A stretch of 63,991 bases of DNA, filler included, from Asterionella formosa (GCA_002256025.1; 8 parts of 8 records of this genome joined end to end with filler, not necessarily neighbours in it), one strand, 5' to 3'; counted from the first letter of the whole stretch, positions 1-63,991 are shown. The notes: generated by a model not told the origin, from the letters alone. A program made the numbers and translations.

Positions 1-492
1 TGGTGATACTCACCATATGCAGTAGCGGCATGGGTGGGTCTTGGTCAGATTGTGAGGACGAGTTAAATTCATTTGACTTTGGCTTGCCAGATTCCAACAT
101 TGAAGTATGAATATCAGTGATCTGTGATAGGGAAACCCTGCGGGAAAATTTGGCTAGTTGATTGTTGTTGCGTGTACTGAGAAACCAACCCGAGAATGAT
201 GAGCAGCTGGAATTTTCCCAGAAGATTCTACCATGTATGTACAATGGCAACAATTTATTTTTGACACCGATAAAAGCCATAATATCTATTACATTTCATG
301 ACCTCCATTATGAGCTACCGGTAGTATTGTAGTAATACTAGTCTCGAGACAACAAATTCACAAACCTCGGCAAACGACTTGATAGACAATTCTTATACAA
401 TCAACCTGCAATGTCAAGCAAAAACGATCAAAATGTCCTGTTGTAAACGCATGTGCAATATGGACATACCTGTACTTGACTACCGGTACAGA

Positions 493-570
493 GGAAGGTC
501 CGGTAAAACACTTTTTACTTCAGAAAAGATAAGATTAAGTAAGCTAAATATCTCGATCACCGGACATTCC
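493..570. mobile_element. Tiny MITE (family A, GGAAGGTCCGGT TIR) with 5-bp ACAGA flanking duplication
   Basis: GGAAGGTCCGGT ... ACCGGACATTCC termini (1 mismatch); ACAGA at 488-492 and 571-575; an inverted homolog lies at 43338-43402. Confidence 0.6.
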
Positions 571-706
571 ACAGAAGCTGATACCAGGTAGACCAGACGT
601 CCAAATTTACCGGTACTTCAAGCAAAATCTTGCTTAAATAGTCCTTCGTCATTCATTTGTACATGCTGCCTACGTCACTGCATACGGAAAGAAATTGAGC
701 TCCAGG

Positions 707-3700
707 TGAAGTATCTAACTAGAAGTAGAAGTATTTGTTGATTTTAGTTTATCATTGTGTGCAACTCGTTCACTCTCCCACACCAAGGGAAAACCTTTTA
801 CCTTTGAAAAGGTTTGATGCAATGAATATTGATTTGTTCCGTAGTATGCATGGTTTGTTGAAAAGTAACTATAGTACCATTGGCATATACTTGAATATTA
901 GAATAAGGACCTCGTCCACAGCCACCCAAGGTACTAGTGGGATTATCCAATAGGATTAAAATCTCGTCACCAACTTTGTAATCACAAGAACATTGATGGA
1001 AATTAGCACAACGTAGACATTTGTCAATAATCACTTGTCAACATTGATATCCCGATATTAATTGCATATCTGTAATCAAAGGAATATTTAATATCATATC
1101 ATCTTGGAAAACCCAGCCATCTTCCTGGTGAAATACGCAATGTACTATAAATAGTAGCTCGAGCTCCATATGATGCAGCTGCAAAACATGTATCCACGAT
1201 ATTCTGAGCTTGAAATTCCTTGATTGGAGGAGATGAGCAAGCCTTTAACATGACTCGTAGACTGTTACTGATAGATTGATGTAAATGTTCACAGATCGCA
1301 TGCATTTGTTTGTGAATGATTGACTGTAATAGTCTCATTTTTAATTCCATTCAACACTAACATGTGTATGAAAGGAACACCAGTAAATTCACCTCCATTG
1401 TCATGTATACAACGTTCTGGACGGAGATATCTGTCCAACCAATCATTTTCAAATTTCATTGCAATATATTCTGATGACTTATTATTGATACGTGAAATTT
1501 CTGCCAAATTGGTGACCGTATCAATACAAGTTAGAGCACGAAATTCAATCGCTTGAGTAGCCACTGTTATCTTTTTCCATGGACCAATTAAATCTACTGC
1601 GACTTCTGACCATTGTAATCACAATGCATTCCTGGTGGAAGTTCACCAAAAACCAGCACCAGGTAATTTTGTACGTTTCGACATGCTTCATATATGCTTG
1701 CAATATGTTCCACTATTGCTTTTAATGGTGGACAATATAAAATGTGTAGAAATTGTAGCAGTTAATCTTGTCATGCCCACATGAGCTAACATCTGATGAT
1801 ACCAATTAATGATAGGATCCAATAGTGATGTAGGAATAGAAATATGCCAAGTATCTCCTGAATTCTTAACAAAACATATTAAATGTATATCATGAAAATT
1901 AATAGAGGGAAATTTTAATGGAAGTGTTTGTTGATTGAGAATCAATTGTATATCCAGCAATTGTTTATCATGTATTGAATTATAATCCAGAGGATATTGA
2001 ATATTGTCTGCCAAGATTAGATGATTGAGGAAACAGGTAAACAGAGGTTCATCATCTGGTAATTCAATTGAGAAAGTAGAAGTGGATGTTGATGTTGCAG
2101 ATTTCGGCCAAATATCATCCCCCACCGAAGACTCAAGTCTTGGGAGGCAAGAGATAGAATCTGTAATAGTTAGCATTATCAGTACCCTTCACATCGTGAA
2201 AAGTAAAAAAAAGATATTCTTCAATATAAAGCCTCCATTGGAGAAGACGTTGAGTGTCTGTGTAGGGTATCATAAATAAAAATATAATGCTCAGTGTGAA
2301 CATGTAGAACCACATTCAATGACATGGCGCGAAATTCTTTGAAAATATCTTAATTGAAAATCAGAAACATCAGTACAAATATGGAAAGGAAAATTACGAT
2401 GAAGATAACACATGAGTGTATCTGCAACATCTGCAACTAAAAATGCTTTCATTGATTCAAAAGCTTTTTGATGTATTCATAGGTATCCAGACAAATGGAC
2501 CAGTTCCATTTAAATCCTTTTTTAATTTTGAAGACCAAAATTTGAGGTCGGTTGGAGTTTATCAATATCCCAATCAGTCAGTTTCTTCAACAGACCATTT
2601 CATTTTGGAATTGTGCTTGATGACTTGTGGTTAAATAAATTTATTTCAGCCATAACAGCGCAACAGCGCGCAGCTTTGTTCCGTATCTGTATAGTTAGGA
2701 GCTTGAATGTTCCATGTGTAAACAAATTCCTTGATAGGTGTATCAAAATATAACAATCCATTGTGCAAATGTTCTGTGCGAATCATTATAGGAATGCATG
2801 ACATGCAGAAAAACACTGATATATCCACCATACAGACAGGACATGGTATTTGTAAATTATCCGTCATAAATTAATCAGCTGGACAAATGAGCAAACTCGC
2901 AGAAGGTACTAAGACCAGGTACTTCTGTTGCAAGATACAAGCTGACGGATTAAATTTTGGGAGCATCATGCTGAGTACTGCTGGCAAAGGAAGAAAAGAT
3001 GGGATCATACCTGCTATGCATGGTATATATTAATTATAAATGTTCGATTTACAACGAAATGTCCTGAAGTGCAATCCATTCATAAGTTAAAGATCAGGAC
3101 CCACCGCGATCAAGTAATATTCATCTTATGTCATGTATACACAACGCAGCCACCAATGCTTGGGTTGCTAATGACATGGGAATGAAATGCAATTAAGCTT
3201 ATGCATTCTTAGGCAAAGAAAGAATGAGACCGGAATCAGGCCTTGAGATGTGCATATGGAATGATATATTGAATCTACCTTTGCATTTTAAAATATCCCA
3301 TGCTACAATAGCGGTGATATCCAACCTGTAATTATCCTGTAAATAACAAATGTTATCCAGGTAATGATTGACATAAGAAATATTCAATGTGCTGTCACTT
3401 ATAATTTTATATATGTATATAGAGTAATAATTTTTAAAATCATAGCATTGTTGCTATTGTTGCACATACTTCTGTTAAGGCGATCTGTTCAGCATTCTGC
3501 TGATTTTTATTAGACACATAGGCCACTAGCTGACCAACAGGAGGGTTTATGACCACTAAAATTTCCTGGGCAGATTCATAAAAGTCGGCAGGTATGGCCC
3601 TTGGCACAGTATGCTAACCAGACATCATCATAGGGTTAACCCATGGATTTGCTTGTATAAATATGCACGGAAGAAAAACATGAATAAGGTTAGCTGTGTC

Positions 3701-5062
3701 AGTATGATAATTCCCTCTGCGTAGAATTTCCATGCCAGAGAGCAGGAACAGGGTTAATAGTGTTAGTAATGTTAACTAAATGGGGCTTATGTTTGACCGC
3801 TGTTTCACATCCCATGCGTGATCAGCTGCATTAAAATACATGTGTCCTGCCATTGCCACTTAGTATAAAATTATCATGTGCAAATTGAAGCTTGAAATTG
3901 TTGTTTTCTCGGTGCATCACAGGACTGCATTTAGCAATGCGAAGACGATCTTTTGTTGAAATTGACACTAGTCACGCTTGTTTTCTTGATGCATCACGGG
4001 ATTGTCTTCAACTTCAATTATTTATATACGATTTTGTGTTAGAAAATTGACACCAGGCACGCGCATTCTCTCGACATAACACGATTGCCTTCAGCAATGC
4101 AAAGTCGATTTCGGCTGAAGCTAGAACTCATGCTTGAGGATATGCTTGAGTTGATCGTTGCATGATTGGTGACTCTTGAAGTAAGTAAAAAAAACCCAAG
4201 TGAATCAATTAATTTGTGTTCTTTGCATTGTTCCATTCAAACACTTGTTGCCACGCGTTGTCAATAGAGCAAAATGACAATCAGCCTCAAATCTTTCTTG
4301 GCGGAGACCTCTTGATCTTCTGGATGAGGTATTATGAGTTTTAGGAACTTCTTTAAGGTCTCGAGACAGGCAGCAACATTCATCAACAGCACGATGAACG
4401 GTTTTATCGAGTATTATCAAAAAATCCACATCCACTGATGCTGACTCTCAAAGCAACATATCATGAGCACAATAATACTCCGGCCATCTCACCATGATTT
4501 TGTTGAGACTGTCATAGGACTGAGCATCTGAGTGTATTCCAACGCTCATCCAGTCAGACAAGGCGATATCTATAAGGCATATTCTGTAGCAGTGGGAGAA
4601 CAAGCAAGGAATCTGCTGGACTGAAGATATGCATATGTGTTAGCCATATCACAGGATTTACTGAAATCAATCAACAAGCTTCCCTAGAGCGTCAATCGAT
4701 CATATCTTTGTTGAAAGACTCCAAATATCGACCTGGCTTGTAAGGATACACAAAGAGGTCTGAGTCTTGATGTTTAGTATGTTGTTATCCTTCATCAATG
4801 GGACCACTGGAACTTGAGAGGACATCAACATTATTAATTCTAATCGGACTCTTTTTTGAAATCAAAGTGAAGTATCTAACTAGGAGTATTATTTTTTGTT
4901 GAATATATGAGCTTTTAAGTTAATCCTTGTGTGCAACTTGTTCTCTAAGTCGACACCAAAGTATACAATAAGGGTTAGTCGAGTTCTCTCATTATTGAGT
5001 TCTGATATATGTGATATAACACTAACCCTATATACATCTGCATTGATGTGGAAGATCGCTCA
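707..5062 (-). mobile_element. Full-length, decayed Ty3/Gypsy LTR retrotransposon with 5-bp CCAGG target-site duplication
   Basis: Homologous TG...CA LTRs at 4868-5062 (5' LTR) and 707-772 (3' LTR, internally deleted). CCAGG lies at 702-706 and 5063-5067. A purine-rich PPT (minus strand GGTGTGGGAGAG, 773-784) abuts the 3' LTR. Minus-strand pol fragments occur in RNase H then integrase order. Confidence 0.9.
798..2600 (-). pseudogene. Gypsy pol remnant (RNase H, integrase core and GPY/F domain), frameshifted
   Basis: Fragments RLLQWRLYIEEY, IINWYHQMLAHVGMTRL (integrase zinc-binding region), ALTCIDTVTNLAE, PERCIHDNGGEFTG and DYKVGDEIL...GPY...NGT...INIHCIKPF. No chromodomain follows before the stop. 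Confidence 0.9.
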
Positions 5063-6239
5063 CCAGGTACCAGTACACTCCTGCCATCAACAGTTGACCG
5101 GTTTTCATATGTAGCAGCATAATATAGGTTTGCTATTAGGTACATATGATATTAAGCAAAATAGCTATAGAAAAAACAATTGTAGAAACAATTCGAACTC
5201 TTCATCTTGCTTTGTTGTGCTACTATAGTGCTACTTTTATTTTTGAAGGCATATTCCATTGCTGTTCTTTTTGTCCAAGCAAGCTTGGTGGCAAACTCTT
5301 CTGACTTCTCTGCTTTACCAAAAGTCTTCATGGAGTGACATTAGGAATGTTCCCCAATCCCTGCCTTCACACTAGTGCTTGCCCTTTCCATAGCGTGCAC
5401 TATTGGATCAGACTCCTTGTTTGCAGATTTGGCTCCATTTAAATTATTTGCTTTCATTTTTGGTTGGTCTTCTTTGATTTTGCTTCATATACTCCTGAAT
5501 CTTGGTATATAAATTATTGAAATTAATTGTTGAAATACCGGTATCGTTGGTACATACTTCATTTGCATAAGGGTCATTCAGAAAATCTATTGAAATTTGC
5601 CCACAAGTTTTAGTCATTGTCAGAAAATTCTATTTTAGTCAGCAAGTTCTAGTTGATGTCAGAAAGTCCTAAACGTAGAATGACTCATATTTATATTCCG
5701 AAGCAAGACGACGGTTTGCTGAACCGGTTGATCAGGCAGCAAATCTGAGTCGTGTTCAGAGTTTGATTCTGCAAATCGTCATCGGTCAATGCGAGTAATG
5801 TTTTCCTAAATTACTTGAGGAATATTTTTCTGATCGAAAGCTGGCCTATCTCGGAGTCCAGCAGGCATGGGACAAATCATTGGGAGTGAATTTTGCACAT
5901 AAAAGGTGCGCTACCAGACCTTCCTGGAGTACTGGTACTGAATACACACACCATATCTTTGCCTCTCATTCTCCATGTTTTTCGAATCAAGATTCCCTCA
6001 GTCATCATTAACTGTGTCAATGTGGTCAGACATGCAGCATAGCATGGTAACTGTAAGTACTTTTACTACATTGAATATTACAATCAGCATAGAATTCGGT
6101 ATTAAGTGTAGCTAGCTAAGTTATGAAGTGTGACTGACTATTTGTGTTCCAGGTAATCTGGATCTCAAATGTTTCGGAGGACTCAAATATAGTTGTTCAC
6201 ACTGTTCTGACCGGGTAGGGCTGGGTGGGGGATCATGAA

Positions 6240-6470
6240 AAAATTGGCCCTGGCAGCTTGAAGGCCTTCCCATGGTCCAATTCAGTCCTATTTGCAAAAT
6301 CAATGAGATTACTATATCTGAGCCAGATTCACATACCAGTATGTAAACCCTTTCCTGCCACTTAGCTAGTCTACCGTAATCCTTCAACTGTCACAACCGC
6401 GTCCTTGCAGGACTTAGATGTGACGCACGGCCTATTGTTAGCATTTACTTCGGATCATGCTCGTCTGAGT
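6240..6470 (-). repeat. Dispersed repeat (unidentified decayed coding element), homolog at about 27850-28070
   Basis: Shared blocks such as GGCCTTCCCATGGTCCAATTC, TCCTTGCAGG..TTAGATGTGA..CACGGC.TATTGTTAGC.TTTACTTCGGA; both copies translate to SEVNANN(R/K)PC.TSK.CK and NWTMGRP. Confidence 0.7.
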
Positions 6471-6578
6471 TGAAACACAGAAGAACTCTTGATTCCTGAT
6501 TCCCAGTTAGGTCTCCACTTTGCGTGAAGACATCATTTCCATACTAGTCGTTGTGCTTGATGGAACAACGCACAATTA

Positions 6579-7061
6579 GATACCAAGGTTGATAACCTTC
6601 GCTCAGACATTTGATAAAGAACAATGGTGAAGGGCGAATTCTATCAAGTTTTCCCTATGTTTACCAAACAACTTGGTAAACACTAGACTAGGAATGATTG
6701 GAGAGACAAATCAATCTGTCTAAAGCATTGAAGAATAATCGAATCATCCTATTAAAGGATTGAGGAACAATCTAATCATCATATTGCAGATACCTGAAAG
6801 AAGTATCTCAGTAGAGGAACATCTATGTCCTAGAATCTATCTAGGCTAGATGGATATATGTTACAAGGAAGAGGATGTAATCTACTTCGCTACAGCTGTA
6901 GGAACTACGAAGAACCTCGCCTCCAAGGAACAAAGAACAAATTCATTTCAGAAACATGTAGGAGTTGCCATGTTTCAATCGAAACTACATTTCAAAATTA
7001 CATTTAGTTTAAGCTCACTCTTTTAGAAAACACACAAGAGAAACTACTAAGATTGTCAACA
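6579..7061 (-). mobile_element. Probable Copia-like 5' LTR plus tRNA-iMet primer binding site
   Basis: On the minus strand it starts TGTTGACA (7061), ends TATCAAC(C) at about 6587 and is followed by TGGTATC (6585-6579). No internal coding region was recognised. Confidence 0.5.
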
Positions 7062-7195
7062 GAATATTAAAATCGTAAATTGTACTCCGTACTCATACTA
7101 CTCACCGAGTTGATTTCTAACTGTCTGCACCTATTTCCTCATTGGCGTTAGCCATACATCGTCTCACCAGCAGGAAGCTTCATAACCGTCAATTG

Positions 7196-7650
7196 TGTAC
7201 CAGGATACCAGGCACCTTGTTATCTGGTACCCTGGTACCTGGTACCAGATACTCCTTTGTAAGCAAGGTTAGCTACCGGTACAAGGTACCTGGTACCTGG
7301 TACCAGATATCTTGTACGGAGTAACTGTTCCATCAGGGACTGCAAGTTGCGGTCATTTTGCTTAAACTAACATTTTAATCTCGGATGAAGATAGCTAAAT
7401 CTTTAGTTTCAGCAAAATTACCGCAACTTGCTGTTACTGGTAATGGTACCCCCGGTATTTTGGTACTCACCTGGTTACTTGGAATGGCATCTGGTATCTG
7501 GTATCTGAGATACCTGACACGAGTACAGGTACTTGTACCAGGTAGCTCCCCAGGGACCTGGTACCAGTTAACTGTACGCACCCGGTCCTGGTGCCAGGTA
7601 TGTGGTCCCTGGTGTCTACCAGAACCAGGTACTCCGCCCAGGTGATCCAT
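7196..7650. repeat. Degenerate (TACCAGG/CCTGGTA)n palindromic array
   Basis: Runs such as CTGGTACCCTGGTACCTGGTACCAG and GGTACCTGGTACCTGGTACCAG; the array lies upstream of the ATG at 7826. Confidence 0.85.
7343..7430. mobile_element. 88-bp MITE (family B) with 27-bp TIRs and 3-bp CTG duplication, possibly PIF/Harbinger-like
   Basis: CAAGTTGCGGTCATTTTGCTTAAACTA ... TAGTTTCAGCAAAATTACCGCAACTTG (2 mismatches); CTG at 7340-7342 and 7431-7433; second copy at 43130-43217. Confidence 0.8.
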
Positions 7651-7825
7651 TAAGTTTACTCCTACAGGGCGGTGTAATTACCGTACATAGCCATATTATC
7701 ATAAAGAAGGTGAGGTTTAATAATAATAATAATACTGTACCCCCGTACGCCCCCTGGGTATATCATATGATCACTCACTTATTTTCAAGGCTCTGTCTGT
7801 ATTCATTTGATTAGATCCAACCACC

Positions 7826-7947
7826 ATGCGCTCCACACAAACTTGCATTCTTTTTCTGGTCAGTCTTTCCCTCTCGTTGGCGTCTGCCAGAAAGATAACC
7901 AGTACTCCTTTGGATGCTCTTGATTACCGCATCTTTCCTCGACGGAC
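7826..7947 (+). CDS. 5' fragment of a secreted or ER-targeted protein, cut by the contig end
   Basis: CCACCATG context; MRSTQTCILFLVSLSLSLASA signal-peptide-like start; open to the gap. Confidence 0.45.
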
Positions 7948-8047
7948 NNNNNNNNNNNNNNNNNNNNNNNNNNNNNNNNNNNNNNNNNNNNTTAATTAAT
8001 TAANNNNNNNNNNNNNNNNNNNNNNNNNNNNNNNNNNNNNNNNNNNN
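7948..8047. other. Assembly linker (N44-TTAATTAATTAA-N44), repeated at 15990-16089, 24003-24102, 32007-32106, 40031-40130, 48051-48150 and 56056-56155
   Basis: Identical 100-bp spacer with stops in all six frames; the intervening segments are 7904-7942 bp long. Confidence 0.97.
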
Positions 8048-8366
8048 GTTGGATCAGCAGTAGACAACTCAACAATATCTTCGACGTCCTCATCAGCTAC
8101 AACGCATTGCGTCTCTTCCGAATCAATGCGAATAGAGGCAGCATCAGAAGTTTCAGCCGTACCCACTACTTTGCTGCTTATTGCGCCAATTAATCGAGAT
8201 ATAGTCGATGTCGGAAGATTGGTATAGAGATGAGCGGACTACTGATTCTTGTATGACTCACGAAGCTGAAAGGTAATGTATACAGAGTACCGTAGTATAT
8301 ATATAACAAAAAATAGTTGGCGCAATATTTAATAGTGTTGTGCTTGCGTATTTACAGTTATTTTAT

Positions 8367-8560
8367 CAGTGGCAACGGACGTGATACACAGTGATCAACG
8401 GCTTGATCAGTGATACAGCATTGGTCAGGGGTCCAAAAACTGTATCAGTGATACACCCATGATACACCGGTGATCAGACCAAAAAAACCGTTGGTGATAC
8501 ACAAAAAAAAACCAAACCGCCATTTTTGTATCATATTTCGGCGATGATACACCAATGACA
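8367..8560. repeat. TGATACAC-rich array resembling a DNA-transposon subterminal region
   Basis: Starts CAGTGG with several TGATACAC/TGATCA motifs in both orientations; no partner end found. Confidence 0.35.
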
Positions 8561-9211
8561 ACAAATAACAGAATGATAAGAACGGCCCTAACTAACGAAG
8601 AAAACCCTTTCAATGACCTCACGTTCTGATTGGATTCTATATCTCATGCATCCAGAATCAGCGAACCGACGTTTGATGGTCGCAGGTGATACTTGTACAT
8701 AACTCGTGAGTATTTAGACGATGCCAATTTGTCTGCAGATTTACTTGTAAAATTACCGGTGGTACCTGGTAGTTAAGTACAGTTACTGAACTAACTAAAT
8801 CCATACTGTACCTGGTATACAATATATAAACATGACTACCGTATTACCATACTATCCACACAGGAAACTCATGCATAAAATCATGTTTGCCTGTACACGT
8901 CGTCACTGTAACTAAACAAACTCTTTTTTGTTTGCAGTCGATTTCTCAGGTGAATCAGATTGTTATATCGGTATACCGTATATATCTGAGGTAGAGAGAG
9001 AAATCAGAATACCGGTAGTTACCAATTGTTTCAGCATTATATATAATCCAAGCGAAAGCCAACTACCGGTAATAAATAGTACATGATAAAAACAGAGAAA
9101 ACAAGCAAGGCATCGCGTTCAGAAACGTGCCACGACAAGTGGACAAGCAGCAAAATTTATCTATAAACCATCATAAGGCTAGTACCGTCGACTACTATAG
9201 AACAGCCGACG

Positions 9212-12200
9212 ATGAATGCAAAAATGGCAGAGGCAGCACCAACCTTACTAACAATAGGGACAAAGACGGCTAGACGCTTTTCGTTCCTCGGACGCACGTC
9301 TTTAGATCTTACATCACCACCTCCAGCTCAAGCTGTCGAAGATGACCAATCGTCTGTTCATCTTTCAGAAATAGAAGAGCATGTGCATGAGCTTCGGCGT
9401 AGTTCGATCTGTCACGACACCGTCGTAGATGAAACGATTATTGCCAAGAAAGAAACGAGACGTGTCTTCGTGCTCAAGTGTTTGGTCATTTGTCTACTTG
9501 TCGTTGTGGCCATTGCGCTTTCCGCTGTGACGTTTTCAATCTTATCAAGCCGCCAACAAGATAACTATCGAGCGGAATTTCGATATTACGCCAATAAGAT
9601 TTTGGTGGCAACTCATGATGCTGCAAGGTTAACTGCGTGGACGGCGCAGTCCGTAGCTGCGGCATATACAAGTGAGTTGAGGAGGACACCAGAAAGATGG
9701 CCTAATGTAACTCTGTGGGACTTTGAACAAAGGGTTTTGGGAGCAAGTCATTTAGCAAAGGCAGATTTCATTGCGTTCTCTCCCCTTGTCACGAATGAAG
9801 CCAGACTGGGGTGGGAAGAGTATGCTAATGAGCACTTGTCATGGTTGGATGACAGTTTGGGGACTGTAGAAGTTAGTGTCGATGGAAGGTCAACATACAG
9901 TAGCGAATTTCTCAATGCAACGACACAAGCAAATCAAACCAACCCTAGCTTCTGTGTAGGTGTTGGACCGTCATCTACCATTGGCTGTCGTCATGTCTCC
10001 GAGGGTATTTGGTCCTTCGACTTGAACAACACTTCAGTGACTGCCACTGGCAAAGGTCCATTTCTGCCGATCTGGCAATTGGCTCCTTGGAGCGTATTGA
10101 TGAAAGCGCAGATAACCATGGCAGATGCTTTCAGCATTCCCATCATTAATAGGGCATTCAAGACTGTTGTGGAGACTCAAGTGCCTGAACTCTCCGAGAC
10201 ATTATTTGATTCATCACTTGATCCAGAACCACATTTATTCCTTATCTACCCCGTCTTTGACTCATTTAACAACAACAAGAAAAAGGTTGTGGGCACTATC
10301 AGTATACACTTAAAATGGAGCACATTTTTCAATAATCTTTTTGAGAATGGGACCGTCAGATTTGTTACGGTTGTCGAGAACTCCTGTGGCCAAGCCTTTA
10401 CTTTCGACATTGACGGTCCAGAGGCGACATTTATTGGATCTGGTGATTTCCACGATCCTACTTTTAGAAGTGATGAGCTAAATTGGACTATTGGTTTCGA
10501 TAAGAGCAAATCCAACGTCTCCTTTTGGAACTCCATGACAGGACATGATGAACCTTTCGATCTCGACAACGGAACACTACAACATTGTTCCTATGTTGTC
10601 CATGTCTATCCTACGCAACTGTTTAGCAACTATTACAGAACCAAGACACCGGCAATTGCAACCACAATTGTGGCCTGTATTTTTTTCTTTGTCATTACCG
10701 TTTTCTTGTGTTACGACTTCCTTGTGGAGCGACGTCAATCAGTCGTTCTCCAATCAGCGACAAAATCAATTTCTCTAATTAATTCCCTCTTTCCTCGAAT
10801 GGTCCGTGATCGCGTCATGCAGAGGCGGTCAAATGAGGAAGGTACTTGTGACTCGGTCCACCGAGATCCTTCACTGTCTAAATCGAGCGACTTCATGCAG
10901 GCACGCGACAAGTCCAAAACCAACAAGATAGTTCTCAATACTATGATGGGAAATCCGAAGTTACGGCTCAAATCTTTTCTTACTCAAGTTGCAACCGCTG
11001 CAAAAAGAACGGGCGACGACGACGACGAGGAACCAATTGCCGAGCTTTTCTCTGACACAACAGTCATGTTTGCTGACATTGCTGGTTTCACCGCCTGGAG
11101 TTCCGAACGCGAACCCACCCAAGTTTTTCGCTTGCTCGAGACACTATATCGCGCCTTCGACGATATTGCCACTCGATTTGGTGTCTTCAAAATCGAGACG
11201 ATTGGGGATTGTTATGTAGCCGTGGCTGGGCTACCAGACCCAAATGAACATCATGCTGCCGTTATGACGTGGTTTGCCTACGAATGCGTGAGGCAAATGA
11301 AGTCACTAGTCAACGAATTAGAAGTGAAGCTTGGACCAGGTACGTCTGATCTTAGGCTCCGAGTGGGGCTTCACAGTGGTCCAGTGACCGCTGGTGTCTT
11401 GCGTGGAGAAAAGGAGCGATTCCAATTGTTTGGAGATACCATGAATACAGCTGCCCGGATGGAGAGTACGGGTGCCATCAACTTAATTCACGCGTCGTAC
11501 GAGACAGCGCAATTGCTGATTGCGGATGACAAGGGAAGCTGGGTGACGCCTCGTGATGGAGTTGTCTTTGCCAAGGGAAAGGGTGAGATGCAAACGTATT
11601 GGCTCAAGCCACGCCGAGATGGTTCAGTGAAGAGCCAAGGAGTCGGAAGAATCGACAACAACGAGTCATCATGCGGTAGCAGCACGATTGATACTCAACC
11701 AAGACACACGTTTCCCTATGGCAAGGCTTCAGAATATTACCGAAAGTACAAGTCTTCCGTTTTTGAACCGAACGTAGAAATAGGCTCCACGCGTTGGGGC
11801 AGTTTGAGTCTCAACGAATCCTTGTCGAGCAGGCCGGGTATTAGCAATCACAGGCGTGACCTCAAGAAACGGTCACGTCTAGTGGATTGGAATGTTGATC
11901 TTCTTCTTGGTTTTCTGGTCAAGGTTGTGTCGAACCGAATACAAAAGGAAGAGGGGACCAAGCAGAGATCAATATCCGAAGAAGGGCACCTCATTGGATG
12001 TGATGACCAATCACAAAATTCCACCTCGATTCTTCAAGAAGTTACAGAGGTGATCGAGTTGCCAAGTTTTGAGCAACAATATCCAACACACCTGATGACG
12101 GAGGATGTAACTTTGTCCCCGTTGATTCGTGTGCAGCTTCACGACTTTGTCACAAGAATCGCCGCAATGTATCGGGATCACCCGTTTCATAACCTCGAGC

Positions 12201-13198
12201 ACGCTAGTCATGTTGTCATGTCCGCTGTAAAATTGATGAATCAAATCATAACTCCAAACAATTCCTGTGGAGTTGAACCAAAGCAATTCAGGTCGCAGAA
12301 GGAACGACAACAGCAAGCAGGTCAACAGTCGGAATCCTTAGCGAAGAAGTTATATGATGAGACCTTCGGGATCAGCTACGATCCACTTACTCAGTTCTGT
12401 GTGGTTTTTTCGGCTTTGATTCATGACATGGACCACCTTGGTGTTCCAAACGATCAGTTAGTGAAGGAACGAAATCGGGTTGCAATGAAGTTTGGTGAAA
12501 AGAGTGCCGCGGAACAAAACTCTGTCTACATTGCATGGCGATTATTGATGGAGCCCTCATACGAGGCACTACGAGCATGTATCTTCTCAAATGATGAAGA
12601 GCGGAAGAGATTCCGGCAATTGCTTGTTAATGCTGTGATGGCGACCGATATCATGGACAAGGAACTCCAAAATACCAGAAAGATTCGATGGGAAAAGGCC
12701 TTTAAGGAGCAAGCGAATCCAGAACTGGGAGATGTATCATACAACAGAAACCGCAAGGCGACCTGTGTCATTGAGCACATCATTCAAGCGTCTGATGTTG
12801 CTCACACAATGCAGCATTGGCATATCTTTCGAAGGTGGAATGCGATGTTATTTAACGAAATGAATTTAGTGTACAAGCAAGGACGAACATCGGTTGATCC
12901 CTCTGTGGGCTGGTACGAATCCCAGATTGGTTTCTTCGATTATTACGTCATTCCTTTGGCCCAAAAACTTAAAGATAGTGGCGTCTTTGGCATTGCTGGT
13001 ACTGAATACCTGTTGTACGCTGTAGAAAACCGACGAGAGTGGGTAGCAAAGGGACGAGAAGAAACTGATATGATGCTGGTTAATTTTAACCTAATGTATC
13101 AAGAAATGTGGAAAGAGAAGAAAACGGTAAACGAAGAAAACAGTCGAGTCACTGAAATGTTGGAGGCCGACGATTCAAATGATGGGAAAATGAATTGA
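9212..13198 (+). CDS. Membrane-bound class III nucleotidyl (guanylate/adenylate) cyclase fused to a cyclic-nucleotide phosphodiesterase
   Basis: 1328-aa intronless ORF with two TM helices flanking an extracellular (CHASE-like) region. Cyclase motifs FADIAGFTAWS, KIETIGDCY, GLHSGPV and QLFGDTMNTAARME. PDE motifs HPFHNLEHASHV, LIHDMDH and IQASDVAH. Confidence 0.93.
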   Translation: MNAKMAEAAPTLLTIGTKTARRFSFLGRTSLDLTSPPPAQAVEDDQSSVHLSEIEEHVHELRRSSICHDTVVDETIIAKKETRRVFVLKCLVICLLVVVAIALSAVTFSILSSRQQDNYRAEFRYYANKILVATHDAARLTAWTAQSVAAAYTSELRRTPERWPNVTLWDFEQRVLGASHLAKADFIAFSPLVTNEARLGWEEYANEHLSWLDDSLGTVEVSVDGRSTYSSEFLNATTQANQTNPSFCVGVGPSSTIGCRHVSEGIWSFDLNNTSVTATGKGPFLPIWQLAPWSVLMKAQITMADAFSIPIINRAFKTVVETQVPELSETLFDSSLDPEPHLFLIYPVFDSFNNNKKKVVGTISIHLKWSTFFNNLFENGTVRFVTVVENSCGQAFTFDIDGPEATFIGSGDFHDPTFRSDELNWTIGFDKSKSNVSFWNSMTGHDEPFDLDNGTLQHCSYVVHVYPTQLFSNYYRTKTPAIATTIVACIFFFVITVFLCYDFLVERRQSVVLQSATKSISLINSLFPRMVRDRVMQRRSNEEGTCDSVHRDPSLSKSSDFMQARDKSKTNKIVLNTMMGNPKLRLKSFLTQVATAAKRTGDDDDEEPIAELFSDTTVMFADIAGFTAWSSEREPTQVFRLLETLYRAFDDIATRFGVFKIETIGDCYVAVAGLPDPNEHHAAVMTWFAYECVRQMKSLVNELEVKLGPGTSDLRLRVGLHSGPVTAGVLRGEKERFQLFGDTMNTAARMESTGAINLIHASYETAQLLIADDKGSWVTPRDGVVFAKGKGEMQTYWLKPRRDGSVKSQGVGRIDNNESSCGSSTIDTQPRHTFPYGKASEYYRKYKSSVFEPNVEIGSTRWGSLSLNESLSSRPGISNHRRDLKKRSRLVDWNVDLLLGFLVKVVSNRIQKEEGTKQRSISEEGHLIGCDDQSQNSTSILQEVTEVIELPSFEQQYPTHLMTEDVTLSPLIRVQLHDFVTRIAAMYRDHPFHNLEHASHVVMSAVKLMNQIITPNNSCGVEPKQFRSQKERQQQAGQQSESLAKKLYDETFGISYDPLTQFCVVFSALIHDMDHLGVPNDQLVKERNRVAMKFGEKSAAEQNSVYIAWRLLMEPSYEALRACIFSNDEERKRFRQLLVNAVMATDIMDKELQNTRKIRWEKAFKEQANPELGDVSYNRNRKATCVIEHIIQASDVAHTMQHWHIFRRWNAMLFNEMNLVYKQGRTSVDPSVGWYESQIGFFDYYVIPLAQKLKDSGVFGIAGTEYLLYAVENRREWVAKGREETDMMLVNFNLMYQEMWKEKKTVNEENSRVTEMLEADDSNDGKMN

Positions 13199-13911
13199 GG
13201 CGACTTCCGGCAGTATTTCGTTTTCGTAACTTTCGTCGCCCTTTTGTTTGGCTTTTTAAATTTTCAAATTAAAATCTGCCTACATAGAACATGTTTGCTT
13301 CTCTACTCGTTCCCCATCACATGTAGTGCGGATTATCTGAAACGATATCATCCGCCTTTTTGTTTCACCACGGTGTGACGTAAAACCCAGACTACAGGAT
13401 AGAAGTAGTTGAGGCCACATTCGAGGAAAAAGAGTCAAACTGGAAAAGTCGTGACTCCATTTCTTGCCAAACTTCGTCATTTCAGCATCATGAATATCTT
13501 TGGGGTTCCGACGATTGGACATGCGGATTTAAGAGGAGGTAGGAACAGTTCTCTGCGGCCATTTATCATCCTACTACAACAGAAGTACCTGGTAATACGA
13601 TATTTTATACATACTTTAGTGCAATACATAGCCTACATGCTCGAAAATCATTCTTGTTTTATCGACAATGCATAGGAAGCGAGTGATGATTCTTGTATGT
13701 AAACATTTTTCGTCGTTACCTCCACTCCCAATATTGGAATCCGCCCGTAGGTTCATATTCTTGATGATATGAGAAAGTTTTCTTTTTTTAAGTACAGTTT
13801 CTCTTGCTATTATATAGACTACACAGTTTCCTAAATAGTAACCCTGTTGTTTTGTAACGTTTCTGCAAACAACGCATTCCCACATCACAAATCGTGGTGG
13901 TTTTAATTTCA

Positions 13912-15378
13912 TCACACAATTGGAGGAGCATTGGATGGCAATCCAGTTTCAGTGCAGCAGGTTGAATTGTATGTATCATAATCTGCCGTATGACGTAGAA
14001 TCTGAGCAATAGCAAGATGTGTGCAACACAAGGCCACACCGAAATCTTCACAGCCTGTGGGACAAGCTTCATGTTCAGGAATAGCATACTTCTTTCGGAC
14101 GTGAGCTCTGGTGACACATTATGGGCAACATATGTAATGTAATGGTAGGTATTCATCAGGTGGATATAAAGGATGACATGAGCAAAATGAGAATGTCAAC
14201 AATATCTATAATCAAAATCACACACATCATACAGCATGAAACAAGAAACAGGAAGGGCAGTGGAAGACAAAGCTAAAATTACATACCTGACATTCCAGAC
14301 AATGTATACACAAAAAGCCAAATATGTGTACAATAAGAAGGTCCGAATGAACACCAATAGCACCACAAAATCTGATGCATTTGCGGGATTAACATCCCCA
14401 TCTCCGATGCCAATTTTGATCATAAAATAAACCAACCAGAATGCAATGGTAGGGTACAGAATGGACTCAAAAACACCAGTAATTTCCTCTATTGTCCCAG
14501 GCTTGCCTTTCCAATTCAACTTGAGTCTAGAAATGGCTTGACCAGTGGCGACTGATAGTGGTACATGGGTAGTACAAACACATTATTTGGATGAGTTTGA
14601 AGACTCCAAAAAAGTAACAACATCATTTATGATTCATGTCATGACAAAATGCACTTACTCGGAACGCACCAGCACGAGAGACACAAATGGTTATGACACG
14701 GTCCATACTCAAAACAATTGAATATGCTATCTTTCCAAGCACCAACAGGTACGTTCATCGTTCTAGTGGACACGATGTTACCTCCGTAGGGGACTGAGAA
14801 TTTCTGGCCTTGCTCAATCCCACCTGGGGGCACAGTGACCTTGAAGGCCTGTCCTCCGATCTGTGCGTCAAATTCATAGCCCTCTCTGAGGTTAGCCGGG
14901 GCGACGACTTCAACCATGGGCTGTACATATTAAGTGTCCACGAGTGAGTGAGTAATGTGAGCGGGTTAAAGTTGCAAAGCTTGACAGAGGCGACCAATCC
15001 AATCAGAACATAAGGACCCCTCCGAGAGAAGATTAGACGTTTGTTTCACTGTCACTGCATCTTCCGCTCGACTATTTCTGCATGACACCACACGCCATGC
15101 TGAGCCGTTCCAGCAACTGAACATACGTGCGACTCGAAATCTCTGAGCAAGTGTTGTTCTTTCGTCCTCGAGATCATGGTGTGGATCTGAATGGATCTGA
15201 AACTGAATCCGTCCTCTACAGGAACCCATCTACCGGTTCAGTCCTACGCGGTTGCGGTACGTACCGTGGCCACGGCAGTGCGCAGGACTTGATCTGGGGC
15301 AGGACCCACGAGGTTCTGCTGCAACGACTCATAGGCTCCCTTGTCGTCCTCCGAGGACATTCCCATTAAGCCCATCAT
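13912..15378 (-). CDS. PLAC8/DUF614-family Cys-rich membrane protein, 4 exons (15378-15265, 14920-14659, 14551-14287, 14107-13912)
   Basis: GT-AG introns join in frame: MMGLMG...; VEVVAPANLREGY...GAWKDSIFNCF...CWCVP; GQAISRLKLNW plus 2 TMs; RKKYAIPE...CEDF...CC...IAQILRHTADYD. Confidence 0.85.
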
Positions 15379-16884
15379 TTGCAGGGATGAGGACGATGGC
15401 TGCGATAAAATATGAGTACCTGTACCGGTAGACTACTCAGGAGTACTTGTAATGTACCTGTAGTTTGCCTGCGAGAGCGAACGATGGAGTACCCTGGTAG
15501 GAGTACCTGGTATGGTAGTTAACAAGAGGCGAAATTGTAAAACATTAGTATGAACGATGGATGTGCTCACCGGTATCAATCTCATGTACCGGTACTGGTA
15601 CCCATGTTCATGGCAGTAAGAAATCTACTGGTGCTTGAGGAGCGCCATAAGTACTCGTACATGGAGATGGTATCATATCTATTACATCCATGAATAAAAA
15701 TATACATGTATACCGGTAGTTAGGTACCTGTACATACGGTAGGTACATTCAGACATGACTAATTTTTAAGAGCTAATGCAGAGGTGTTCTCCAAAACGGT
15801 GAAACAGTATTTAGGCCGTTGCTAACCGTTGACCCAAACCAAAACCCAAAAACTTTTTTTTGGGATTGGTTTTGGTTTTGGTCAACTGACGAAAAAACGA
15901 TGCTATCGGTTTTTGGGAAATCCTAAATGCTGTCAACCACCCATCTACTGTGACGTAGGATGACAAAACCATTATAAAAAAAGTAAAATNNNNNNNNNNN
16001 NNNNNNNNNNNNNNNNNNNNNNNNNNNNNNNNNTTAATTAATTAANNNNNNNNNNNNNNNNNNNNNNNNNNNNNNNNNNNNNNNNNNNNTGTTCCAACAG
16101 AAGTGAATAGGTCCAACGAGCGACAAGAGCACTTACGCAATTTGGTTTTGTTTTACATTGGTGCTCCCCAACAAGCGAAACGAGCTGTTGAATCAACTGA
16201 GAAAAAAGGAAATGTGGCTGCGTTTAGTTAACAATTTGTTGTTGTGCTGCCTGTCTCCCAACGATTGTCATCCAAGTACCACATTGATGGCTTCATTAAC
16301 TTAAAGATTCTCCATCCTTCAAAGGCGCAATGTGTCGAAGTCACGATGTTTTTCGTTATGTATTGCGTAAACTTTCTTTTCTTGTCATGTGCTTTACTAT
16401 GACGTATCTTTTCATGAAGCAGCAGGCATTGTTTGTTAACATGACAGAACGATTTCAAAACTATATATGCCATGAATATAGTAATAAAATTTGTAAATAT
16501 ATATATATATATATAATGTTATACATTTATAAAATTCAAAGGCGCTCTCGATATGGAACATCTGATATGGTTAAAATGATCATACTTGCATATACTTAAT
16601 TCGAAAATACTCAATGCACTATATGTCCATTGTTTTCCACGACTAAGACGTGTACCGGTATCATTTCTGAAATTTGTTTGCATCGATATTTTCTACATCC
16701 GTTGAAACTAATTATTTAGACAATTCAATTGGTGTAAGTCATAACCGCCAGGGTTTTGGTAGCAAATTGTTTAAGCCCCTTTTTTGGTTGGGAGCTCTTC
16801 ATGTGTACCGGTACATCATATGACAATAACAATATATCATATATATACAGAGTACCAGTAGCAGATAGTAATTGATATACTGGG

Positions 16885-17175
16885 GGTAGTCGGAGTAGTA
16901 AACTAGCAGCAGAACACCATATGTTCAGGGCTGTTGCTACTGCAGTGGGACAGTAAATCATCATAGTTTTAGGATCGTATGATCCTAAAACTAAAAACCA
17001 ATAGAACACCATATTTTCAGGACTGTTGCTACTGCAGTGGGACAGTAAATCATCATAATTTTAGGATTGTATGATTGTGAAACTGAAAAGCGGTAGTCGG
17101 AGTAATAAGCAAGCAATAGAACACCATATGTCTATGACTGCTGCTACTTCAGCGGGACAATAAATGAATTTAAGA
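16885..17175. repeat. Three imperfect tandem units of about 92-115 bp
   Basis: AGAACACCATAT...CTGTTGCTACTGCAGTGGGACAGTAAAT at 16911, 17003 and 17118 (third copy more diverged). Confidence 0.85.
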
Positions 17176-18599
17176 TCATCGAACTTTAAGGAAGACAACG
17201 ACAACAGTTATCAAGTAGTACAATGTCTTCAAGAAACCATAAAGAGGTTCATGGAAACAAGCGACATGTGGGAAATACTGCCGGTATGGAACAAAGAAGC
17301 AAGTTCCAAAATGAGTTTACAAAGAAAAAGCGAATAGGCGATTATCCAAAGCAACCCAATCGGCGATTGGCAGACGTTGGGGGTAATACCCCATAGTCGA
17401 TGGGGACACCATCAGCTACAAGTACAAAGGATCCCGTAATAGATAATGACAGTAATGATGACGTGAAATTGATAGTGAAAGCGATGATGAAATTTCTTTT
17501 TCAGTTGATGATACAAGAAAAATGGCTCCTGTCGATGATGACATTAATAACTCCCGGATGCAGATGGACGACATGGTACCATATCATAAATTTTCTAATC
17601 GCACGGACCAACAAGTACATGACAATCTGAGGGAAAAACATTTTGCACTTGCCAAAGGATATTATCAATTGGTCAATGAACTCAATCACTACAAAGGTCG
17701 TAATTCGGTTCAAAACTCGGCTTTCCATACGAGGTTATCAAGACTCTTGGATTTCAGCAGCCTTATCAGAACGTCGTTCTCACTTAGCTAAAATTGAACC
17801 GAACTATCAATTGTCACAAAGGTTGTGAGTTTTATTTTCAAGACCAAGAAGTTTTGCTGTGAACATGTAAGTTTGATGTTATAGTTTGTGAATTGCAGGT
17901 ACAACTGTAAAACAGAATATCAATTAAATGTGCTTTTTTCTGGTCCCAAAAGAGAATCAAACATCCCGCCCTGTCTATCTGGTCCAAGTAGTATGAAAGG
18001 CATTTCCAATCACAAACAGGATTGGTTTGCCCAATGTTGCCTAACTCGGCTATACACAGTGAAACCGGAGTTAGGCAAAGAAGTGGAGAGTGACCCAGAG
18101 CTTGCCGATTTCATACTCTGGACTTTCACAAAAGAATCGATCTGAATATGGAAGGAATCCTAGTGGAATTGCTACTCCCACCACAAATATCATCTACCCA
18201 CACTCATACTTCTCATTTCCCAACGTAAGCAAAGAGGATATGCATGAATTTGTTGAATCACTTCAACCAAATGTTCCTGAAAAGAATATTGATTATAATG
18301 ACCACAAAAAATCAACAGGACATTGATGACGATGTTGATTTTGAATGGATCTACTAATGGAATCCAATGCATACTTAGTAGTTACATAATAATTATAGTT
18401 AGTGTGAGACTTCTACAAATGCAAGCCATATCATAGATGATAGGAAAACATTGATTCTGCTCTATTTACTATTACTATTAGTGCCGCCTGTACTACATGT
18501 AGCGGTATACCTCCATTTTTACTACTATGGTGGAGTGATAATTTCACGACTGTATTTTCCAGCAAAGCATGTTCGAAGTGGCGCTCAATTTATTATTAT

Positions 18600-21500
18600 A
18601 CATCAATTCATTTTCATTCTATCCTTTTCATATCCTGACTTGGTCATCATTCGCAATTTGCAATGTCTTAGCGCACATTGCAATGGTGTTATCTGTGTAA
18701 CTACAAATTTCGGAAGAACAAATCCCAATCTGAGTCTCACAATCGAAATTGTAGCAACCGTGTTTTTTATGCATATGGTCACTGTCGACATTGCATGCAG
18801 GAACATCGAGTTCCTGGAATACATAGTGAAACTATGTATTGCGGAATTAGAACTCATGTTATTCCTCAACGAGAATTATCTTCCACCAGTTTACTTTGAT
18901 CATCTAATGAAATGGCTGTTCAAGGCAAAAGCGATGAAATATTTTGATGGAAGGTATCAAGCTCCATCCTACCAGACTTTGAAAAAACGCATGGATATTT
19001 CATTTCCACCAACATTAGCTGGTGGTCAACTGTTGACCAAACAAAAAACAGATTAATAACAATTCAAATATGATCATCCCACGCACACTCCATTATTTCG
19101 AACCACCAGTACAGCTCATGGCAGGATTGCTACGTGATTCCGATATCATGCAACATTTTGTATGTCACCCACAAGTGAAACTTACAACTTGTGGAGAACG
19201 CATATATAACGAAGTAACTTCTGCGACTTGGTTTGAAAATGCATTCAACAATTCTCCTGCATCAGAAAATGGAGTGTTGAAGACAGGGTGTTTATTTGTT
19301 GCCCTAGCAGTTTTCAGTGATGGTTCACCTATTGATAAACAAATGAAACATTCCGAGCATCCGTTTTTGCTGACAATGTTAAACTTAACGTTAGAAGGAA
19401 GAAAAAAAGTTGATGGATGGCAATTGGTATGCATCTCTTTTGCCAGACATTGAAGTCAGTGATCTGGAGAAACAAATGAATAATAAGTTATCTGGTGACG
19501 ACTTGTCCTTGTGTAGACTCAAATTATATCATTCTGTTACAGGATTTCTATTGTCGCCTTTCGAAGATCCAAACAAGTCATATGATATTTGGGTTCATGG
19601 TCTTGGTATTTCAAAAGTTTATTTCCAGATTGGAATGATCATTGGTGATACAGAAGAACACAATAAAATTTGTGGCTTCAGGGGTGGTAATGGATTATAT
19701 CAACGATATGACAACCTGGTTTCAACTGAGGATGCTGATAATCCTGATATTGGATGTGAACGTTGTAAAGTGTCAGATGTTAAAAAGTTTTTAAACAAGT
19801 TTCTTGACAAAAATGCATATCCCTATGGAAAATTGCCATGTATCCCACCTGAGTATTGTGTCTCCCAATCTAATGGCAAATACGCAACAGCAAACGAGTG
19901 GTGCTGTGTTATATCGCATAATCCTATTATGTCTGCACTAATAAATCATTTTTTTGGTGGTGACTTAGAAGGATTATTTGGTGCAACTCCATTTGAGGTT
20001 CTTCATCAATTACTACTTGGAATTTCTAGTACATTTTGGAATCTTTGTACAATTATCGGACTATCCCTGAAGAATGGACATGTTTTTTTAAAGAAAGAAA
20101 ATCTCCAGATATTCCAGAAAACATCTCCGATCATAAACGTAACACTGAAACAACAGACTCTGCTTTTCTTGATCAAGAGCAACCGAAGAAACAGGCAAAG
20201 ACCAAAAAGGACACACGCACCAGTTATCAAAAATATCTACACTGGCAAAAATCAAGACCCAACACTTGTACCAGCACCAGAAATGTATTTTCGAAACTAT
20301 ACTTCAAACAAAGTGGCTGCTAGATATATCAATAGTCATTGGGAAAGGCAAAGCGATCGTGATATTCCAAAATTGTCATACAGATTGTCGAAAATGTCAG
20401 GGCAAGAAATCCCTGGATTATGTCTGTTAACTATTTTTTCAATGGGTGGAATGATGGGTTCAGAGAACATGCACCTAGAAAAGGATTTCACATTGCTGTT
20501 ATGGTTATGTATATCTATCAATGACACTTTATTTATACCACAATATACATCAACATGTATTGATATTATAGAGGAAAGGATGAAGAGATTTATGTCAGTT
20601 ACTAAGATTATGATTGGTCCCCAACGGGAAATGATATCTCAAATTGGCTTACGAATGGCAAAATTTCATGGAATGAAACATTACCCTCATCTGATTAGGA
20701 AGTTCGGATCTCCTCTTAATTTCTTTGGTGGATATTTGGAGTCTTTTTTGAAAGACAAATTGAAACGACCCAGTAAGCGTGTCAATGGACAATTACATCG
20801 ATTAAAGCATGACATTTTAACAAGGTCATATGAAACAAGGCAGTTTGCCTTGGCACGAAAAATTGTTTTTGTAAGTGATTCATTACATACAAAAAACAAA
20901 CAAAAGAAGATGAGTAGAGAAAATTCCATCAATGTAAATGAGGGTATTTTAACAGAAATTGATTTCGAAGGAATGATTCCGGATACAATGATGTTGCCTA
21001 GTAGGTCGCCTGAAAATGTGGGAATATCGACTACCAAAATCCATTTTGTCTCAATTGGTTCATCCTGATTTACCGAAGGGGGCCAACTACGTTAAGGGCA
21101 TTGCGAATTCAGCAATAGAAATAGCAAGAATCAAAAGGCTTGATGATGGGGTTGGGCCTGTTTCCATTCTAAGGATTGACTTTTATTATCATGTTAAAAT
21201 TGAAAGTACCGTTCCCGGCCAAACTACTATTTTCAGATGCCATCCGAAATGGAATAATGATTCAAAGGCAGGAATCTCTGGTCGTGAATGGTTTGACTGG
21301 GTCGAAGTGAACTGGGAGAAGGGAGATGGATCAAGCTGCTTCCTACACAGTTCCTGCAAAACTACTTCTTTGGGGAAATGTTATGTTCTCCAACTCAACA
21401 AACATTCTCTTAGCGTGTATTCGTTCCTTGAAAAGTTCAACTGAAATGAAATTCATAAACGTATGTTTTTTGCAAGAGGAGACACCTTATGCAATGATAC

Positions 21501-21680
21501 AACTGAATTGAGCGTTGTTGAATTTCATAACATACTTTCGGCAGCATTTGTTGTTCCTGCTTTGAAACCACAGGAATCAAGGAAATCTCTGAAACCAGCC
21601 GCAAGAAGTTTTGGAACAGATACGGAAAGATAATTTTTATGTTGCCATGCCTCCACATAATTTATGGAAATCAATCGGGT
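18600..21680 (+). pseudogene. Plavaka-type transposase (CACTA/Mirage-related), frameshifted
   Basis: RIYNEVTSATWFE, ALAVFSDGS, HPFLLTMLNL...RKK..GW, IIGDTEEHNKICG, PFEVLHQLLLG, KFHGMKHYPHLIRKFGSP.NF.G..ES, FRCHP...WFDWVEVNW and VPAKL, spread over several frames, with an upstream Cys/His finger-like segment. Confidence 0.85.
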
Positions 21681-21827
21681 GGGACCAAAAACTAACAAGC
21701 GAACGTTGATAATTATATAAGAATAATAAAAATGATAATGGTAACAATATAGTTTCGCATACTAAATTGGTAATTATGAGGTTTTCACAAACTACAATTT
21801 ACTAAGAAATGATTATCCAATGATCCA

Positions 21828-24002
21828 TTATTTGTTCTTTTTCACTCCCAAAGAACCTAAGATGGTCCTTCTCGTTTCGTCCGAAATTTCGCCCCTCCAC
21901 TTTTGAACTGCAGTTCGATATGAGTCTGCAAAATTCTTCTTTAAGTTGATTTCAGAAGGGCTATCATCAGATACAAAATTTTCTTTCAACTTTTTGTCAA
22001 TTTTGATGCATCCAGAAATTTGGCCAAGAGGTGCATGATGATACCATTTGAAGGGAGCAAGTTTGTCATTACTTTGTTGTATCATGGATTTTACGAAGAC
22101 AACTTCATCCTTCTTGAAAGAAGAGTTGCAAGGAACTCGTCCAAATACTTCGTTCAACATTTTTAAATCTAAATAGGATGTCAAAATTTTGTCGATACAA
22201 AATTGAAGAACAGCTATTTCCAACTGAAACATATCCTCACGAGAATTTATCGTTGTCACTTGAGGCCAAACTGTTCCAAGATGAAAGTATGTTGACTTGG
22301 TTGGTGGGTCAGATGTAATGGATAAGAAATCGTCTGTTCGATCTGTTGCTGCCACCTGACGTTTTAAAGCTTTCCAGGACTCAGTCTCCAAACGGAAATG
22401 TGCCCGTTTGCCAAGAAATTTGGTTTTGCCATTCCTTTCTAATTGCAATAGAGTTTCCAACACTGCCTTTCACAATTGTAAAAGGTCCACATGACCAGCC
22501 ACTGTCATCTTCTGGTTGAAATAACATGGAATCATGTTCAGTGGCCATACTGATCTGCAATGGTGCTTTGGTACCAGTATAGAAAGATTCCGAGAAGAGA
22601 ACCCAATTTCTTCAGGTATATGGGATTCTTGTGGAAGATATCCTGTATCGGTGCATAACAATTCCAATTCCTTTCTGCATCTGGGGATGATGCAGTACTT
22701 ACAAGCAAGGTGAAATACTTGATCATAATGTTCGTCCAAACTTGCATCTTTTCCTGGATCAAGGACTTGACATAATCCATCTTTTATAGCAAAAAGATAA
22801 TGCACAAAATCATTGTTTTCCTCCTCATCTGATCTTTTGCAATACACAATTAGCACATAGTTACTTTCGTGATGAAGTGGATGACAATCACCTTGGTATA
22901 TATATGGATTGTTATTACCCTTTTCTGGATTCTCATCCAGATCAAATGTAGCTAACCTTTACATCACTTGGATGAAGTTCATGAAATATATAATGGATCA
23001 TAGAGGAAATTGTTTCAAGGTCCCAATATGCAAGATCTTTAAAATCTGAAGATGATTTTTTGATACCTTTGACTCCATAAAATACAGAGGAGCAATTGCA
23101 TATATCTTGCGGGGTACGAGTATACAACTCTTTCCACAATTTTAGTTGTCCATGCGATTTCGGCAAACTCAAGGAAAAAGCCGTTTGCTTTGGCATAATA
23201 ACTCTACATATTTCACATGCAAACTCTTCACAAAAATAGCTGCCTTCTGGATTGTTTTCAATGATTTTACAAAGAAATTATTTTTCTTCCATGTATGATT
23301 TGGAAAAAGATTCAATTTTGTGTTTCTGACTTCGTTCCCTATTCAGAGCATCAACTGCCTTAGCCAGCATCGCATCTCTGTCTGCATTGATCTTCTTGAA
23401 TTCGAGGTCTTGATCCAGCTCAGAATTTTTCTTGAATATCTTTTCTTTTAGCAATGCAATAGTTTCTCAGCTTTTATGATGTTTATCTTGATGTTCTGGA
23501 CGGATAGTGCGATATGTTTCTTGGTTTTGCAACTTTGCAATCATTTCTACTTCTGAAGTGTTGTCTGCCACATTTCCGCCGATATTTTCATTCATCGCAT
23601 GAATTTGTCCATCAAATGAATGAGAATCACTGAGTTCTTCTTCATTATCAGCGATTTCGGGAGAATGAGGAGCAAAATACGACACTGGATGGTGGAACTG
23701 TGACTCTGTACGAATAGAGTCTTCATCCACGAAGACCAACTGTTTGGGTTTCCTCTTCGAAAGCAATCTTTCCTTCTTTTCAATCTCAGCCACTATTGTA
23801 TCGGCATACTTCATTATTTTTTCTGGAGTATTATGAATCTGTTCAAATTATTTGATCTTTGAGTGTATTCAAAGGAATCTTCGATTGATTTCATAAGTTT
23901 CTTCATCTTCTTTTCCGAAAACATAAAGTCGTGTAGTGTAAACAATGGAAGTAAGTCTCGTTTCTTGTTTGACTGATCCTTTCCATGAAATCCGTGAAAT
24001 GC
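21828..24002 (-). pseudogene. Decayed gene of unknown function (repeat family), convergent with the Plavaka transposase
   Basis: Fragments LETLLQLERNGKTKFLG, LIVYCKRSDEE...VHYLFAI and HPVSYFAPHSP are nearly identical to those at 35320-37400 (+). Confidence 0.75.
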
Positions 24003-24102
24003 NNNNNNNNNNNNNNNNNNNNNNNNNNNNNNNNNNNNNNNNNNNNTTAATTAATTAANNNNNNNNNNNNNNNNNNNNNNNNNNNNNNNNNNNNNNNNNN
24101 NN

Positions 24103-24909
24103 TGATTTCCAACCGGGAATAAACTATGGAGTAAAAATATTCTCCGGCCGAGACCCAAACGCTACAACAATTGCATACAAATTATCAGAATCAAGAACCA
24201 AATCTTTAGGGATGACATCCAACACACAGAGCACATGGGAAGGCAGGTCAAAGAGACTTCGAAATAAAAGCAATGATCATGCAATAAAAAAAAATTCAAA
24301 GAAGATGAGTAGAGGAGATACAAACCAAGCACACCGAGCAATATGCTTGGGGGCACAAATGACATATTCACTTCCAGTCACTAGCAGAATGAGCTCAGAA
24401 GAACTCGAAAATATTCAAAGAAAAGCCAGAAGAGAAAGGCCGGCTGGGAAAACTGGGATTCAACCAAATTGTTCCGAAAGCTGTTGTATTTGGTCCAAGC
24501 ACAAAAGGAGGATTGAAAATGGTGGATTTGGCGATATTAGAGCAGGGTATATGAGCCGCAGAAAACTTTCTTTTCCACAAATATGCAAACAATGAATTCA
24601 CGAAAAAATGGACATATCACCGCAGATAAGTCAACTTGAATCTGGCAGAACGGAAAGACTTCGTTTCCTTGCTTATTCTCAAAATTTAAGATACATTAGT
24701 ACCGTTGACAGTAAAAATCAAGTTGATCAAAGCACATCAAGAAAATGGAACAGCAAAGGAGAAACACACAATATCCGCAGAAATGAACATCACAGCGGAT
24801 GCTATGGAAATCAAACTTTCCGCAAAGATTAACATCGGCAGCAACTGGGGGGGGGNNNNNNNNNNCCCCCCCCCCCACACCCCCCCCCCCCCCCCCCCCC
24901 ACCCCCCCC

Positions 24910-24953
<44 letters not shown>

Positions 24954-25460
24954 AGGCAAAGAATAACCCATTTTCCGACCATGTTAGCAAGCAAGTCTAC
25001 TTATTCAAGATAAATGGATCCAAACAACCCCCGCTGAAGACATGCGACAGTATATCAAGCTAGAAAACTGCAAAACATACTTCGTAAAGAAGAATGACCA
25101 GAACAGAGAAAAATTGGTGGACTGGGACAATATCATCAGCCTTCAAGAGCCAACAAAATCAAGCAAAGACAAGGATTACAAAATACATCCACTGGTGGCT
25201 CCCAACAGAAGAGAGAAGGAACCTAATGCACCAAGGGATCACGAAATGCCCTCAATGTGGAGAAGACGAATCAAACAAACACTTGATCCTGTGCAAACAT
25301 CCCCAAAGCGCCTACAATAAAAGACTTAGAATCTCAGCGATGGCATCTAAGATAAAGCAAATCAAAATTGGGACAAAAAGAACTATCACCGGTATGTTTG
25401 TAGTGCTTATAACACCTTTTATCGCTGCTAACAAAGAGCCTGGAGGAACTACTGCAAGCT
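24103..25460 (+). mobile_element. Non-LTR retrotransposon (LINE) 3' remnant with RNase H and CCHC finger
   Basis: IKAHQE...AEMNITADA (RNase H C-terminal motif) and KYIHWWLP...CPQCGEDESNKHLILC (zf-RVT-like); frameshifted. Confidence 0.75.
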
Positions 25461-25804
25461 AGTAGACAGAGTCATAAAATACAAATTCTAGAAAGGGCCA
25501 AATATCTGTTCAAAGAAACACAGAAATTTGCGGCATCCGCACTGATAGAAGAGATATTTATATCATTTATCTGATTTTAAGAACAATTTTACTTTAATTT
25601 GGAACTGTCAAATTTTCATGGCATTACATCTTCTGGAGCGATATGCCTCCCCTTGTTCATAATTTATGTAAATTTTTATCATTGATGTGACACTCGAACT
25701 GAAAAGGGCTAGTTAACTCTTGGATTATTGGCGAGAAATTCTGGAGAAGTGCTTTCTATTGAGCCCATTTGAACTCCCGTTTTTCGAGGTAAATATTCAT
25801 TGTG

Positions 25805-26130
25805 CTTCCTGCCGACAAGCAAGACCTGGTGTGCTTCCCTAGCTAGTTTTGTTAGCATAGTAGGTGAGTCCCCAAAGAAATTTCGCGAAAGGTGATTATC
25901 TGAGCTAGCCGAAGCATTAGGGGAAACTCGTCCAACTGCCTAGGAAGGCAGTACAAGCTGCTTGTAGTAGGTGGGCACCCCCACTTTTTCTCGTACACCA
26001 GGCCAGACCGTTCGGGACTTTAAGGAGTGTGGGAGTCGAAAACCTCAGCAATTGCTTCTAGAAATTGCGGGGAAAAAATTGCGGGAATCGAAGGTAACGT
26101 GCTCAACAAACTACCATAAGCCTTTCCCTT
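25805..26130 (-). mobile_element. tRNA-derived SINE-like element, partial copy 1
   Basis: The reverse complement aligns in blocks with 27328-27606 (CTTCCCTAGC.AGTTTTGTT, GGTGAGTCCCC, TTTCGCGAAAGGTGATT, GCATTAGGGGAAACTC, AGGAGTGTGGGAGTCGAA, AAAAAATTGCGGGAAT). Confidence 0.65.
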
Positions 26131-26584
26131 AATTTATGTTATAGTATTAATGCTGATACAAAGAAATAATTATCAGAGCGTGCTCACTATCATTTATATA
26201 AGTATACAATAATAGTAATACATAGTATATGGTGCACAACTGACTGCGGCGCCTTCTTCTTTGAGTGAAGTTACAAATTGGAGGAGTGTTTAAATAGATG
26301 GCGCTTCTTCTCCAGTAGCTACTAGTGCCAAGGAATGACCTGTCAAATCTTTCTTGTGCCGCTCATTTGCATGTAACGGTATTTTATTTTCTGCTTCTTT
26401 GCTTTTAAATAAAGACCGGAAATCCCGTGTTCCTGTATTCCACCATGCTTCTGTCTCCTCCTTGTACATCTGGTACTATGCACCCAAATATTTACATGCG
26501 CAGAAAAGAAAACATTTTATTTTTATATTGTTAGAAGCAACCATTGTGCATTAAATGTTATTATTATTTGGAACTGTTAAAAAA

Positions 26585-26990
26585 ATGACATCCTTCATCC
26601 GAGACAGAGAAATACTTGGCCTACATGGTGATTTCACAAATGGGAGAAGCGGTGGTGTGCAATATAAATTCTGTGGAGCTCATGTTCGCATCGATGATAC
26701 AGTGCGTTTTAAGCTGACAATGGTGGAGATTAGAGAAGGAAAGAACGAGCTGCAGGTGACGATGAAGTCTGGTGTGGTTGTCCAAGATGGAACAGAGCTG
26801 TGTACAGTTGCGTTTTGGGCAAGAACATTGCTGGTGCTTTGGAGAAAACAAGATGTTGATATCAAGACAAGTTTTCTCAAATCATTGAGCTGTATGATGA
26901 AAATGACAATCGAACAAAGAGGGCTATGAGCAACCGCAACCTTGGAGTAGCTTCATTCGACTTTTTGATGACATCCAAATTTAAGAGTAA
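26585..26990 (+). pseudogene. Decayed small ORF, probably transposon-associated
   Basis: EILGLHG..NGRS....CG.HV...D.VRFK...VVQDGTELCTVAF, frameshifted and embedded among TE remnants; family assignment is from recollection only. Confidence 0.4.
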
Positions 26991-27325
26991 TTGGATTCTA
27001 AAGGGTTGTTTCTTTGAATAAGGTTCAACAATCTTGATAGAACAAGGATAGAGATTTAAAACATACTCAAACCATCAAACGTAGACCACAACCAATCATG
27101 GTCCTCATTTTGCTTCGAAAATGCTCCTGCCAAAATCCTTTTATTTAGCCTGATGAGGCTGATGAATTTTTCGTCATGATGCACAAATATATTACATGAG
27201 GTGGTTGGCTTGCGGAAATTTTACCAAGACAAAACTTGCTTTGCTGTAGAACCTACACAAGATAACAATATAAGTGTAGCAAAAAAAATTAATATGTAAC
27301 TTGTGCTAATTTTCTGGTGCACAAG

Positions 27326-27790
27326 CAGGGGGAATGGCTCACTTCTTGGTTGGGCACGTTGCCTTTGATTTTATGTTGTCTGGTTCAATTCCCGCAATTT
27401 TTTTTGAGAAGCAATTGTTGGGTTCGACTCCCACACTCCTCACCATCCTGTGCGGTCTTGCCTGGTGCGCAGTGTGCCGCCGTCCTAGATGGTCGGAGTT
27501 TCCCCTAATGCTGCGGTTAAGTCAATCACCTTTCGCGAAAGATGGTTGGGGACTCACCAACAATAACAAAACTGGCTAGGGAAGCGCACAGACTAGTTGG
27601 CAGGACGTGCTATAAAATTCCATGTGTAGTAGTAAGTTACCATGTTTGTTGGGTTGATACTGGGTTGGTTAAGATGTTTATATAACCTAGGCTGTCAATG
27701 CCAGCCAGGAAGCGCCACGCGGGCTACCCTAGCTACTAACACATGAGTAGTCTTAAGGCGCTTTATAAATGAGGTTAATAATAATAATAT
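27326..27790 (+). mobile_element. tRNA-derived SINE-like element, copy 2, with (TAA)n tail and flanking direct repeat
   Basis: Head GGGGGAATGGCTCA (A-box-like), GGTTCAATTCC (B-box), then a second tRNA-like 3' end GGGTTCGACTCCCACACTCCTCACCA. A TAATAATAATAAT tail lies at about 27776-27788. An exact 16-bp repeat TTTTCTGGTGCACAAG occurs at 27310-27325 and 27834-27849. Confidence 0.7.
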
Positions 27791-28288
27791 GAACTCCCTT
27801 GTCTTAGAAAGCACGTTACAAGTGAGTTTCAATTTTTCTGGTGCACAAGTGTTGGCCTTGGTGGCTACTAGTAGGGGGCCTTCCCATGGTCCAATTCTAT
27901 GCATGAATCCGCAAAACAATGAGATAACTATATTCAAACCTTGTCCACATATGTACACCCATTCCTGCCTCTTGGTGAATCCTTCACTCATCGCAACCAC
28001 TTCCTTGCAGGTTTTAGATGTGATACACGGCTTATTGTTAGCGTTTACTTCGGAGCAAGGTGCTCGTCTGCACTTATGTCCTCGTTTGCTTTAGCCTGAC
28101 CTCTCACCAACAAAGACTTCTTACCTTGTGTGTCAGCATGATCAAAGGAAGTAAATTTTTGACAGAATGGAGGAAAAGAAGACAAAAAGAACAGTGAACT
28201 ATTATTTAAACTTCCTAGCTATTAATAGAAAATAAATTATCATCCTACCAAACTATATTTAGTATAGCTAATATAAACTGTTTCTTAC

Positions 28289-30523
28289 TCACTCACCTGT
28301 GGGAAAGTATACTTCGGCACCATGGGATCGTAGGAGTGTTGACATTTCACTATCTTCTCCTAGTCTACTATTGGCAAGTGCCAGTGGGGACCATCCGTCG
28401 GATGTGCGAGCATTCACGTTGGCACCTTTACTGATCAAGAAAATTGTCGCTGCCATTTTATCCCATCTAGCAGCTTCGTGAATAGCGACCCAGCCATTTT
28501 CATCACCCATTTCTATCATATGAGGTGCCTTGTCTAAAAAATTTGAAAGGGCTTCCACATTGTTAAGATAGGCGGCCTTACGGACATCGAGATCTGTAAA
28601 ATCAAGAGTAATGGTATCATGAGGAGTAATAGTTTTGTCGTCTGGTGTCTCCTCAGGAGGACCCATTTCAGGATTGGTGCTGTCAACATCTGTAAGAGAA
28701 AGAGGAGTCTGAATAGTAATGGCTTCATCCTCTAGTGTTTCCTCTGTAACCAGAGGACGGTCCGGAACTTCAGGACCGGTGTTGTCAGCATCAGCATGAT
28801 CAAAAGCTGTCTCAGTAGTACTGACTTTCTCATCTGGTGTCTCTTCAATCACCTCCACAACGTCAGGACCAGCGACTTTTCCCCCGCGGGCTTGTAATAG
28901 CTTAAAAACGGGGTGATCCTGACTCATGCCTCTCTGGACTGCCCACCAAAGGGGTGTGGCTCCATTGTACGTGACTTGATTAACGTCAAGGGCTGGAACA
29001 TTGTCGAGAAGAAACATTGTCACCTCCATGCATCCATTCGACACGCATTCGTTAAACGAGGTCCAACCATTTTCATCCCTCTGTTCTGCCAACTCTGGTG
29101 CAATTTGAAAGAAATACCGAAACTGACCCAAGTTGCAGATTGCACTAGCAAAGGAAACCTCTATACGGGTAAATTTCAACTCCGGTTGTGTCATGGAGAC
29201 ACTGCCGTTCATATGGATAGCTGTTTCTGTTACGTGCTCATCCTGAGCACCATCTGTCTCTTTCACTGTTTCGCCAGTTCCATTTGGAGCGGTACTAGGA
29301 TCATTACCCACAAATTCACCTAGTGTGCCATCATATAAACTAGTTGCCTCACACTCCTCGTCCCTACAAACGTTCTCATCGTTAGACGGAGAATAAACAC
29401 GATATTGATCCGTTGTACTTTCCCTTTCAATGGCAACTTTTTCCAAATGATGACAATTGAATGCTTGTCCCATCATGGAGGAAAGTGTATGACAAGCGTG
29501 CTGCAAATTTATTCCAAAAGACTTTGGAATCATGGAACAGTCCAAAATACATGGAATTTCCCATGACGACTGCGGTTCCTCTAGGGGGAGGGTTAATGGC
29601 GGATGACTCTTGTGACTGTTATTATTGCAAAACCCAAAACAAGGAATACTAGTATTGCTTCGTTTGGGAATCCACCTCATGACGAACATGACAGTAAAAA
29701 ATGTCCCTAACACAAGTACCATCATGGTCCAAGTGGCAATGGTGGTACTCCATCGTTGTTTCAAATGTGTGTTGACATTATTGGCTGCTTGTCCTACTTG
29801 ATGAACATTCTGTTCTGCCAATGCTCCCATTTCGTCCAATTGTTGGGTTTGTGACTTCAAGGATTGATTCATTCGTGTTGTGGATGCTTTCAATTGAGAC
29901 GCCATGTGTGAAATTTCTTCTTCTAGTTGTGCTCGTTGAGCCGCTTGAATTTCTTGAATGGACGAGGATGGTTGGTGCTGTGGTTGTAGTTCCGTGGTAG
30001 TTGAATTCGCTGTAGTGGTAGCTGTTGTCACTTGACCAGTGATGGTGGGATTCGAGGATGTGACACCTGTTACTGATCCTTGCTTGCCTTGGTAGTCTTC
30101 CTGCTGTTGTTCCTCGTGCTGCTGCTGCTGCTGTTGTTGTTGTTGCAATGATGCTTCATCCGGCAAAGTCACAAAAATGCGTTCCACCCAATCAATTTCT
30201 AGTTCCTTTTTCTTTTTCGCGATTTCGGTAGCAATCCGATATGCCTGTTCTACTCTTTGAGACAGCTCAACCTGTTGTTTTTGTTGTTGCTGTTGTTGAT
30301 CTAATGACAATGACAAATACAGCTTTTGTGCCAATTCCGCTCTCATCAGAATGGAATGCGAAGGAAAGCCACCACAATCAGGATCACGTTCCATGCAGTT
30401 TAATAATCGATACAGATCATTTAGTATGGAGCATGATGATGATGATAGCTGCTGCGGATGCTGCTGCTCCTTGGATGAGTTGTTGTTGGTGGTGGTGGAG
30501 GTGATTTCATCCATGATGGTCAT
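28289..30523 (-). CDS. USE1: USE1-like ER SNARE with TM helix, followed by a long C-terminal ankyrin-repeat extension
   Basis: N-terminal NDLYRLLNCME; SNARE coil QRAQLEEEISHMASQLKASTTRMNQSLKSQTQQLDEM; TM TWTMMVLVLGTFFTVMFVMRWIPK; ankyrin blocks DENGWTSF.../DENGWVAIHEAAR...GANVNART.DGWSPL. Single 744-aa ORF. Confidence 0.75.
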   Translation of the reverse strand: MTIMDEITSTTTNNNSSKEQQHPQQLSSSSCSILNDLYRLLNCMERDPDCGGFPSHSILMRAELAQKLYLSLSLDQQQQQQKQQVELSQRVEQAYRIATEIAKKKKELEIDWVERIFVTLPDEASLQQQQQQQQQHEEQQQEDYQGKQGSVTGVTSSNPTITGQVTTATTTANSTTTELQPQHQPSSSIQEIQAAQRAQLEEEISHMASQLKASTTRMNQSLKSQTQQLDEMGALAEQNVHQVGQAANNVNTHLKQRWSTTIATWTMMVLVLGTFFTVMFVMRWIPKRSNTSIPCFGFCNNNSHKSHPPLTLPLEEPQSSWEIPCILDCSMIPKSFGINLQHACHTLSSMMGQAFNCHHLEKVAIERESTTDQYRVYSPSNDENVCRDEECEATSLYDGTLGEFVGNDPSTAPNGTGETVKETDGAQDEHVTETAIHMNGSVSMTQPELKFTRIEVSFASAICNLGQFRYFFQIAPELAEQRDENGWTSFNECVSNGCMEVTMFLLDNVPALDVNQVTYNGATPLWWAVQRGMSQDHPVFKLLQARGGKVAGPDVVEVIEETPDEKVSTTETAFDHADADNTGPEVPDRPLVTEETLEDEAITIQTPLSLTDVDSTNPEMGPPEETPDDKTITPHDTITLDFTDLDVRKAAYLNNVEALSNFLDKAPHMIEMGDENGWVAIHEAARWDKMAATIFLISKGANVNARTSDGWSPLALANSRLGEDSEMSTLLRSHGAEVYFPTGE

Positions 30524-31228
30524 GGCTGCTGGTTATGATTGTTGTGGTGACGAGGGGACGATGCGATCTTCTCGGATCATAGGAGGATCGTTTTCTATAC
30601 CTACCGGTGTATAGAGAGTATACATATGAACTACCGGTATTGCTACCGGTAGCAACAAATGACGATTCTGGCTGGTGGTAGATTCCTATTAATTTTAGTA
30701 CCTGGTGTGGTACCATCCGTTCTGTCAGTACCTGGTACAAGGTACCTGCTACTAGTATCAGTTTGTACAGTTAGTACAGGGATTACTTACTCTGAGGACA
30801 AATCAATGTCGTCCGCCTACATACGGTAGATACTGCTACATGCTATAGTATTTGTACCTGCGATATGAAATCTGCCTACCGGTACATAGTGAATTTTTTA
30901 GTATAAATAATCAAGGACCGATTATTGTGGAATTCCCATGATGGCTGAGATGGAATCAATTTTGGCTCGTGTGACACATGTAGATTCCATATTCCATCGT
31001 CATCATGCTACCAGAAGCTATCTTACAGCACCGGTAGACTACCGGTAATCTAGCTACAAGATCATACCTGATGCGTGGATAGCGCCCTTCTTGCTTTGCT
31101 TGCAACAAGAAAATCTTATTACTCTACCTTTTGCATGTCATTCTCTACGTTTATGCGGAAGTCCTCCTCCTCCTCCTCTACTATAACTACTACAACAACT
31201 TATAGAACTTACCGATCATAGCTGTACA

Positions 31229-32006
31229 ATGAAAGGGTCAACGTTGAAATCTCCGATAACAGCTGATACGGTTGCTCTAGCTGGAGTTTCCTTTTCGGAA
31301 TTACGATCATCATGCACAAAGGCGAGGAATGAAGAAGGGGCTGTGTTGTATTACTGTGAACGAGATCCTGCCAATGCTGGAAAGACGAATATGCAGGCCC
31401 TAATCATGAAGGAGAACAATCAGAACAAAACGACAGTATCATTGTCTTCTTCATCAGATTCAAATGTACGATCTGCAGTTCATGAATATGGAGGCGGAGC
31501 ATATTGCTGTCTAGCCGATGGGAGTGTTTTATACACTGACTTTCCAAGTCATGACCTATATCAAACTGATGTGACGACGAAACATTTCAAAAAGATTCAT
31601 GTCCAACGAACAAATTGCCGATTTGCGGACTTTGTTCCCATGACGAATACCAGTAACAATCCTACCATTGTCATTTGTATTATGGAAGATCATACCGATC
31701 CAGCTCCTGCGAATGTGCAGAATTCGATTGTTGCTTTGAATTTAGAAACTGGTACTGTCACAACAGTAGCAAGTGGACATGATTTTTACGCTTGTCCCGA
31801 ACTCACTACTACTACTAGGAGTACTACTTCCATTACGAAACTTGCGTATATTGCATGGGATCATCCAAATATGCCATGGGATACAACCTTTTTGTATATT
31901 CAATCCTTGGATATGGATGGACTCCCACAAGGTGCTCCAATGAAGGTTGATCAAGACTCTCCTTGTAGCAAGTGTGAACCACGATGGTGTCCATCGTCCT
32001 TCTCCA
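31229..32006 (+). CDS. S9-family (dipeptidyl/acylaminoacyl) peptidase, N-terminal propeller part, truncated by the contig end
   Basis: VRSAVHEYGGGAY, RFADF, GHDFYACP and LAYIAWDHPNMPWD. Confidence 0.8.
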
Positions 32007-32599
32007 NNNNNNNNNNNNNNNNNNNNNNNNNNNNNNNNNNNNNNNNNNNNTTAATTAATTAANNNNNNNNNNNNNNNNNNNNNNNNNNNNNNNNNNNNNN
32101 NNNNNNACATACGACTCTACAATCAACCGGTCTTGGCAGGTAGGACAACTATCATGACTGTAGTTGAATTCGTCATTACCATTGTCATCATTTTGATGTG
32201 TAATTTCGCTCATGGTTGATTGTTGCTTTTTTTTGTTTCTTACCAGTAGTCATCAACAATATTTGCCATTCTGCCAGCTCGTCTGACACATATATGTTGA
32301 TTGTATGATAGGGTATATAAACATTGAGCGATGGAGAACGTTTATGTATATATTTATTGAATTCGAAAAGGAATCTATGTATGTACGCGCAAATTTCCAG
32401 TGATTCAAATATTTCAATTGGAATCACGTCATTCAAAATTAACTCATAAAAATTCTTAGTTCCAGGGAATTTCGGCAACCCTAAGCAATATTTTATTTTT
32501 TGCCCAGGGGTTCAAATGCAGGAACCTTAATAGGTATCACGCTGTACTGGTAGACAACCAGGTACCAGGGTACCACATTCATGTACCATTGGAACCAGG

Positions 32600-32796
32600 T
32601 GAAGTATCTAACTAGAAGTAGCAGTATTTGTTGAATATATGAGCTTATTTGTTAAATTCTTGTGTGCAACTAGATCTCCTAGGTTGACACTAAAGTATTC
32701 AAGAAGGTGTTAGTCGAGTTCTCTCCTGATAGAGCTCTAGTATATCTATGTAAACCTAACCTTATAGGTATATCTGTAGTTGAGCAAGATTGCTCA
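32600..32796 (-). mobile_element. Solo LTR of the same Gypsy family, with CCAGG target-site duplication
   Basis: TGAAGTATCTAACTAG...GATTGCTCA is colinear with 4868-5062; CCAGG lies at 32595-32599 and 32797-32801. Confidence 0.9.
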
Positions 32797-33989
32797 CCAG
32801 GTACTCGGTCTGCAGCAGTGGTAGACTACTTCATACCTGCAGGTAAGGAGAGGAAGGTGCGAGTGATGGGACAACAACAGCAGGTGAAGGATGGAAGTCT
32901 GAGCTGCTCGTTTGTTTTGTTTTTGGAACTACATACTTGGGTTGTACTCACAGAAGATTGAGATGCAATGTCTCCTAGTTTTGAAAGTAAGGTGCATGAC
33001 ATCAGCAAGTCGATTCTCATCTTGGAAGAGTTTTGACTTCTGACTCCCTAGAATTATTGGTGGTAGCAGGAGTGACAAGTATGCAGAATGATGATTGAGA
33101 GTCCAGAAATTCCTCAAATGTGTTGTTTGAAGAAGTTTTCAACAATTAACAAGTTGATGAACCAACAGAAATGATGCAGGATGTGCATCGAAGACGTAGG
33201 AGGGAGAAAGCAATTCTGTCAGTATTGTCAGTATTGTAGTCTATCTGTTGCACCAAAAACTGTTTGTTGTTTGTAAGGTGGCTAAAAGTGTTACAAGTGT
33301 TGTGCAAGATAGATTAAGAAAGGTGGTGTATTGTTGCTTGGCATCTGATCAAAAAAATTCGTTATATCATCTAACAATTTTGATAAATGCCCTTGTAATT
33401 TAAATAGTAACCCTTTTGACTATGTATATTTAATTATTAGATGTATTGTTTCTATTAGATTCCTGTATTCGAATTTCTTGGTAGGATAATGTACCAGCTA
33501 AAATAATGTAATTTGGCTCATCATCTCCATCTGTCATCACTCCGATTTTGCAACAACAACGAAATACTACCGGTACTTCGTGATGACAAGTGGAATGAAT
33601 GTTTGCGATAGCGTCTTCAATTGTTGGTCAAGTGATCATTACATCTTTGAGTAATCATCATGTGCAGTGAACCTATGTTCATAATCATTCAATTAAGAGT
33701 TTACAGAGAAGAAATCATTCGAACTCAGAATGGTTCCACACACAGCGAAAATACTAAATCCGTTTCATCGACCATCAGCGTGACAATCTCGCAAATCAAC
33801 CCGTAAACAAACACATTCAACTTGTTTTTCTTGAAATTTTCAATTCTCACCCTATACTACATCTACTATTGAGATTCAGCACAGAAGGTGATACGAAAAT
33901 GTAACAGACTACTGTCCACATAGCTATAGTTATAGAATGATTCAGATTACAATTTCTTTTTCATATAGCTCGTTTCCGCATTTGGGATG

Positions 33990-34520
33990 CTGTACTTGTA
34001 TTCACTGTTGAAATTGTCTGCGTCTTTGTTAACATAAATAGAGCGATAGCAAGTGGATCTCTTCATTGTTGTCTGCTCATGGAAAACCCACACAGTATCT
34101 GTATCATCAACAATAGAGGGACAAATGTCCTTCATCATTATCATTGTGGTTTGCTGTATGAAAAACTTGATATCCATGTAGTCATTTGCTTGTTGGAACT
34201 GTCCATGGACTCAAACCTTCTAAATGTGCGCGTACACACACTGTCGACTTGTTTTCATTGGTATGTTGTTCTTGTATTCACTGTTGCACTTGTCCACATC
34301 TTTGTTACCATCAATAGAGCGACAAGTGGCTCTCTTTATTGTCGTTTGCTTCTGAAAAAGTCGGTGTCCGTGTCATCATCAATAGAGGGACAAGTGTCCT
34401 TCATCATTGTGGTTTGCCACTGGAAAAATTGGTACCCATATCGTCATTTGCTGGTTGGAACCACTGTCCATTGCCTCAAACCTGCTTAGCGTGTGTGTAC
34501 ATACACTGTCGAGTTGTACA
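33990..34520 (-). pseudogene. Two diverged tandem units of about 270 bp, probably a decayed ankyrin-repeat gene
   Basis: CTTGTATTCACTGTTG...AATAGAGGGACAA.TGTCCTTCATCATT occurs twice; the minus frame reads ANHNDEGHLSLY...HGH with stops. Confidence 0.45.
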
Positions 34521-35319
34521 TTACAGCAGTGACTTAGCTAAAGTGCGTGTTATAATATCATACTCCATAGTAAGATGCAGAATACAGTTCCCAATCAATA
34601 TTGAATGATTGATAAGATGATAATGTGATATTACAACAGAGTTACTTTGGTACCTAGCTACATCACCAAAGTATGATACGTACTATTGAATAAAGTATAT
34701 CACATAGCTATGATACATTGATCATAGAACCATGATGATTTAATAAAATGTTTATGATATATTTTAAATCAAAATATGATCATGGTAAAGAAATACAACG
34801 ATAATAAAATACGATAAAATATGTATGCAAGTGTTATCAATAAACCATCATAGAAAATAAATAAATAAATAAATAAATCATAAAGTATATTAGTTGATAT
34901 ATATGTATTCGACTTTAAATATATACAGTAAAAGCAAATAGTTAATATGATAGTATTATATTGTGAATAGGATCCAAGTATATGGATGCGTTGATATGTA
35001 CATCACTATAATATGATTTGTGATATGGATTGATGCATATCACATACCGGTATCCTCTACAACCATGTCGTTTTTCCTTGTTAGAAACATGTACACCAGA
35101 AATGCATTGTGTTGTTTTAGCTATATATATGCCGGCATATGTATTGTGTAAACACTACGCTGGCGGAACATGCATATTACACTGCTGTGCTCTCTTCAAC
35201 AATTACTACACTCGGTTACCATCACACCAGCTGCACCTCCACAAGCGCCGCAAAAAGCTTGCTCTGCATTTCCGTTCCACTGTTTTACATCATAGTCTTC
35301 TGGCCCTTTGACAACTTTC

Positions 35320-37400
35320 CAAATGGCATTTCATGTATTTCATGGAAAGGATCAGTCAAACAAGAAACGTGACTTACTTCCGTTGTTTACACTACACGAC
35401 TTTATGTTTTTGGAAAAGAAGATGAAGAAACTTGTGAAATCAATAGAAGATTCCTATGAATACACTCATAGATCAGATGAATTTAAACAGATTCATAATA
35501 CTCCAGAAAAAATAATGGAGCAAGTATGCCAATTCAATAGTGGCAGAGATTGAAAAGAAGGAAATATTGCTTTCGAAGAGTTTGAAGAGGAAACCCAAAC
35601 AGTTGTTCTTTGCGGATGAAGACTCTATTCCTACAGAGTCACAGTTCCATCCACCAGTGTCGTATTTTGCTCCTCATTCTCCTGACATCGCTGATAATGA
35701 AGAAGAACTCAGTGAATCTCATTTATTTCATGAACAAATTCATGCGATGAATGAAAATATCGGCGGAAATGTGGGAGCCATCACTTCTGAAGTAGAAATG
35801 GTTGAAAAGTTGCAAAACCAAGAAATAGGTCTCACTATTCGTCCAGAACATCAAGATGAACATCATGAAAGCAGAAACTATTGCATTTCTAAAAGAAAAG
35901 CAAGATATTCAAGAAAATGTCGGCGCTAGATAAAGACCTCGAATTTAAGAACATCAATGCAGACAGAGATGTGATGCTGGCTAAGGCAGTTGATGCACTG
36001 AGTCGGGAACGAAGTTTGAAAATATTGAATCTTTTTCCAAATCATACATGGAAGAAAAAGATTAGAATTTCTTTGTAAAATCATCGAGAACAATCCCGAA
36101 GGCAGCTAGCTCTACACAAGAAATATGCAATCACGCCTCTGTATTTTATGAAGTCAAAGGTATCAAAAAATCATCTTCAGATTTTAAAGATCTTGCATGT
36201 TGGGACCTTGCTTGAAAAAATTACATCTCCATGATCCATTATATAATTCATGAACTTCATCCAACTAATGTAAAAGTTATATTTGATCTGGATGAGAACC
36301 CAGAAAAGGGTAATGACTAACCGTATATATACCAAGGTGATTGTCATCCACTTCATCATGACAGTAACTGCTGTATGTGCTAATTGTTTATTGCAAAAGA
36401 TCAGATGAGGAGGATAACAACCATTTTGTGCATTATCTTTTTGCTATAAATGATGGATTATGTCAAGTCTGTGACCCAGGAAAAGATGCAAGCTTGGATG
36501 AACATTATGATCAAGTATTTCACTTTGCTTGTAAGTGCTGCATCATACCTGGATGCACGAAACAATTGGAATTGTTTCGCACCAATACAGGATATCTTCA
36601 ACAAGAATCCCATACACCTAAAGAAATTGGTTTTTGGAATCTTTCCATACTTTCACCAAAGCACCATTGCAGTTCATTGTGGCCACTGAACATGACTTGC
36701 TCCATGATATTTCAACCAGAAGATGATAGTGGATGGTCATGTTGACCATTTACAATTGTGAAAGTGTTGGAAACTCTATTGCAACTAGAAAGGAATGGCA
36801 AAACCAAATTTCTTGGCAACCGGGCACAATTCTGTTTGGAGACAGATTCCTGGAAAGTTTTAAAACGTCAGGTGGTAGCAACTGATCGAAAAGATGAGTT
36901 GTTATTTGTTACATCTGCCCCACCAACCAAGAAGTCAACATACTTTCATCTTTGAACAGTTTGGCCTCAAGTGACAGCGACAAACATTCATGAGGATATG
37001 TTTCAGTTGGAAATAACTGTTCTTCGATTTTATATCGACAAAAGTTTGAGCTCCTCTTTAGATTTAAAAATGTTGAACGAAGTATTTGGACGACTTCCTT
37101 GCAATTCATCTTTCAAGAGGGATAATGTTGTCAACGTGAAATCCATGATCCAACAAATGAATGAAAAACTTGCTCCCTTCAAATGGTATAATCGTGCACC
37201 TCTTGGCCACATTTCTGGATGCATAAAAGTGGACAATAAGTTGAAAAAAATATTTTGTAAGTGATTATAGCCCTTCTGGAATCAAATTGAAACAGTTTAC
37301 AGACTCATTTTGAAATGCAGTTGAAAAGCGGAGAAGAATATTTCCAGACAAAACAAGGTGGACCATCTTTGGTTCTTTGGGAGTGAAATAAATATTTGAC
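35320..37400 (+). pseudogene. Second decayed copy of the unknown gene at 21828-24002
   Basis: Colinear, highly similar nucleotide and peptide blocks with different frameshifts and stops. Confidence 0.75.
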
Positions 37401-38278
37401 CATTGGGTGCATCTTTAGCCACCGGTATACAAGAATCTTAACAACTTTGAAAAAGTTAGATCTTCATGGCTCTTTACACTGAATCAAAATTGATTACTTA
37501 TTTTTTAGTAGAGAGCATTGTCTAACATACTTTTTGTACTTGCATCAGGTTTTGATTGATAAATTCCTGAAATAGTTCAGTTGGAAGATGGAGTTAAATA
37601 ACGGTGGCTTACAGTTCTTTCACTGGTACAAGGTCTGACTGAAGATACAAACACCTGGCTGTGAGCGATATCTATGATATGTATGATGGTTGCACTGTCA
37701 GCTATTGCATGAACTATGGAAAGAGTTATGGTGTCCCTGCAGGTAACAGGGGTACCCAGTCACACCATAACAACCAATCTAGACAATATTTTGTCTCTCC
37801 AGTCCGCCCAGTTGCATCATTGTTTGATTCATCAACCACATATGTAAATGCAGCAAAAACAGATGCCACAAAACATGATGATGTCAATTATATCATCATT
37901 GTTATGCCATGGGGCATCAACACCAACATCTCCCTGTCCCAGAATATAACCCATGCATGCAACTGTAAAGTTGATGTTGGCAGAAAATATGCATTCAATG
38001 CAGAGTCCAAACATGCAGATGGCATTCGCATGTCAACCACCAAATGTCCAAGATTTCTCCTCTGGATGTCCTCCAAAAGTTGGGAGTCAACCATTGATGA
38101 ATGATTATGAATTATGATGAAGAAGTTAAAATATTTTTTGGTTTACATCAGTCTAGTTCCTGAGTACATTCCAGGTATTACCAAATCAATGCAGAATGGT
38201 ACAATTAGTGTACTAAACCCTGCTGAAATGAACTATGAACAAGGAGCAAGCTTGGGATCCCACGGAACTATTTGTTCC

Positions 38279-39232
38279 TTAAAGGAGGAACACACTCCAA
38301 CCTTCGGCTCCGTCTCTCAATGGAGTGAAGGGGGTATCCTGCCACCACTTTGGTGGAGGTGCTAGGTAGCAAGGATCATCAGATAAGTTAATTCCTTCAA
38401 ATGCTTGACTCATTCGTATGGAGGAATAGATGACATTTTTGCCCCCTTGGAAGTCGCCAGCTCCAAGTCGCTCGCTTACGTTTGGGCAAAGCAACCCATT
38501 TATAATTTTCCAGGATTCTGGTATTGATAATGGCCATGATATGGTACTATTGCTACTCGCACAGCTTAGTATTTGCTCAATACACAATTTATCACTCTCT
38601 GCATGAAAGGGTGACTTTCCCATCCACATGGCATATAAAATGCACCCCAGAGACCACAAATCCACTGCAACTGTCAACACTTGCGACCCTCGCAATAGTT
38701 CTGGACTTGAATAGTCGGTGGTTCCTAACGGAATTGCTGACTTTCCCGTAGCAACCAGAATAGCTGACCCAAAGTCCGCTAGTTTTAGTTGGCCTGTCTT
38801 TGTCAGCAAAACATTTCCAGGCTTCAAGTCTGCATGAATTACTCCTTCCGTATGAATAAATTCGATTGCTCCAATTAGTTGCAAGGCAAGGTAAGGTATG
38901 CACTGTTGGAATTGTTCTTTGGCGCCATATGTGGCAGAATTTATCCAATGCATCAAATCTCCTCCTGTACAGCACTCCATAACAAAATAAAGACATTCCG
39001 AATCATGAAAGGAAGCCAGCAGTTTCACAACATGTCGAGAATTCCATTTTTGCAGCAATGCTTGTTCGAGGCGCACTTGATCAATCAACCCTTGACGCCG
39101 GATGATGCAAATCTTTTCCATTACTTTGATGGCCACATCTCTCCCGGAAGATTTCAGGCGTCCATGAAGAACGCATCCATACGCACCCTGTCCAATCAAG
39201 AGACCTACAAAGTACTCGGATGGAGCTGACAT
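38279..39232 (-). CDS. Ser/Thr protein kinase, PDK1-like (AGC), kinase domain only
   Basis: IGQGAYGCV, VAIKVMEK, HADLKPGN, DFGSA, GTTDYSSPE and DLWSLGCILY. Confidence 0.85.
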   Translation of the reverse strand: MSAPSEYFVGLLIGQGAYGCVLHGRLKSSGRDVAIKVMEKICIIRRQGLIDQVRLEQALLQKWNSRHVVKLLASFHDSECLYFVMECCTGGDLMHWINSATYGAKEQFQQCIPYLALQLIGAIEFIHTEGVIHADLKPGNVLLTKTGQLKLADFGSAILVATGKSAIPLGTTDYSSPELLRGSQVLTVAVDLWSLGCILYAMWMGKSPFHAESDKLCIEQILSCASSNSTISWPLSIPESWKIINGLLCPNVSERLGAGDFQGGKNVIYSSIRMSQAFEGINLSDDPCYLAPPPKWWQDTPFTPLRDGAEGWSVFLL

Positions 39233-39319
39233 GCTCGTCGTTGTTGGGGTGAGTTTAATGAAGTTAGGAACTATTGATGCACGATGACATGTTGAGCGAC
39301 ACCATCAGCTCTTCTAATA

Positions 39320-39440
39320 GACTACCTGATACCATGTACCGTAGACTACGACTACCAGGTACCGTGGTACCAGGCCAAGTATAATACCAGGTACCTGGTA
39401 CCAGGTACCAGATGGGGTACTGGTACCATCAGCCATCAGG
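39320..39440. repeat. (TACCAGG)n palindromic array upstream of the kinase
   Basis: TACCAGGTACCGTGGTACCAGG and TACCAGGTACCTGGTACCAGGTACCAG. Confidence 0.85.
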
Positions 39441-40199
39441 TAATGATTGTGCGACTTGGCTGCACAGTTTGTTGCATTTTTTTTCTGTACCGCAGGATGA
39501 TAAAGCAATTCCCGCTCCAGCTATCGTCTTGCCATTCGGGTACTTTCAAGTAATTTTTAGTCTCTAAGTAATTTCTTAAGTAATTTTTATTTAAGGGCAA
39601 TATGGGGCACATCGAATTTTTCGGCAATAAAATTGCCGATTTTAGCATGACAACCAAAATAACGGTAATATGCATGGAGATGGTACAACAAGCGTAAAAC
39701 ACACGAGAATGATTGTAACATGCAACATCAATGAAAATTGAACATGATGTTTGGAGCAACCAAAGTATGAAATGCGATGTAATAAGTAGCATCAAATGAG
39801 AAATAGAAAAAATTGTTTTGGGTTAGAAATGAAATAAAAAATAAGAGTTCCAATGGAGATGTATGCATTGTGAATCATTGTAGTACTTACACACCAGGCA
39901 ACATTGACTTTCCATCACCACACAATCGAAGACCAAAATAAGAAGGGAAAAGCTGAACCCAATCTTGACCTACATCGTTATGTAGCGTAAATGGTCTGGT
40001 TTCTGCAACCATGCGCATCGCTGTAGTAGCNNNNNNNNNNNNNNNNNNNNNNNNNNNNNNNNNNNNNNNNNNNNTTAATTAATTAANNNNNNNNNNNNNN
40101 NNNNNNNNNNNNNNNNNNNNNNNNNNNNNNAATTCCCAACTAATGCCTAAATTCACCACTAGTTAATTATAAGGACTCCTCTCTCAATAAACCTCATTT

Positions 40200-42629
40200 C
40201 TATTTGCCAGCAGCTTTGTCTGCTCTTGCCTTCGCTAGCATTTCTTGATATCTAGATGTTGTACCAGATGAAGTAGTAGCAACTGGTTCTGGAATACCAG
40301 TGCTCAATTCCTTGGCCAACATTCCCTTCATTTCATGAACTTGGTCCGCCAATTTTAACGCCTGATAGCGACATGAATTAGATGCGTGCATACAAAAAGC
40401 ACACACCTTCATTTCAAACTACATACATACCTCATTTGGACTCAAGTGTTTCAACCCATATTTCTCCACACCAGACGCAGCCTGCAAAGAATTATAAACT
40501 CCCTGTAGGAATTGGGAGTTAGCATCATTTCCACTGTAAGCAGTGGTTTTCACAACTTCTGCTACTGGTTCAGGGACTACAGCAGGTACAGTCACAATGG
40601 GAATAATCATAGCAGCAGGAGGAACAGGAGTAGCCACAGGAGCTGGTTGCGACATACCTCCAATGACTTGATCACATGTCGTTACTGAAGCAACCAACGC
40701 TGCACGGAGCGTAGGAAGCATCATAGATTGCATCTCGACTGGGCTGTTCTTGAACATGAGAACGGCTCCTTCGACACACGCAAGAGTTGCCATCATTTTT
40801 GATTCATCTGACGCTAAAGGAGAAGGAGGGGCTCCCGAATCTCCGATCACAGTAGTGCAGGTGTTAACTGCGACTAACAAAGCAGCACGAAGCGTCGGTG
40901 CCATAATCGGTTGCATCTCGACAGGACTATTCTTGTACATGAGAATCGCACCTTCCACGCAAGCAAGGGTAGGACCCATTGCTTGCGAAGCGCCCATTGT
41001 ATCAACAGCAGGAACCACAGCAGTAGGAGCAATAACAACAGGAGCCACAACAGGAGGTTGCACAGAAACAGAATCTGCTTCCCCACGTAAGCAAGTAATA
41101 ACATCTTGAAGCGTCGTTTGGAATGTAGGTACCTCCTCCCCACGAAGAAGACCAGATCCGAATCCAGATCCTCCGCGATGTTTGAGAAGCAATCCTTGTA
41201 ACTTGCGAATGTCTTGGCGAGATTCCTCAACGGTGCGTGCAGCGCGGGATTCTGAAACAATTGGGGAAGGCACCACCGNNNNNNNNNNNNNNNNNNNNNN
41301 NNNNNNNNNNNNNNNNNNNNNNNNNNNNNNNNNNNNNNNNNNNNNNNNNNNNNNNNNNNNNNNNNNNNNNNNNNNNNNNNNNNNNNNNNNNNNNNNNNNN
41401 NNNNNNNNNNNNNNNNNNNNNNNNNNNNNNNNNNNNNNNNNNNNNNNNNNNNNNNNNNNNNNNNNNNNNNNNNNNNNNNNNNNNNNNNNNNNNNNNNNNN
41501 NNNNNNNNNNNNNNNNNNNNNNNNNNNNNNNNNNNNNNNNNNNNNNNNNNNNNNNNNNNNNNNNNNNNNNNNNNNNNNNNNNNNNNNNNNNNNNNNNNNN
41601 NNNNNNNNNNNNNNNNTCCTAATGGTGCTTCTTTCTTTGCATTTCGTTTCATCTTTAGCTTGTCCTTGTACTTAATACCAGCACTTGTAACATCTACAGG
41701 TTGAACATTTTGCATCGTACTTCGAATAATGGCCAATTCTTCTGCCACCGTCCCCATCAACGCCAATTCTTCTGCCGTATCTTCTCTATAAAAAAAAGCT
41801 AATTTTGAGACAAACATATAAAATACAAACAGACGGCATACCGCATAAATAGCCAGAAATGAACTTACTTTTCAAGATATGGATTCGTTGTAAGGGTACT
41901 TGCAATTTCCTTCACGGTAGCGTCTTCAAAGACAGCTTCCGCTTTGTCCAAATCTCCTTCATACCTAGCTCTAGTACGGACGGTAGAATCTCGTTTGAGT
42001 TGTGCTAAATACAAATCTCCTGTATTGGCAATCGTATCAGCATCACGATTCCGTCCAACCTTACGTCCATCAGGTGCTAACCCACCAGGTAATACCTTAG
42101 GTCTTTCTTCCGGATAATAGTCTGTATTGCTTCTTGTGGGTAATGATGATGATGATGATGGTGCAGTATTGGCCATGAATTGCCGAAACAAGGCAGCTTG
42201 TTCCTCTGTCGTTAGTTTACTCAAATCTACCCCACCGGCAACAAACGACGTAGAAGGTGAGTTTTTGGGAACAATTGGTGGACGAAACGACGAGGACGAC
42301 GGCGATGCAACATTATAGTATGGATCCACAGAAGGACGAGGATTGCTGTTTTTGGCTTTGGCCATCATGTCTGCAAAACGAGATCCTCCCATGGATCCTT
42401 CATCATCAGGTCGTTTGATATTTTTAAAATCACCTTCTTTTGTGTCGTCCGGGGAAAGAGATGATAGGAAGGAATCATTGTCCCATCCAGAACCACCAAC
42501 ACTCAATCGAACCGTTGCTCGATGAGTGACTGTTGAGACGAAGTGTGGGAGTACTGTGGCAGAAAATGCCCCGCTAATGGTTGCTACCTGAGTAGCAAAG
42601 AGTGCAGTGGAGAACACCAAAGCAATCAT
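40200..42629 (-). CDS. Probably plastid-targeted hypothetical protein, multi-exon, spanning an internal N gap
   Basis: Signal peptide MIALVFSTALFATQVATISG|AF followed by a transit-like region. Exons 42629-41869, 41785-(gap)-40431 and 40361-40200, with GT-AG junctions. Contains a duplicated module TLACVEGA.LM.KNSPVEMQ. Confidence 0.7.
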
Positions 42630-43009
42630 AGTCTTGTAGGTGGAGTATATACGCGGGATTTCACAATAACAACAACAAGATCTAAAGAATAATGTTAGTG
42701 TCAAGAAATGGAGATGGCGGGGCGGTGGATGGTGTGGGGAATCTGTTGCTTCCTGTTACAGAGCTAAACCGAAGCAAGGGCCGCGGGTGATGATGTATTT
42801 TTGTCGCTGCTGGCTTCGCTCGCCTGAAGGTGGTTTACCACGCACCACCAACAATATAATGCTTCATGCGCCTGCAGCTGTGGGTCCGCTTCCCCCATCA
42901 TGAGTATGGATGGTTGATTTTAGTTCCGTGCGTACTTATTTATTATCTGGTATGTAGGAGTATTTCCTATACCGGCGGTACGAGCGAAGCCAACAACCAA
43001 CGCCTGATC

Positions 43010-43129
43010 GGAACTGGTACCTGGTACCTAGTACCTGGTACAACTCCCTCCCATGTACAGTAGGAGTACCTGGTACTCCTACCAGTTGCGGAGTACAAGG
43101 GTTCCTACCCCACTGGTGCCAGGTACCAG
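43010..43129. repeat. (TACCAGG)n array in a divergent intergenic region
   Basis: CTGGTACCTGGTACCTAGTACCTGGTAC, GTACCTGGTAC and CCAGGTACCAG. Confidence 0.85.
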
Positions 43130-43217
43130 CAAGTTACGGTCATTTTGCTTAAACTAACATTTTAATCTGAGATAAAAACAGCTAAATCTTTGGTTTCAGC
43201 AAAATTACCGCAACTTT
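43130..43217. mobile_element. 88-bp MITE (family B), copy 2
   Basis: Colinear with 7343-7430; left flank GGTACCAG, right flank CACAGGTA. Confidence 0.8.
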
Positions 43218-43337
43218 CACAGGTAACTGTATTTCATAGTTAACATTAATTAAAAGACGGTTTGTGCTATGCGGAGTACATAATTAATAAGCACTGCCAA
43301 GGAAGGGGGACGGTTTCTACTGGTATGTACTTACTCC

Positions 43338-43402
43338 TGAAGGTCGTAATCGAGATTTTTAGCATAGTCTTTGTCTATAAAACGTGTATAACCGGACCTT
43401 CC
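43338..43402. mobile_element. Tiny MITE (family A), copy 2
   Basis: Reverse complement GGAAGGTCCGGTTATACACGTTTTAT...GCTAAAAATCTCGAT matches 493-570; no TSD visible. Confidence 0.5.
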
Positions 43403-43677
43403 CTTGTAATAGCACCACCTCGTACCCAATATGTATCATACTAATTTCTTGCAATAAAACGGTACATACCGGTAAATACCACGGTCGTCTATCATATAGC
43501 GGTATACAGGTACTGTAATCAAAATTAAGATCATAAAAAGAATGCTTCCATCAAAAAAGTCCGGTTGTCGACAATGACCACCAGGATTCTTGTAGTCCTG
43601 CTGTTTCTACCCACCTTCGTTCACCCACACGACGTCATTTCCATTCATACGTGTCACTCCTCTGCTCCTCGATACAG

Positions 43678-44964
43678 ATGAGGCGATCCAAAGTTCCGAA
43701 GGGAGAGTCCAGTGATTCTTCGCATCAACACTACGATCAGCATCCTTCCTTGCTCCCTCAGCGAAGGCGATTCAAACAATCAAAATTGGGCGTTTCTAGC
43801 TCTGACTTTATGCTTCTTGGATCAATGTTGACTCTAATTGCCTTTGGATCTATCCTGGTTGCAATATCCAAGCTAACGACGACGACGGGAACACCTGCAG
43901 CGAAGGCAGTTTCCTTGTCTCAACCAAACAACAACAATAGAGTGGACAATTCGCCATTTCAACGATATACAAAAGACGCTCCTACCTCCTGCAACGATCC
44001 CATAGATGCCAATGACGTGCAATTTACACTCGTTTCTCAACTCTCGTTCGATCGAATTTGGATGCTAGAACATCACTGCAAGCGGTGGCAACATTATATG
44101 TCAGTTGCAGTGTGGACGACAACCAATCAAACGCAATCAGATGTTATGCAGCATGCGTTACAATTGGGATGTGATTCAACGTTACTTACTTTGCAAGTGC
44201 TGTCATCACACGAATATCCAGAATATCCCGTCAATGTTTTGAGAAATATGGCCTTGTCCACAGTTCATACCTCTCATATTCTACATGTCGATGTTGACTT
44301 TTGGGAATCCACTGATTTGTACTCTTTGTTGGAATCGACTAAACAAGCACTGGCTCAAAATCACAAAATGGCTATTGTCATTCCTGCATTTCAATTGAAT
44401 CGACAATGTAGGGAGTGGAAAGAATGTCCGGAGCAGAATATACCCAAAATGCCACATTCAGTTCAAGATATATTGAAGCTCATTAGAGGCAAAAATGGCG
44501 CACCCTTTGATCCAACGAATCATGGTGGGCATGGATCGACTCTATATTCAGCGTGGATCAAACAAACTCCTGGAACTTTGTTACAAATTCCATGCATTAC
44601 ATCCAATCGTTATGAACCGTACATTGCCGTACGATATTGTAGGGAATTGCCACCCTTTCAACCAGCCTTTACTGGCTACGGAAAAAATAAAATGACCATG
44701 ATTATGCACATGAGAAAAGTGGGATATACGTTTTTCCAATTGGGAGGTGCATATGTAGTACATTATCCACATTTGGACAGTCCTTCACGAATGAATTGGA
44801 ATAATGGAGGCGCGCGAGCGGAGATTGATGCTCTCTTTGTTACCTTTCGGCAATGGTTACAACAAGAAATAACAGATAGCAGCATCACTCAAGTTCCAAA
44901 ATGTCAAGATGCCGAAGATGATGATGCCAAATTACGAATTCATCGATCGAAACCAAATATATAA
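43678..44964 (+). CDS. GT49 glycosyltransferase (LARGE/B4GAT1-like), type II membrane protein
   Basis: N-terminal TM; TLVSQLSFDR, YPVNVLRNMAL, HVDVDF (DxD), YEPY and PPFQPAFTGYGKNK. Confidence 0.88.
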   Translation: MRRSKVPKGESSDSSHQHYDQHPSLLPQRRRFKQSKLGVSSSDFMLLGSMLTLIAFGSILVAISKLTTTTGTPAAKAVSLSQPNNNNRVDNSPFQRYTKDAPTSCNDPIDANDVQFTLVSQLSFDRIWMLEHHCKRWQHYMSVAVWTTTNQTQSDVMQHALQLGCDSTLLTLQVLSSHEYPEYPVNVLRNMALSTVHTSHILHVDVDFWESTDLYSLLESTKQALAQNHKMAIVIPAFQLNRQCREWKECPEQNIPKMPHSVQDILKLIRGKNGAPFDPTNHGGHGSTLYSAWIKQTPGTLLQIPCITSNRYEPYIAVRYCRELPPFQPAFTGYGKNKMTMIMHMRKVGYTFFQLGGAYVVHYPHLDSPSRMNWNNGGARAEIDALFVTFRQWLQQEITDSSITQVPKCQDAEDDDAKLRIHRSKPNI

Positions 44965-45186
44965 ATGTCGTTAACGAAGTCGGCAACTTTTTTTATTTCA
45001 CCTCTCGTTTCACTAGTGTTCCCGTCGAATGAATATTATCACCATGATACGGTGCGAGACATGTTAAGAGTACGTCCTAGTTAGGAACATGGATCGACAA
45101 CAGAACAATGATTTCATTGACGATTTTATACTATTGGCATTTCTATCTGCTCCACTTTGGGCCATTTTTCTGTCTTTTATTACATC

Positions 45187-47265
45187 TTACTTTATTAAAT
45201 GAGGAGCCACCTTTTGAACATTCCGAATTACATATGTATTATTCGCCAAACCTTGTTCCCAACAAGAAACATAGGCTCGTTCCACATCGTCACTCGAATT
45301 GGATATTCCCGCCGCTGCTTGAAAAAAGTGAGCATAGGAATGTGATGACGGTGCTACGATACGATCCAACAACACATGTCGAGCAATATCAAAAGCAACA
45401 TTTCGTAATGTCACATCATATGTGTCCGAATAGGCACATGCCGCCAATACTTCATTCCATGTCATGATGCTGGGTTCTATACCCTGGTTTTGTATCATAG
45501 AGTTCACCAAATCCAAAGCACGTTTTGCCTTATTTTTGTCACGACTCCGAGCTATGCATTTAAGGAAACAATTGTAACAAATAAGGTTAGGTGGAGTGCT
45601 GTTGCTCTGATTTTTTGTCATTTCTTCCATAACTGATTCAGCCTTTGACAAGGAATGACGGTCCGCACTTTTTGAAAGTACATTCAAGAGGGTCGAATAG
45701 AAGATTACATCAGGTTCAATATTAGAAGCGAGCATGTCCTGAAATAATTCAAACGCTGTGTGACTCATATTCATTTTGTTGGTGGTGGCGGCGGTGGTGG
45801 TGGAAAGAGCCTTTACTATTGTTGTGTACGAAATGGCATTTGGAAAGCTGTAGGAGTGCTGTTTCATTTCTTGTAAATACTGTATGGCGATTATGGGGTC
45901 TTGATTGCAGGCAGTCAAGAAGGTATTGTACACAGCCGTTGTAGGAGGGAGATTCATGTCTTTCATTCTTGCCAAGACAGCTCTGGCCTGTACCAAACGA
46001 GCATCGTCGTCACTTTTGGACCATGCTGAAATGACAGTTGCAAAGATGACTGAATTTGGTGGGACTTTGGAAAATCCACTCACATATGCATCACAAACAC
46101 GATAGAGTAATTCTGTGGCTTTTTGTGCTTGTTTGTTCCTAGAGTACAAGTCCACCAAGCACGAATATGTAACAATATCAGGGTCCACTTCTTGTATATC
46201 AAACATCCGATCCACCAACCGTTCCACGCGTGGTACCGCATCAGGCCGACCACTTTTTGCCCAAGTCGTAATTGCAACATTGTACGATCCCGAATCGAGT
46301 AGTGGGGCGTAGTCGCGTTCCATACATTCCAACCATGCTTCGATTCGTTCGGGTGCATCATATGCTCCACTTTTGGACCATGCATTGAGGATGGTATTGT
46401 AAGTAATGCTCGTTGGATCTACATGTCGCGTTCGCATGGCATGCAACAAAGTTTCAGCGTGGAGGACTTGATCGCGAGTCCTAGCCTTGTTCATCACACT
46501 GGCATAGGTCCTACGGTTGGGTTGTACTGTCGACGATCCAGCATCGTATCGTTCCCACATTTGCTGTAGCAACATGCACGCCTCTTCGAACGTGGGCGCA
46601 GAGTGAATCACAGAGGTGTAGGTTACAACATCTGGCTGCAATAGTGGGTTACTGTCTCGTGCCGCTATGCATTGCAATCGTTCCAACAAGTTTTGTGTTT
46701 TGACAACTGCCTCGGGCAGTCCAGACCGACTCCAGGCATCCATAACCGTGGTAAAGGAAATTCGATCTGGTTGTAGTCGAGCAACATTATTAGTTTGTTC
46801 CCACAAGTCAATCTGTCGCTGCAGTAGTTGCTCGGCCTCTACTGCCCTTCCCTCTTTGGCATATGCCTTGAGAAGAATCCCAAAGCTAATCTTGTCTACA
46901 TCTGCATGGTGTTGCTGAAAGGCTTCGAGACACTCGTTCGTGTTACCAGCGGATGCCAATTTGTTCAAGGCGGTATTGAGTTGTTGGGTTTGGTTGGGCG
47001 ATGCATATGTATGTGAGTATGCGTATGCGTTTGAGTTTGAGTTGTCCTTTGAGCTGTAACGTATTGTCCGCTTCGGCACAAGCGGTGCGTCGAATGATTG
47101 TGGGTGAATCGTCCGCAGTCCCCACGATCTGATAGTCTGTAGTTGCTTGGAGTACCGGCAGTTGCATGAGGACGACAGAAGGGAGACCGAAGGTTGTGTC
47201 CAATGGAAGCAGCAGCAATACAGCAGCAGCAGTGCTTTCTTTCTACAAAAATAGTAAGGTTTCAT
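45187..47265 (-). CDS. Pentatricopeptide repeat (PPR) protein, organelle-targeted
   Basis: Repeated 35-aa motifs (PDRISFTTVMDAWSRSG, PTSITYNTILNAWSKSG, PDIVTYSCLVD); hydrophobic N-terminus. Confidence 0.9.
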   Translation of the reverse strand: MKPYYFCRKKALLLLYCCCFHWTQPSVSLLSSSCNCRYSKQLQTIRSWGLRTIHPQSFDAPLVPKRTIRYSSKDNSNSNAYAYSHTYASPNQTQQLNTALNKLASAGNTNECLEAFQQHHADVDKISFGILLKAYAKEGRAVEAEQLLQRQIDLWEQTNNVARLQPDRISFTTVMDAWSRSGLPEAVVKTQNLLERLQCIAARDSNPLLQPDVVTYTSVIHSAPTFEEACMLLQQMWERYDAGSSTVQPNRRTYASVMNKARTRDQVLHAETLLHAMRTRHVDPTSITYNTILNAWSKSGAYDAPERIEAWLECMERDYAPLLDSGSYNVAITTWAKSGRPDAVPRVERLVDRMFDIQEVDPDIVTYSCLVDLYSRNKQAQKATELLYRVCDAYVSGFSKVPPNSVIFATVISAWSKSDDDARLVQARAVLARMKDMNLPPTTAVYNTFLTACNQDPIIAIQYLQEMKQHSYSFPNAISYTTIVKALSTTTAATTNKMNMSHTAFELFQDMLASNIEPDVIFYSTLLNVLSKSADRHSLSKAESVMEEMTKNQSNSTPPNLICYNCFLKCIARSRDKNKAKRALDLVNSMIQNQGIEPSIMTWNEVLAACAYSDTYDVTLRNVAFDIARHVLLDRIVAPSSHSYAHFFQAAAGISNSSDDVERAYVSCWEQGLANNTYVIRNVQKVAPHLIK

Positions 47266-47532
47266 AATGTTGCGTTTCTGCTGAAAATATGTGCGTAAGA
47301 CAGTAATCTTCAAGAAAAAATACAATCTGTATACCGGTACATTGCTGCACCATCATGATGATGCGTCAGCGATGATGCTTTTTAATAAATATTTATATTT
47401 CTTGTTGGGAGATAGCTACTATATAACCGGTATTACACCTTGCTGCTGCTGTGCGTACCGGTAATCGGCACGAGTAGCTTGCAAATATATTTTATTATCT
47501 ATGTTTATATGTCGAAATAATTTTAGGAAAAA

Positions 47533-47589
47533 GATATTTCGTCCCCCTATATCGATATTTCGTCCCCCTATATCGATATTTCGTCCCCC
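47533..47589. repeat. 21-bp tandem repeat x2.7
   Basis: GATATTTCGTCCCCCTATATC, exact copies. Confidence 0.9.
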
Positions 47590-48221
47590 TCTTTTTGATA
47601 ACCCCTTAAACCCTACTAGCCTACATAATCTTCGTATAAACCACCAATACTTTTTTGCCACACGAATCTTAGTTGACTCCTCCATGACACTTGCAAACAT
47701 GATGGAACTGGCAGCAGAAATATTTTCCGAACGGAAATTATTTCTGCTAGTGATTTACACATGCTGCTGGTGGGTCAATCTCATCGGACCAAAGCGCTGG
47801 CAGCTGACTTGCTTCGCATCACAGGCGATGGCAAGCCACAAAGAAGTCAACAGCACAACAACCCTGCAATGACGACGTTAAAGGACAGTGCTGGAAAGTT
47901 CATTTTTACGCCCCTCCAGGTGTATACACAATTGATCAGAAGACCCCGACGACAGGATTCGTCAACGTTGGGGACAATGACGGTAGTGATATCAATTCAA
48001 TCGACATTGACATTAGATCCGGCAGCTCGTTTAACAATGAGTTTGTAGACNNNNNNNNNNNNNNNNNNNNNNNNNNNNNNNNNNNNNNNNNNNNTTAATT
48101 AATTAANNNNNNNNNNNNNNNNNNNNNNNNNNNNNNNNNNNNNNNNNNNNTATACGTATACCCGGTATTCATCGCATCCTCCTCTGCCCCCGCATAAAAT
48201 TCACTCATTGGCTGTCTGTAG

Positions 48222-49388
<1,167 letters not shown>

Positions 49389-49559
49389 ACGAATAATAAG
49401 CATTGACACATGGACTGATTTAGAGAGAAGAAAATCCTTATATGCGTATTTTCAAATGTTGTGTTTAAGTTAAAATAGCCAATCTTAGTCCACCATATGA
49501 ACGAATGTCGTCACATTCGTGGACAAAAAGGTAGCAGCAAACGCACCATAGATGGCACA

Positions 49560-52057
49560 CTACTCGGCCGGAGAATTCATAACCTCAAACTTTCGTCGCT
49601 TGCATGATGGTGAGGAAACAAGTCGCGAGGAGTTACTTGCAGTGAGTAGCGAAGCAGTAAAAGTTTCTGAATTGGCAGCCAGGTTGTCCAGTTTAACTCG
49701 AGGGCCGGGTGGGGATTTGAATGGTGTGAAGGAGTGGTCTGCTGGACTGAAATCTAGTTCTCGGCTCCAGAAGGATCCATCCTTGGACCTGGCAGTGGCT
49801 GGAGTCATTCCAATTATAGAAGTGTCGAAAGGACTTGGCGCAGCAATGTCTCTAGTAGAGTCATCAGAGAAGGACTCATCTTGAGTGACCTGTGTAATGT
49901 CCGCAGCGGGGGTATGAGGTTCAGCTTTCATGATCATTGCCTTATCCTCAAAGAATATTGTTCCCCTGGTCTTCGCTTGCAAAACGTCACGACTGTCTTT
50001 AGCGATGCTGGGAGGTGGCATCTTCTTCTTATCATCTGCAAAGGATGCCGACAAATTAAGGAATTTACTTGAATCCCGAAGTGTTGTCTTTGGTCGTCCC
50101 GCCAAAGCGATCTGTGAAACAGGAGATATGGAAACATGACGGATAGTATGAGCATACCTGTCATCGCCATCACCTATTCTGAACCGTATAACAGTTGGAG
50201 TTGATGGTTTTGGTGTTTTGAGCACTGGATCAAGTTGATTTGGTTCGTCATCTCCAAAGAGAGTCTTGCTTAGATCACCATTTCGCATTGCACTTGGAGA
50301 AAAGAGTTGGTTTTCTTCTCCGTTGAAGGGCGTCGACGCAAATGCACGTCTAAGATCAGTCAACGGTGTCATTCCTTTTAAATCCAATTTGGAAGAGGAG
50401 CTGTAGGAGCTACATGGCGAGTCAAACATTGTTTTTCGGCTGCTTTCCAAGTAGCTGGACAGTTCAGAGTCCATTTTGAATGGAGTTTTGAGAGTGCTTC
50501 CAGGCGTCACACTCATCCCAAAGAATGGTGACGAGCCAACATGGTCCTCGTGATTTCTGTTGCTTTTGCCAGGAGAATGGGCAAAATTACTGCCATGTCT
50601 TCCCGCTGTTGGTGGCCCAGAGCGCATTCTACGATTCGACATTAGCTCTCCTTTAGGCTTCATATTCTCCTTGTTGTCATTTGGTTTTCCACGTGGCATC
50701 GCATGCATTGGAATTGGAGGATAATAGGGATGATGCATATACATACTTGCGTGATGATAAGTTGGGTGCATGTGGTGTGGACGCGATTTGGGATGTCCAT
50801 GAGATGGAGAGTCATCGCTAGACGATTTTTCGATTGATGGCCGCCGAGTTTTCTGGCCACTCTTCCCTGTTCGAATTCTCGTTATGCCGTCCTTGCCCCG
50901 AACTGCAGCCAGCACACCGTCAATATCCCCCATGAAATCGAACCTACCATCATCTGTGTATCTTATGTTTATCTCGTCTACCCCTTGCTTCTTGGCCAGG
51001 AATTTTTCAATCTTTCTCCTCATTGATGAGTTCCAGTGATTCTTAATTGCATTGTCGGTTCTGGTTTTAGCAAGGAAATAGGGTCGAATGAGATTTACTG
51101 TTAATAGTTGATGTTCACAACAACGACATTCTGTACATACCTTCCGGGGAGCAGCTTTGCGATTTCAGCCCATCGATTACCGAGGGTGGTGTGCGCTTCA
51201 AGTATCGCTCGGTCTTCTTCCAGTTTCCAAGCTTCTTTGCAAATGTCCGGATTTAAATGGTTGTGCCACCTTTCCCGGCACTGCTTTCCAATTCTACCCG
51301 GCAGATTCGAGGCAATCAAGGACCATTTTTTGGCCCCGTATTTCTTGACCAATTCCATAACCTTACGGTCTTCATCTGTTGTCCATGGCCCCTTGACGAG
51401 TGATGGCTTGAGGACTTTCTGCCACCTGTGCAGACATTGGACTTCTGTTCGATTTGGGAGCCGAATCGAAATGAGTTTCCAGTTCTTGGCTCCGTGCTCG
51501 TCTACAGCCATACGTAGGGCATCGTCCTATTCAGGGAAGAGATTTTCTGAATCAGCACAATATTTGCACAGTTCGGGAATGAAACTAACAAAGAGTAAAC
51601 TCACCTCCTCTTGCGTCCACTTGGTCCCTTGCTTCTTTCCAAACGACTGGGAAGGCTTTCCAGTGACAGTTCCAACAGAAGGAGACGGAGGGTCTTCCTT
51701 CGTTGCAGCCCCCGAGCTAGTGCGGCTATTGCTGCTGTTCTTGTTGTTGATATTACTGCTGCTGCTGTTATTGGACAAAGGATGGATTGGTTTGGGCATG
51801 CTACTCTTGGCTTTCATCGGTTTCTGCAGCGGCGGAGGCGGAGGTCTGGAGTAATGAGGCATCATGTGCATGGGATACATGTGCGGAGGAGGCGGAGGGT
51901 ACTTGGAATAGTACGAGTAGGAAGGAGGGTGTGACATGCCTCGCTGAGGAGGAGGCATTGGCATCAGCATGGGCTGTCGTGAGTGGCCATTGTGGCTCCG
52001 CGGCTGTCCGCCGCTGCTTCGTTGCTTGTGTGAATTGCTTGCTGTCGGCGGCGCCAT
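49560..52057 (-). CDS. MYB3R: R1R2R3-MYB transcription factor (exons 52057-51605, 51526-51141, 51060-49560)
   Basis: KWTQEE|DDAL...NWKLI...QCLHRWQKVLKPSLVKGPWT...GRIGKQCRERWHNHLNP...GNRWAEIAKLLPGR|TDNAIKNHWNSSM; many S/T-P sites in the C-terminus. Confidence 0.93.
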
Positions 52058-52524
52058 GGAAACTGATTCTACGGGAAGTTTCGAATTGAAAAATCAGAAT
52101 CAAATCAGAATATGTTCTCTTCCGTTCGTTATTCAATCAACGCTCCAGACAAATCAACGGCTCTTGCTTGACCTTTCCTTGATGTGACAGCAGCAGCAGC
52201 AGTAGACGCAGGTAGCTATTCACAAATGGGAAGTCAATGAGGTCGGAGGAGCAACGAGATCAACAAAGGCGGTATCCAACAGCACATTTAGAAACAGCAA
52301 ATGATGTGAGAGGAATCAAACAAGGGAGTCAACGGTAAAATACGCTCTCACTATCATTAGGTAACAGTAAAGTGTCCTTCGGTTTGGATAGGATGGATTC
52401 AAACTTTAAATTTGAATCTATCATCAAATATATACAAGTCTGAATATATTGGAATGATTCATCGTTGGTGTACGTGTGACGTGGTATGATGGCTGCATCG
52501 ATTATTCTGGTGATAATTCTTTAC

Positions 52525-52595
52525 ACCGGTACCTCGTATCAGGTACCTGTACCTGTACCTGGTACCAAGTACCTGGTACCTGGTACCTGGTACTG
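52525..52595. repeat. (GGTACCT)n array upstream of MYB3R
   Basis: GGTACCTGTACCTGTACCTGGTACCAAGTACCTGGTACCTGGTACCTGGTAC. Confidence 0.9.
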
Positions 52596-52699
52596 TATCA
52601 TAAATCAACGCAGTGGTGTGTCGTGCCAGGGAAATACTGAAAATATGTACAAATGTGTTGTACTGTTGATTGCATACATACTTACTGTCCTCCTGGTCA

Positions 52700-55600
52700 G
52701 CAGCAGATACCCTATAGTGGATATAGAATACCGGTAGTCGAGCACGTACATACAAATTGGCATATCACATACAAGATAGGCAGTGTTTCCAAAAGTATCA
52801 TTGACAAGCAAAATTGAAGTGAATAGCTCCAAATCTGCTTTATCTCCCGTACTAGTAGGCATCGATTTAGAAATTATTGACGAATAGAGCATTGCCGGCA
52901 TTGGTCTTGGCAGAGTTGGTGATGAGTGAGATGGGTTTGACCTGCTTTGTACGCACATCTCCAACCATGCTGTGGTCATTGCAGAGGTGGAGTGTGTGAG
53001 GCAAGTGGAGAGAGGAAGACCAAAAGCAAAGGGCAGTGACCCCTTTCATCAGTTGGAACGGAAATTTGATTGTGATAGGCGGTAGAGACATCGGTTATGA
53101 GGGTGTGGGTTAGGTGGGCTGCTTGCTGGGCTGTGATGGTGGCACCAGCAGCCATGGTGGATGAAGTCATTGCAGGATCTCCATCATTGTGCCAGCCATG
53201 GAGTGGGTTTGAATAATTTTGATACAATTACTACTAGAAGCACCATCTGGTTGGATCATCATAGGGTTTGTCTGGGAAATGTTGATAATTCTATATGGTC
53301 ATGGCCTGGCACCAGCGGGTGAGTGTGATGTGGCCCCTAAGAAGCAAGTAAATGGTTCCAACCGATAGAAGATTGTTGAATAAATGCAGTTTAGGCAGAA
53401 AATTGGAGTGCGTCGGAAGGGGGAGGCGGAGGAAAGGGCCAGAGGCAGGGGTGGAATGTCTCCTCACTCCGGGAGTGAGGAGACATTCCACCCTGGGGCC
53501 CAGGACTGAAGTCCATGAGTGCTGAGGATGGCTAAGGGAATGTGGGGTCGTGGTGGTGTCTGAATTGTGGTTTGAAGTGTCATGGCAAGAAGCAATAGGT
53601 GTCCATTGCGAATCTCTGAAGATGACAGCTGCTGGGCAGCAGAGTACATGATCATGAGTTTCTAGGGAAGGGTTGCAATGAGTGAGGACATAATGGTGAG
53701 TGTAAGTGACCCCTTCTGGCTGTGTAGGGTATAATTTGTTGGCCATTGGCCATTATGTAATTTGAACAAGGCAAGTTTCATGCCATTAGAGAGATGTTTG
53801 TACTAAGCGCTGGAAGAGGAGAGTCAATCGATAGAGTCTGAATCAGCAGAAGTCCAACCATCTTTAGACTCAAAGTAAGCATATTCTTGCTTAGTAGGTT
53901 TTTAGTAAGAAGTTAGTGAAGTCGTGACCAGATTGGAGGAAACTGGGCGACCTGCTATCAGAAGGGTAGCAGGCGGGACTAAAGGCGAGAGAACATGAGC
54001 AAGTGGCTGGGAGAGGGGGCACGCTGATGATATGCTAGATGGGTGAGACCATCTGCCTGAATATTGAGTTTGGCTGGCAGGGTATAGTAAGATAATTAAA
54101 GAAGGGTTTGTCGTCATCTTGGTGATTCTTGACATGGATGGCGGTGATGTGAACGGGTAGAGAGGAGGCAAGAAGGACCACCATTAGAAGAGCTGAAGAT
54201 GTCAAATCCCAGTCTGGTCGAAGAGAGCGGCGAATAGAGTGGTGATGTTGGGTGCGTGTTTAGTTGAGCATCCGAAAGGTGCCAATGCCGGCTGCAATCA
54301 TCATCAGCCATGACATTGGCAGTGCCTGCGATGTGGGAGAGGGTACTGTGGTAGAATTGGTAGTAGTGGCGCTGGTGGAGGGCTTGCAGTCAGAGGAGGA
54401 AGGCGGCCTGGACATTGGTGGAAATGGAACCCTGCTTGGACCAGTAGAGTGTCAGGTATGTATTATGTATAAAATAGAAGAATGCAGAATACCTGATACC
54501 ACTAGCATTCATCATTCAATATCGAGGAATGGCATACTGGTATAGCAACAACAGTAGCTAGTCAAGATGTGTCCAGCAATGACGTTGATGAAGTGCTTCG
54601 TTGTTATTGGGGAGTTTCTAATAATCCCCATATATTTCCTTACCGGCATTCTTTCCTGACCAGCCGACGGAATAAGTCATTCCTGTCATTCCAACAAGTG
54701 AAGAACATCGATGTTGTGTGGTCTCTGCGTCTAAATCTACACAGGTAATTGACAACAACGATAAAGTTTGAAATGAAGATCGCCAGGTTTGTGTAGCTGG
54801 TAGATCTTGTTTCTATCTCCACAGAGTCTATTGATTCCGATTTGCTTGATATTAAGCAGTCATCCCGTTCCAAAGCAAAAGAGAAAGGTACAGCAAAGGA
54901 AAATCCAGATATCATGTTACAAATCTGGAGATGAGCAATTCACGATAGCTTTCCAAAGAATTACAAAATTATTAGGGTAACTGATAGGAAAGTAAATGAA
55001 CAGGTCGAGGCATCAACCTCCTTTTTTCTAGTAAGGATGTGGATGTATTGAAAGGTTTCGAAAACCGCTAAGAAACAAAGAAACACATCAGTTAATTAAG
55101 TGGTGGAAAAGTCTGTGCGGGGAAAGGTTAATGTTGCTGTTTCGGCATATGGTGTGGAATTGGAACAGTTGAATAATCCCCTTTATATTGTTTCACCATC
55201 ATTTTGTTGAGTGGAATCCATGTCCTGTGGTTCATTCTTCGTGAATTGCCAAGTATTTGATTCAGCCTTCTATATTGTTTTGATCCAAGATATGATGGCA
55301 TAGTTGAAGTATGTGATCCTGAACATGGAGTGTGTTTGAAAAGTCATTCGAAATGCATTCACAAGATTGCACATAAATACCGAATTTGCCCAGGGTTTGA
55401 TGTCAATAAAGAAATTATACCATCAAAAAATGTGGTCAAGTTGAACACAGAGTTCGACAAATGGAAATTAGTCAGGAAGAAGGCTAGATCACTATGTCGC
55501 AAAAGTTTTTTGAAAACATTGGGTGAGAAACCAAGGATCCGAGATTACGCTGATGGCAAACTTTAGTTTAAGATTGCTGGTGGTGGATGTCATTTACCAA

Positions 55601-56055
55601 CCAACCAAGGATGGCAGTTGGTCATGTGGTACCTTTAGGATTGTGAAGTTTATGGAATAATAACTTCAGTTACACCAGCACAGTGGAGAAACGGTGTTTA
55701 CGGGGAAACTGAGGCATGGTTAACGATTGATGGTTGGGATACATTCTTGGGAATGAAATTTAATGCAAATAATGGAATTTGATGGTCATTTCCTGACGAT
55801 ACCACAGATTTCGGAACTGAAGATGCGGTTATGGAATATGTTTGAAAAAAATCGTGGGTTCGTGGGTTAACAAAGTTGCAGCAATGGAGTTTAATCCTAA
55901 TTTTGAGTTATCTCCGATGTTACTAAGTGATACCAAGCAAGCTGACATATCTTAGTGAAATGCTTCAACATAGCTTAAAATCATTCCATTGGCATGATCA
56001 TGAAGAGCGAAAACAAGAAAATTGACAAAGAATTTGAACGTGCTTTGGTTAGTAT
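52700..56055 (-). mobile_element. Decayed LINE (RNase H plus CCHC finger), internally deleted
   Basis: Minus-strand HVKNHQDDDKPF (about 54100-54140), CNPSLETHDHVLCCP and QQSSIGWNHL. The upstream part (54600-56055) is assigned by position only. Confidence 0.65.
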
Positions 56056-56155
56056 NNNNNNNNNNNNNNNNNNNNNNNNNNNNNNNNNNNNNNNNNNNNT
56101 TAATTAATTAANNNNNNNNNNNNNNNNNNNNNNNNNNNNNNNNNNNNNNNNNNNN

Positions 56156-57590
56156 ATTGATGCACCAAGCGTCACAAGTACAGAACCTGATGCTCTACAA
56201 GCTCTTGTAGCCAATATTGATTTCGATAATTTCAAGGGAAAGATGGGAATTGCTCGTATCACCAACGGGGTCATCCGGAAGGGTCAGGCTGTGGCCCTGG
56301 TTCATCCCGAAAAGCCATCGAGAACTGGCCGTGTTGTAAGTTTTGTGCCCTTCTTCTTTCGTCGTTGGTTTATCCTCAATTTTTGCTGATTTGTCATTAT
56401 GAATGTTCTGTGACAACATTTTAGGGTAGTCTTTTTGTCTTCGACAATCTTGGAAAAAGAGAAGTTGAAAATGCTAGCGCTGGAGAGATTGTCATGTTTG
56501 CTGGTCTCGACAATGTCGAGATTGGATACACCTTGGTGACCAACGAAAACGCCGGCGCTAATGCCGCCTTGCCTCTCGAGCCTATTGCCGTCGAACAACC
56601 TACTGTTCGCATGACTATTGGAGTCAACAAATCACCACTTGCCGGAAGAGAGGGTAAATTTTTAACCAGTCGTATGATCCGGGACCGGCTCTTCAAGGAA
56701 TTGGACCGAAACGTGGCCCTCCGAGTAGAAGAAACGGATTCGGCCGACCAATACATGGTATCGGGACGTGGTCAACTGCATTTGACTGTGCTTATTGAGA
56801 ACATGAGACGAGGTGAGTGTCGCAAGTTTTTTTATTTATTAACATGTGTTAATTATGGGATGATTCACTTCTCACGTGCTTGCTTGTCCAATACAATATA
56901 ACAGAGGGATTTGAATTGGAGGTCGGGCCTCCTACAGTTATTATTAGGACTGACGAGAACGGCAAGAAGTTTGAGCCATGGGAGTCCGTTGAAGTCCGTG
57001 TTCCAGAGGAATATGTTGGTGGAGTTATTGACTTGCTGAACATGCGTAAAGGAGATCTCAAAGATATGGGTTTGGAAGACGGAGATAGTAGCATGAGTAT
57101 TATCAAATACCTAGTTCCTACTCGTGGTATGTTGGGAATTCGTTCTGCCCTTCTGACTGCCACTCGTGGAACTGCAATCATCGATAGCGTCTTTGACGAT
57201 TATAAGCCTATGATTCCCCTGGAAATTCAAGGACGTGACAAGGGATCGCTCTTAGCCTTCTCTGATGGTACCGTCACTTCTTTTGGATGTGAGGGTGCCC
57301 AGGACAGGGGAAAACTTTTCACCAGGTCTGGAGAGGAAGTTTACAAGGGCATGATTGTGGGTATCCACCAACGTCCTGGTGATTTGGAGGTCAACGTGTG
57401 CAAGCTCAAGCAGTTGACAAACATGAGATCAGCTAATAAGGGTATTACCATTGGTATCGTTGCTCCCATCGAAATGTCTTTGGATGCTTGTGTTGAGTAC
57501 TTGGCTCAGGATGAGATTTTGGAGCTTACCCCCACAATGATGCGCATGGCCAAGAATCCAAGCATGGCAAAAGGAAAGGCAAAGAAATAA
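56156..57590 (+). CDS. typA: Ribosome-associated GTPase TypA/BipA, C-terminal part (5' end lost at contig start; two introns)
   Basis: PTVRMTIGVNKSPLAGREGKFLTSR, VSGRGQLHLTVLIENMRR|EGFE, PTRGMLG, GEEVYKGMIVG and KQLTNMRS. Confidence 0.93.
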
Positions 57591-57679
57591 ACCAGTGAAT
57601 GAGGGAATCCACAATTATCCGGAATATTTTAGACACAAACTTACGAATATAAGGCAGGGTACTATATGCATTCCTTTAT

Positions 57680-59731
57680 TTAATTATCTTTCTTAGCTTC
57701 TTCATCTTCTTGCGTCTCTCCTTCCTTCGGTTCAGCCTCTACTCGCGTCACCGTGGCTGAGTCAACAACCTCATGCTCTACTTCAAACTCTTGATCAGCT
57801 CCCAAGAACTCTTGCGACATAACAGAGATGATAAACTTGTATTTCCCAGGCACAGCTGGCGCCATGAGCTGTACCTTGACCTTTCCAGACTTTTGTGCCA
57901 TATTTTGAACAATCATGGGCCATGCGGTCAGTAATCGATTCTCGGGTGCTTCGGATGCAAATTTGTCGATGTCAGCTGGCGCAAATGTCTTGGTGAGTTC
58001 GTTTTCAGGAACTCCCAGTTTTGGGGCTATACTACCACCCAGTTTCTTGGCTCTTACCAAGATCCACCACCCCTCACGGTATGTTTGAAGGGCGATTTGA
58101 GGAGGAATCCCTTGCTGCTGAGCGGCGGCAATCTTGACTTGAGTAAATCGCTCAGCATGTGCACGACTCATTTCCAACGAAAGGACACACAAGTCTTCGG
58201 TGGCAATCTCCTCCTCATCTGGCGTCTCAATCTGCACTTGGCTAATTTCCAATCTAGGAATACCAGCTTCGCCTCCGTACTGTTTTTTCATGACACCATG
58301 GAACCAGTCTATGGTCTTTTTGTCCGTTGGCTTTTCAACTCCGATCTTGAACATACTTACGGTCTCGACAATAGTCTTGGCAAGGCGGTAGGATTGAACT
58401 GTCATGGCAACACGAAGCGCGGCTTCCAACAAGAGACCACATCTCTGGCGGTACTCCATGGTTCCCTTGAAGTAAGTTTGGTCAATTAGTCCCTTTGAAC
58501 TGGCCTCTAGAAGGTCAGGGTGAGAATTGAGCAAGATGGAGTTCAAGCGTCCCATTGTCATGCAAAGATTTCTTCTCACAGCAGGGTGATCCATCGCACT
58601 TAGATTCTTGCCTTTGTATTCAAAAGTCGCATTTTTCAAGAAACGCAGATCTTGCGGCGGCCATCGCTTGCCTTGAGCAAGTGTTGTTTCCACCCACTTT
58701 TGTCCCAAAACCCCTTCATCAATGCCCTCCAACTTGACGGATAACTTGCCAGTTGCCGCAGCCAATTGTTTGGCAGCATCGGCCTTAATCTCTTCTTCCT
58801 TCCTCGCCTTGGCAGCTGCTGCTTTGGCTTCATCATCGTCACCTTCGTCTTCATCCCAAACCCCATCGTCCAAATCGAAGGTATCCTTTTTCTTCAATTC
58901 CTTGGCGGATGCATCTTTCGATTTTACTAGTTTCTCTTGCTTGTATTCTTCCACCTTTTCAATTTGCGCCATTGATAGGACAATGTTCTCTGGAGTTGTT
59001 GCAATGCACAAAAGAACGTCCAAATGAGTCGATTCAGGTCCCAATGTGCTCGACAAATATGCAGCATCGGCACCTGCGACGATGTTGCTCTTTTCAGTTT
59101 CCTTCACCTGCTCCTCCGTCTTTCTGGTCCAATTCACAACGAAGTAAATCAGGGCAGCAAACACGCCTAAATAGAGCACTACTAGGACGACAGCCGTGGT
59201 TCCCTGCGGCTTTAGGAGCCAACTTGGTAAAGCGAAGTGGAAAGTATTCCCTTGGAACTTCCCGTCGGGATGTCCGTACTGTTCATAATTACGCTTTCCT
59301 TCTTCTGTCGTGAGAGCTCGATAGGCATTGTTGATCTTCTGGAATAGTCCTTTATCTCCTCCCTTGTCTGGATGGTGTTGTTTGGACAGCGCGCGATAGG
59401 CTTGCTTGATGACAGTCGCGTTGGACGACTCTGACACGCCCAAAATATCAAATGGATCGAACATACTGAGCTCGTTCTCCCGCATCGCATTATCAATACT
59501 AGCGACGCATTTGGCATACAGGAATACGGAAGCAACGACACTGCCGAGCAAGAAGGGGAACGTCTTGCCCGTCAAGCGGATGGACGGTGGAATGGAAGTG
59601 CCGTTGTTTCTGACAGTCAAGTTCGCGTACACTAAATAAAGCACCCGCGTTCCAAATATGATGCTGTACATGCCTAGTGCTGCCGCTAACGGCATCAAGT
59701 AGAAGGGAACTCCTTCGTCTGTTGACGACAT
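57680..59731 (-). CDS. SEC63: SEC63-like translocon J-domain protein
   Basis: Three TMs around a J-domain (FDPFDILGV...HPDKGGD...NYEQYGHPDG...ALPSWL); C-terminal GWWILV...AP..PGKY...SQEFLGADQ. Confidence 0.85.
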   Translation of the reverse strand: MSSTDEGVPFYLMPLAAALGMYSIIFGTRVLYLVYANLTVRNNGTSIPPSIRLTGKTFPFLLGSVVASVFLYAKCVASIDNAMRENELSMFDPFDILGVSESSNATVIKQAYRALSKQHHPDKGGDKGLFQKINNAYRALTTEEGKRNYEQYGHPDGKFQGNTFHFALPSWLLKPQGTTAVVLVVLYLGVFAALIYFVVNWTRKTEEQVKETEKSNIVAGADAAYLSSTLGPESTHLDVLLCIATTPENIVLSMAQIEKVEEYKQEKLVKSKDASAKELKKKDTFDLDDGVWDEDEGDDDEAKAAAAKARKEEEIKADAAKQLAAATGKLSVKLEGIDEGVLGQKWVETTLAQGKRWPPQDLRFLKNATFEYKGKNLSAMDHPAVRRNLCMTMGRLNSILLNSHPDLLEASSKGLIDQTYFKGTMEYRQRCGLLLEAALRVAMTVQSYRLAKTIVETVSMFKIGVEKPTDKKTIDWFHGVMKKQYGGEAGIPRLEISQVQIETPDEEEIATEDLCVLSLEMSRAHAERFTQVKIAAAQQQGIPPQIALQTYREGWWILVRAKKLGGSIAPKLGVPENELTKTFAPADIDKFASEAPENRLLTAWPMIVQNMAQKSGKVKVQLMAPAVPGKYKFIISVMSQEFLGADQEFEVEHEVVDSATVTRVEAEPKEGETQEDEEAKKDN

Positions 59732-60024
59732 GGCCAGATGCAATTGTGGCTTTGTGTTTTAATGAATACCAGTCTTTGGAATTTTTGATCACCCTGATAC
59801 CTGGTGTGTGCCATTTTATTATAAACTTAATTAGCCATCATCTGCCGTATGATACATCAAACATCAAGCAAACGACTGAACTATTAACACTATTATAAAA
59901 ACCGGCAACAAATAATGAAATAGGTATGTTTTCTGGTCGCTACAGCATTATTGAATAGACATAATCTACGAGGAAGGCTTCCACCTGGAAGGTCCGATAA
60001 ATTCGACTCCCGTGGTACTTTTAA

Positions 60025-60180
60025 TTACCAGGTACCGACGACCCACCCGGTAGTACGATACCTGGTATGAAAATGTGGGTGCGTGCACCGGAACGGTACC
60101 AGGTACCAGGTACCGTTACCATCCAGGTACCACCGTTACCAGGTACCAGGTACCAAGTTCTCCTACATACCTGGGACATG
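60025..60180. repeat. (TACCAGG)n array between divergent SEC63 and SerRS genes
   Basis: GGTACCAGGTACCAGGTACC and TACCAGGTACCAGGTACCAAG. Confidence 0.9.
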
Positions 60181-60458
60181 GTGTACAGAAATTTCTAGTA
60201 TCTGCTTGTTTCCACTTCCGGTATGTAGTATCGCAGGCACAAAAACTTGTAAGAGTCTGAACATGATCCAATCTGCTGCCTACAAAATATGTCATCGCTA
60301 CCGTACATAGCGAATTGGGTGGACGCCTTGCTCGGGCAGCCGCTGCTAATAATAACTGTTATCGAGTACCCGGTTCTCTCCTCATTATTGAACCCAGGGT
60401 TGCGTCTCCACCATTGTACTGCCATCATACTGCTCCATTTCCTCGCATTACCACAAGC

Positions 60459-61901
60459 ATGCCTATCGACATCAACGAACTCCGTGATTACAAGGGCGGC
60501 GACCCAGAAAAGTACCGCAACTACATGCGCCAGCGCAACAAACCTCCTGAATGGGTGGATGATGTCCTCCGAGAGGATGAAGTCTGGCGGGCTTTGACGC
60601 AAAAGCAGTCAGACATGCGAAGAGACGTCAACAAGCTGCAAAAGGAAATCATTGGTCCCAAGATGAAGGCGAAGGAGCCGTGTGACGATGAAGTGGCCCA
60701 AATGAAGGCCATTCAACAAGAAATCAAGGAGATGGATGTTGAACTTCCAGAGATCGCCAAGAGGAGAGATCAACTTCTCAACAAGATTGGCAACATGGTG
60801 GATCCTGAAGTTCCTATTAGTAACGATGAAGACAAGGACAATGTTGTGGTTTCCTTGTTTCCAGAGCCGCCAGAAGCGGCTGGAAAGGAAACCTTTCTCC
60901 CTTGCCCCATAGGATCTCTAGAATACACCTTTCCCGAGATCAAGGCCAGAACACACGATGATTTGCTATGGCGCATTGGAGGATATGAACCTACTCGTGG
61001 TCAGGGAGTTGCTGGTCATCGAGCTTACTTCTTGACAAATGCTGGCGTCTTGCTCAACCAAGCTCTGATCAACTATGGAATCGCCTTTCTGATGGCACGT
61101 GGATACAATATCTTGCAGCCGCCCTTTTTTATGAACAAGGAAGTCATGGCCGGCATTGCTCAACTAGAGGACTTTGATGAGCAGCTATACAAGGTTTCGG
61201 GAAAGACGGATGATCCAGACAATGCCTCGGAAAAGTACTTGATCGCCACTTCAGAACAGCCCATCTGTGCTTACCACAGAAACGAGTGGATGGAAGAAAA
61301 GTCATTGCCTCTGCGGTATGCTGGAATCAGCACGTGCTTCCGAAAGGAAGCTGGCTCTAGTGGAAAGGATATCCGTGGCATCTTTCGTGTACATCAATTC
61401 GAAAAGATTGAACAGTTCTGCTTGACCGTCGACGACTTTGAGACATCCCAAGCGGAACAGCAGCGCATGTTGACGGCCGCGAAGGAATTTTACGAGTCCT
61501 TGGACTTTCCCTACCGCGTCGTTTGCATTGTGAGTGGTGCTCTCAATGACGCCGCTGTCAAGAAGTATGATTTGGAAGGATGGTTCCCTGGACAACAAAC
61601 ATACCGTGAGTTGGTCTCGTGCAGCAACTGTACGGACTATCAAGCACGAGGAGTCGGAACGCGATGCGGACAATCCAAGAAGGACAAAAGCGATTTGACT
61701 GCACGTAACAGCTATGTCCATATGCTCAACAGCACATTGTGTGCTACTGGTCGTGGCATTTGCTGCTTGTTGGAGAACTATCAAACAGAGGAGGGTGTCA
61801 GGATTCCTGAAGTATTGCAGAAGTACATGGGAGGCATAGATTTTTTGCCTTTCATCCGTGATTCTATGGAAGCCACCAAGGGTGAAAAGAAGAAGAAGTG
61901 A
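60459..61901 (+). CDS. SARS1: Cytosolic seryl-tRNA synthetase
   Basis: MPIDINELR.YKGGDP start, YLIATSEQP, CFRKEAGS, GIFRVHQFEKIEQF, ELVSCSNCTDYQ and HMLNSTLCA. Confidence 0.96.
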   Translation: MPIDINELRDYKGGDPEKYRNYMRQRNKPPEWVDDVLREDEVWRALTQKQSDMRRDVNKLQKEIIGPKMKAKEPCDDEVAQMKAIQQEIKEMDVELPEIAKRRDQLLNKIGNMVDPEVPISNDEDKDNVVVSLFPEPPEAAGKETFLPCPIGSLEYTFPEIKARTHDDLLWRIGGYEPTRGQGVAGHRAYFLTNAGVLLNQALINYGIAFLMARGYNILQPPFFMNKEVMAGIAQLEDFDEQLYKVSGKTDDPDNASEKYLIATSEQPICAYHRNEWMEEKSLPLRYAGISTCFRKEAGSSGKDIRGIFRVHQFEKIEQFCLTVDDFETSQAEQQRMLTAAKEFYESLDFPYRVVCIVSGALNDAAVKKYDLEGWFPGQQTYRELVSCSNCTDYQARGVGTRCGQSKKDKSDLTARNSYVHMLNSTLCATGRGICCLLENYQTEEGVRIPEVLQKYMGGIDFLPFIRDSMEATKGEKKKK

Positions 61902-61979
61902 TCGCACTCCAATTGTAGTTGAATTGACAATAGAGTAAGGAATTAAAGAACCTATTTGATTTCGAAAGCTCCACCATAT

Positions 61980-63272
61980 TTATATTGAATCCATAACGTG
62001 TTTCAGAAATCTTGCCATTTCGGCCGGTGCCCATGAAGTTTCAGGGACAGTTTCTCCAATTCCTAATTGATGAAAGACATAGCCTAAATGCCCCCCGTTA
62101 CTAGTTTGTACCATCTTTACAGGCGCTTGTCCTCCATGCTCCCGTGACTTCTCCAAAGGAAAGTAGTCAGTATCCATAAATGGGTCGTCCTTGGCATTCA
62201 AAATCAAGGTAGGCACTGCAATTCTTTCCAAGAAATAAGCAGACGAAGTTTTTCGATAATAGTCCATGGCATTATCAAAACCATAAATAGGAGCGATGAA
62301 AGCATCGTCGAAGTCGGTAATTGTCGCCGCATTCACTGCCCCAAAGTAATCAAACAGGGTAGTTGTTTCGTCTCCGTTGCAAAACTGGTCCAGCTGTTCT
62401 CGAGCCTTTAGTCGCAGCGTTCTTAGTAGGTTGTTGGTATAGATCAGACGATTGATTCCGGGTTGACCTAAGCAGGGAGCATTCCGCTCATTGTCCATGG
62501 GAACACAAAACGTCGCTGCTCCTTGAATGTTGTAAGATTCTACTGCAGCCGCTTCGAGTTCTCCGAGAGCTTTCAAGACACAGTTTCCGCCGAGAGAAAA
62601 TCCAGCCAAAAAGATGGGCTGAGCCGCTGGTGCCAGTAGTCCTAAGAAGTGCACGAGATCTGAAGTAAATCCCAAGTGATATCCTCCAACAGTAAGATTT
62701 GGTTCACCAGAGCATCCGCGAAAATTGATACAGCAGACGTCCAAGTCTAATGATCCAAATGCTCTGGCCATTTGTTGTGTCAGTGACGATTTCGAATTTG
62801 ATTCGAGACCATGCATAATAACCACTAAACCCTTGGAATTGGTGGAATATTTAAAGTCAACATCAAAAAAGTCCCCGTCTGGCGTATTGAATCGTTTCCT
62901 TTCCTCCCAAAATGGAGGTACTTCTGTTTGCTGGTTTGAAAGTTTCAATAGGGCTAGCAACGTCGCGGTAGGTTCTACTGAGATAGCACATTCCGGAATA
63001 TCGCGGACGAAAAAGGATCCAATGGTTTGTATATGGCAGTTTCTCAAAACTGGGATGGGATTAAAATCTTTGGGTTTAAATGACGAAGCGATATACCCAG
63101 CCCGTTGCTGCAATTCTTTGAGTTCATTCATGGAATTTTCATTCTCCTTGCTCGTAGGGGCAAACAAATTCCCCGAAGAATTCTGAACCTTCCTAGGGAG
63201 TATGAAAGTCGAGGTGGATATCAGTAAACTGCGCGAAAGCAAGAATAGAAGGCAAGCGAATCGGATCTTCAT
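61980..63272 (-). CDS. Alpha/beta hydrolase (YheT/ABHD1-3-like), with signal peptide
   Basis: HIQTIG, PDGDFFDVD, HGLES, NFRGCSG, GFSLGG, NAKDDPF and GGHLGY. Confidence 0.88.
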   Translation of the reverse strand: MKIRFACLLFLLSRSLLISTSTFILPRKVQNSSGNLFAPTSKENENSMNELKELQQRAGYIASSFKPKDFNPIPVLRNCHIQTIGSFFVRDIPECAISVEPTATLLALLKLSNQQTEVPPFWEERKRFNTPDGDFFDVDFKYSTNSKGLVVIMHGLESNSKSSLTQQMARAFGSLDLDVCCINFRGCSGEPNLTVGGYHLGFTSDLVHFLGLLAPAAQPIFLAGFSLGGNCVLKALGELEAAAVESYNIQGAATFCVPMDNERNAPCLGQPGINRLIYTNNLLRTLRLKAREQLDQFCNGDETTTLFDYFGAVNAATITDFDDAFIAPIYGFDNAMDYYRKTSSAYFLERIAVPTLILNAKDDPFMDTDYFPLEKSREHGGQAPVKMVQTSNGGHLGYVFHQLGIGETVPETSWAPAEMARFLKHVMDSI

Positions 63273-63799
63273 GGCATTCAAATGGTGATGATGTCGCTCT
63301 GCTATATGCCTTTGTGCCCATTCAGCATAGAATTCTCGTTTTCTTTCACATATAGAGAACGTCTTCAAATCAATGATTCAGCGAAATAGATAGCTATCAT
63401 CGATTCCTATAGTGGCAGAAATGGGAGAACAGCATGCTATGAGGAATGAGCATTACTTTCAGAAAATTCCTATCAGTATGAATTTCAGGAAATGATGTCA
63501 TTCAGGAGATTTCAGGGAACTGTCAGCAAATTTCAGGAAATGCATGCAGTTTTCCTGAAGTCTCCAAAATTGGGCTTTTATGGCCACAGTGATCAAACAG
63601 TTGTTGGGATCATTTGAAGCTATTTCTAATTATTTTATCTTCATGTAGTATTTTGATGATTTTACACTGTTACCATCATAGTAGTTATCATCGAGTATTC
63701 CGGAGTACAGGTACAAACTTGAAAGAGAAGTCATAGATTACCTAAAAGGAGTTAGACTTATTGAAAAATTGTACATAAATAAAATGAAGGAGACAACTG

Positions 63800-63991
63800 T
63801 TGGCAGTCCATTAGGAATTAACCAATAGCCTAACCAATCTGTCTCTTGGACCGCCCATTCACACTTAGATGGATCAATTGTTAAACCATTTGCCTGTAAA
63901 CGATGTAAAAAAGTGTCCAATAAATGAATGTGATCCGGAAAATTCATTGAAAAACAACCCACGTCATCAATATAAATTTCCACATCATCTA
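63800..63991 (-). mobile_element. Gypsy reverse transcriptase fragment
   Basis: EIYIDDVGCFS...LQANGLTIDPSKCEWAVQETDWLGYWL; homology stops abruptly. Confidence 0.85.

Follow-up and report, generated by a model that had tools for sequence, protein, structure and literature searches.

The window, i.e., the whole stretch of 63,991 nucleotides that was analysed, is a composite of approximately 8-kb pieces joined by N blocks. It holds two insertions of one Ty3/gypsy-type retrotransposon family, located on different pieces: an element at 707-5062 and a solo LTR at 32600-32796, the flanks of which share no homology. The features of both insertions are as follows (TSD, target site duplication).

702-706, no strand: left TSD copy CCAGG of the element, read directly, same as 5063-5067
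707-772, minus: truncated 3' LTR (element orientation) that keeps LTR positions 1 to ~78 from the TGAAG end; blastn, nhmmer with the LTR profile
773-784, minus: polypurine tract GGTGTGGGAGAG; GCTCA/ctctcccacacc in nine metagenome contigs (the slash marks the LTR edge), L065 in element orientation
798-2188, minus: frameshifted integrase remnant; Pfam, and tblastn with P0001 (68-78% identity over 801-2170)
within 1688-2188, minus: H2C2 zinc domain of the integrase remnant; Integrase_H2C2 E = 0.002, under the curated cut-off
within 1289-1618, minus: rve core of the integrase remnant; rve E = 0.0048, under the curated cut-off
within 798-1037, minus: GPY/F-like C-terminal module; stop at 798-800
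2291-2606, minus: RNase H and RT-thumb remnant; RT_RNaseH_2 E = 0.056, short tblastn matches of full-length relatives up to 2606
2607-4867, minus: degraded internal region, expected place of gag, protease and RT core; DNA 84-88% identical to metagenome copies
4868-5062, minus: complete 195-bp LTR with TG...CA ends, the 5' LTR of the element; blastn, nhmmer, 90-92% identical to nine metagenome LTRs
5063-5067, no strand: right TSD copy CCAGG, then TACC; read directly
32595-32599, no strand: left TSD of the solo LTR, CCAGG, bordering a CCWGG cluster (32558, 32565); read directly
32600-32796, plus: solo LTR of 197 bp, sharing 79.5% identity with the 4868-5062 LTR
32797-32801, no strand: right TSD CCAGG of the solo LTR, then TACT; read directly

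Structure and relationships of the element

The element is a relic encoded on the minus strand, with many stops and only weak Pfam matches. Its longest frame is 166 aa, so that an intact gag-pol is absent. Protein similarity is confined to 801-2606; tblastn with the relatives gave none in 2607-4867, and no gag, protease or RT core could be recognised there. On the minus strand the domain order is RT_RNaseH_2 (match at 2291-2476), Integrase_H2C2 and rve, with the integrase last as in Ty3/gypsy pol, and tblastn agrees with this order, which the weak Pfam matches give. The element had been called full-length in the earlier note. This is too generous, because approximately 120 bp of the left LTR are missing: the remaining 66 bp directly abut the polypurine tract, and the coding part is degraded. 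In the alignment, the left LTR adjoins without a gap the internal edge known from the metagenome copies described below, and in intact relatives the polypurine tract immediately precedes the 3' LTR. The left and right LTRs of the element, aligned over 79 columns, share 73% identity. Neither a tRNA-like primer binding site nor a self-priming complement was found behind the 5' LTR: the sequence there (CTTTGAATTCAAAAAGAGTCC) lacks a TGG start and has no complement of at least 8 nt in the LTR, and no tRNA gene was found within the window. Outside the element, piece 1 has no ORF of at least 130 aa, nor is there one within ~1.1 kb of the solo LTR.

The relatives encode polyproteins of ~1,530-1,550 aa on contigs of 4.9-5.3 kb, with the Pfam domains RVP, RVT_1, RT_RNaseH(_2), Integrase_H2C2 and rve. 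Ty3/gypsy-type LTR features, namely the TGAAG...GCTCA ends and the duplicated CCAGG, are present at both window copies. The integrase was said to stop after a GPY/F-like module and to lack a chromodomain, and this description holds. A distance of 13 nt separates its stop (798-800) from the polypurine tract, the window copy ends, like L005 and the six relatives inspected, in ...RINIRRIKP(F/Y) plus 2-3 residues, and the Chromo Pfam domain was found in none of 79 relatives. The family resembles chromoviruses in its Ty3/gypsy pol with a GPY/F module, but differs from them in the missing chromodomain.

The closest named relative of the integrase comes from the diatom Amphora coffeaeformis (47% identity). 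Among the Atlas clusters, the closest ones carry the label Bacillariophyta, for which the phylum of just 1-2 members is known. Judged indirectly, from the Amphora match and the Atlas taxa, the host appears to be diatom-like. Both window insertions are old, dead members of one Ty3/gypsy-type family of such a host. The GyDi elements are likewise of Ty3/gypsy type and from diatoms; the available sections of their description (Maumus et al. 2009, PMC2806351) report no target preference for GyDi and call the TSDs of the Copia-type CoDi groups "quite heterogeneous".

CCWGG at the insertion junctions

CCAGG is found at all four window junctions (702-706, 5063-5067, 32595-32599 and 32797-32801), where it directly abuts TGAAG... 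(707, 32600) and ...GCTCA (5062, 32796). Both right flanks continue with TAC, and the rebuilt empty site is CCAGGTAC at both insertions. Thus, the statements of the earlier note that both copies are flanked by CCAGG and that both empty sites reproduce the unit of the promoter-proximal repeat are confirmed. Its further remark that CCAGG is locally enriched is correct for the arrays, which are very rich in CCWGG, but not for the window as a whole: with 60 occurrences, i.e., 0.00095 per position, CCAGG takes rank 458 among 1024 and shows no overall enrichment.

Two events at places where CCAGG is common might share it by coincidence, especially as CCAGGTAC, with 16 occurrences in the window, is ~16-fold over-represented, and two events were all the evidence of the earlier reading. 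Further family members come from metagenomes. The query consisted of the first 16 bases of the LTR alone, excluding the flank, and gave 98 loci, 19 of which are family members. Nine of these have internal edges only, three end inside the LTR, and seven have outer junctions. The LTR profile revealed no further copies by nhmmer in the window and the 98 loci. The same 16-mer matched 8 loci in IMG/VR and 25 loci in prokaryote genomes, none of them a true copy, and a protein search of IMG/VR returned 4 distant relatives (31-33% identity) on circularly closed contigs without host flanks.

The outer junctions read as follows.

L066: CCTGG
L092: CCTGG
L083: CCTGG (weak, as the LTR stub is 22 nt long with nhmmer E = 0.04)
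L050: CCAGG
L024: CCAAG, one letter off
L068: CCTTG, one letter off
L014: CTTGG, one letter off (syntenic with the solo-LTR locus of the window, so that its independence is doubtful)

The flanks of the further copies are thus not heterogeneous, since every new junction is CCWGG or one letter off. Both copies of the duplication are visible at the two window events only, the seven metagenome junctions being one-sided and located on contigs that may be chimeric at repeat edges. The whole case comprises nine events, two of them weak (L083, L014).

Across these nine events, CCWGG is perfect in 6 and one letter off in 3. With a background of f(CCWGG) = 0.00184 per position, taken from the window and not from the metagenome hosts, 6/9 corresponds to p = 3e-15; taken by themselves, the five new events that are clearly independent (3 perfect) give p = 6e-8. 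None of the 7 new junctions departs from CCWGG by more than one mismatch (f = 0.022), for which p = 3e-12. The metagenome flanks (3,810 bp) contain 12 CCWGG, 3 of them being the junctions themselves. As a negative control, the sequence upstream of the unrelated 16-mer matches was inspected, and CCWGG or a one-off variant was found in 0/79. Every copy seen is dead. Because the copies are 8-25% diverged from each other, decay is expected in about half of the 5-mers that were once perfect, and this fits 6/9.

The seven new junctions, found blind to the flanks, together with the 0/79 control support the proposal of the earlier note that the family targets the TACCWGGTA arrays, and effectively refute coincidence, which is left with a negligible probability. 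On the sequence data, CCWGG target specificity of this Gypsy family appears well supported and is very probably real.

CC and GG might instead belong to the LTR itself, with inverted GGTGA...TCACC ends, and the host DNA would then add little that is specific. Outer and internal edges do share the adjoining base, G in front of TGAAG and C behind GCTCA, and the LTR may extend by one base at both ends, leaving a 3-bp duplication CWG. However, the second base differs, with aG/TGAAG and GCTCA/Ct at the internal edges (15 read on the TGAAG side, 9 on the GCTCA side) versus gG/TGAAG and GCTCA/Cc at the outer ones. Nine circularly permuted contigs and the window's own edge read caaag/TGAAG and GCTCA/ctctcccacacc. 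Because the internal edges are caaag/TGAAG and GCTCA/ctctccc, CCWGG is host DNA and not LTR; CCAGG as part of the LTR, or of its consensus, is ruled out. Even with an LTR 1 bp longer, the rebuilt empty site stays CCWGG. Misplaced ends are hence a highly improbable explanation.

Palindrome, heptad arrays and the choice of site

Read in LTR orientation, 4 events have A as the central W and 5 have T, and the target is therefore a palindrome without orientation. The common orientation of CCAGG described in the earlier note is true for the two window copies but does not extend to the family; it is ruled out as meaningful, and the shared central A of the two copies is a coincidence. TA follows outward at 8/11 half-sites (background 0.33, p = 0.009) and TAC at 6/11 (background 0.23, p = 0.02). 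As refined here, the family targets the CCWGG palindrome irrespective of orientation, with a preference for the longer form TACCWGGTA.

TACCWGGTA occurs 27 times in the window, clustered with a 7-bp period. None of the 27 occurrences lies inside an ORF of at least 200 aa, and 16 are located 120-450 bp upstream of the ATG of such an ORF. Further array units are found near most insertion sites. In most cases, the site hit is this TACCWGGTA motif, as present in the heptad arrays that precede genes. A literature search for the array motif (TACCTGGTA and similar) returned primers only.

The insertions of this family show a 5-bp stagger placed precisely over the CCWGG palindrome, in either orientation, and the palindrome mostly belongs to the (G)TACCWGGTA(C) heptad arrays located upstream of genes. 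The symmetric integrase-LTR complex itself may read the palindrome, as the integrases of Drosophila ZAM and gypsy do with CGCG and TATA. As a presumed outcome, insertions would come to lie in gene-free, promoter-proximal arrays instead of coding sequence. In favour of an intrinsic read-out, the duplication matches the dyad of the palindrome base for base, the outward flanks are enriched in TA and TAC as given above, and ZAM provides a precedent. Against it, an extra DNA-binding domain was not seen in the integrase. Taken as a whole, the statement that CCWGG specificity is combined with intrinsic read-out by the integrase seems somewhat probable in our analysis.

It might be argued that the insertions reflect a regional preference followed by survival: elements would enter open promoter-proximal DNA at any point, only those in harmless arrays would persist, and CCWGG would merely mirror array composition. 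The local richness of the arrays in CCWGG is in line with this, and the age of the copies would have given selection time to act. The register is beyond the reach of selection, however. Regional targeting alone within a perfect 7-bp array would hit the right register in only ~1/7 of cases, yet five of the seven strict events are perfect (rough probability ~1e-3). Moreover, several sites lie outside perfect arrays, namely el1 (gagctCCAGGtaccagtac), L050 and L024. This explanation is considered very unlikely.

Tethering is a more serious alternative. A host factor recognising TACCWGGTA would bring the integrase to the site, and the geometry of the complex would fix the cut at CCWGG. Tf1 is tethered via Sap1, and the Ty3 tether, TFIIIB, can reach near base-pair precision; a partner factor bound beside the site could give equal precision here. 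The arrays resemble protein-binding promoter elements in their absence from long ORFs and their upstream position, and the additional units close to most insertions would suit such a factor. On the other hand, a factor bound to the motif should occlude the palindrome and not expose its dyad, and at L024 (CCAAG TTGACG...) the closest CCWGG is 395 bp away. Both orientations, together with a duplication equal to the palindrome core, are expected of a symmetric intasome that reads DNA, and we know of no consensus in the duplicated bases themselves for tethered elements. Tethering therefore appears less likely, and intrinsic read-out by the integrase is mildly preferred.

Comparison with known targeting systems

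Ty3 inserts at Pol III start sites, Tf1 at Pol II promoters through Sap1, and Ty5 in heterochromatin through Sir4. The family described here resembles them in that its insertions end up in "safe" DNA, free of genes or close to promoters, and Ty3 is also precise to a few bases. In those systems a protein sets the position, whereas here the duplicated bases themselves are conserved.

Errantiviruses share with this family a Ty3/gypsy integrase and a short palindromic target equal to the duplication. They differ in their 4-bp duplication, their insect hosts and their env-bearing lineage, compared with 5 bp, CCWGG, a diatom-like host and a single gag-pol here. The errantivirus env is a third ORF between pol and the 3' LTR, and there is no room for it in this element, because the pol stop is so close to the polypurine tract. 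The family behaves like the errantivirus group without being a member of it. The Drosophila errantiviruses and the two-ORF elements derived from them (ZAM, gypsy, Idefix, 297/17.6) have the strict targets TATA, CGCG and ATAT, which are the duplicated bases, and elements of the ZAM group favour repeats, according to the relevant passages of a review (PMC5408687). The same passages call sequence-specific integration exclusive to errantiviruses. The ZAM integrase directly binds and nicks its CGCGCg target, as stated in the sections available of PMC2527525. In the literature searched, as far as its text was accessible, no prior report of CCWGG retrotransposon duplications or of an insertion preference of diatom Gypsy elements was found.

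One practical consequence is that a matching TSD no longer proves that two LTRs stem from one insertion, because every copy of the family duplicates CCWGG. A wider reading, proposed tentatively and with a little less than even confidence, regards the integrase as a reader of (TA)CCWGG(TA) of nearly restriction-enzyme grade that arose independently outside insects, with the arrays as landing pads and an evolutionary coupling of element and repeat. The heptad repeat itself is abundant, promoter-proximal and undescribed, and the element thereby marks a cis-element worth its own study. If sequence-specific integration is true for this family, it would constitute a second, independent lineage with this property, in a protist and with another palindrome and stagger. 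Retroviral-type integrases could then repeatedly evolve strict DNA read-out. The family would offer a natural comparison for finding the integrase residues that set the target, and an integrase with a defined target of 5-9 bp would be of interest for diatom engineering.

Target site at the outer junctions

The integration machinery of the Gypsy-type LTR retrotransposon family, represented in the window by an element (707-5062) and a solo LTR, made staggered cuts 5 bp apart, with the W (A or T) of CCWGG at their centre, in either orientation. The earlier note had reported the same CCAGG duplication at both insertions, which is confirmed. They lie in separate pieces (1-7947 and 32107-40030) of the 63,991 bases, which comprise about eight 8-kb pieces with N blocks and ttaattaattaa linker between them.

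702-706: CCAGG duplication, left, adjoining TGAAGTATC... starting at 707 (read directly)
5063-5067: CCAGG duplication, right, adjoining ...GATCGCTCA ending at 5062 (read directly)
32600-32796: solo LTR, with CCAGG at 32595-32599 and 32797-32801

TAC follows the right-hand CCAGG in both cases, and therefore both empty sites rebuild to CCAGGTAC; past CCAGG-TAC, the flanks are unrelated. CCAGG is not common in the window: its 60 copies (0.00095 per position) place it 458th among the 1024 pentamers. Elsewhere, an 88-base C run (24866-24953, 90% matches) immediately 3' of a 10-N gap and a 338-N gap within a piece (41279-41616) are probably assembly artefacts.

To find further copies, a metagenome collection was searched for the 16-mer that opens the LTR, TGAAGTATCTAACTAG, which holds no flank information. 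Blastn, nhmmer and direct reading identified 19 of 98 loci as family members, the other 79 being chance matches of the 16-mer. Three members end within the LTR and lack outer flank (L040, L059, L091). Nine are circularly permuted contigs with the order internal - one LTR - internal, containing both internal LTR edges (L004, L005, L032, L033, L035, L043, L044, L056, L065), and distant relatives from IMG/VR (L099-L102) are self-closed contigs with 87-123-bp terminal overlaps. Such permuted or closed contigs could reflect tandem arrays, circles with one LTR, or multi-copy elements that collapsed during assembly. The remaining seven members provide new outer junctions.

Junctions and pentamers in LTR orientation
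L066: host DNA 3' of GCTCA, cctggtaccc; CCTGG
L024: host DNA 3' of GCTCA, ccaagttgac; CCAAG
L068: host DNA 3' of GCTCA, ccttgtaccaggtact; CCTTG
L050: host DNA 3' of GCTCA, ccaggtaacg; CCAGG
L092: host DNA 5' of TGAAG, ggagtacctgg; CCTGG
L014: host DNA 5' of TGAAG, atgttacttgg; CTTGG
L083: host DNA 5' of TGAAG, tacctggtacctgg; CCTGG
Element and solo LTR: CCAGG

The internal edges, ...ttcaaag followed by TGAAG and GCTCA followed by ctctcccacacc..., share only a single adjoining base (G, C) with the outer edges, which rules out CCAGG as part of the LTR. Were the LTR 1 bp longer and the duplication 3 bp, the rebuilt empty site would remain CCWGG.

Nine events were thus available, seven of them solid. 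The weak ones are L083, with an LTR stub of merely 22 nt (nhmmer E = 0.04), and L014, which was left out of the clearly independent events because it is syntenic with the solo-LTR locus. Perfect CCWGG is present in six events and one-letter variants in three (p = 3e-15 for 6/9, against a background of f = 0.00184 taken from the window). For the five new, clearly independent events (L066, L024, L068, L050, L092), three of which are perfect, p = 6e-8; all seven new junctions are at most one mismatch from CCWGG (f = 0.022), giving p = 3e-12. The metagenome flanks contain 12 CCWGG in 3,810 bp, including three that are the junctions themselves, and therefore the host background is similar to that of the window. 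As a negative control, the five bases upstream of the 79 unrelated 16-mer matches contained CCWGG or a one-off variant in no case. These counts support the earlier proposal that the family targets a sequence. Divergence between copies is 8-25%, so that about half of once-perfect pentamers are expected to have decayed, and the data are compatible with near-absolute specificity for CCWGG when the insertions took place.

At the centre, four events have A and five have T. Therefore the target is a palindrome, and the common CCAGG orientation, which the earlier note had pointed out, is coincidence. This orientation-free palindromic target is one of four corrections to that note, the others being the relic state, minus-strand coding and truncated left LTR of the element.

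The L014 locus (1097-1696) is syntenic with 32274-33572 and lacks about 700 bp. On its two sides, identity to 32274-32530 and 33368-33572 is 82-92%, and its 65-bp LTR stub has the opposite orientation to the solo LTR of the window. It may be the same ancient insertion as that solo LTR after rearrangement (inversion and deletion), or another copy may have inserted into this array in a related genome.

Extended site and heptad arrays

Outward from the duplication, 11 half-sites continue with T in 10, TA in 8 and TAC in 6, compared with fractions of 0.51, 0.33 and 0.23 at the other 232 CCWGG half-sites in the window (p = 0.007, 0.009 and 0.02). The preferred site is thus TACCWGGTA, the core of heptad arrays. 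The window has 16 copies of CCAGGTAC and 27 of TACCWGGTA, clustered with a 7-bp period at 7197-7317, 39385-39411, 43014-43041, 52528-52593 and 60095-60155. Arrays of the 7-bp unit (GGTACCW) extend over the following intervals.

7197-7317
7430-7660
8763-8817
30699-30737
39353-39411
43014-43125
52525-52593
60026-60155

Describing these arrays as promoter-proximal was fair: 16 of the 27 TACCWGGTA precede the ATG of an ORF of at least 200 aa by 120-450 bp, several between divergent ORFs, and none lies within such ORFs, which make up 33% of the window. The arrays resemble an abundant cis-element close to promoters; a literature word search for the TACCWGGTA repeat found no description. No neighbouring gene could be defined for the two insertions in the window. 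Other tandem repeats have units of 92 bp (16911-17089, 1.9 copies, 90% matches) and 21 bp (47533-47590, 2.8 copies, perfect).

The element and its relatives

The element, previously called full-length, is a relic coded on the minus strand. Its longest open frame is 166 aa, and its Pfam matches are weak, none reaching curated cut-offs.

707-772: remaining piece of the left LTR, abutting CTCTCCCACACC at 773-784
773-784: polypurine tract GGTGTGGGAGAG, the minus-strand reading of CTCTCCCACACC
798-800: pol stop, after ...INIHCIKPFQR, 13 nt short of the polypurine tract
1289-1618: minus, rve (E = 0.0048, under cut-off)
1688-2188: minus, Integrase_H2C2 (E = 0.002, under cut-off)
2291-2476: minus, RT_RNaseH_2 (E = 0.056, under cut-off)
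4868-5062: right LTR, the complete 5' LTR, 195 bp

Since the left LTR abuts CTCTCCCACACC, the internal neighbour of the GCTCA end in nine metagenome copies, about 120 bp of it have been deleted. The right LTR shares only 73% identity with the left LTR (79 columns) and 79.5% with the solo LTR; both insertions are old. Protein similarity to relatives is confined to 801-2606 (tblastn), and 2607-4867 (2.3 kb) is detectable as DNA only, at 84-88% identity with metagenome copies. In the gag-side part, direct repeats that have diverged are present in three copies, about 40-51 nt long and 77-85 bp apart (3882-4083). The region 3' of the 5' LTR (4840-4867, minus strand; L065:687-731) showed no primer binding site of tRNA type and lacks a tRNA-like TGG start; better-kept copies have a 12-nt palindrome, TTTGAATTCAAA, at the expected position.

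The C-terminal half of the integrase of L005, the best-preserved metagenome copy (177 aa), retrieved 79 relatives, whose Pfam sets (RVP, RVT_1, RT_RNaseH, RT_RNaseH_2, Integrase_H2C2, rve) represent Ty3/gypsy architecture. None has a chromodomain, and all six fetched end in ...RINIRR(I/L/V)KPY plus 2-3 residues, directly past a GPY/F-type module. The window copy and L005 end in the same way, bearing out the earlier statement that the integrase stops there without a chromodomain. Full-length relatives of about 1,530-1,550 aa on 4.9-5.3 kb contigs indicate a single gag-pol without space for env. Only one relative has a named source, the diatom Amphora coffeaeformis (47% identity); among ESM-Atlas clusters, the nearest carry the label Bacillariophyta, the phylum being known for just one or two members. 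The host is thus likely to be a diatom or something closely related. A second Ty3/gypsy RT fragment (63804-63989, minus strand; 53% identity to residues 933-994 of P0017, a relative used as tblastn query) reaches the window end, its LTRs and target site lying outside view.

Recognition of the target

A literature search for a CCWGG-targeting retrotransposon found nothing, and the accessible part of PMC2806351 reports no target preference for the diatom Ty3/gypsy elements GyDi. According to PMC5408687, sequence-specific integration is confined to errantiviruses, and the targets named there are the palindromes TATA, CGCG and ATAT. The family works like these elements without belonging to them, differing in its 5-bp duplication (theirs is 4 bp), its lack of env and its non-insect host.

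The main rival explanation, which we consider rather unlikely, is that a host protein sitting on the arrays positions the integrase in a Ty3-like manner. Direct read-out is suggested by the base-for-base match of the duplicated bases to the dyad, the insertions in both orientations, the symmetric enrichment of flanking TA and the precedent of ZAM, an element with an integrase that binds its CGCGCg site and nicks it (PMC2527525). Attraction at the level of the arrays alone, moreover, would give the right register in only about 1/7 of cases. Judging from sequence and analogy, a symmetric integrase-LTR complex of this family would most likely read the palindrome CCWGG directly.

Follow-up and report, generated by a model that had tools for sequence, protein, structure and literature searches.

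HIP1, a highly iterated octameric palindrome of cyanobacteria, is dispersed over the genome far above chance and is common inside genes. Another octameric palindrome, TACCGGTA, is described in oomycetes as M94, a computationally predicted motif of Phytophthora infestans promoters that occurs at 0.13-0.22 per kb, was scored as conserved and is over-represented in germinated-cyst-induced promoters (p = 1.2e-4), according to the parts of that study, including Table S1, that list it (PMC3597505). A second prediction, streme-5 (ATACCGGTAT), comes from Plasmopara halstedii, in which 206 genes have it upstream, and was equated there with the GTACCGGTA motif of an earlier Phytophthora study (PMC10031896).

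Two groups of transposons serve here for comparison. In the footprints of Tc1/mariner elements, two TA dinucleotides enclose the 2-4 outermost nt of one end of the element, the canonical footprints of Sleeping Beauty being TACAGTA or TACTGTA (PMC6943129). The NuwaI group of the PIF/Harbinger-ISL2EU-Spy (PHIS) superfamily, whose inverted repeats usually start with GGG, is described as found only in 16 animal genomes (PMC4482050). Here we show that the octamer of the oomycete predictions is abundant in a stretch of DNA of the diatom Asterionella formosa, where it is written by insertion at TA dinucleotides.

Two forms of one palindrome are strongly over-represented

In the window, that is, the whole stretch of DNA analysed (63,991 nucleotides, comprising parts of eight records joined with filler), exact TACCGGTA occurs 22 times against 0.25 expected and exact TACCWGGTA 27 times against 0.24; at least 22 and at least 27 copies, respectively, were reached in none of 100 shuffles. 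The observation of an initial annotation of the window, which counted about 20 octamers by eye and expected roughly 1, is confirmed. Homopolymers aside, these two words and their overlaps (GGTACC, GTACCTGG and others) rank highest among its 7- to 9-mers, making TACCGGTA a strongly over-represented octameric palindrome as HIP1 is, and the motif recurs on related metagenome contigs.

The form of the motif is tightly constrained: TACC and GGTA adjoin directly in 22 cases and are separated by A or T in 27, by C or G once and by the dinucleotide AT never, and the outer T and A are fixed as strongly as the inner bases. Exact octamers are far commoner than any one single-mismatch variant; CpG transitions dominate these variants, with 13 of this decay form observed versus 2.6 simulated, and the remaining variants are near background. 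TACCTGTA is also raised (9 versus 2.3), and the CpG observed/expected ratio is 0.71. The P. infestans sister motif TACATGTA, which shares with TACCGGTA the form TA, 4-base palindrome, TA, is not enriched in the window (2 observed versus 1.9 simulated).

The palindrome is written by insertion at TA

Direct evidence for how the motif arises comes from copies and variants of otherwise matching sequence. In DNA run X3, TACCGG is inserted behind window position 43409, directly before a TA (43410-43411), and creates a new TACCGGTA; it is the only indel of at least 4 bp among the four listed over 6434 bp. In the family 1 MITE, five copies at other loci read GCTTAAAC, while the copy at related locus L024 reads GCTTACCAGGTACCGGTAAAC, having 13 bp (7 + 6) added at TA; L013, from the same locus as L024, is likewise without this insert. 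At a second TA of the element, four of eight aligned copies (w1, w2, L001 and L018) read AGCTAAATC, L022 reads AGCCAAATC, and L004, L013 and L024 carry one to three motif units.

The same pattern was evident in an rDNA spacer, where we compared three variants of one locus (L013, L024 and L042; 93-97% identical, with the SSU rRNA start confirmed). Five of their 10 gap runs over 1346 columns are motif units, of 6, 6, 7, 7 and 13 bp. Where L013 reads CAAATAAATACCGGTATGC, the L024 strand reads CAAATACCGGTAAATATGC, indicating that an identical unit occupies TAs 4 bp apart in the two variants.

Empty and filled states could be paired at window position 43410, at both MITE TAs and at four places in the rDNA spacer, always at TA, with a gain of 6, 7 or 13 bp, a duplicated TA around the scar and a single TA in the empty site. 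Because copies and variants differ by exact CCGGTA or CCWGGTA units at a plain TA, we conclude that a TA-targeted insertion process writes the palindrome: CCGG or CCWGG, accompanied by a second TA, enters at a pre-existing TA, which thereby becomes TACCGGTA with a net gain of 6 bp or TACCWGGTA with a net gain of 7 bp. The polarity of these indels is certain for the MITE-internal events, and the others could be deletions between two TAs. A self-propagating palindrome of mutational origin was one of the readings offered by the initial annotation, and these exact 6- or 7-bp insertions between variants and MITE copies support it directly.

Transposon excision is a candidate source of the insertions

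We give about an even chance to the reading that the motif is a mutational scar, neither a piece of a transposon nor a site built by ordinary point mutation, which originates in Tc1/mariner-type excision. The scars would be the footprints of a TA-inserting cut-and-paste transposon with CC...GG ends; they would pile up in gene 5' regions and the rDNA spacer because elements land in open chromatin there, and outside genes because coding DNA does not tolerate insertions of 6-7 bp. As in the footprints described in PMC6943129, at least in its account of their canonical forms, a short scar lies between two TAs that are a single TA when empty, the bases in between are constant except for a choice of A or T in the middle, and presence or absence varies between copies. 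The likeness is incomplete: the central part measures 4 or 5 nt, against 2-4 in the published footprints, and the scars reach ~0.8 per kb overall, form arrays and concentrate in 5' regions. Tc1/mariner excision should also leave one-sided or truncated footprints beside the canonical ones, and the window shows no such range: TACCTA (17 observed versus 23 simulated), TACCATA (5 versus 12) and TACCTTA (2 versus 6) are not enriched; repair, if it made the scars, was thus unusually uniform.

A donor, TA-flanked with CC...GG ends and unique inverted arms, did not turn up in the window and up to 16 related loci (~80 kb in all), and for that reason we infer the excision step. Among the 131 window ORFs of at least 75 aa scanned against Pfam, the transposon-type domains were integrase, Plavaka transposase and reverse transcriptase, with no Tc1/mariner transposase domain.

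The motif concentrates upstream of genes

To describe where the motif lies, we divided its 49 matches (22 TACCGGTA and 27 TACCWGGTA) among coding ORFs (22.6 kb), 600-bp 5' flanks (5543 bp in total, 8.8% of the window) and other non-coding DNA. The 5' flanks hold 32 matches (5.8 per kb), other non-coding DNA 16 (0.47 per kb) and coding ORFs one (0.04 per kb), and half of the 20 non-coding clusters (10) fall within 5' flanks (binomial P = 1e-4). The concentration at gene 5' regions claimed by the initial annotation is thus borne out in the window, and the motif is far from equally dense in all non-coding DNA, its density being 12 times higher in 5' flanks than elsewhere outside genes.

Four sites (8763, 8809, 9010 and 9064; 8763-9071) lie 100-400 bp upstream of the GC/PDE ORF, and a cluster at 15410-15740 (15423, 15504, 15587, 15711 and decayed units) lies upstream of a minus-strand multi-exon gene. 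An array of A, T and A units (39353-39428) sits 50-125 bp upstream of the kinase ORF end, and another, of four TACCTGGTA with one TACCGGTA (52540-52736), lies upstream of the minus-strand MYB gene. Divergent gaps hold five sites between the USE1/ankyrin gene (minus strand) and the ORF at 31187 (plus strand; 30632-31047), an array at 43018-43128 (gap 42756-43536), two TACCGGTA between PPR and epimerase genes (47332-47463) and six TACCWGGTA between Sec63 and SerRS (60026-60152); in a further case, TACCGGTA (43467-43474) is ~70 bp upstream of the GT49 ORF, as measured from its first ATG.

The 16 matches outside recognised 5' flanks are more scattered. Three TACCGGTA (316, 481 and 608) and one TACCAGGTA (582) form a loose cluster at 316-615 beside retroelement remnants; these four sites fall before the first position considered by the initial annotation. 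Matches at 7236-7536 lie in a region with an array of GGTACC, TACCTGGTA and TACCGGTA units (7196-7320) and a degenerate array of decayed units (7436-7650), a single TACCTGGTA (13586-13594) lies past the GC/PDE 3' end, and two isolated TACCGGTA (16653 and 16806; 16653-16813) lie upstream of Plavaka-like transposase ORFs. Many octamers are single and in unique sequence; those at 5536-5543, 33568-33575 and 35045-35052 are separated from other units by hundreds of bp, the third of them being ~280 bp clear of a duplicated block (35326-37388).

Every cluster named in the initial annotation contains exact matches at the coordinates it gave, and Pfam backs the gene calls GC/PDE, USE1/ankyrin, kinase, GT49, PPR, epimerase, MYB, BipA, Sec63/DnaJ, SerRS and hydrolase; 'PLAC8' and 'S9' had no Pfam match among the ORFs scanned. 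Its remark that convergent gaps lack the motif is true and carries no weight, because the five gaps total 644 bp (P = 0.81). The initial annotation noticed no exact octamer in long coding sequences; the one match inside a coding ORF, an octamer at 47332, overlaps the opening codons of the PPR ORF as delimited from stop to stop, and the true start probably lies downstream of it.

Tc1/mariner elements are not known to target promoters strongly, so the 12-fold 5' bias requires either targeting or selection.

A conserved binding site is a possible alternative

The leading alternative is that TACCGGTA is a conserved stramenopile cis-regulatory palindrome whose dimeric factor tolerates an extra central A or T, selection keeping the promoter sites and insertions being merely how new sites arise; we regard this as possible but somewhat unlikely. 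The factor might be of a general nucleosome-excluding kind, such as yeast has, binding rDNA spacers and many Pol II promoters. Such a factor is consistent with the presence of arrays in the rDNA spacer, with the excess of exact copies over one-mismatch variants and with window sites 50-500 bp upstream of ORF starts, often within divergent gaps. Like M94 and streme-5, the diatom motif is the identical palindromic octamer in a stramenopile host and is enriched upstream of genes, over the ~500 nt before start codons where the predicted oomycete site is enriched (PMC3597505, PMC10031896). That the octamer is promoter-enriched in oomycetes counts against the scar reading, a conserved binding factor being the simpler account.

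Both oomycete motifs are, however, computational predictions read as factor-binding sites; M94 is not one of the six motifs described as functionally tested in the relevant part of PMC3597505, and the passages on M94 and streme-5 in the two studies make no mention of a 9-mer form, arrays or an insertional origin. Turnover of the diatom sites is fast: variants of one locus use different TAs, and the arrays of the window and its relative L002, the two loci compared, are not alike in content, those upstream of the same conserved block allowing no unit-for-unit alignment. Units also enter MITE interiors, no sharp distance preference relative to ORFs was seen in the window, up to six overlapping units per array are atypical for one factor, and a binding site leaves the exact insertion at TA unexplained. 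The promoter or nucleosome-exclusion element suggested in the initial annotation is a putative one, in line with the 5' concentration in the window and the oomycete predictions.

Arrays grow by slippage of 7-bp units

Within arrays, neighbouring units share a TA, giving GGTACC junctions. Adjacent W-W unit pairs carry the same W in 27 of 31 cases, two 7-bp indels fall inside arrays of the rDNA-spacer variants, and the arrays fold as hairpins (z = -3.3 to -5.1). Head-to-tail units with length polymorphism in unit steps are the hallmarks of a microsatellite, and the arrays lengthen mainly by slippage of 7-bp units, helped by their hairpin-forming, nearly self-complementary sequence. For most of the insertions observed, an existing array is no more than ~100 bp away. 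Of the arrays observed, the densest are found 1.5-1.8 kb upstream of an 18S gene, a setting other than a Pol II promoter.

Unit sharing, hairpin folding and the proximity of insertions to arrays would also fit an instability independent of transposons, in which a hairpin-prone heptamer microsatellite spreads locally through slippage and through templated break repair, in which units of nearby arrays are copied into TA microhomologies. Similar (GGTACCW)n arrays, of 3-7 units and growing in 7-bp steps, occur in >110 bacterial contigs. We nevertheless find this account unlikely, and less credible than a binding site: the octamers at 5536, 33568 and 35045 are remote from other units, and insertion is always at TA with complete units, whereas templated repair should vary its microhomologies and leave partial units. 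The bacterial arrays, moreover, grade into other heptamers and their loci hold the single octamer at chance (13 in 0.99 Mb), unlike the diatom DNA with its singletons, mixed 6- and 7-bp units and 5' bias.

More remote still is the analogy with HIP1 drawn by the initial annotation, in which the action of a DNA methyltransferase, a restriction-like enzyme or a repair bias on CCGG or CCWGG would be the driving force; we judge it very improbable. Both cores are classical sites of methylation, decay most often yields CpG-transition variants, and the octamer shares with HIP1 an abundance far above chance. The analogy fails on distribution because the motif is nearly absent from coding DNA (one of 49 matches), and its new copies are whole-unit insertions rather than substitutions converging on a word; TA boundaries, the 9-mer sister form and tandem arrays further set it apart from HIP1.

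Two MITE families land in the arrays

Two MITE families, both of which duplicate CWG, land preferentially in arrays of the motif; CWG forms the middle of CCWGG. Copy 1 of the 88-nt family 1 (7343-7429, plus strand; terminal inverted repeat CAAGTTGCGGT...) has CTG on both sides and lies between the arrays at 7196-7320 and 7436-7650. Copy 2 (43130-43216, plus strand; 92% identical to copy 1), directly right of the array at 43018-43128, is inserted at the CAG of GGTACCAGGTA and has a summed contig depth of 6229 in DNA run X3, compared with ~20 in unique DNA. Of 13 left ends across the family, 8 have CWG, as do 7 of 13 right ends, and both sides match in four copies. Family 2 (~210 bp) has a plus-strand copy at 4867-5070, whose right end abuts CAG and then GTAC, and another at 32599-32804 with CAG on both sides; the latter is inserted in ACCAGGTAC, and L002 has the corresponding site without the element, TACCAGGTAC.

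A 3-bp CWG target-site duplication backed by an empty site in a relative, together with terminal inverted repeats, recalls NuwaI as characterised in the sections of PMC4482050 on that group, a comparison that applies to the two MITE families and not to the motif. The diatom elements differ from NuwaI in host, in inverted repeats that start CAAG... and GTGA..., in having the motif itself as target (GGTAC-CWG-GTACC) and in showing no autonomous partner (DDE transposase plus Myb/SANT ORF) among the scanned window ORFs.

An origin of the clusters from decayed pieces of a single transposable-element family, for example its subterminal repeats, might be suggested by the 88-nt MITE inside two of them, by the motif density of all 11 related contigs with this MITE and by other transposon remnants in the window, but we give it almost no credence. 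Among 20 repeat pairs in a window self-BLAST, clusters are linked only by the 88-nt MITE; sharing no homology beyond it and the motif, they do not derive from one fragmented transposon. Many octamers are solitary and surrounded by unique sequence, and the MITE, with its own ends and CWG duplications, inserted into arrays rather than giving rise to them.

Implications for stramenopile promoters

We offer tentatively, as an unlikely extension, a TA-targeted insertion process, active or recently so, that would write one palindrome into accessible stramenopile chromatin. The oomycete TACCGGTA and TACATGTA would then be the same kind of scar, and the diatom arrays would be both landmarks of nucleosome-poor promoters and a landing pad for CWG-duplicating transposons. 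If true, this would amount to a three-layer interplay between the footprints of one transposon, host promoters and the target choice of a second transposon. The same word that is read as a gene switch in related organisms, where it is a predicted promoter motif, is here added as 6- or 7-letter insertions at TA, most likely the scars of a jumping gene whose donor step we infer.

Results

The motif is enriched and sharply bounded

The palindromic octamer TACCGGTA occurs 22 times in the window and its nonamer sister TACCWGGTA 27 times, where dinucleotide-preserving shuffles predict about 0.25 of each and no shuffle approached the observed counts. This confirmed the enrichment described in the initial annotation, including its many octamers against about one expected, and exact matches were present, where it had placed them, in all the clusters that it named. 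GGTACC, GTACCTGG, TACCTGGT and other overlaps of the motif top the list of over-represented 7- to 9-mers, behind one homopolymer run; the poly-G/C words heading the list originate from 24850-24953, where a G run, ten N and then about 90 bases almost all C border an assembly gap, probably as an assembly or scaffolding artefact. N blocks otherwise fall as paired 44-N blocks about every 8 kb (7948-8047, 15990-16089 and so on), with a single 338-N block at 41279-41616.

The spacer between TACC and GGTA follows a strict rule: none in 22 matches, one A/T in 27, C or G once, and a two-base AT in no case in the window; 10 related loci obey the same rule (20 without spacer, 52 with W, 1 with S). The outer T and A are part of the motif word; among 36 ACCGGT sites in the window, both outer flanks were T/A in 22 and one flank in 9. 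Only three classes of one-mismatch variant were raised in the window, namely TACTGGTA/TACCAGTA (13 copies), which are the products of CpG transition, TACCTGTA (9 copies) and CACCGGTA (7 copies), the remainder being at background. Many octamers stand isolated in unique sequence with no extended consensus surrounding them, and an 8-nt yeast general-factor site was found 0 times in the window against 0.5 in simulations.

The motif concentrates in 5′ flanks

Most gene calls of the initial annotation were supported by Pfam, the exceptions being ‘PLAC8’ and ‘S9’, which had no Pfam match. The closest named relatives of the seryl-tRNA synthetase are from diatoms (Cyclophora at 79%, then Seminavis, Chaetoceros, Thalassiosira and others), its best relative overall being 93% identical, which identifies the organism as a diatom. 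The window stretch is present in sequencing runs that carry freshwater, lake or algae metagenome labels.

The window was partitioned into four classes: 22.6 kb of coding ORFs backed by Pfam or RNA evidence, 5.5 kb of 600-bp flanks ahead of 12 gene starts, 0.64 kb in five convergent gaps and 34.3 kb of remaining sequence. The 49 matches were distributed among these classes as 1, 32, 0 and 16, giving densities of 0.04, 5.8, 0 and 0.47 per kb; the motif is thus excluded from coding sequence and enriched in 5′ flanks, which hold 10 of the 20 non-coding clusters (binomial P = 1e-4). TA dinucleotides are not much commoner there (91 per kb versus 67). Given the class densities, the cluster statistic and this only modest difference in TA frequency, the 5′ bias is real within the window. 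Of the 16 matches outside flanks and genes, some adjoin transposon remnants, and the hydrolase gene lacks any exact upstream site; the reported absence from convergent gaps is true but carries no weight (P = 0.81).

RNA contigs over a 6.4 kb N-free stretch did not define transcription starts: GT49 contigs of two runs both start at 43580, inside the ORF, and contigs from RNA runs that carry look-alikes of the array or of a MITE have loose ends at 43014, 43034 and 43127-43129 and do not show transcription of the array at this locus. Contig joints in two or three RNA runs mark two minus-strand GT..AG introns of 83 and 207 nt (41786-41868 and 42227-42433) in the gene at 41868-42755. Elsewhere, the intron-rich 5′ part of a BipA-like gene has strong positive GC skew (0.23; 52000-56000), and the 5′ region of an epimerase gene holds three tandem copies of a unit of about 21 nt (tatcgatatttcgtccccc...; 47533-47590). 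From 47422 onward the summed depth of run X3, a DNA run compared with the window, is 240-755 against about 20, look-alike sequence being abundant in that sample.

Related loci include an rDNA spacer

Searching a metagenome collection with the terminal repeat of an 88-nt MITE as bait returned 46 loci, 11 of which hold real copies of the element (L001, L002, L004, L013, L018, L022, L024, L027, L035, L037 and L042). All 11 are motif-dense (L013, for example, packs 5 octamers and 16 nonamers into 1.9 kb), and loci with the bait word only (19-26 nt, or no BLAST match) are mostly motif-free, with five stray octamers in L005, L026 and L031. The comparisons below cover one 64-kb window and about 15 kb of related short contigs. 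Viral contigs contained neither a 20-nt array word nor a 22-nt MITE word.

Three of these loci, L013, L024 and L042, are variants of one locus, 93-97% identical, all with the MITE. L024 and L042 run into eukaryotic SSU rRNA at their ends, covering its first 69 and 47 positions (Rfam; E = 4e-18 and 1e-9), which places these arrays in an rDNA spacer, some 1.5-1.8 kb before the 18S start, in a related diatom; the motif is enriched there as well as in 5′ flanks. A conserved block of about 430 bp links L002 to window 32842-33273 (89% identical), and L002 has an array at the corresponding place upstream.

Whole units are inserted at TA

X3, which comes from a different study and is 95-99% identical to the window, was compared over 6434 bp free of N. 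It has TACCGG added behind window base 43409, directly before the TA at 43410-43411, so that the GT49 promoter gains an octamer; of the four indels listed, no other exceeds 3 bp.

The 88-nt element offers two further sites. At its first TA, five copies at other loci read GCTTAAAC, and L013, the same locus as L024, is also uninserted; the L024 copy reads GCTTACCAGGTACCGGTAAAC, with one 7-bp and one 6-bp unit added at that TA. As the element consensus supplies the ancestral state, the L024 event is an insertion and not a deletion in the other copies. At its second TA, both window copies (w1 and w2), L001 and L018 read AGCTAAATC, L022 reads AGCCAAATC, and L004, L013 and L024 hold one to three units.

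The rDNA-spacer variants differ mainly by indels of motif units: of 10 gap runs in 1346 aligned columns, five are motif units (7, 13, 7, 6 and 6 bp), another four are 5-bp stretches of non-motif sequence and one is a 2-bp run within a rearranged unit. Along the same strand, CAAATAAATACCGGTATGC in L013 corresponds to CAAATACCGGTAAATATGC in L024, meaning that one and the same 6-bp unit occupies two TAs that are four bases apart. Every empty site in these comparisons is plain TA with no partial motif nearby. The filled and empty sites together show that a specific mutational process converts TA to TA-CCGG-TA or TA-CCWGG-TA by insertion of a whole unit, often re-acting at the TA of an earlier unit, and we consider it very probable that some kind of TA-targeted insertion makes the motif word.

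Arrays also grow in 7-bp steps. Neighbouring 7-bp units share their middle base in 27 of 31 pairs, so that arrays lengthen mostly by tandem duplication or slippage, independent hits being the minority; junctions of a 7-bp with a 6-bp unit number five. Single-stranded arrays fold as long hairpins (z = -3.3 to -5.1 versus shuffles), as expected of sequence that is self-complementary except at W, and such folding is a plausible aid to slippage.

MITEs land in the motif

Two MITE families target the motif. The 88-nt family (7343-7429 and 43130-43216; inverted repeat CAAGTTGCGGT(A/C)ATTTTGC) duplicates CWG, the centre of the motif, in the context GGTAC-CWG-GTACC; of 13 ends on each side, CWG flanks 8 on the left and 7 on the right, and the four copies whose flanks match carry CTG/CTG (two) or CAG/CAG (two). 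The second family, of about 210 bp (4867-5070, 32599-32804 and a partial copy near 702-741; inverted repeats GTGAAG... / GTGAGC...), has CAG on both sides within ACCAGGTAC, and L002 provides its unoccupied site. A CWG duplication of 3 bp is the defining feature of NuwaI, a group within the PIF/Harbinger-ISL2EU-Spy superfamily that was reported only from 16 animal genomes (PMC4482050); both diatom families share this duplication, in a different kind of host.

The MITEs are insertions into arrays, not the source of arrays. By analogy with the precise repair reported for a related element (PMC4561436), their excision is expected to reinstate the motif, not to create one. We saw no autonomous partner of the 88-nt element. 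Summed X3 contig depth is 6229 over the MITE, 1233 over the adjoining array and about 20 in unique DNA, a figure that reflects many look-alike contigs in the sample and is not a copy number.

Other elements in the window did not link the clusters. Self-BLAST gave 20 repeat pairs, of which only the 88-nt element joins two motif clusters, and the clusters are thus not fragments of one transposon, the refuting case named in the initial annotation. The 88-nt element as footprint donor, with TA duplications and CCWG ends, was dropped, CWG duplications fitting more copies. A 2.1-kb inverted duplicate (21840-24002 versus 37388-35326; 87-89% identical, with several ORFs, no Pfam match and one copy entering a masked stretch) was likewise set aside as donor: it has no terminal repeats and resembles a duplicated gene. 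At 19037-21441 and 18403-19053, plus-strand ORFs matching a Plavaka (KDZ/CACTA-type) transposase (E = 2.6e-7), together with a 557-aa ORF that has no Pfam match, are probably a large DNA transposon, whose ends we did not find. Weak retroelement remnants on the minus strand (1292-2188 and 63741-63989) comprise integrase core and zinc-binding domains, both below the Pfam cut-off, and a reverse-transcriptase fragment at the window's end.

Discussion

What process adds units at TA? We give an even chance to the units being excision footprints left by a TA-duplicating cut-and-paste transposon, whose ends would read CC...GG, with or without an extra middle base. After Tc1/mariner excision, end joining is described as leaving 2-4 terminal bases, from the start or the finish of the element, between two TAs, and Sleeping Beauty as leaving TACAGTA or TACTGTA, with the structure TA + C(A/T)G + TA (PMC6943129). 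The latter has the same architecture as the diatom TA + CC(W)GG + TA, although the diatom nonamer has five central bases against the 2-4 quoted. No donor element was seen in about 80 kb, where TA-flanked inverted arms starting with CC were array-derived or chance pairs only; the ORFs scanned against Pfam held no Tc1/mariner transposase domain, and one-sided footprints were not enriched. Self-complementary CCGG / CCWGG overhangs are an alternative origin of the word and would also account for the uniformity of the products.

The initial annotation had offered either a promoter or nucleosome-exclusion element or a self-propagating palindrome made by mutation or repair bias, by analogy with cyanobacterial HIP1. 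Unit insertion at TA bears out the second in substance; the mechanism is unlike that of HIP1, whose likeness is limited to being an iterated octameric palindrome. Bacterial (GGTACCW)n arrays we judged to be a separate phenomenon: the 20-nt array word is present in over 110 bacterial contigs, where it forms part of ordinary heptamer repeats of 3-7 units that often grade into other heptamers, and the single octamer is at chance level there (13 in 0.99 Mb). Hosts of these arrays include Acidimicrobiia, Gemmatimonadaceae, Planctomycetota, Cellulomonas, Rhizobium and others.

The main rival, a conserved binding factor that recognizes the palindrome, we consider unlikely, and its best argument is that the exact octamer recurs among promoter motifs of oomycetes, stramenopiles like the diatoms. 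In a Phytophthora infestans study (PMC3597505), TACCGGTA is the ‘high-confidence’ palindrome M94. Promoter sets contain it at 0.13-0.22 per kb, promoters induced in germinated cysts are enriched in it (p = 1.2e-4), and it is listed with the motifs that are over-represented ahead of RXLR, elicitin and PcF genes; its sister M93, TACATGTA, has 4150 promoter occurrences. The six motifs tested there with reporters include neither M93 nor M94 (PMC3597505). In Plasmopara halstedii, ATACCGGTAT is placed upstream of 206 genes and equated with GTACCGGTA of an earlier Phytophthora study (PMC10031896). Both oomycete words, however, are TA + 4-base palindrome + TA, the form of a two-plus-two Tc1/mariner footprint, so the footprint reading is testable in oomycetes too. 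Our search, most subscription journals lying outside it, found no diatom paper on the octamer, nonamer or array words, and only one unrelated review on mariner-like elements in diatoms. The motif may still act as a promoter element alongside its mutational origin. For the footprint reading, the 12-fold 5′ bias is a difficulty, since it needs either insertion targeting to open chromatin or selection.

Transposon-type scars and a predicted motif in oomycetes are already known; the accumulation of the motif at genome scale and a second layer of transposon targeting are unexpected. With the two MITE families, the range of CWG-duplicating, NuwaI-like transposons widens from animals to diatoms, and both families show target choice for a palindrome of the host genome, which bears on the safe landing sites of transposons and on diatom promoter engineering. 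If the footprint reading is true, the most over-represented non-coding word in this diatom was not selected as a signal and is a record of a sequence-specific insertion process, a rare case of transposon scars, rather than transposons, shaping promoter sequence genome-wide. It would also offer a concrete alternative for stramenopile motif-discovery results, in which the octamer is listed as a predicted high-confidence binding site in Phytophthora and Plasmopara and linked to effector gene promoters.
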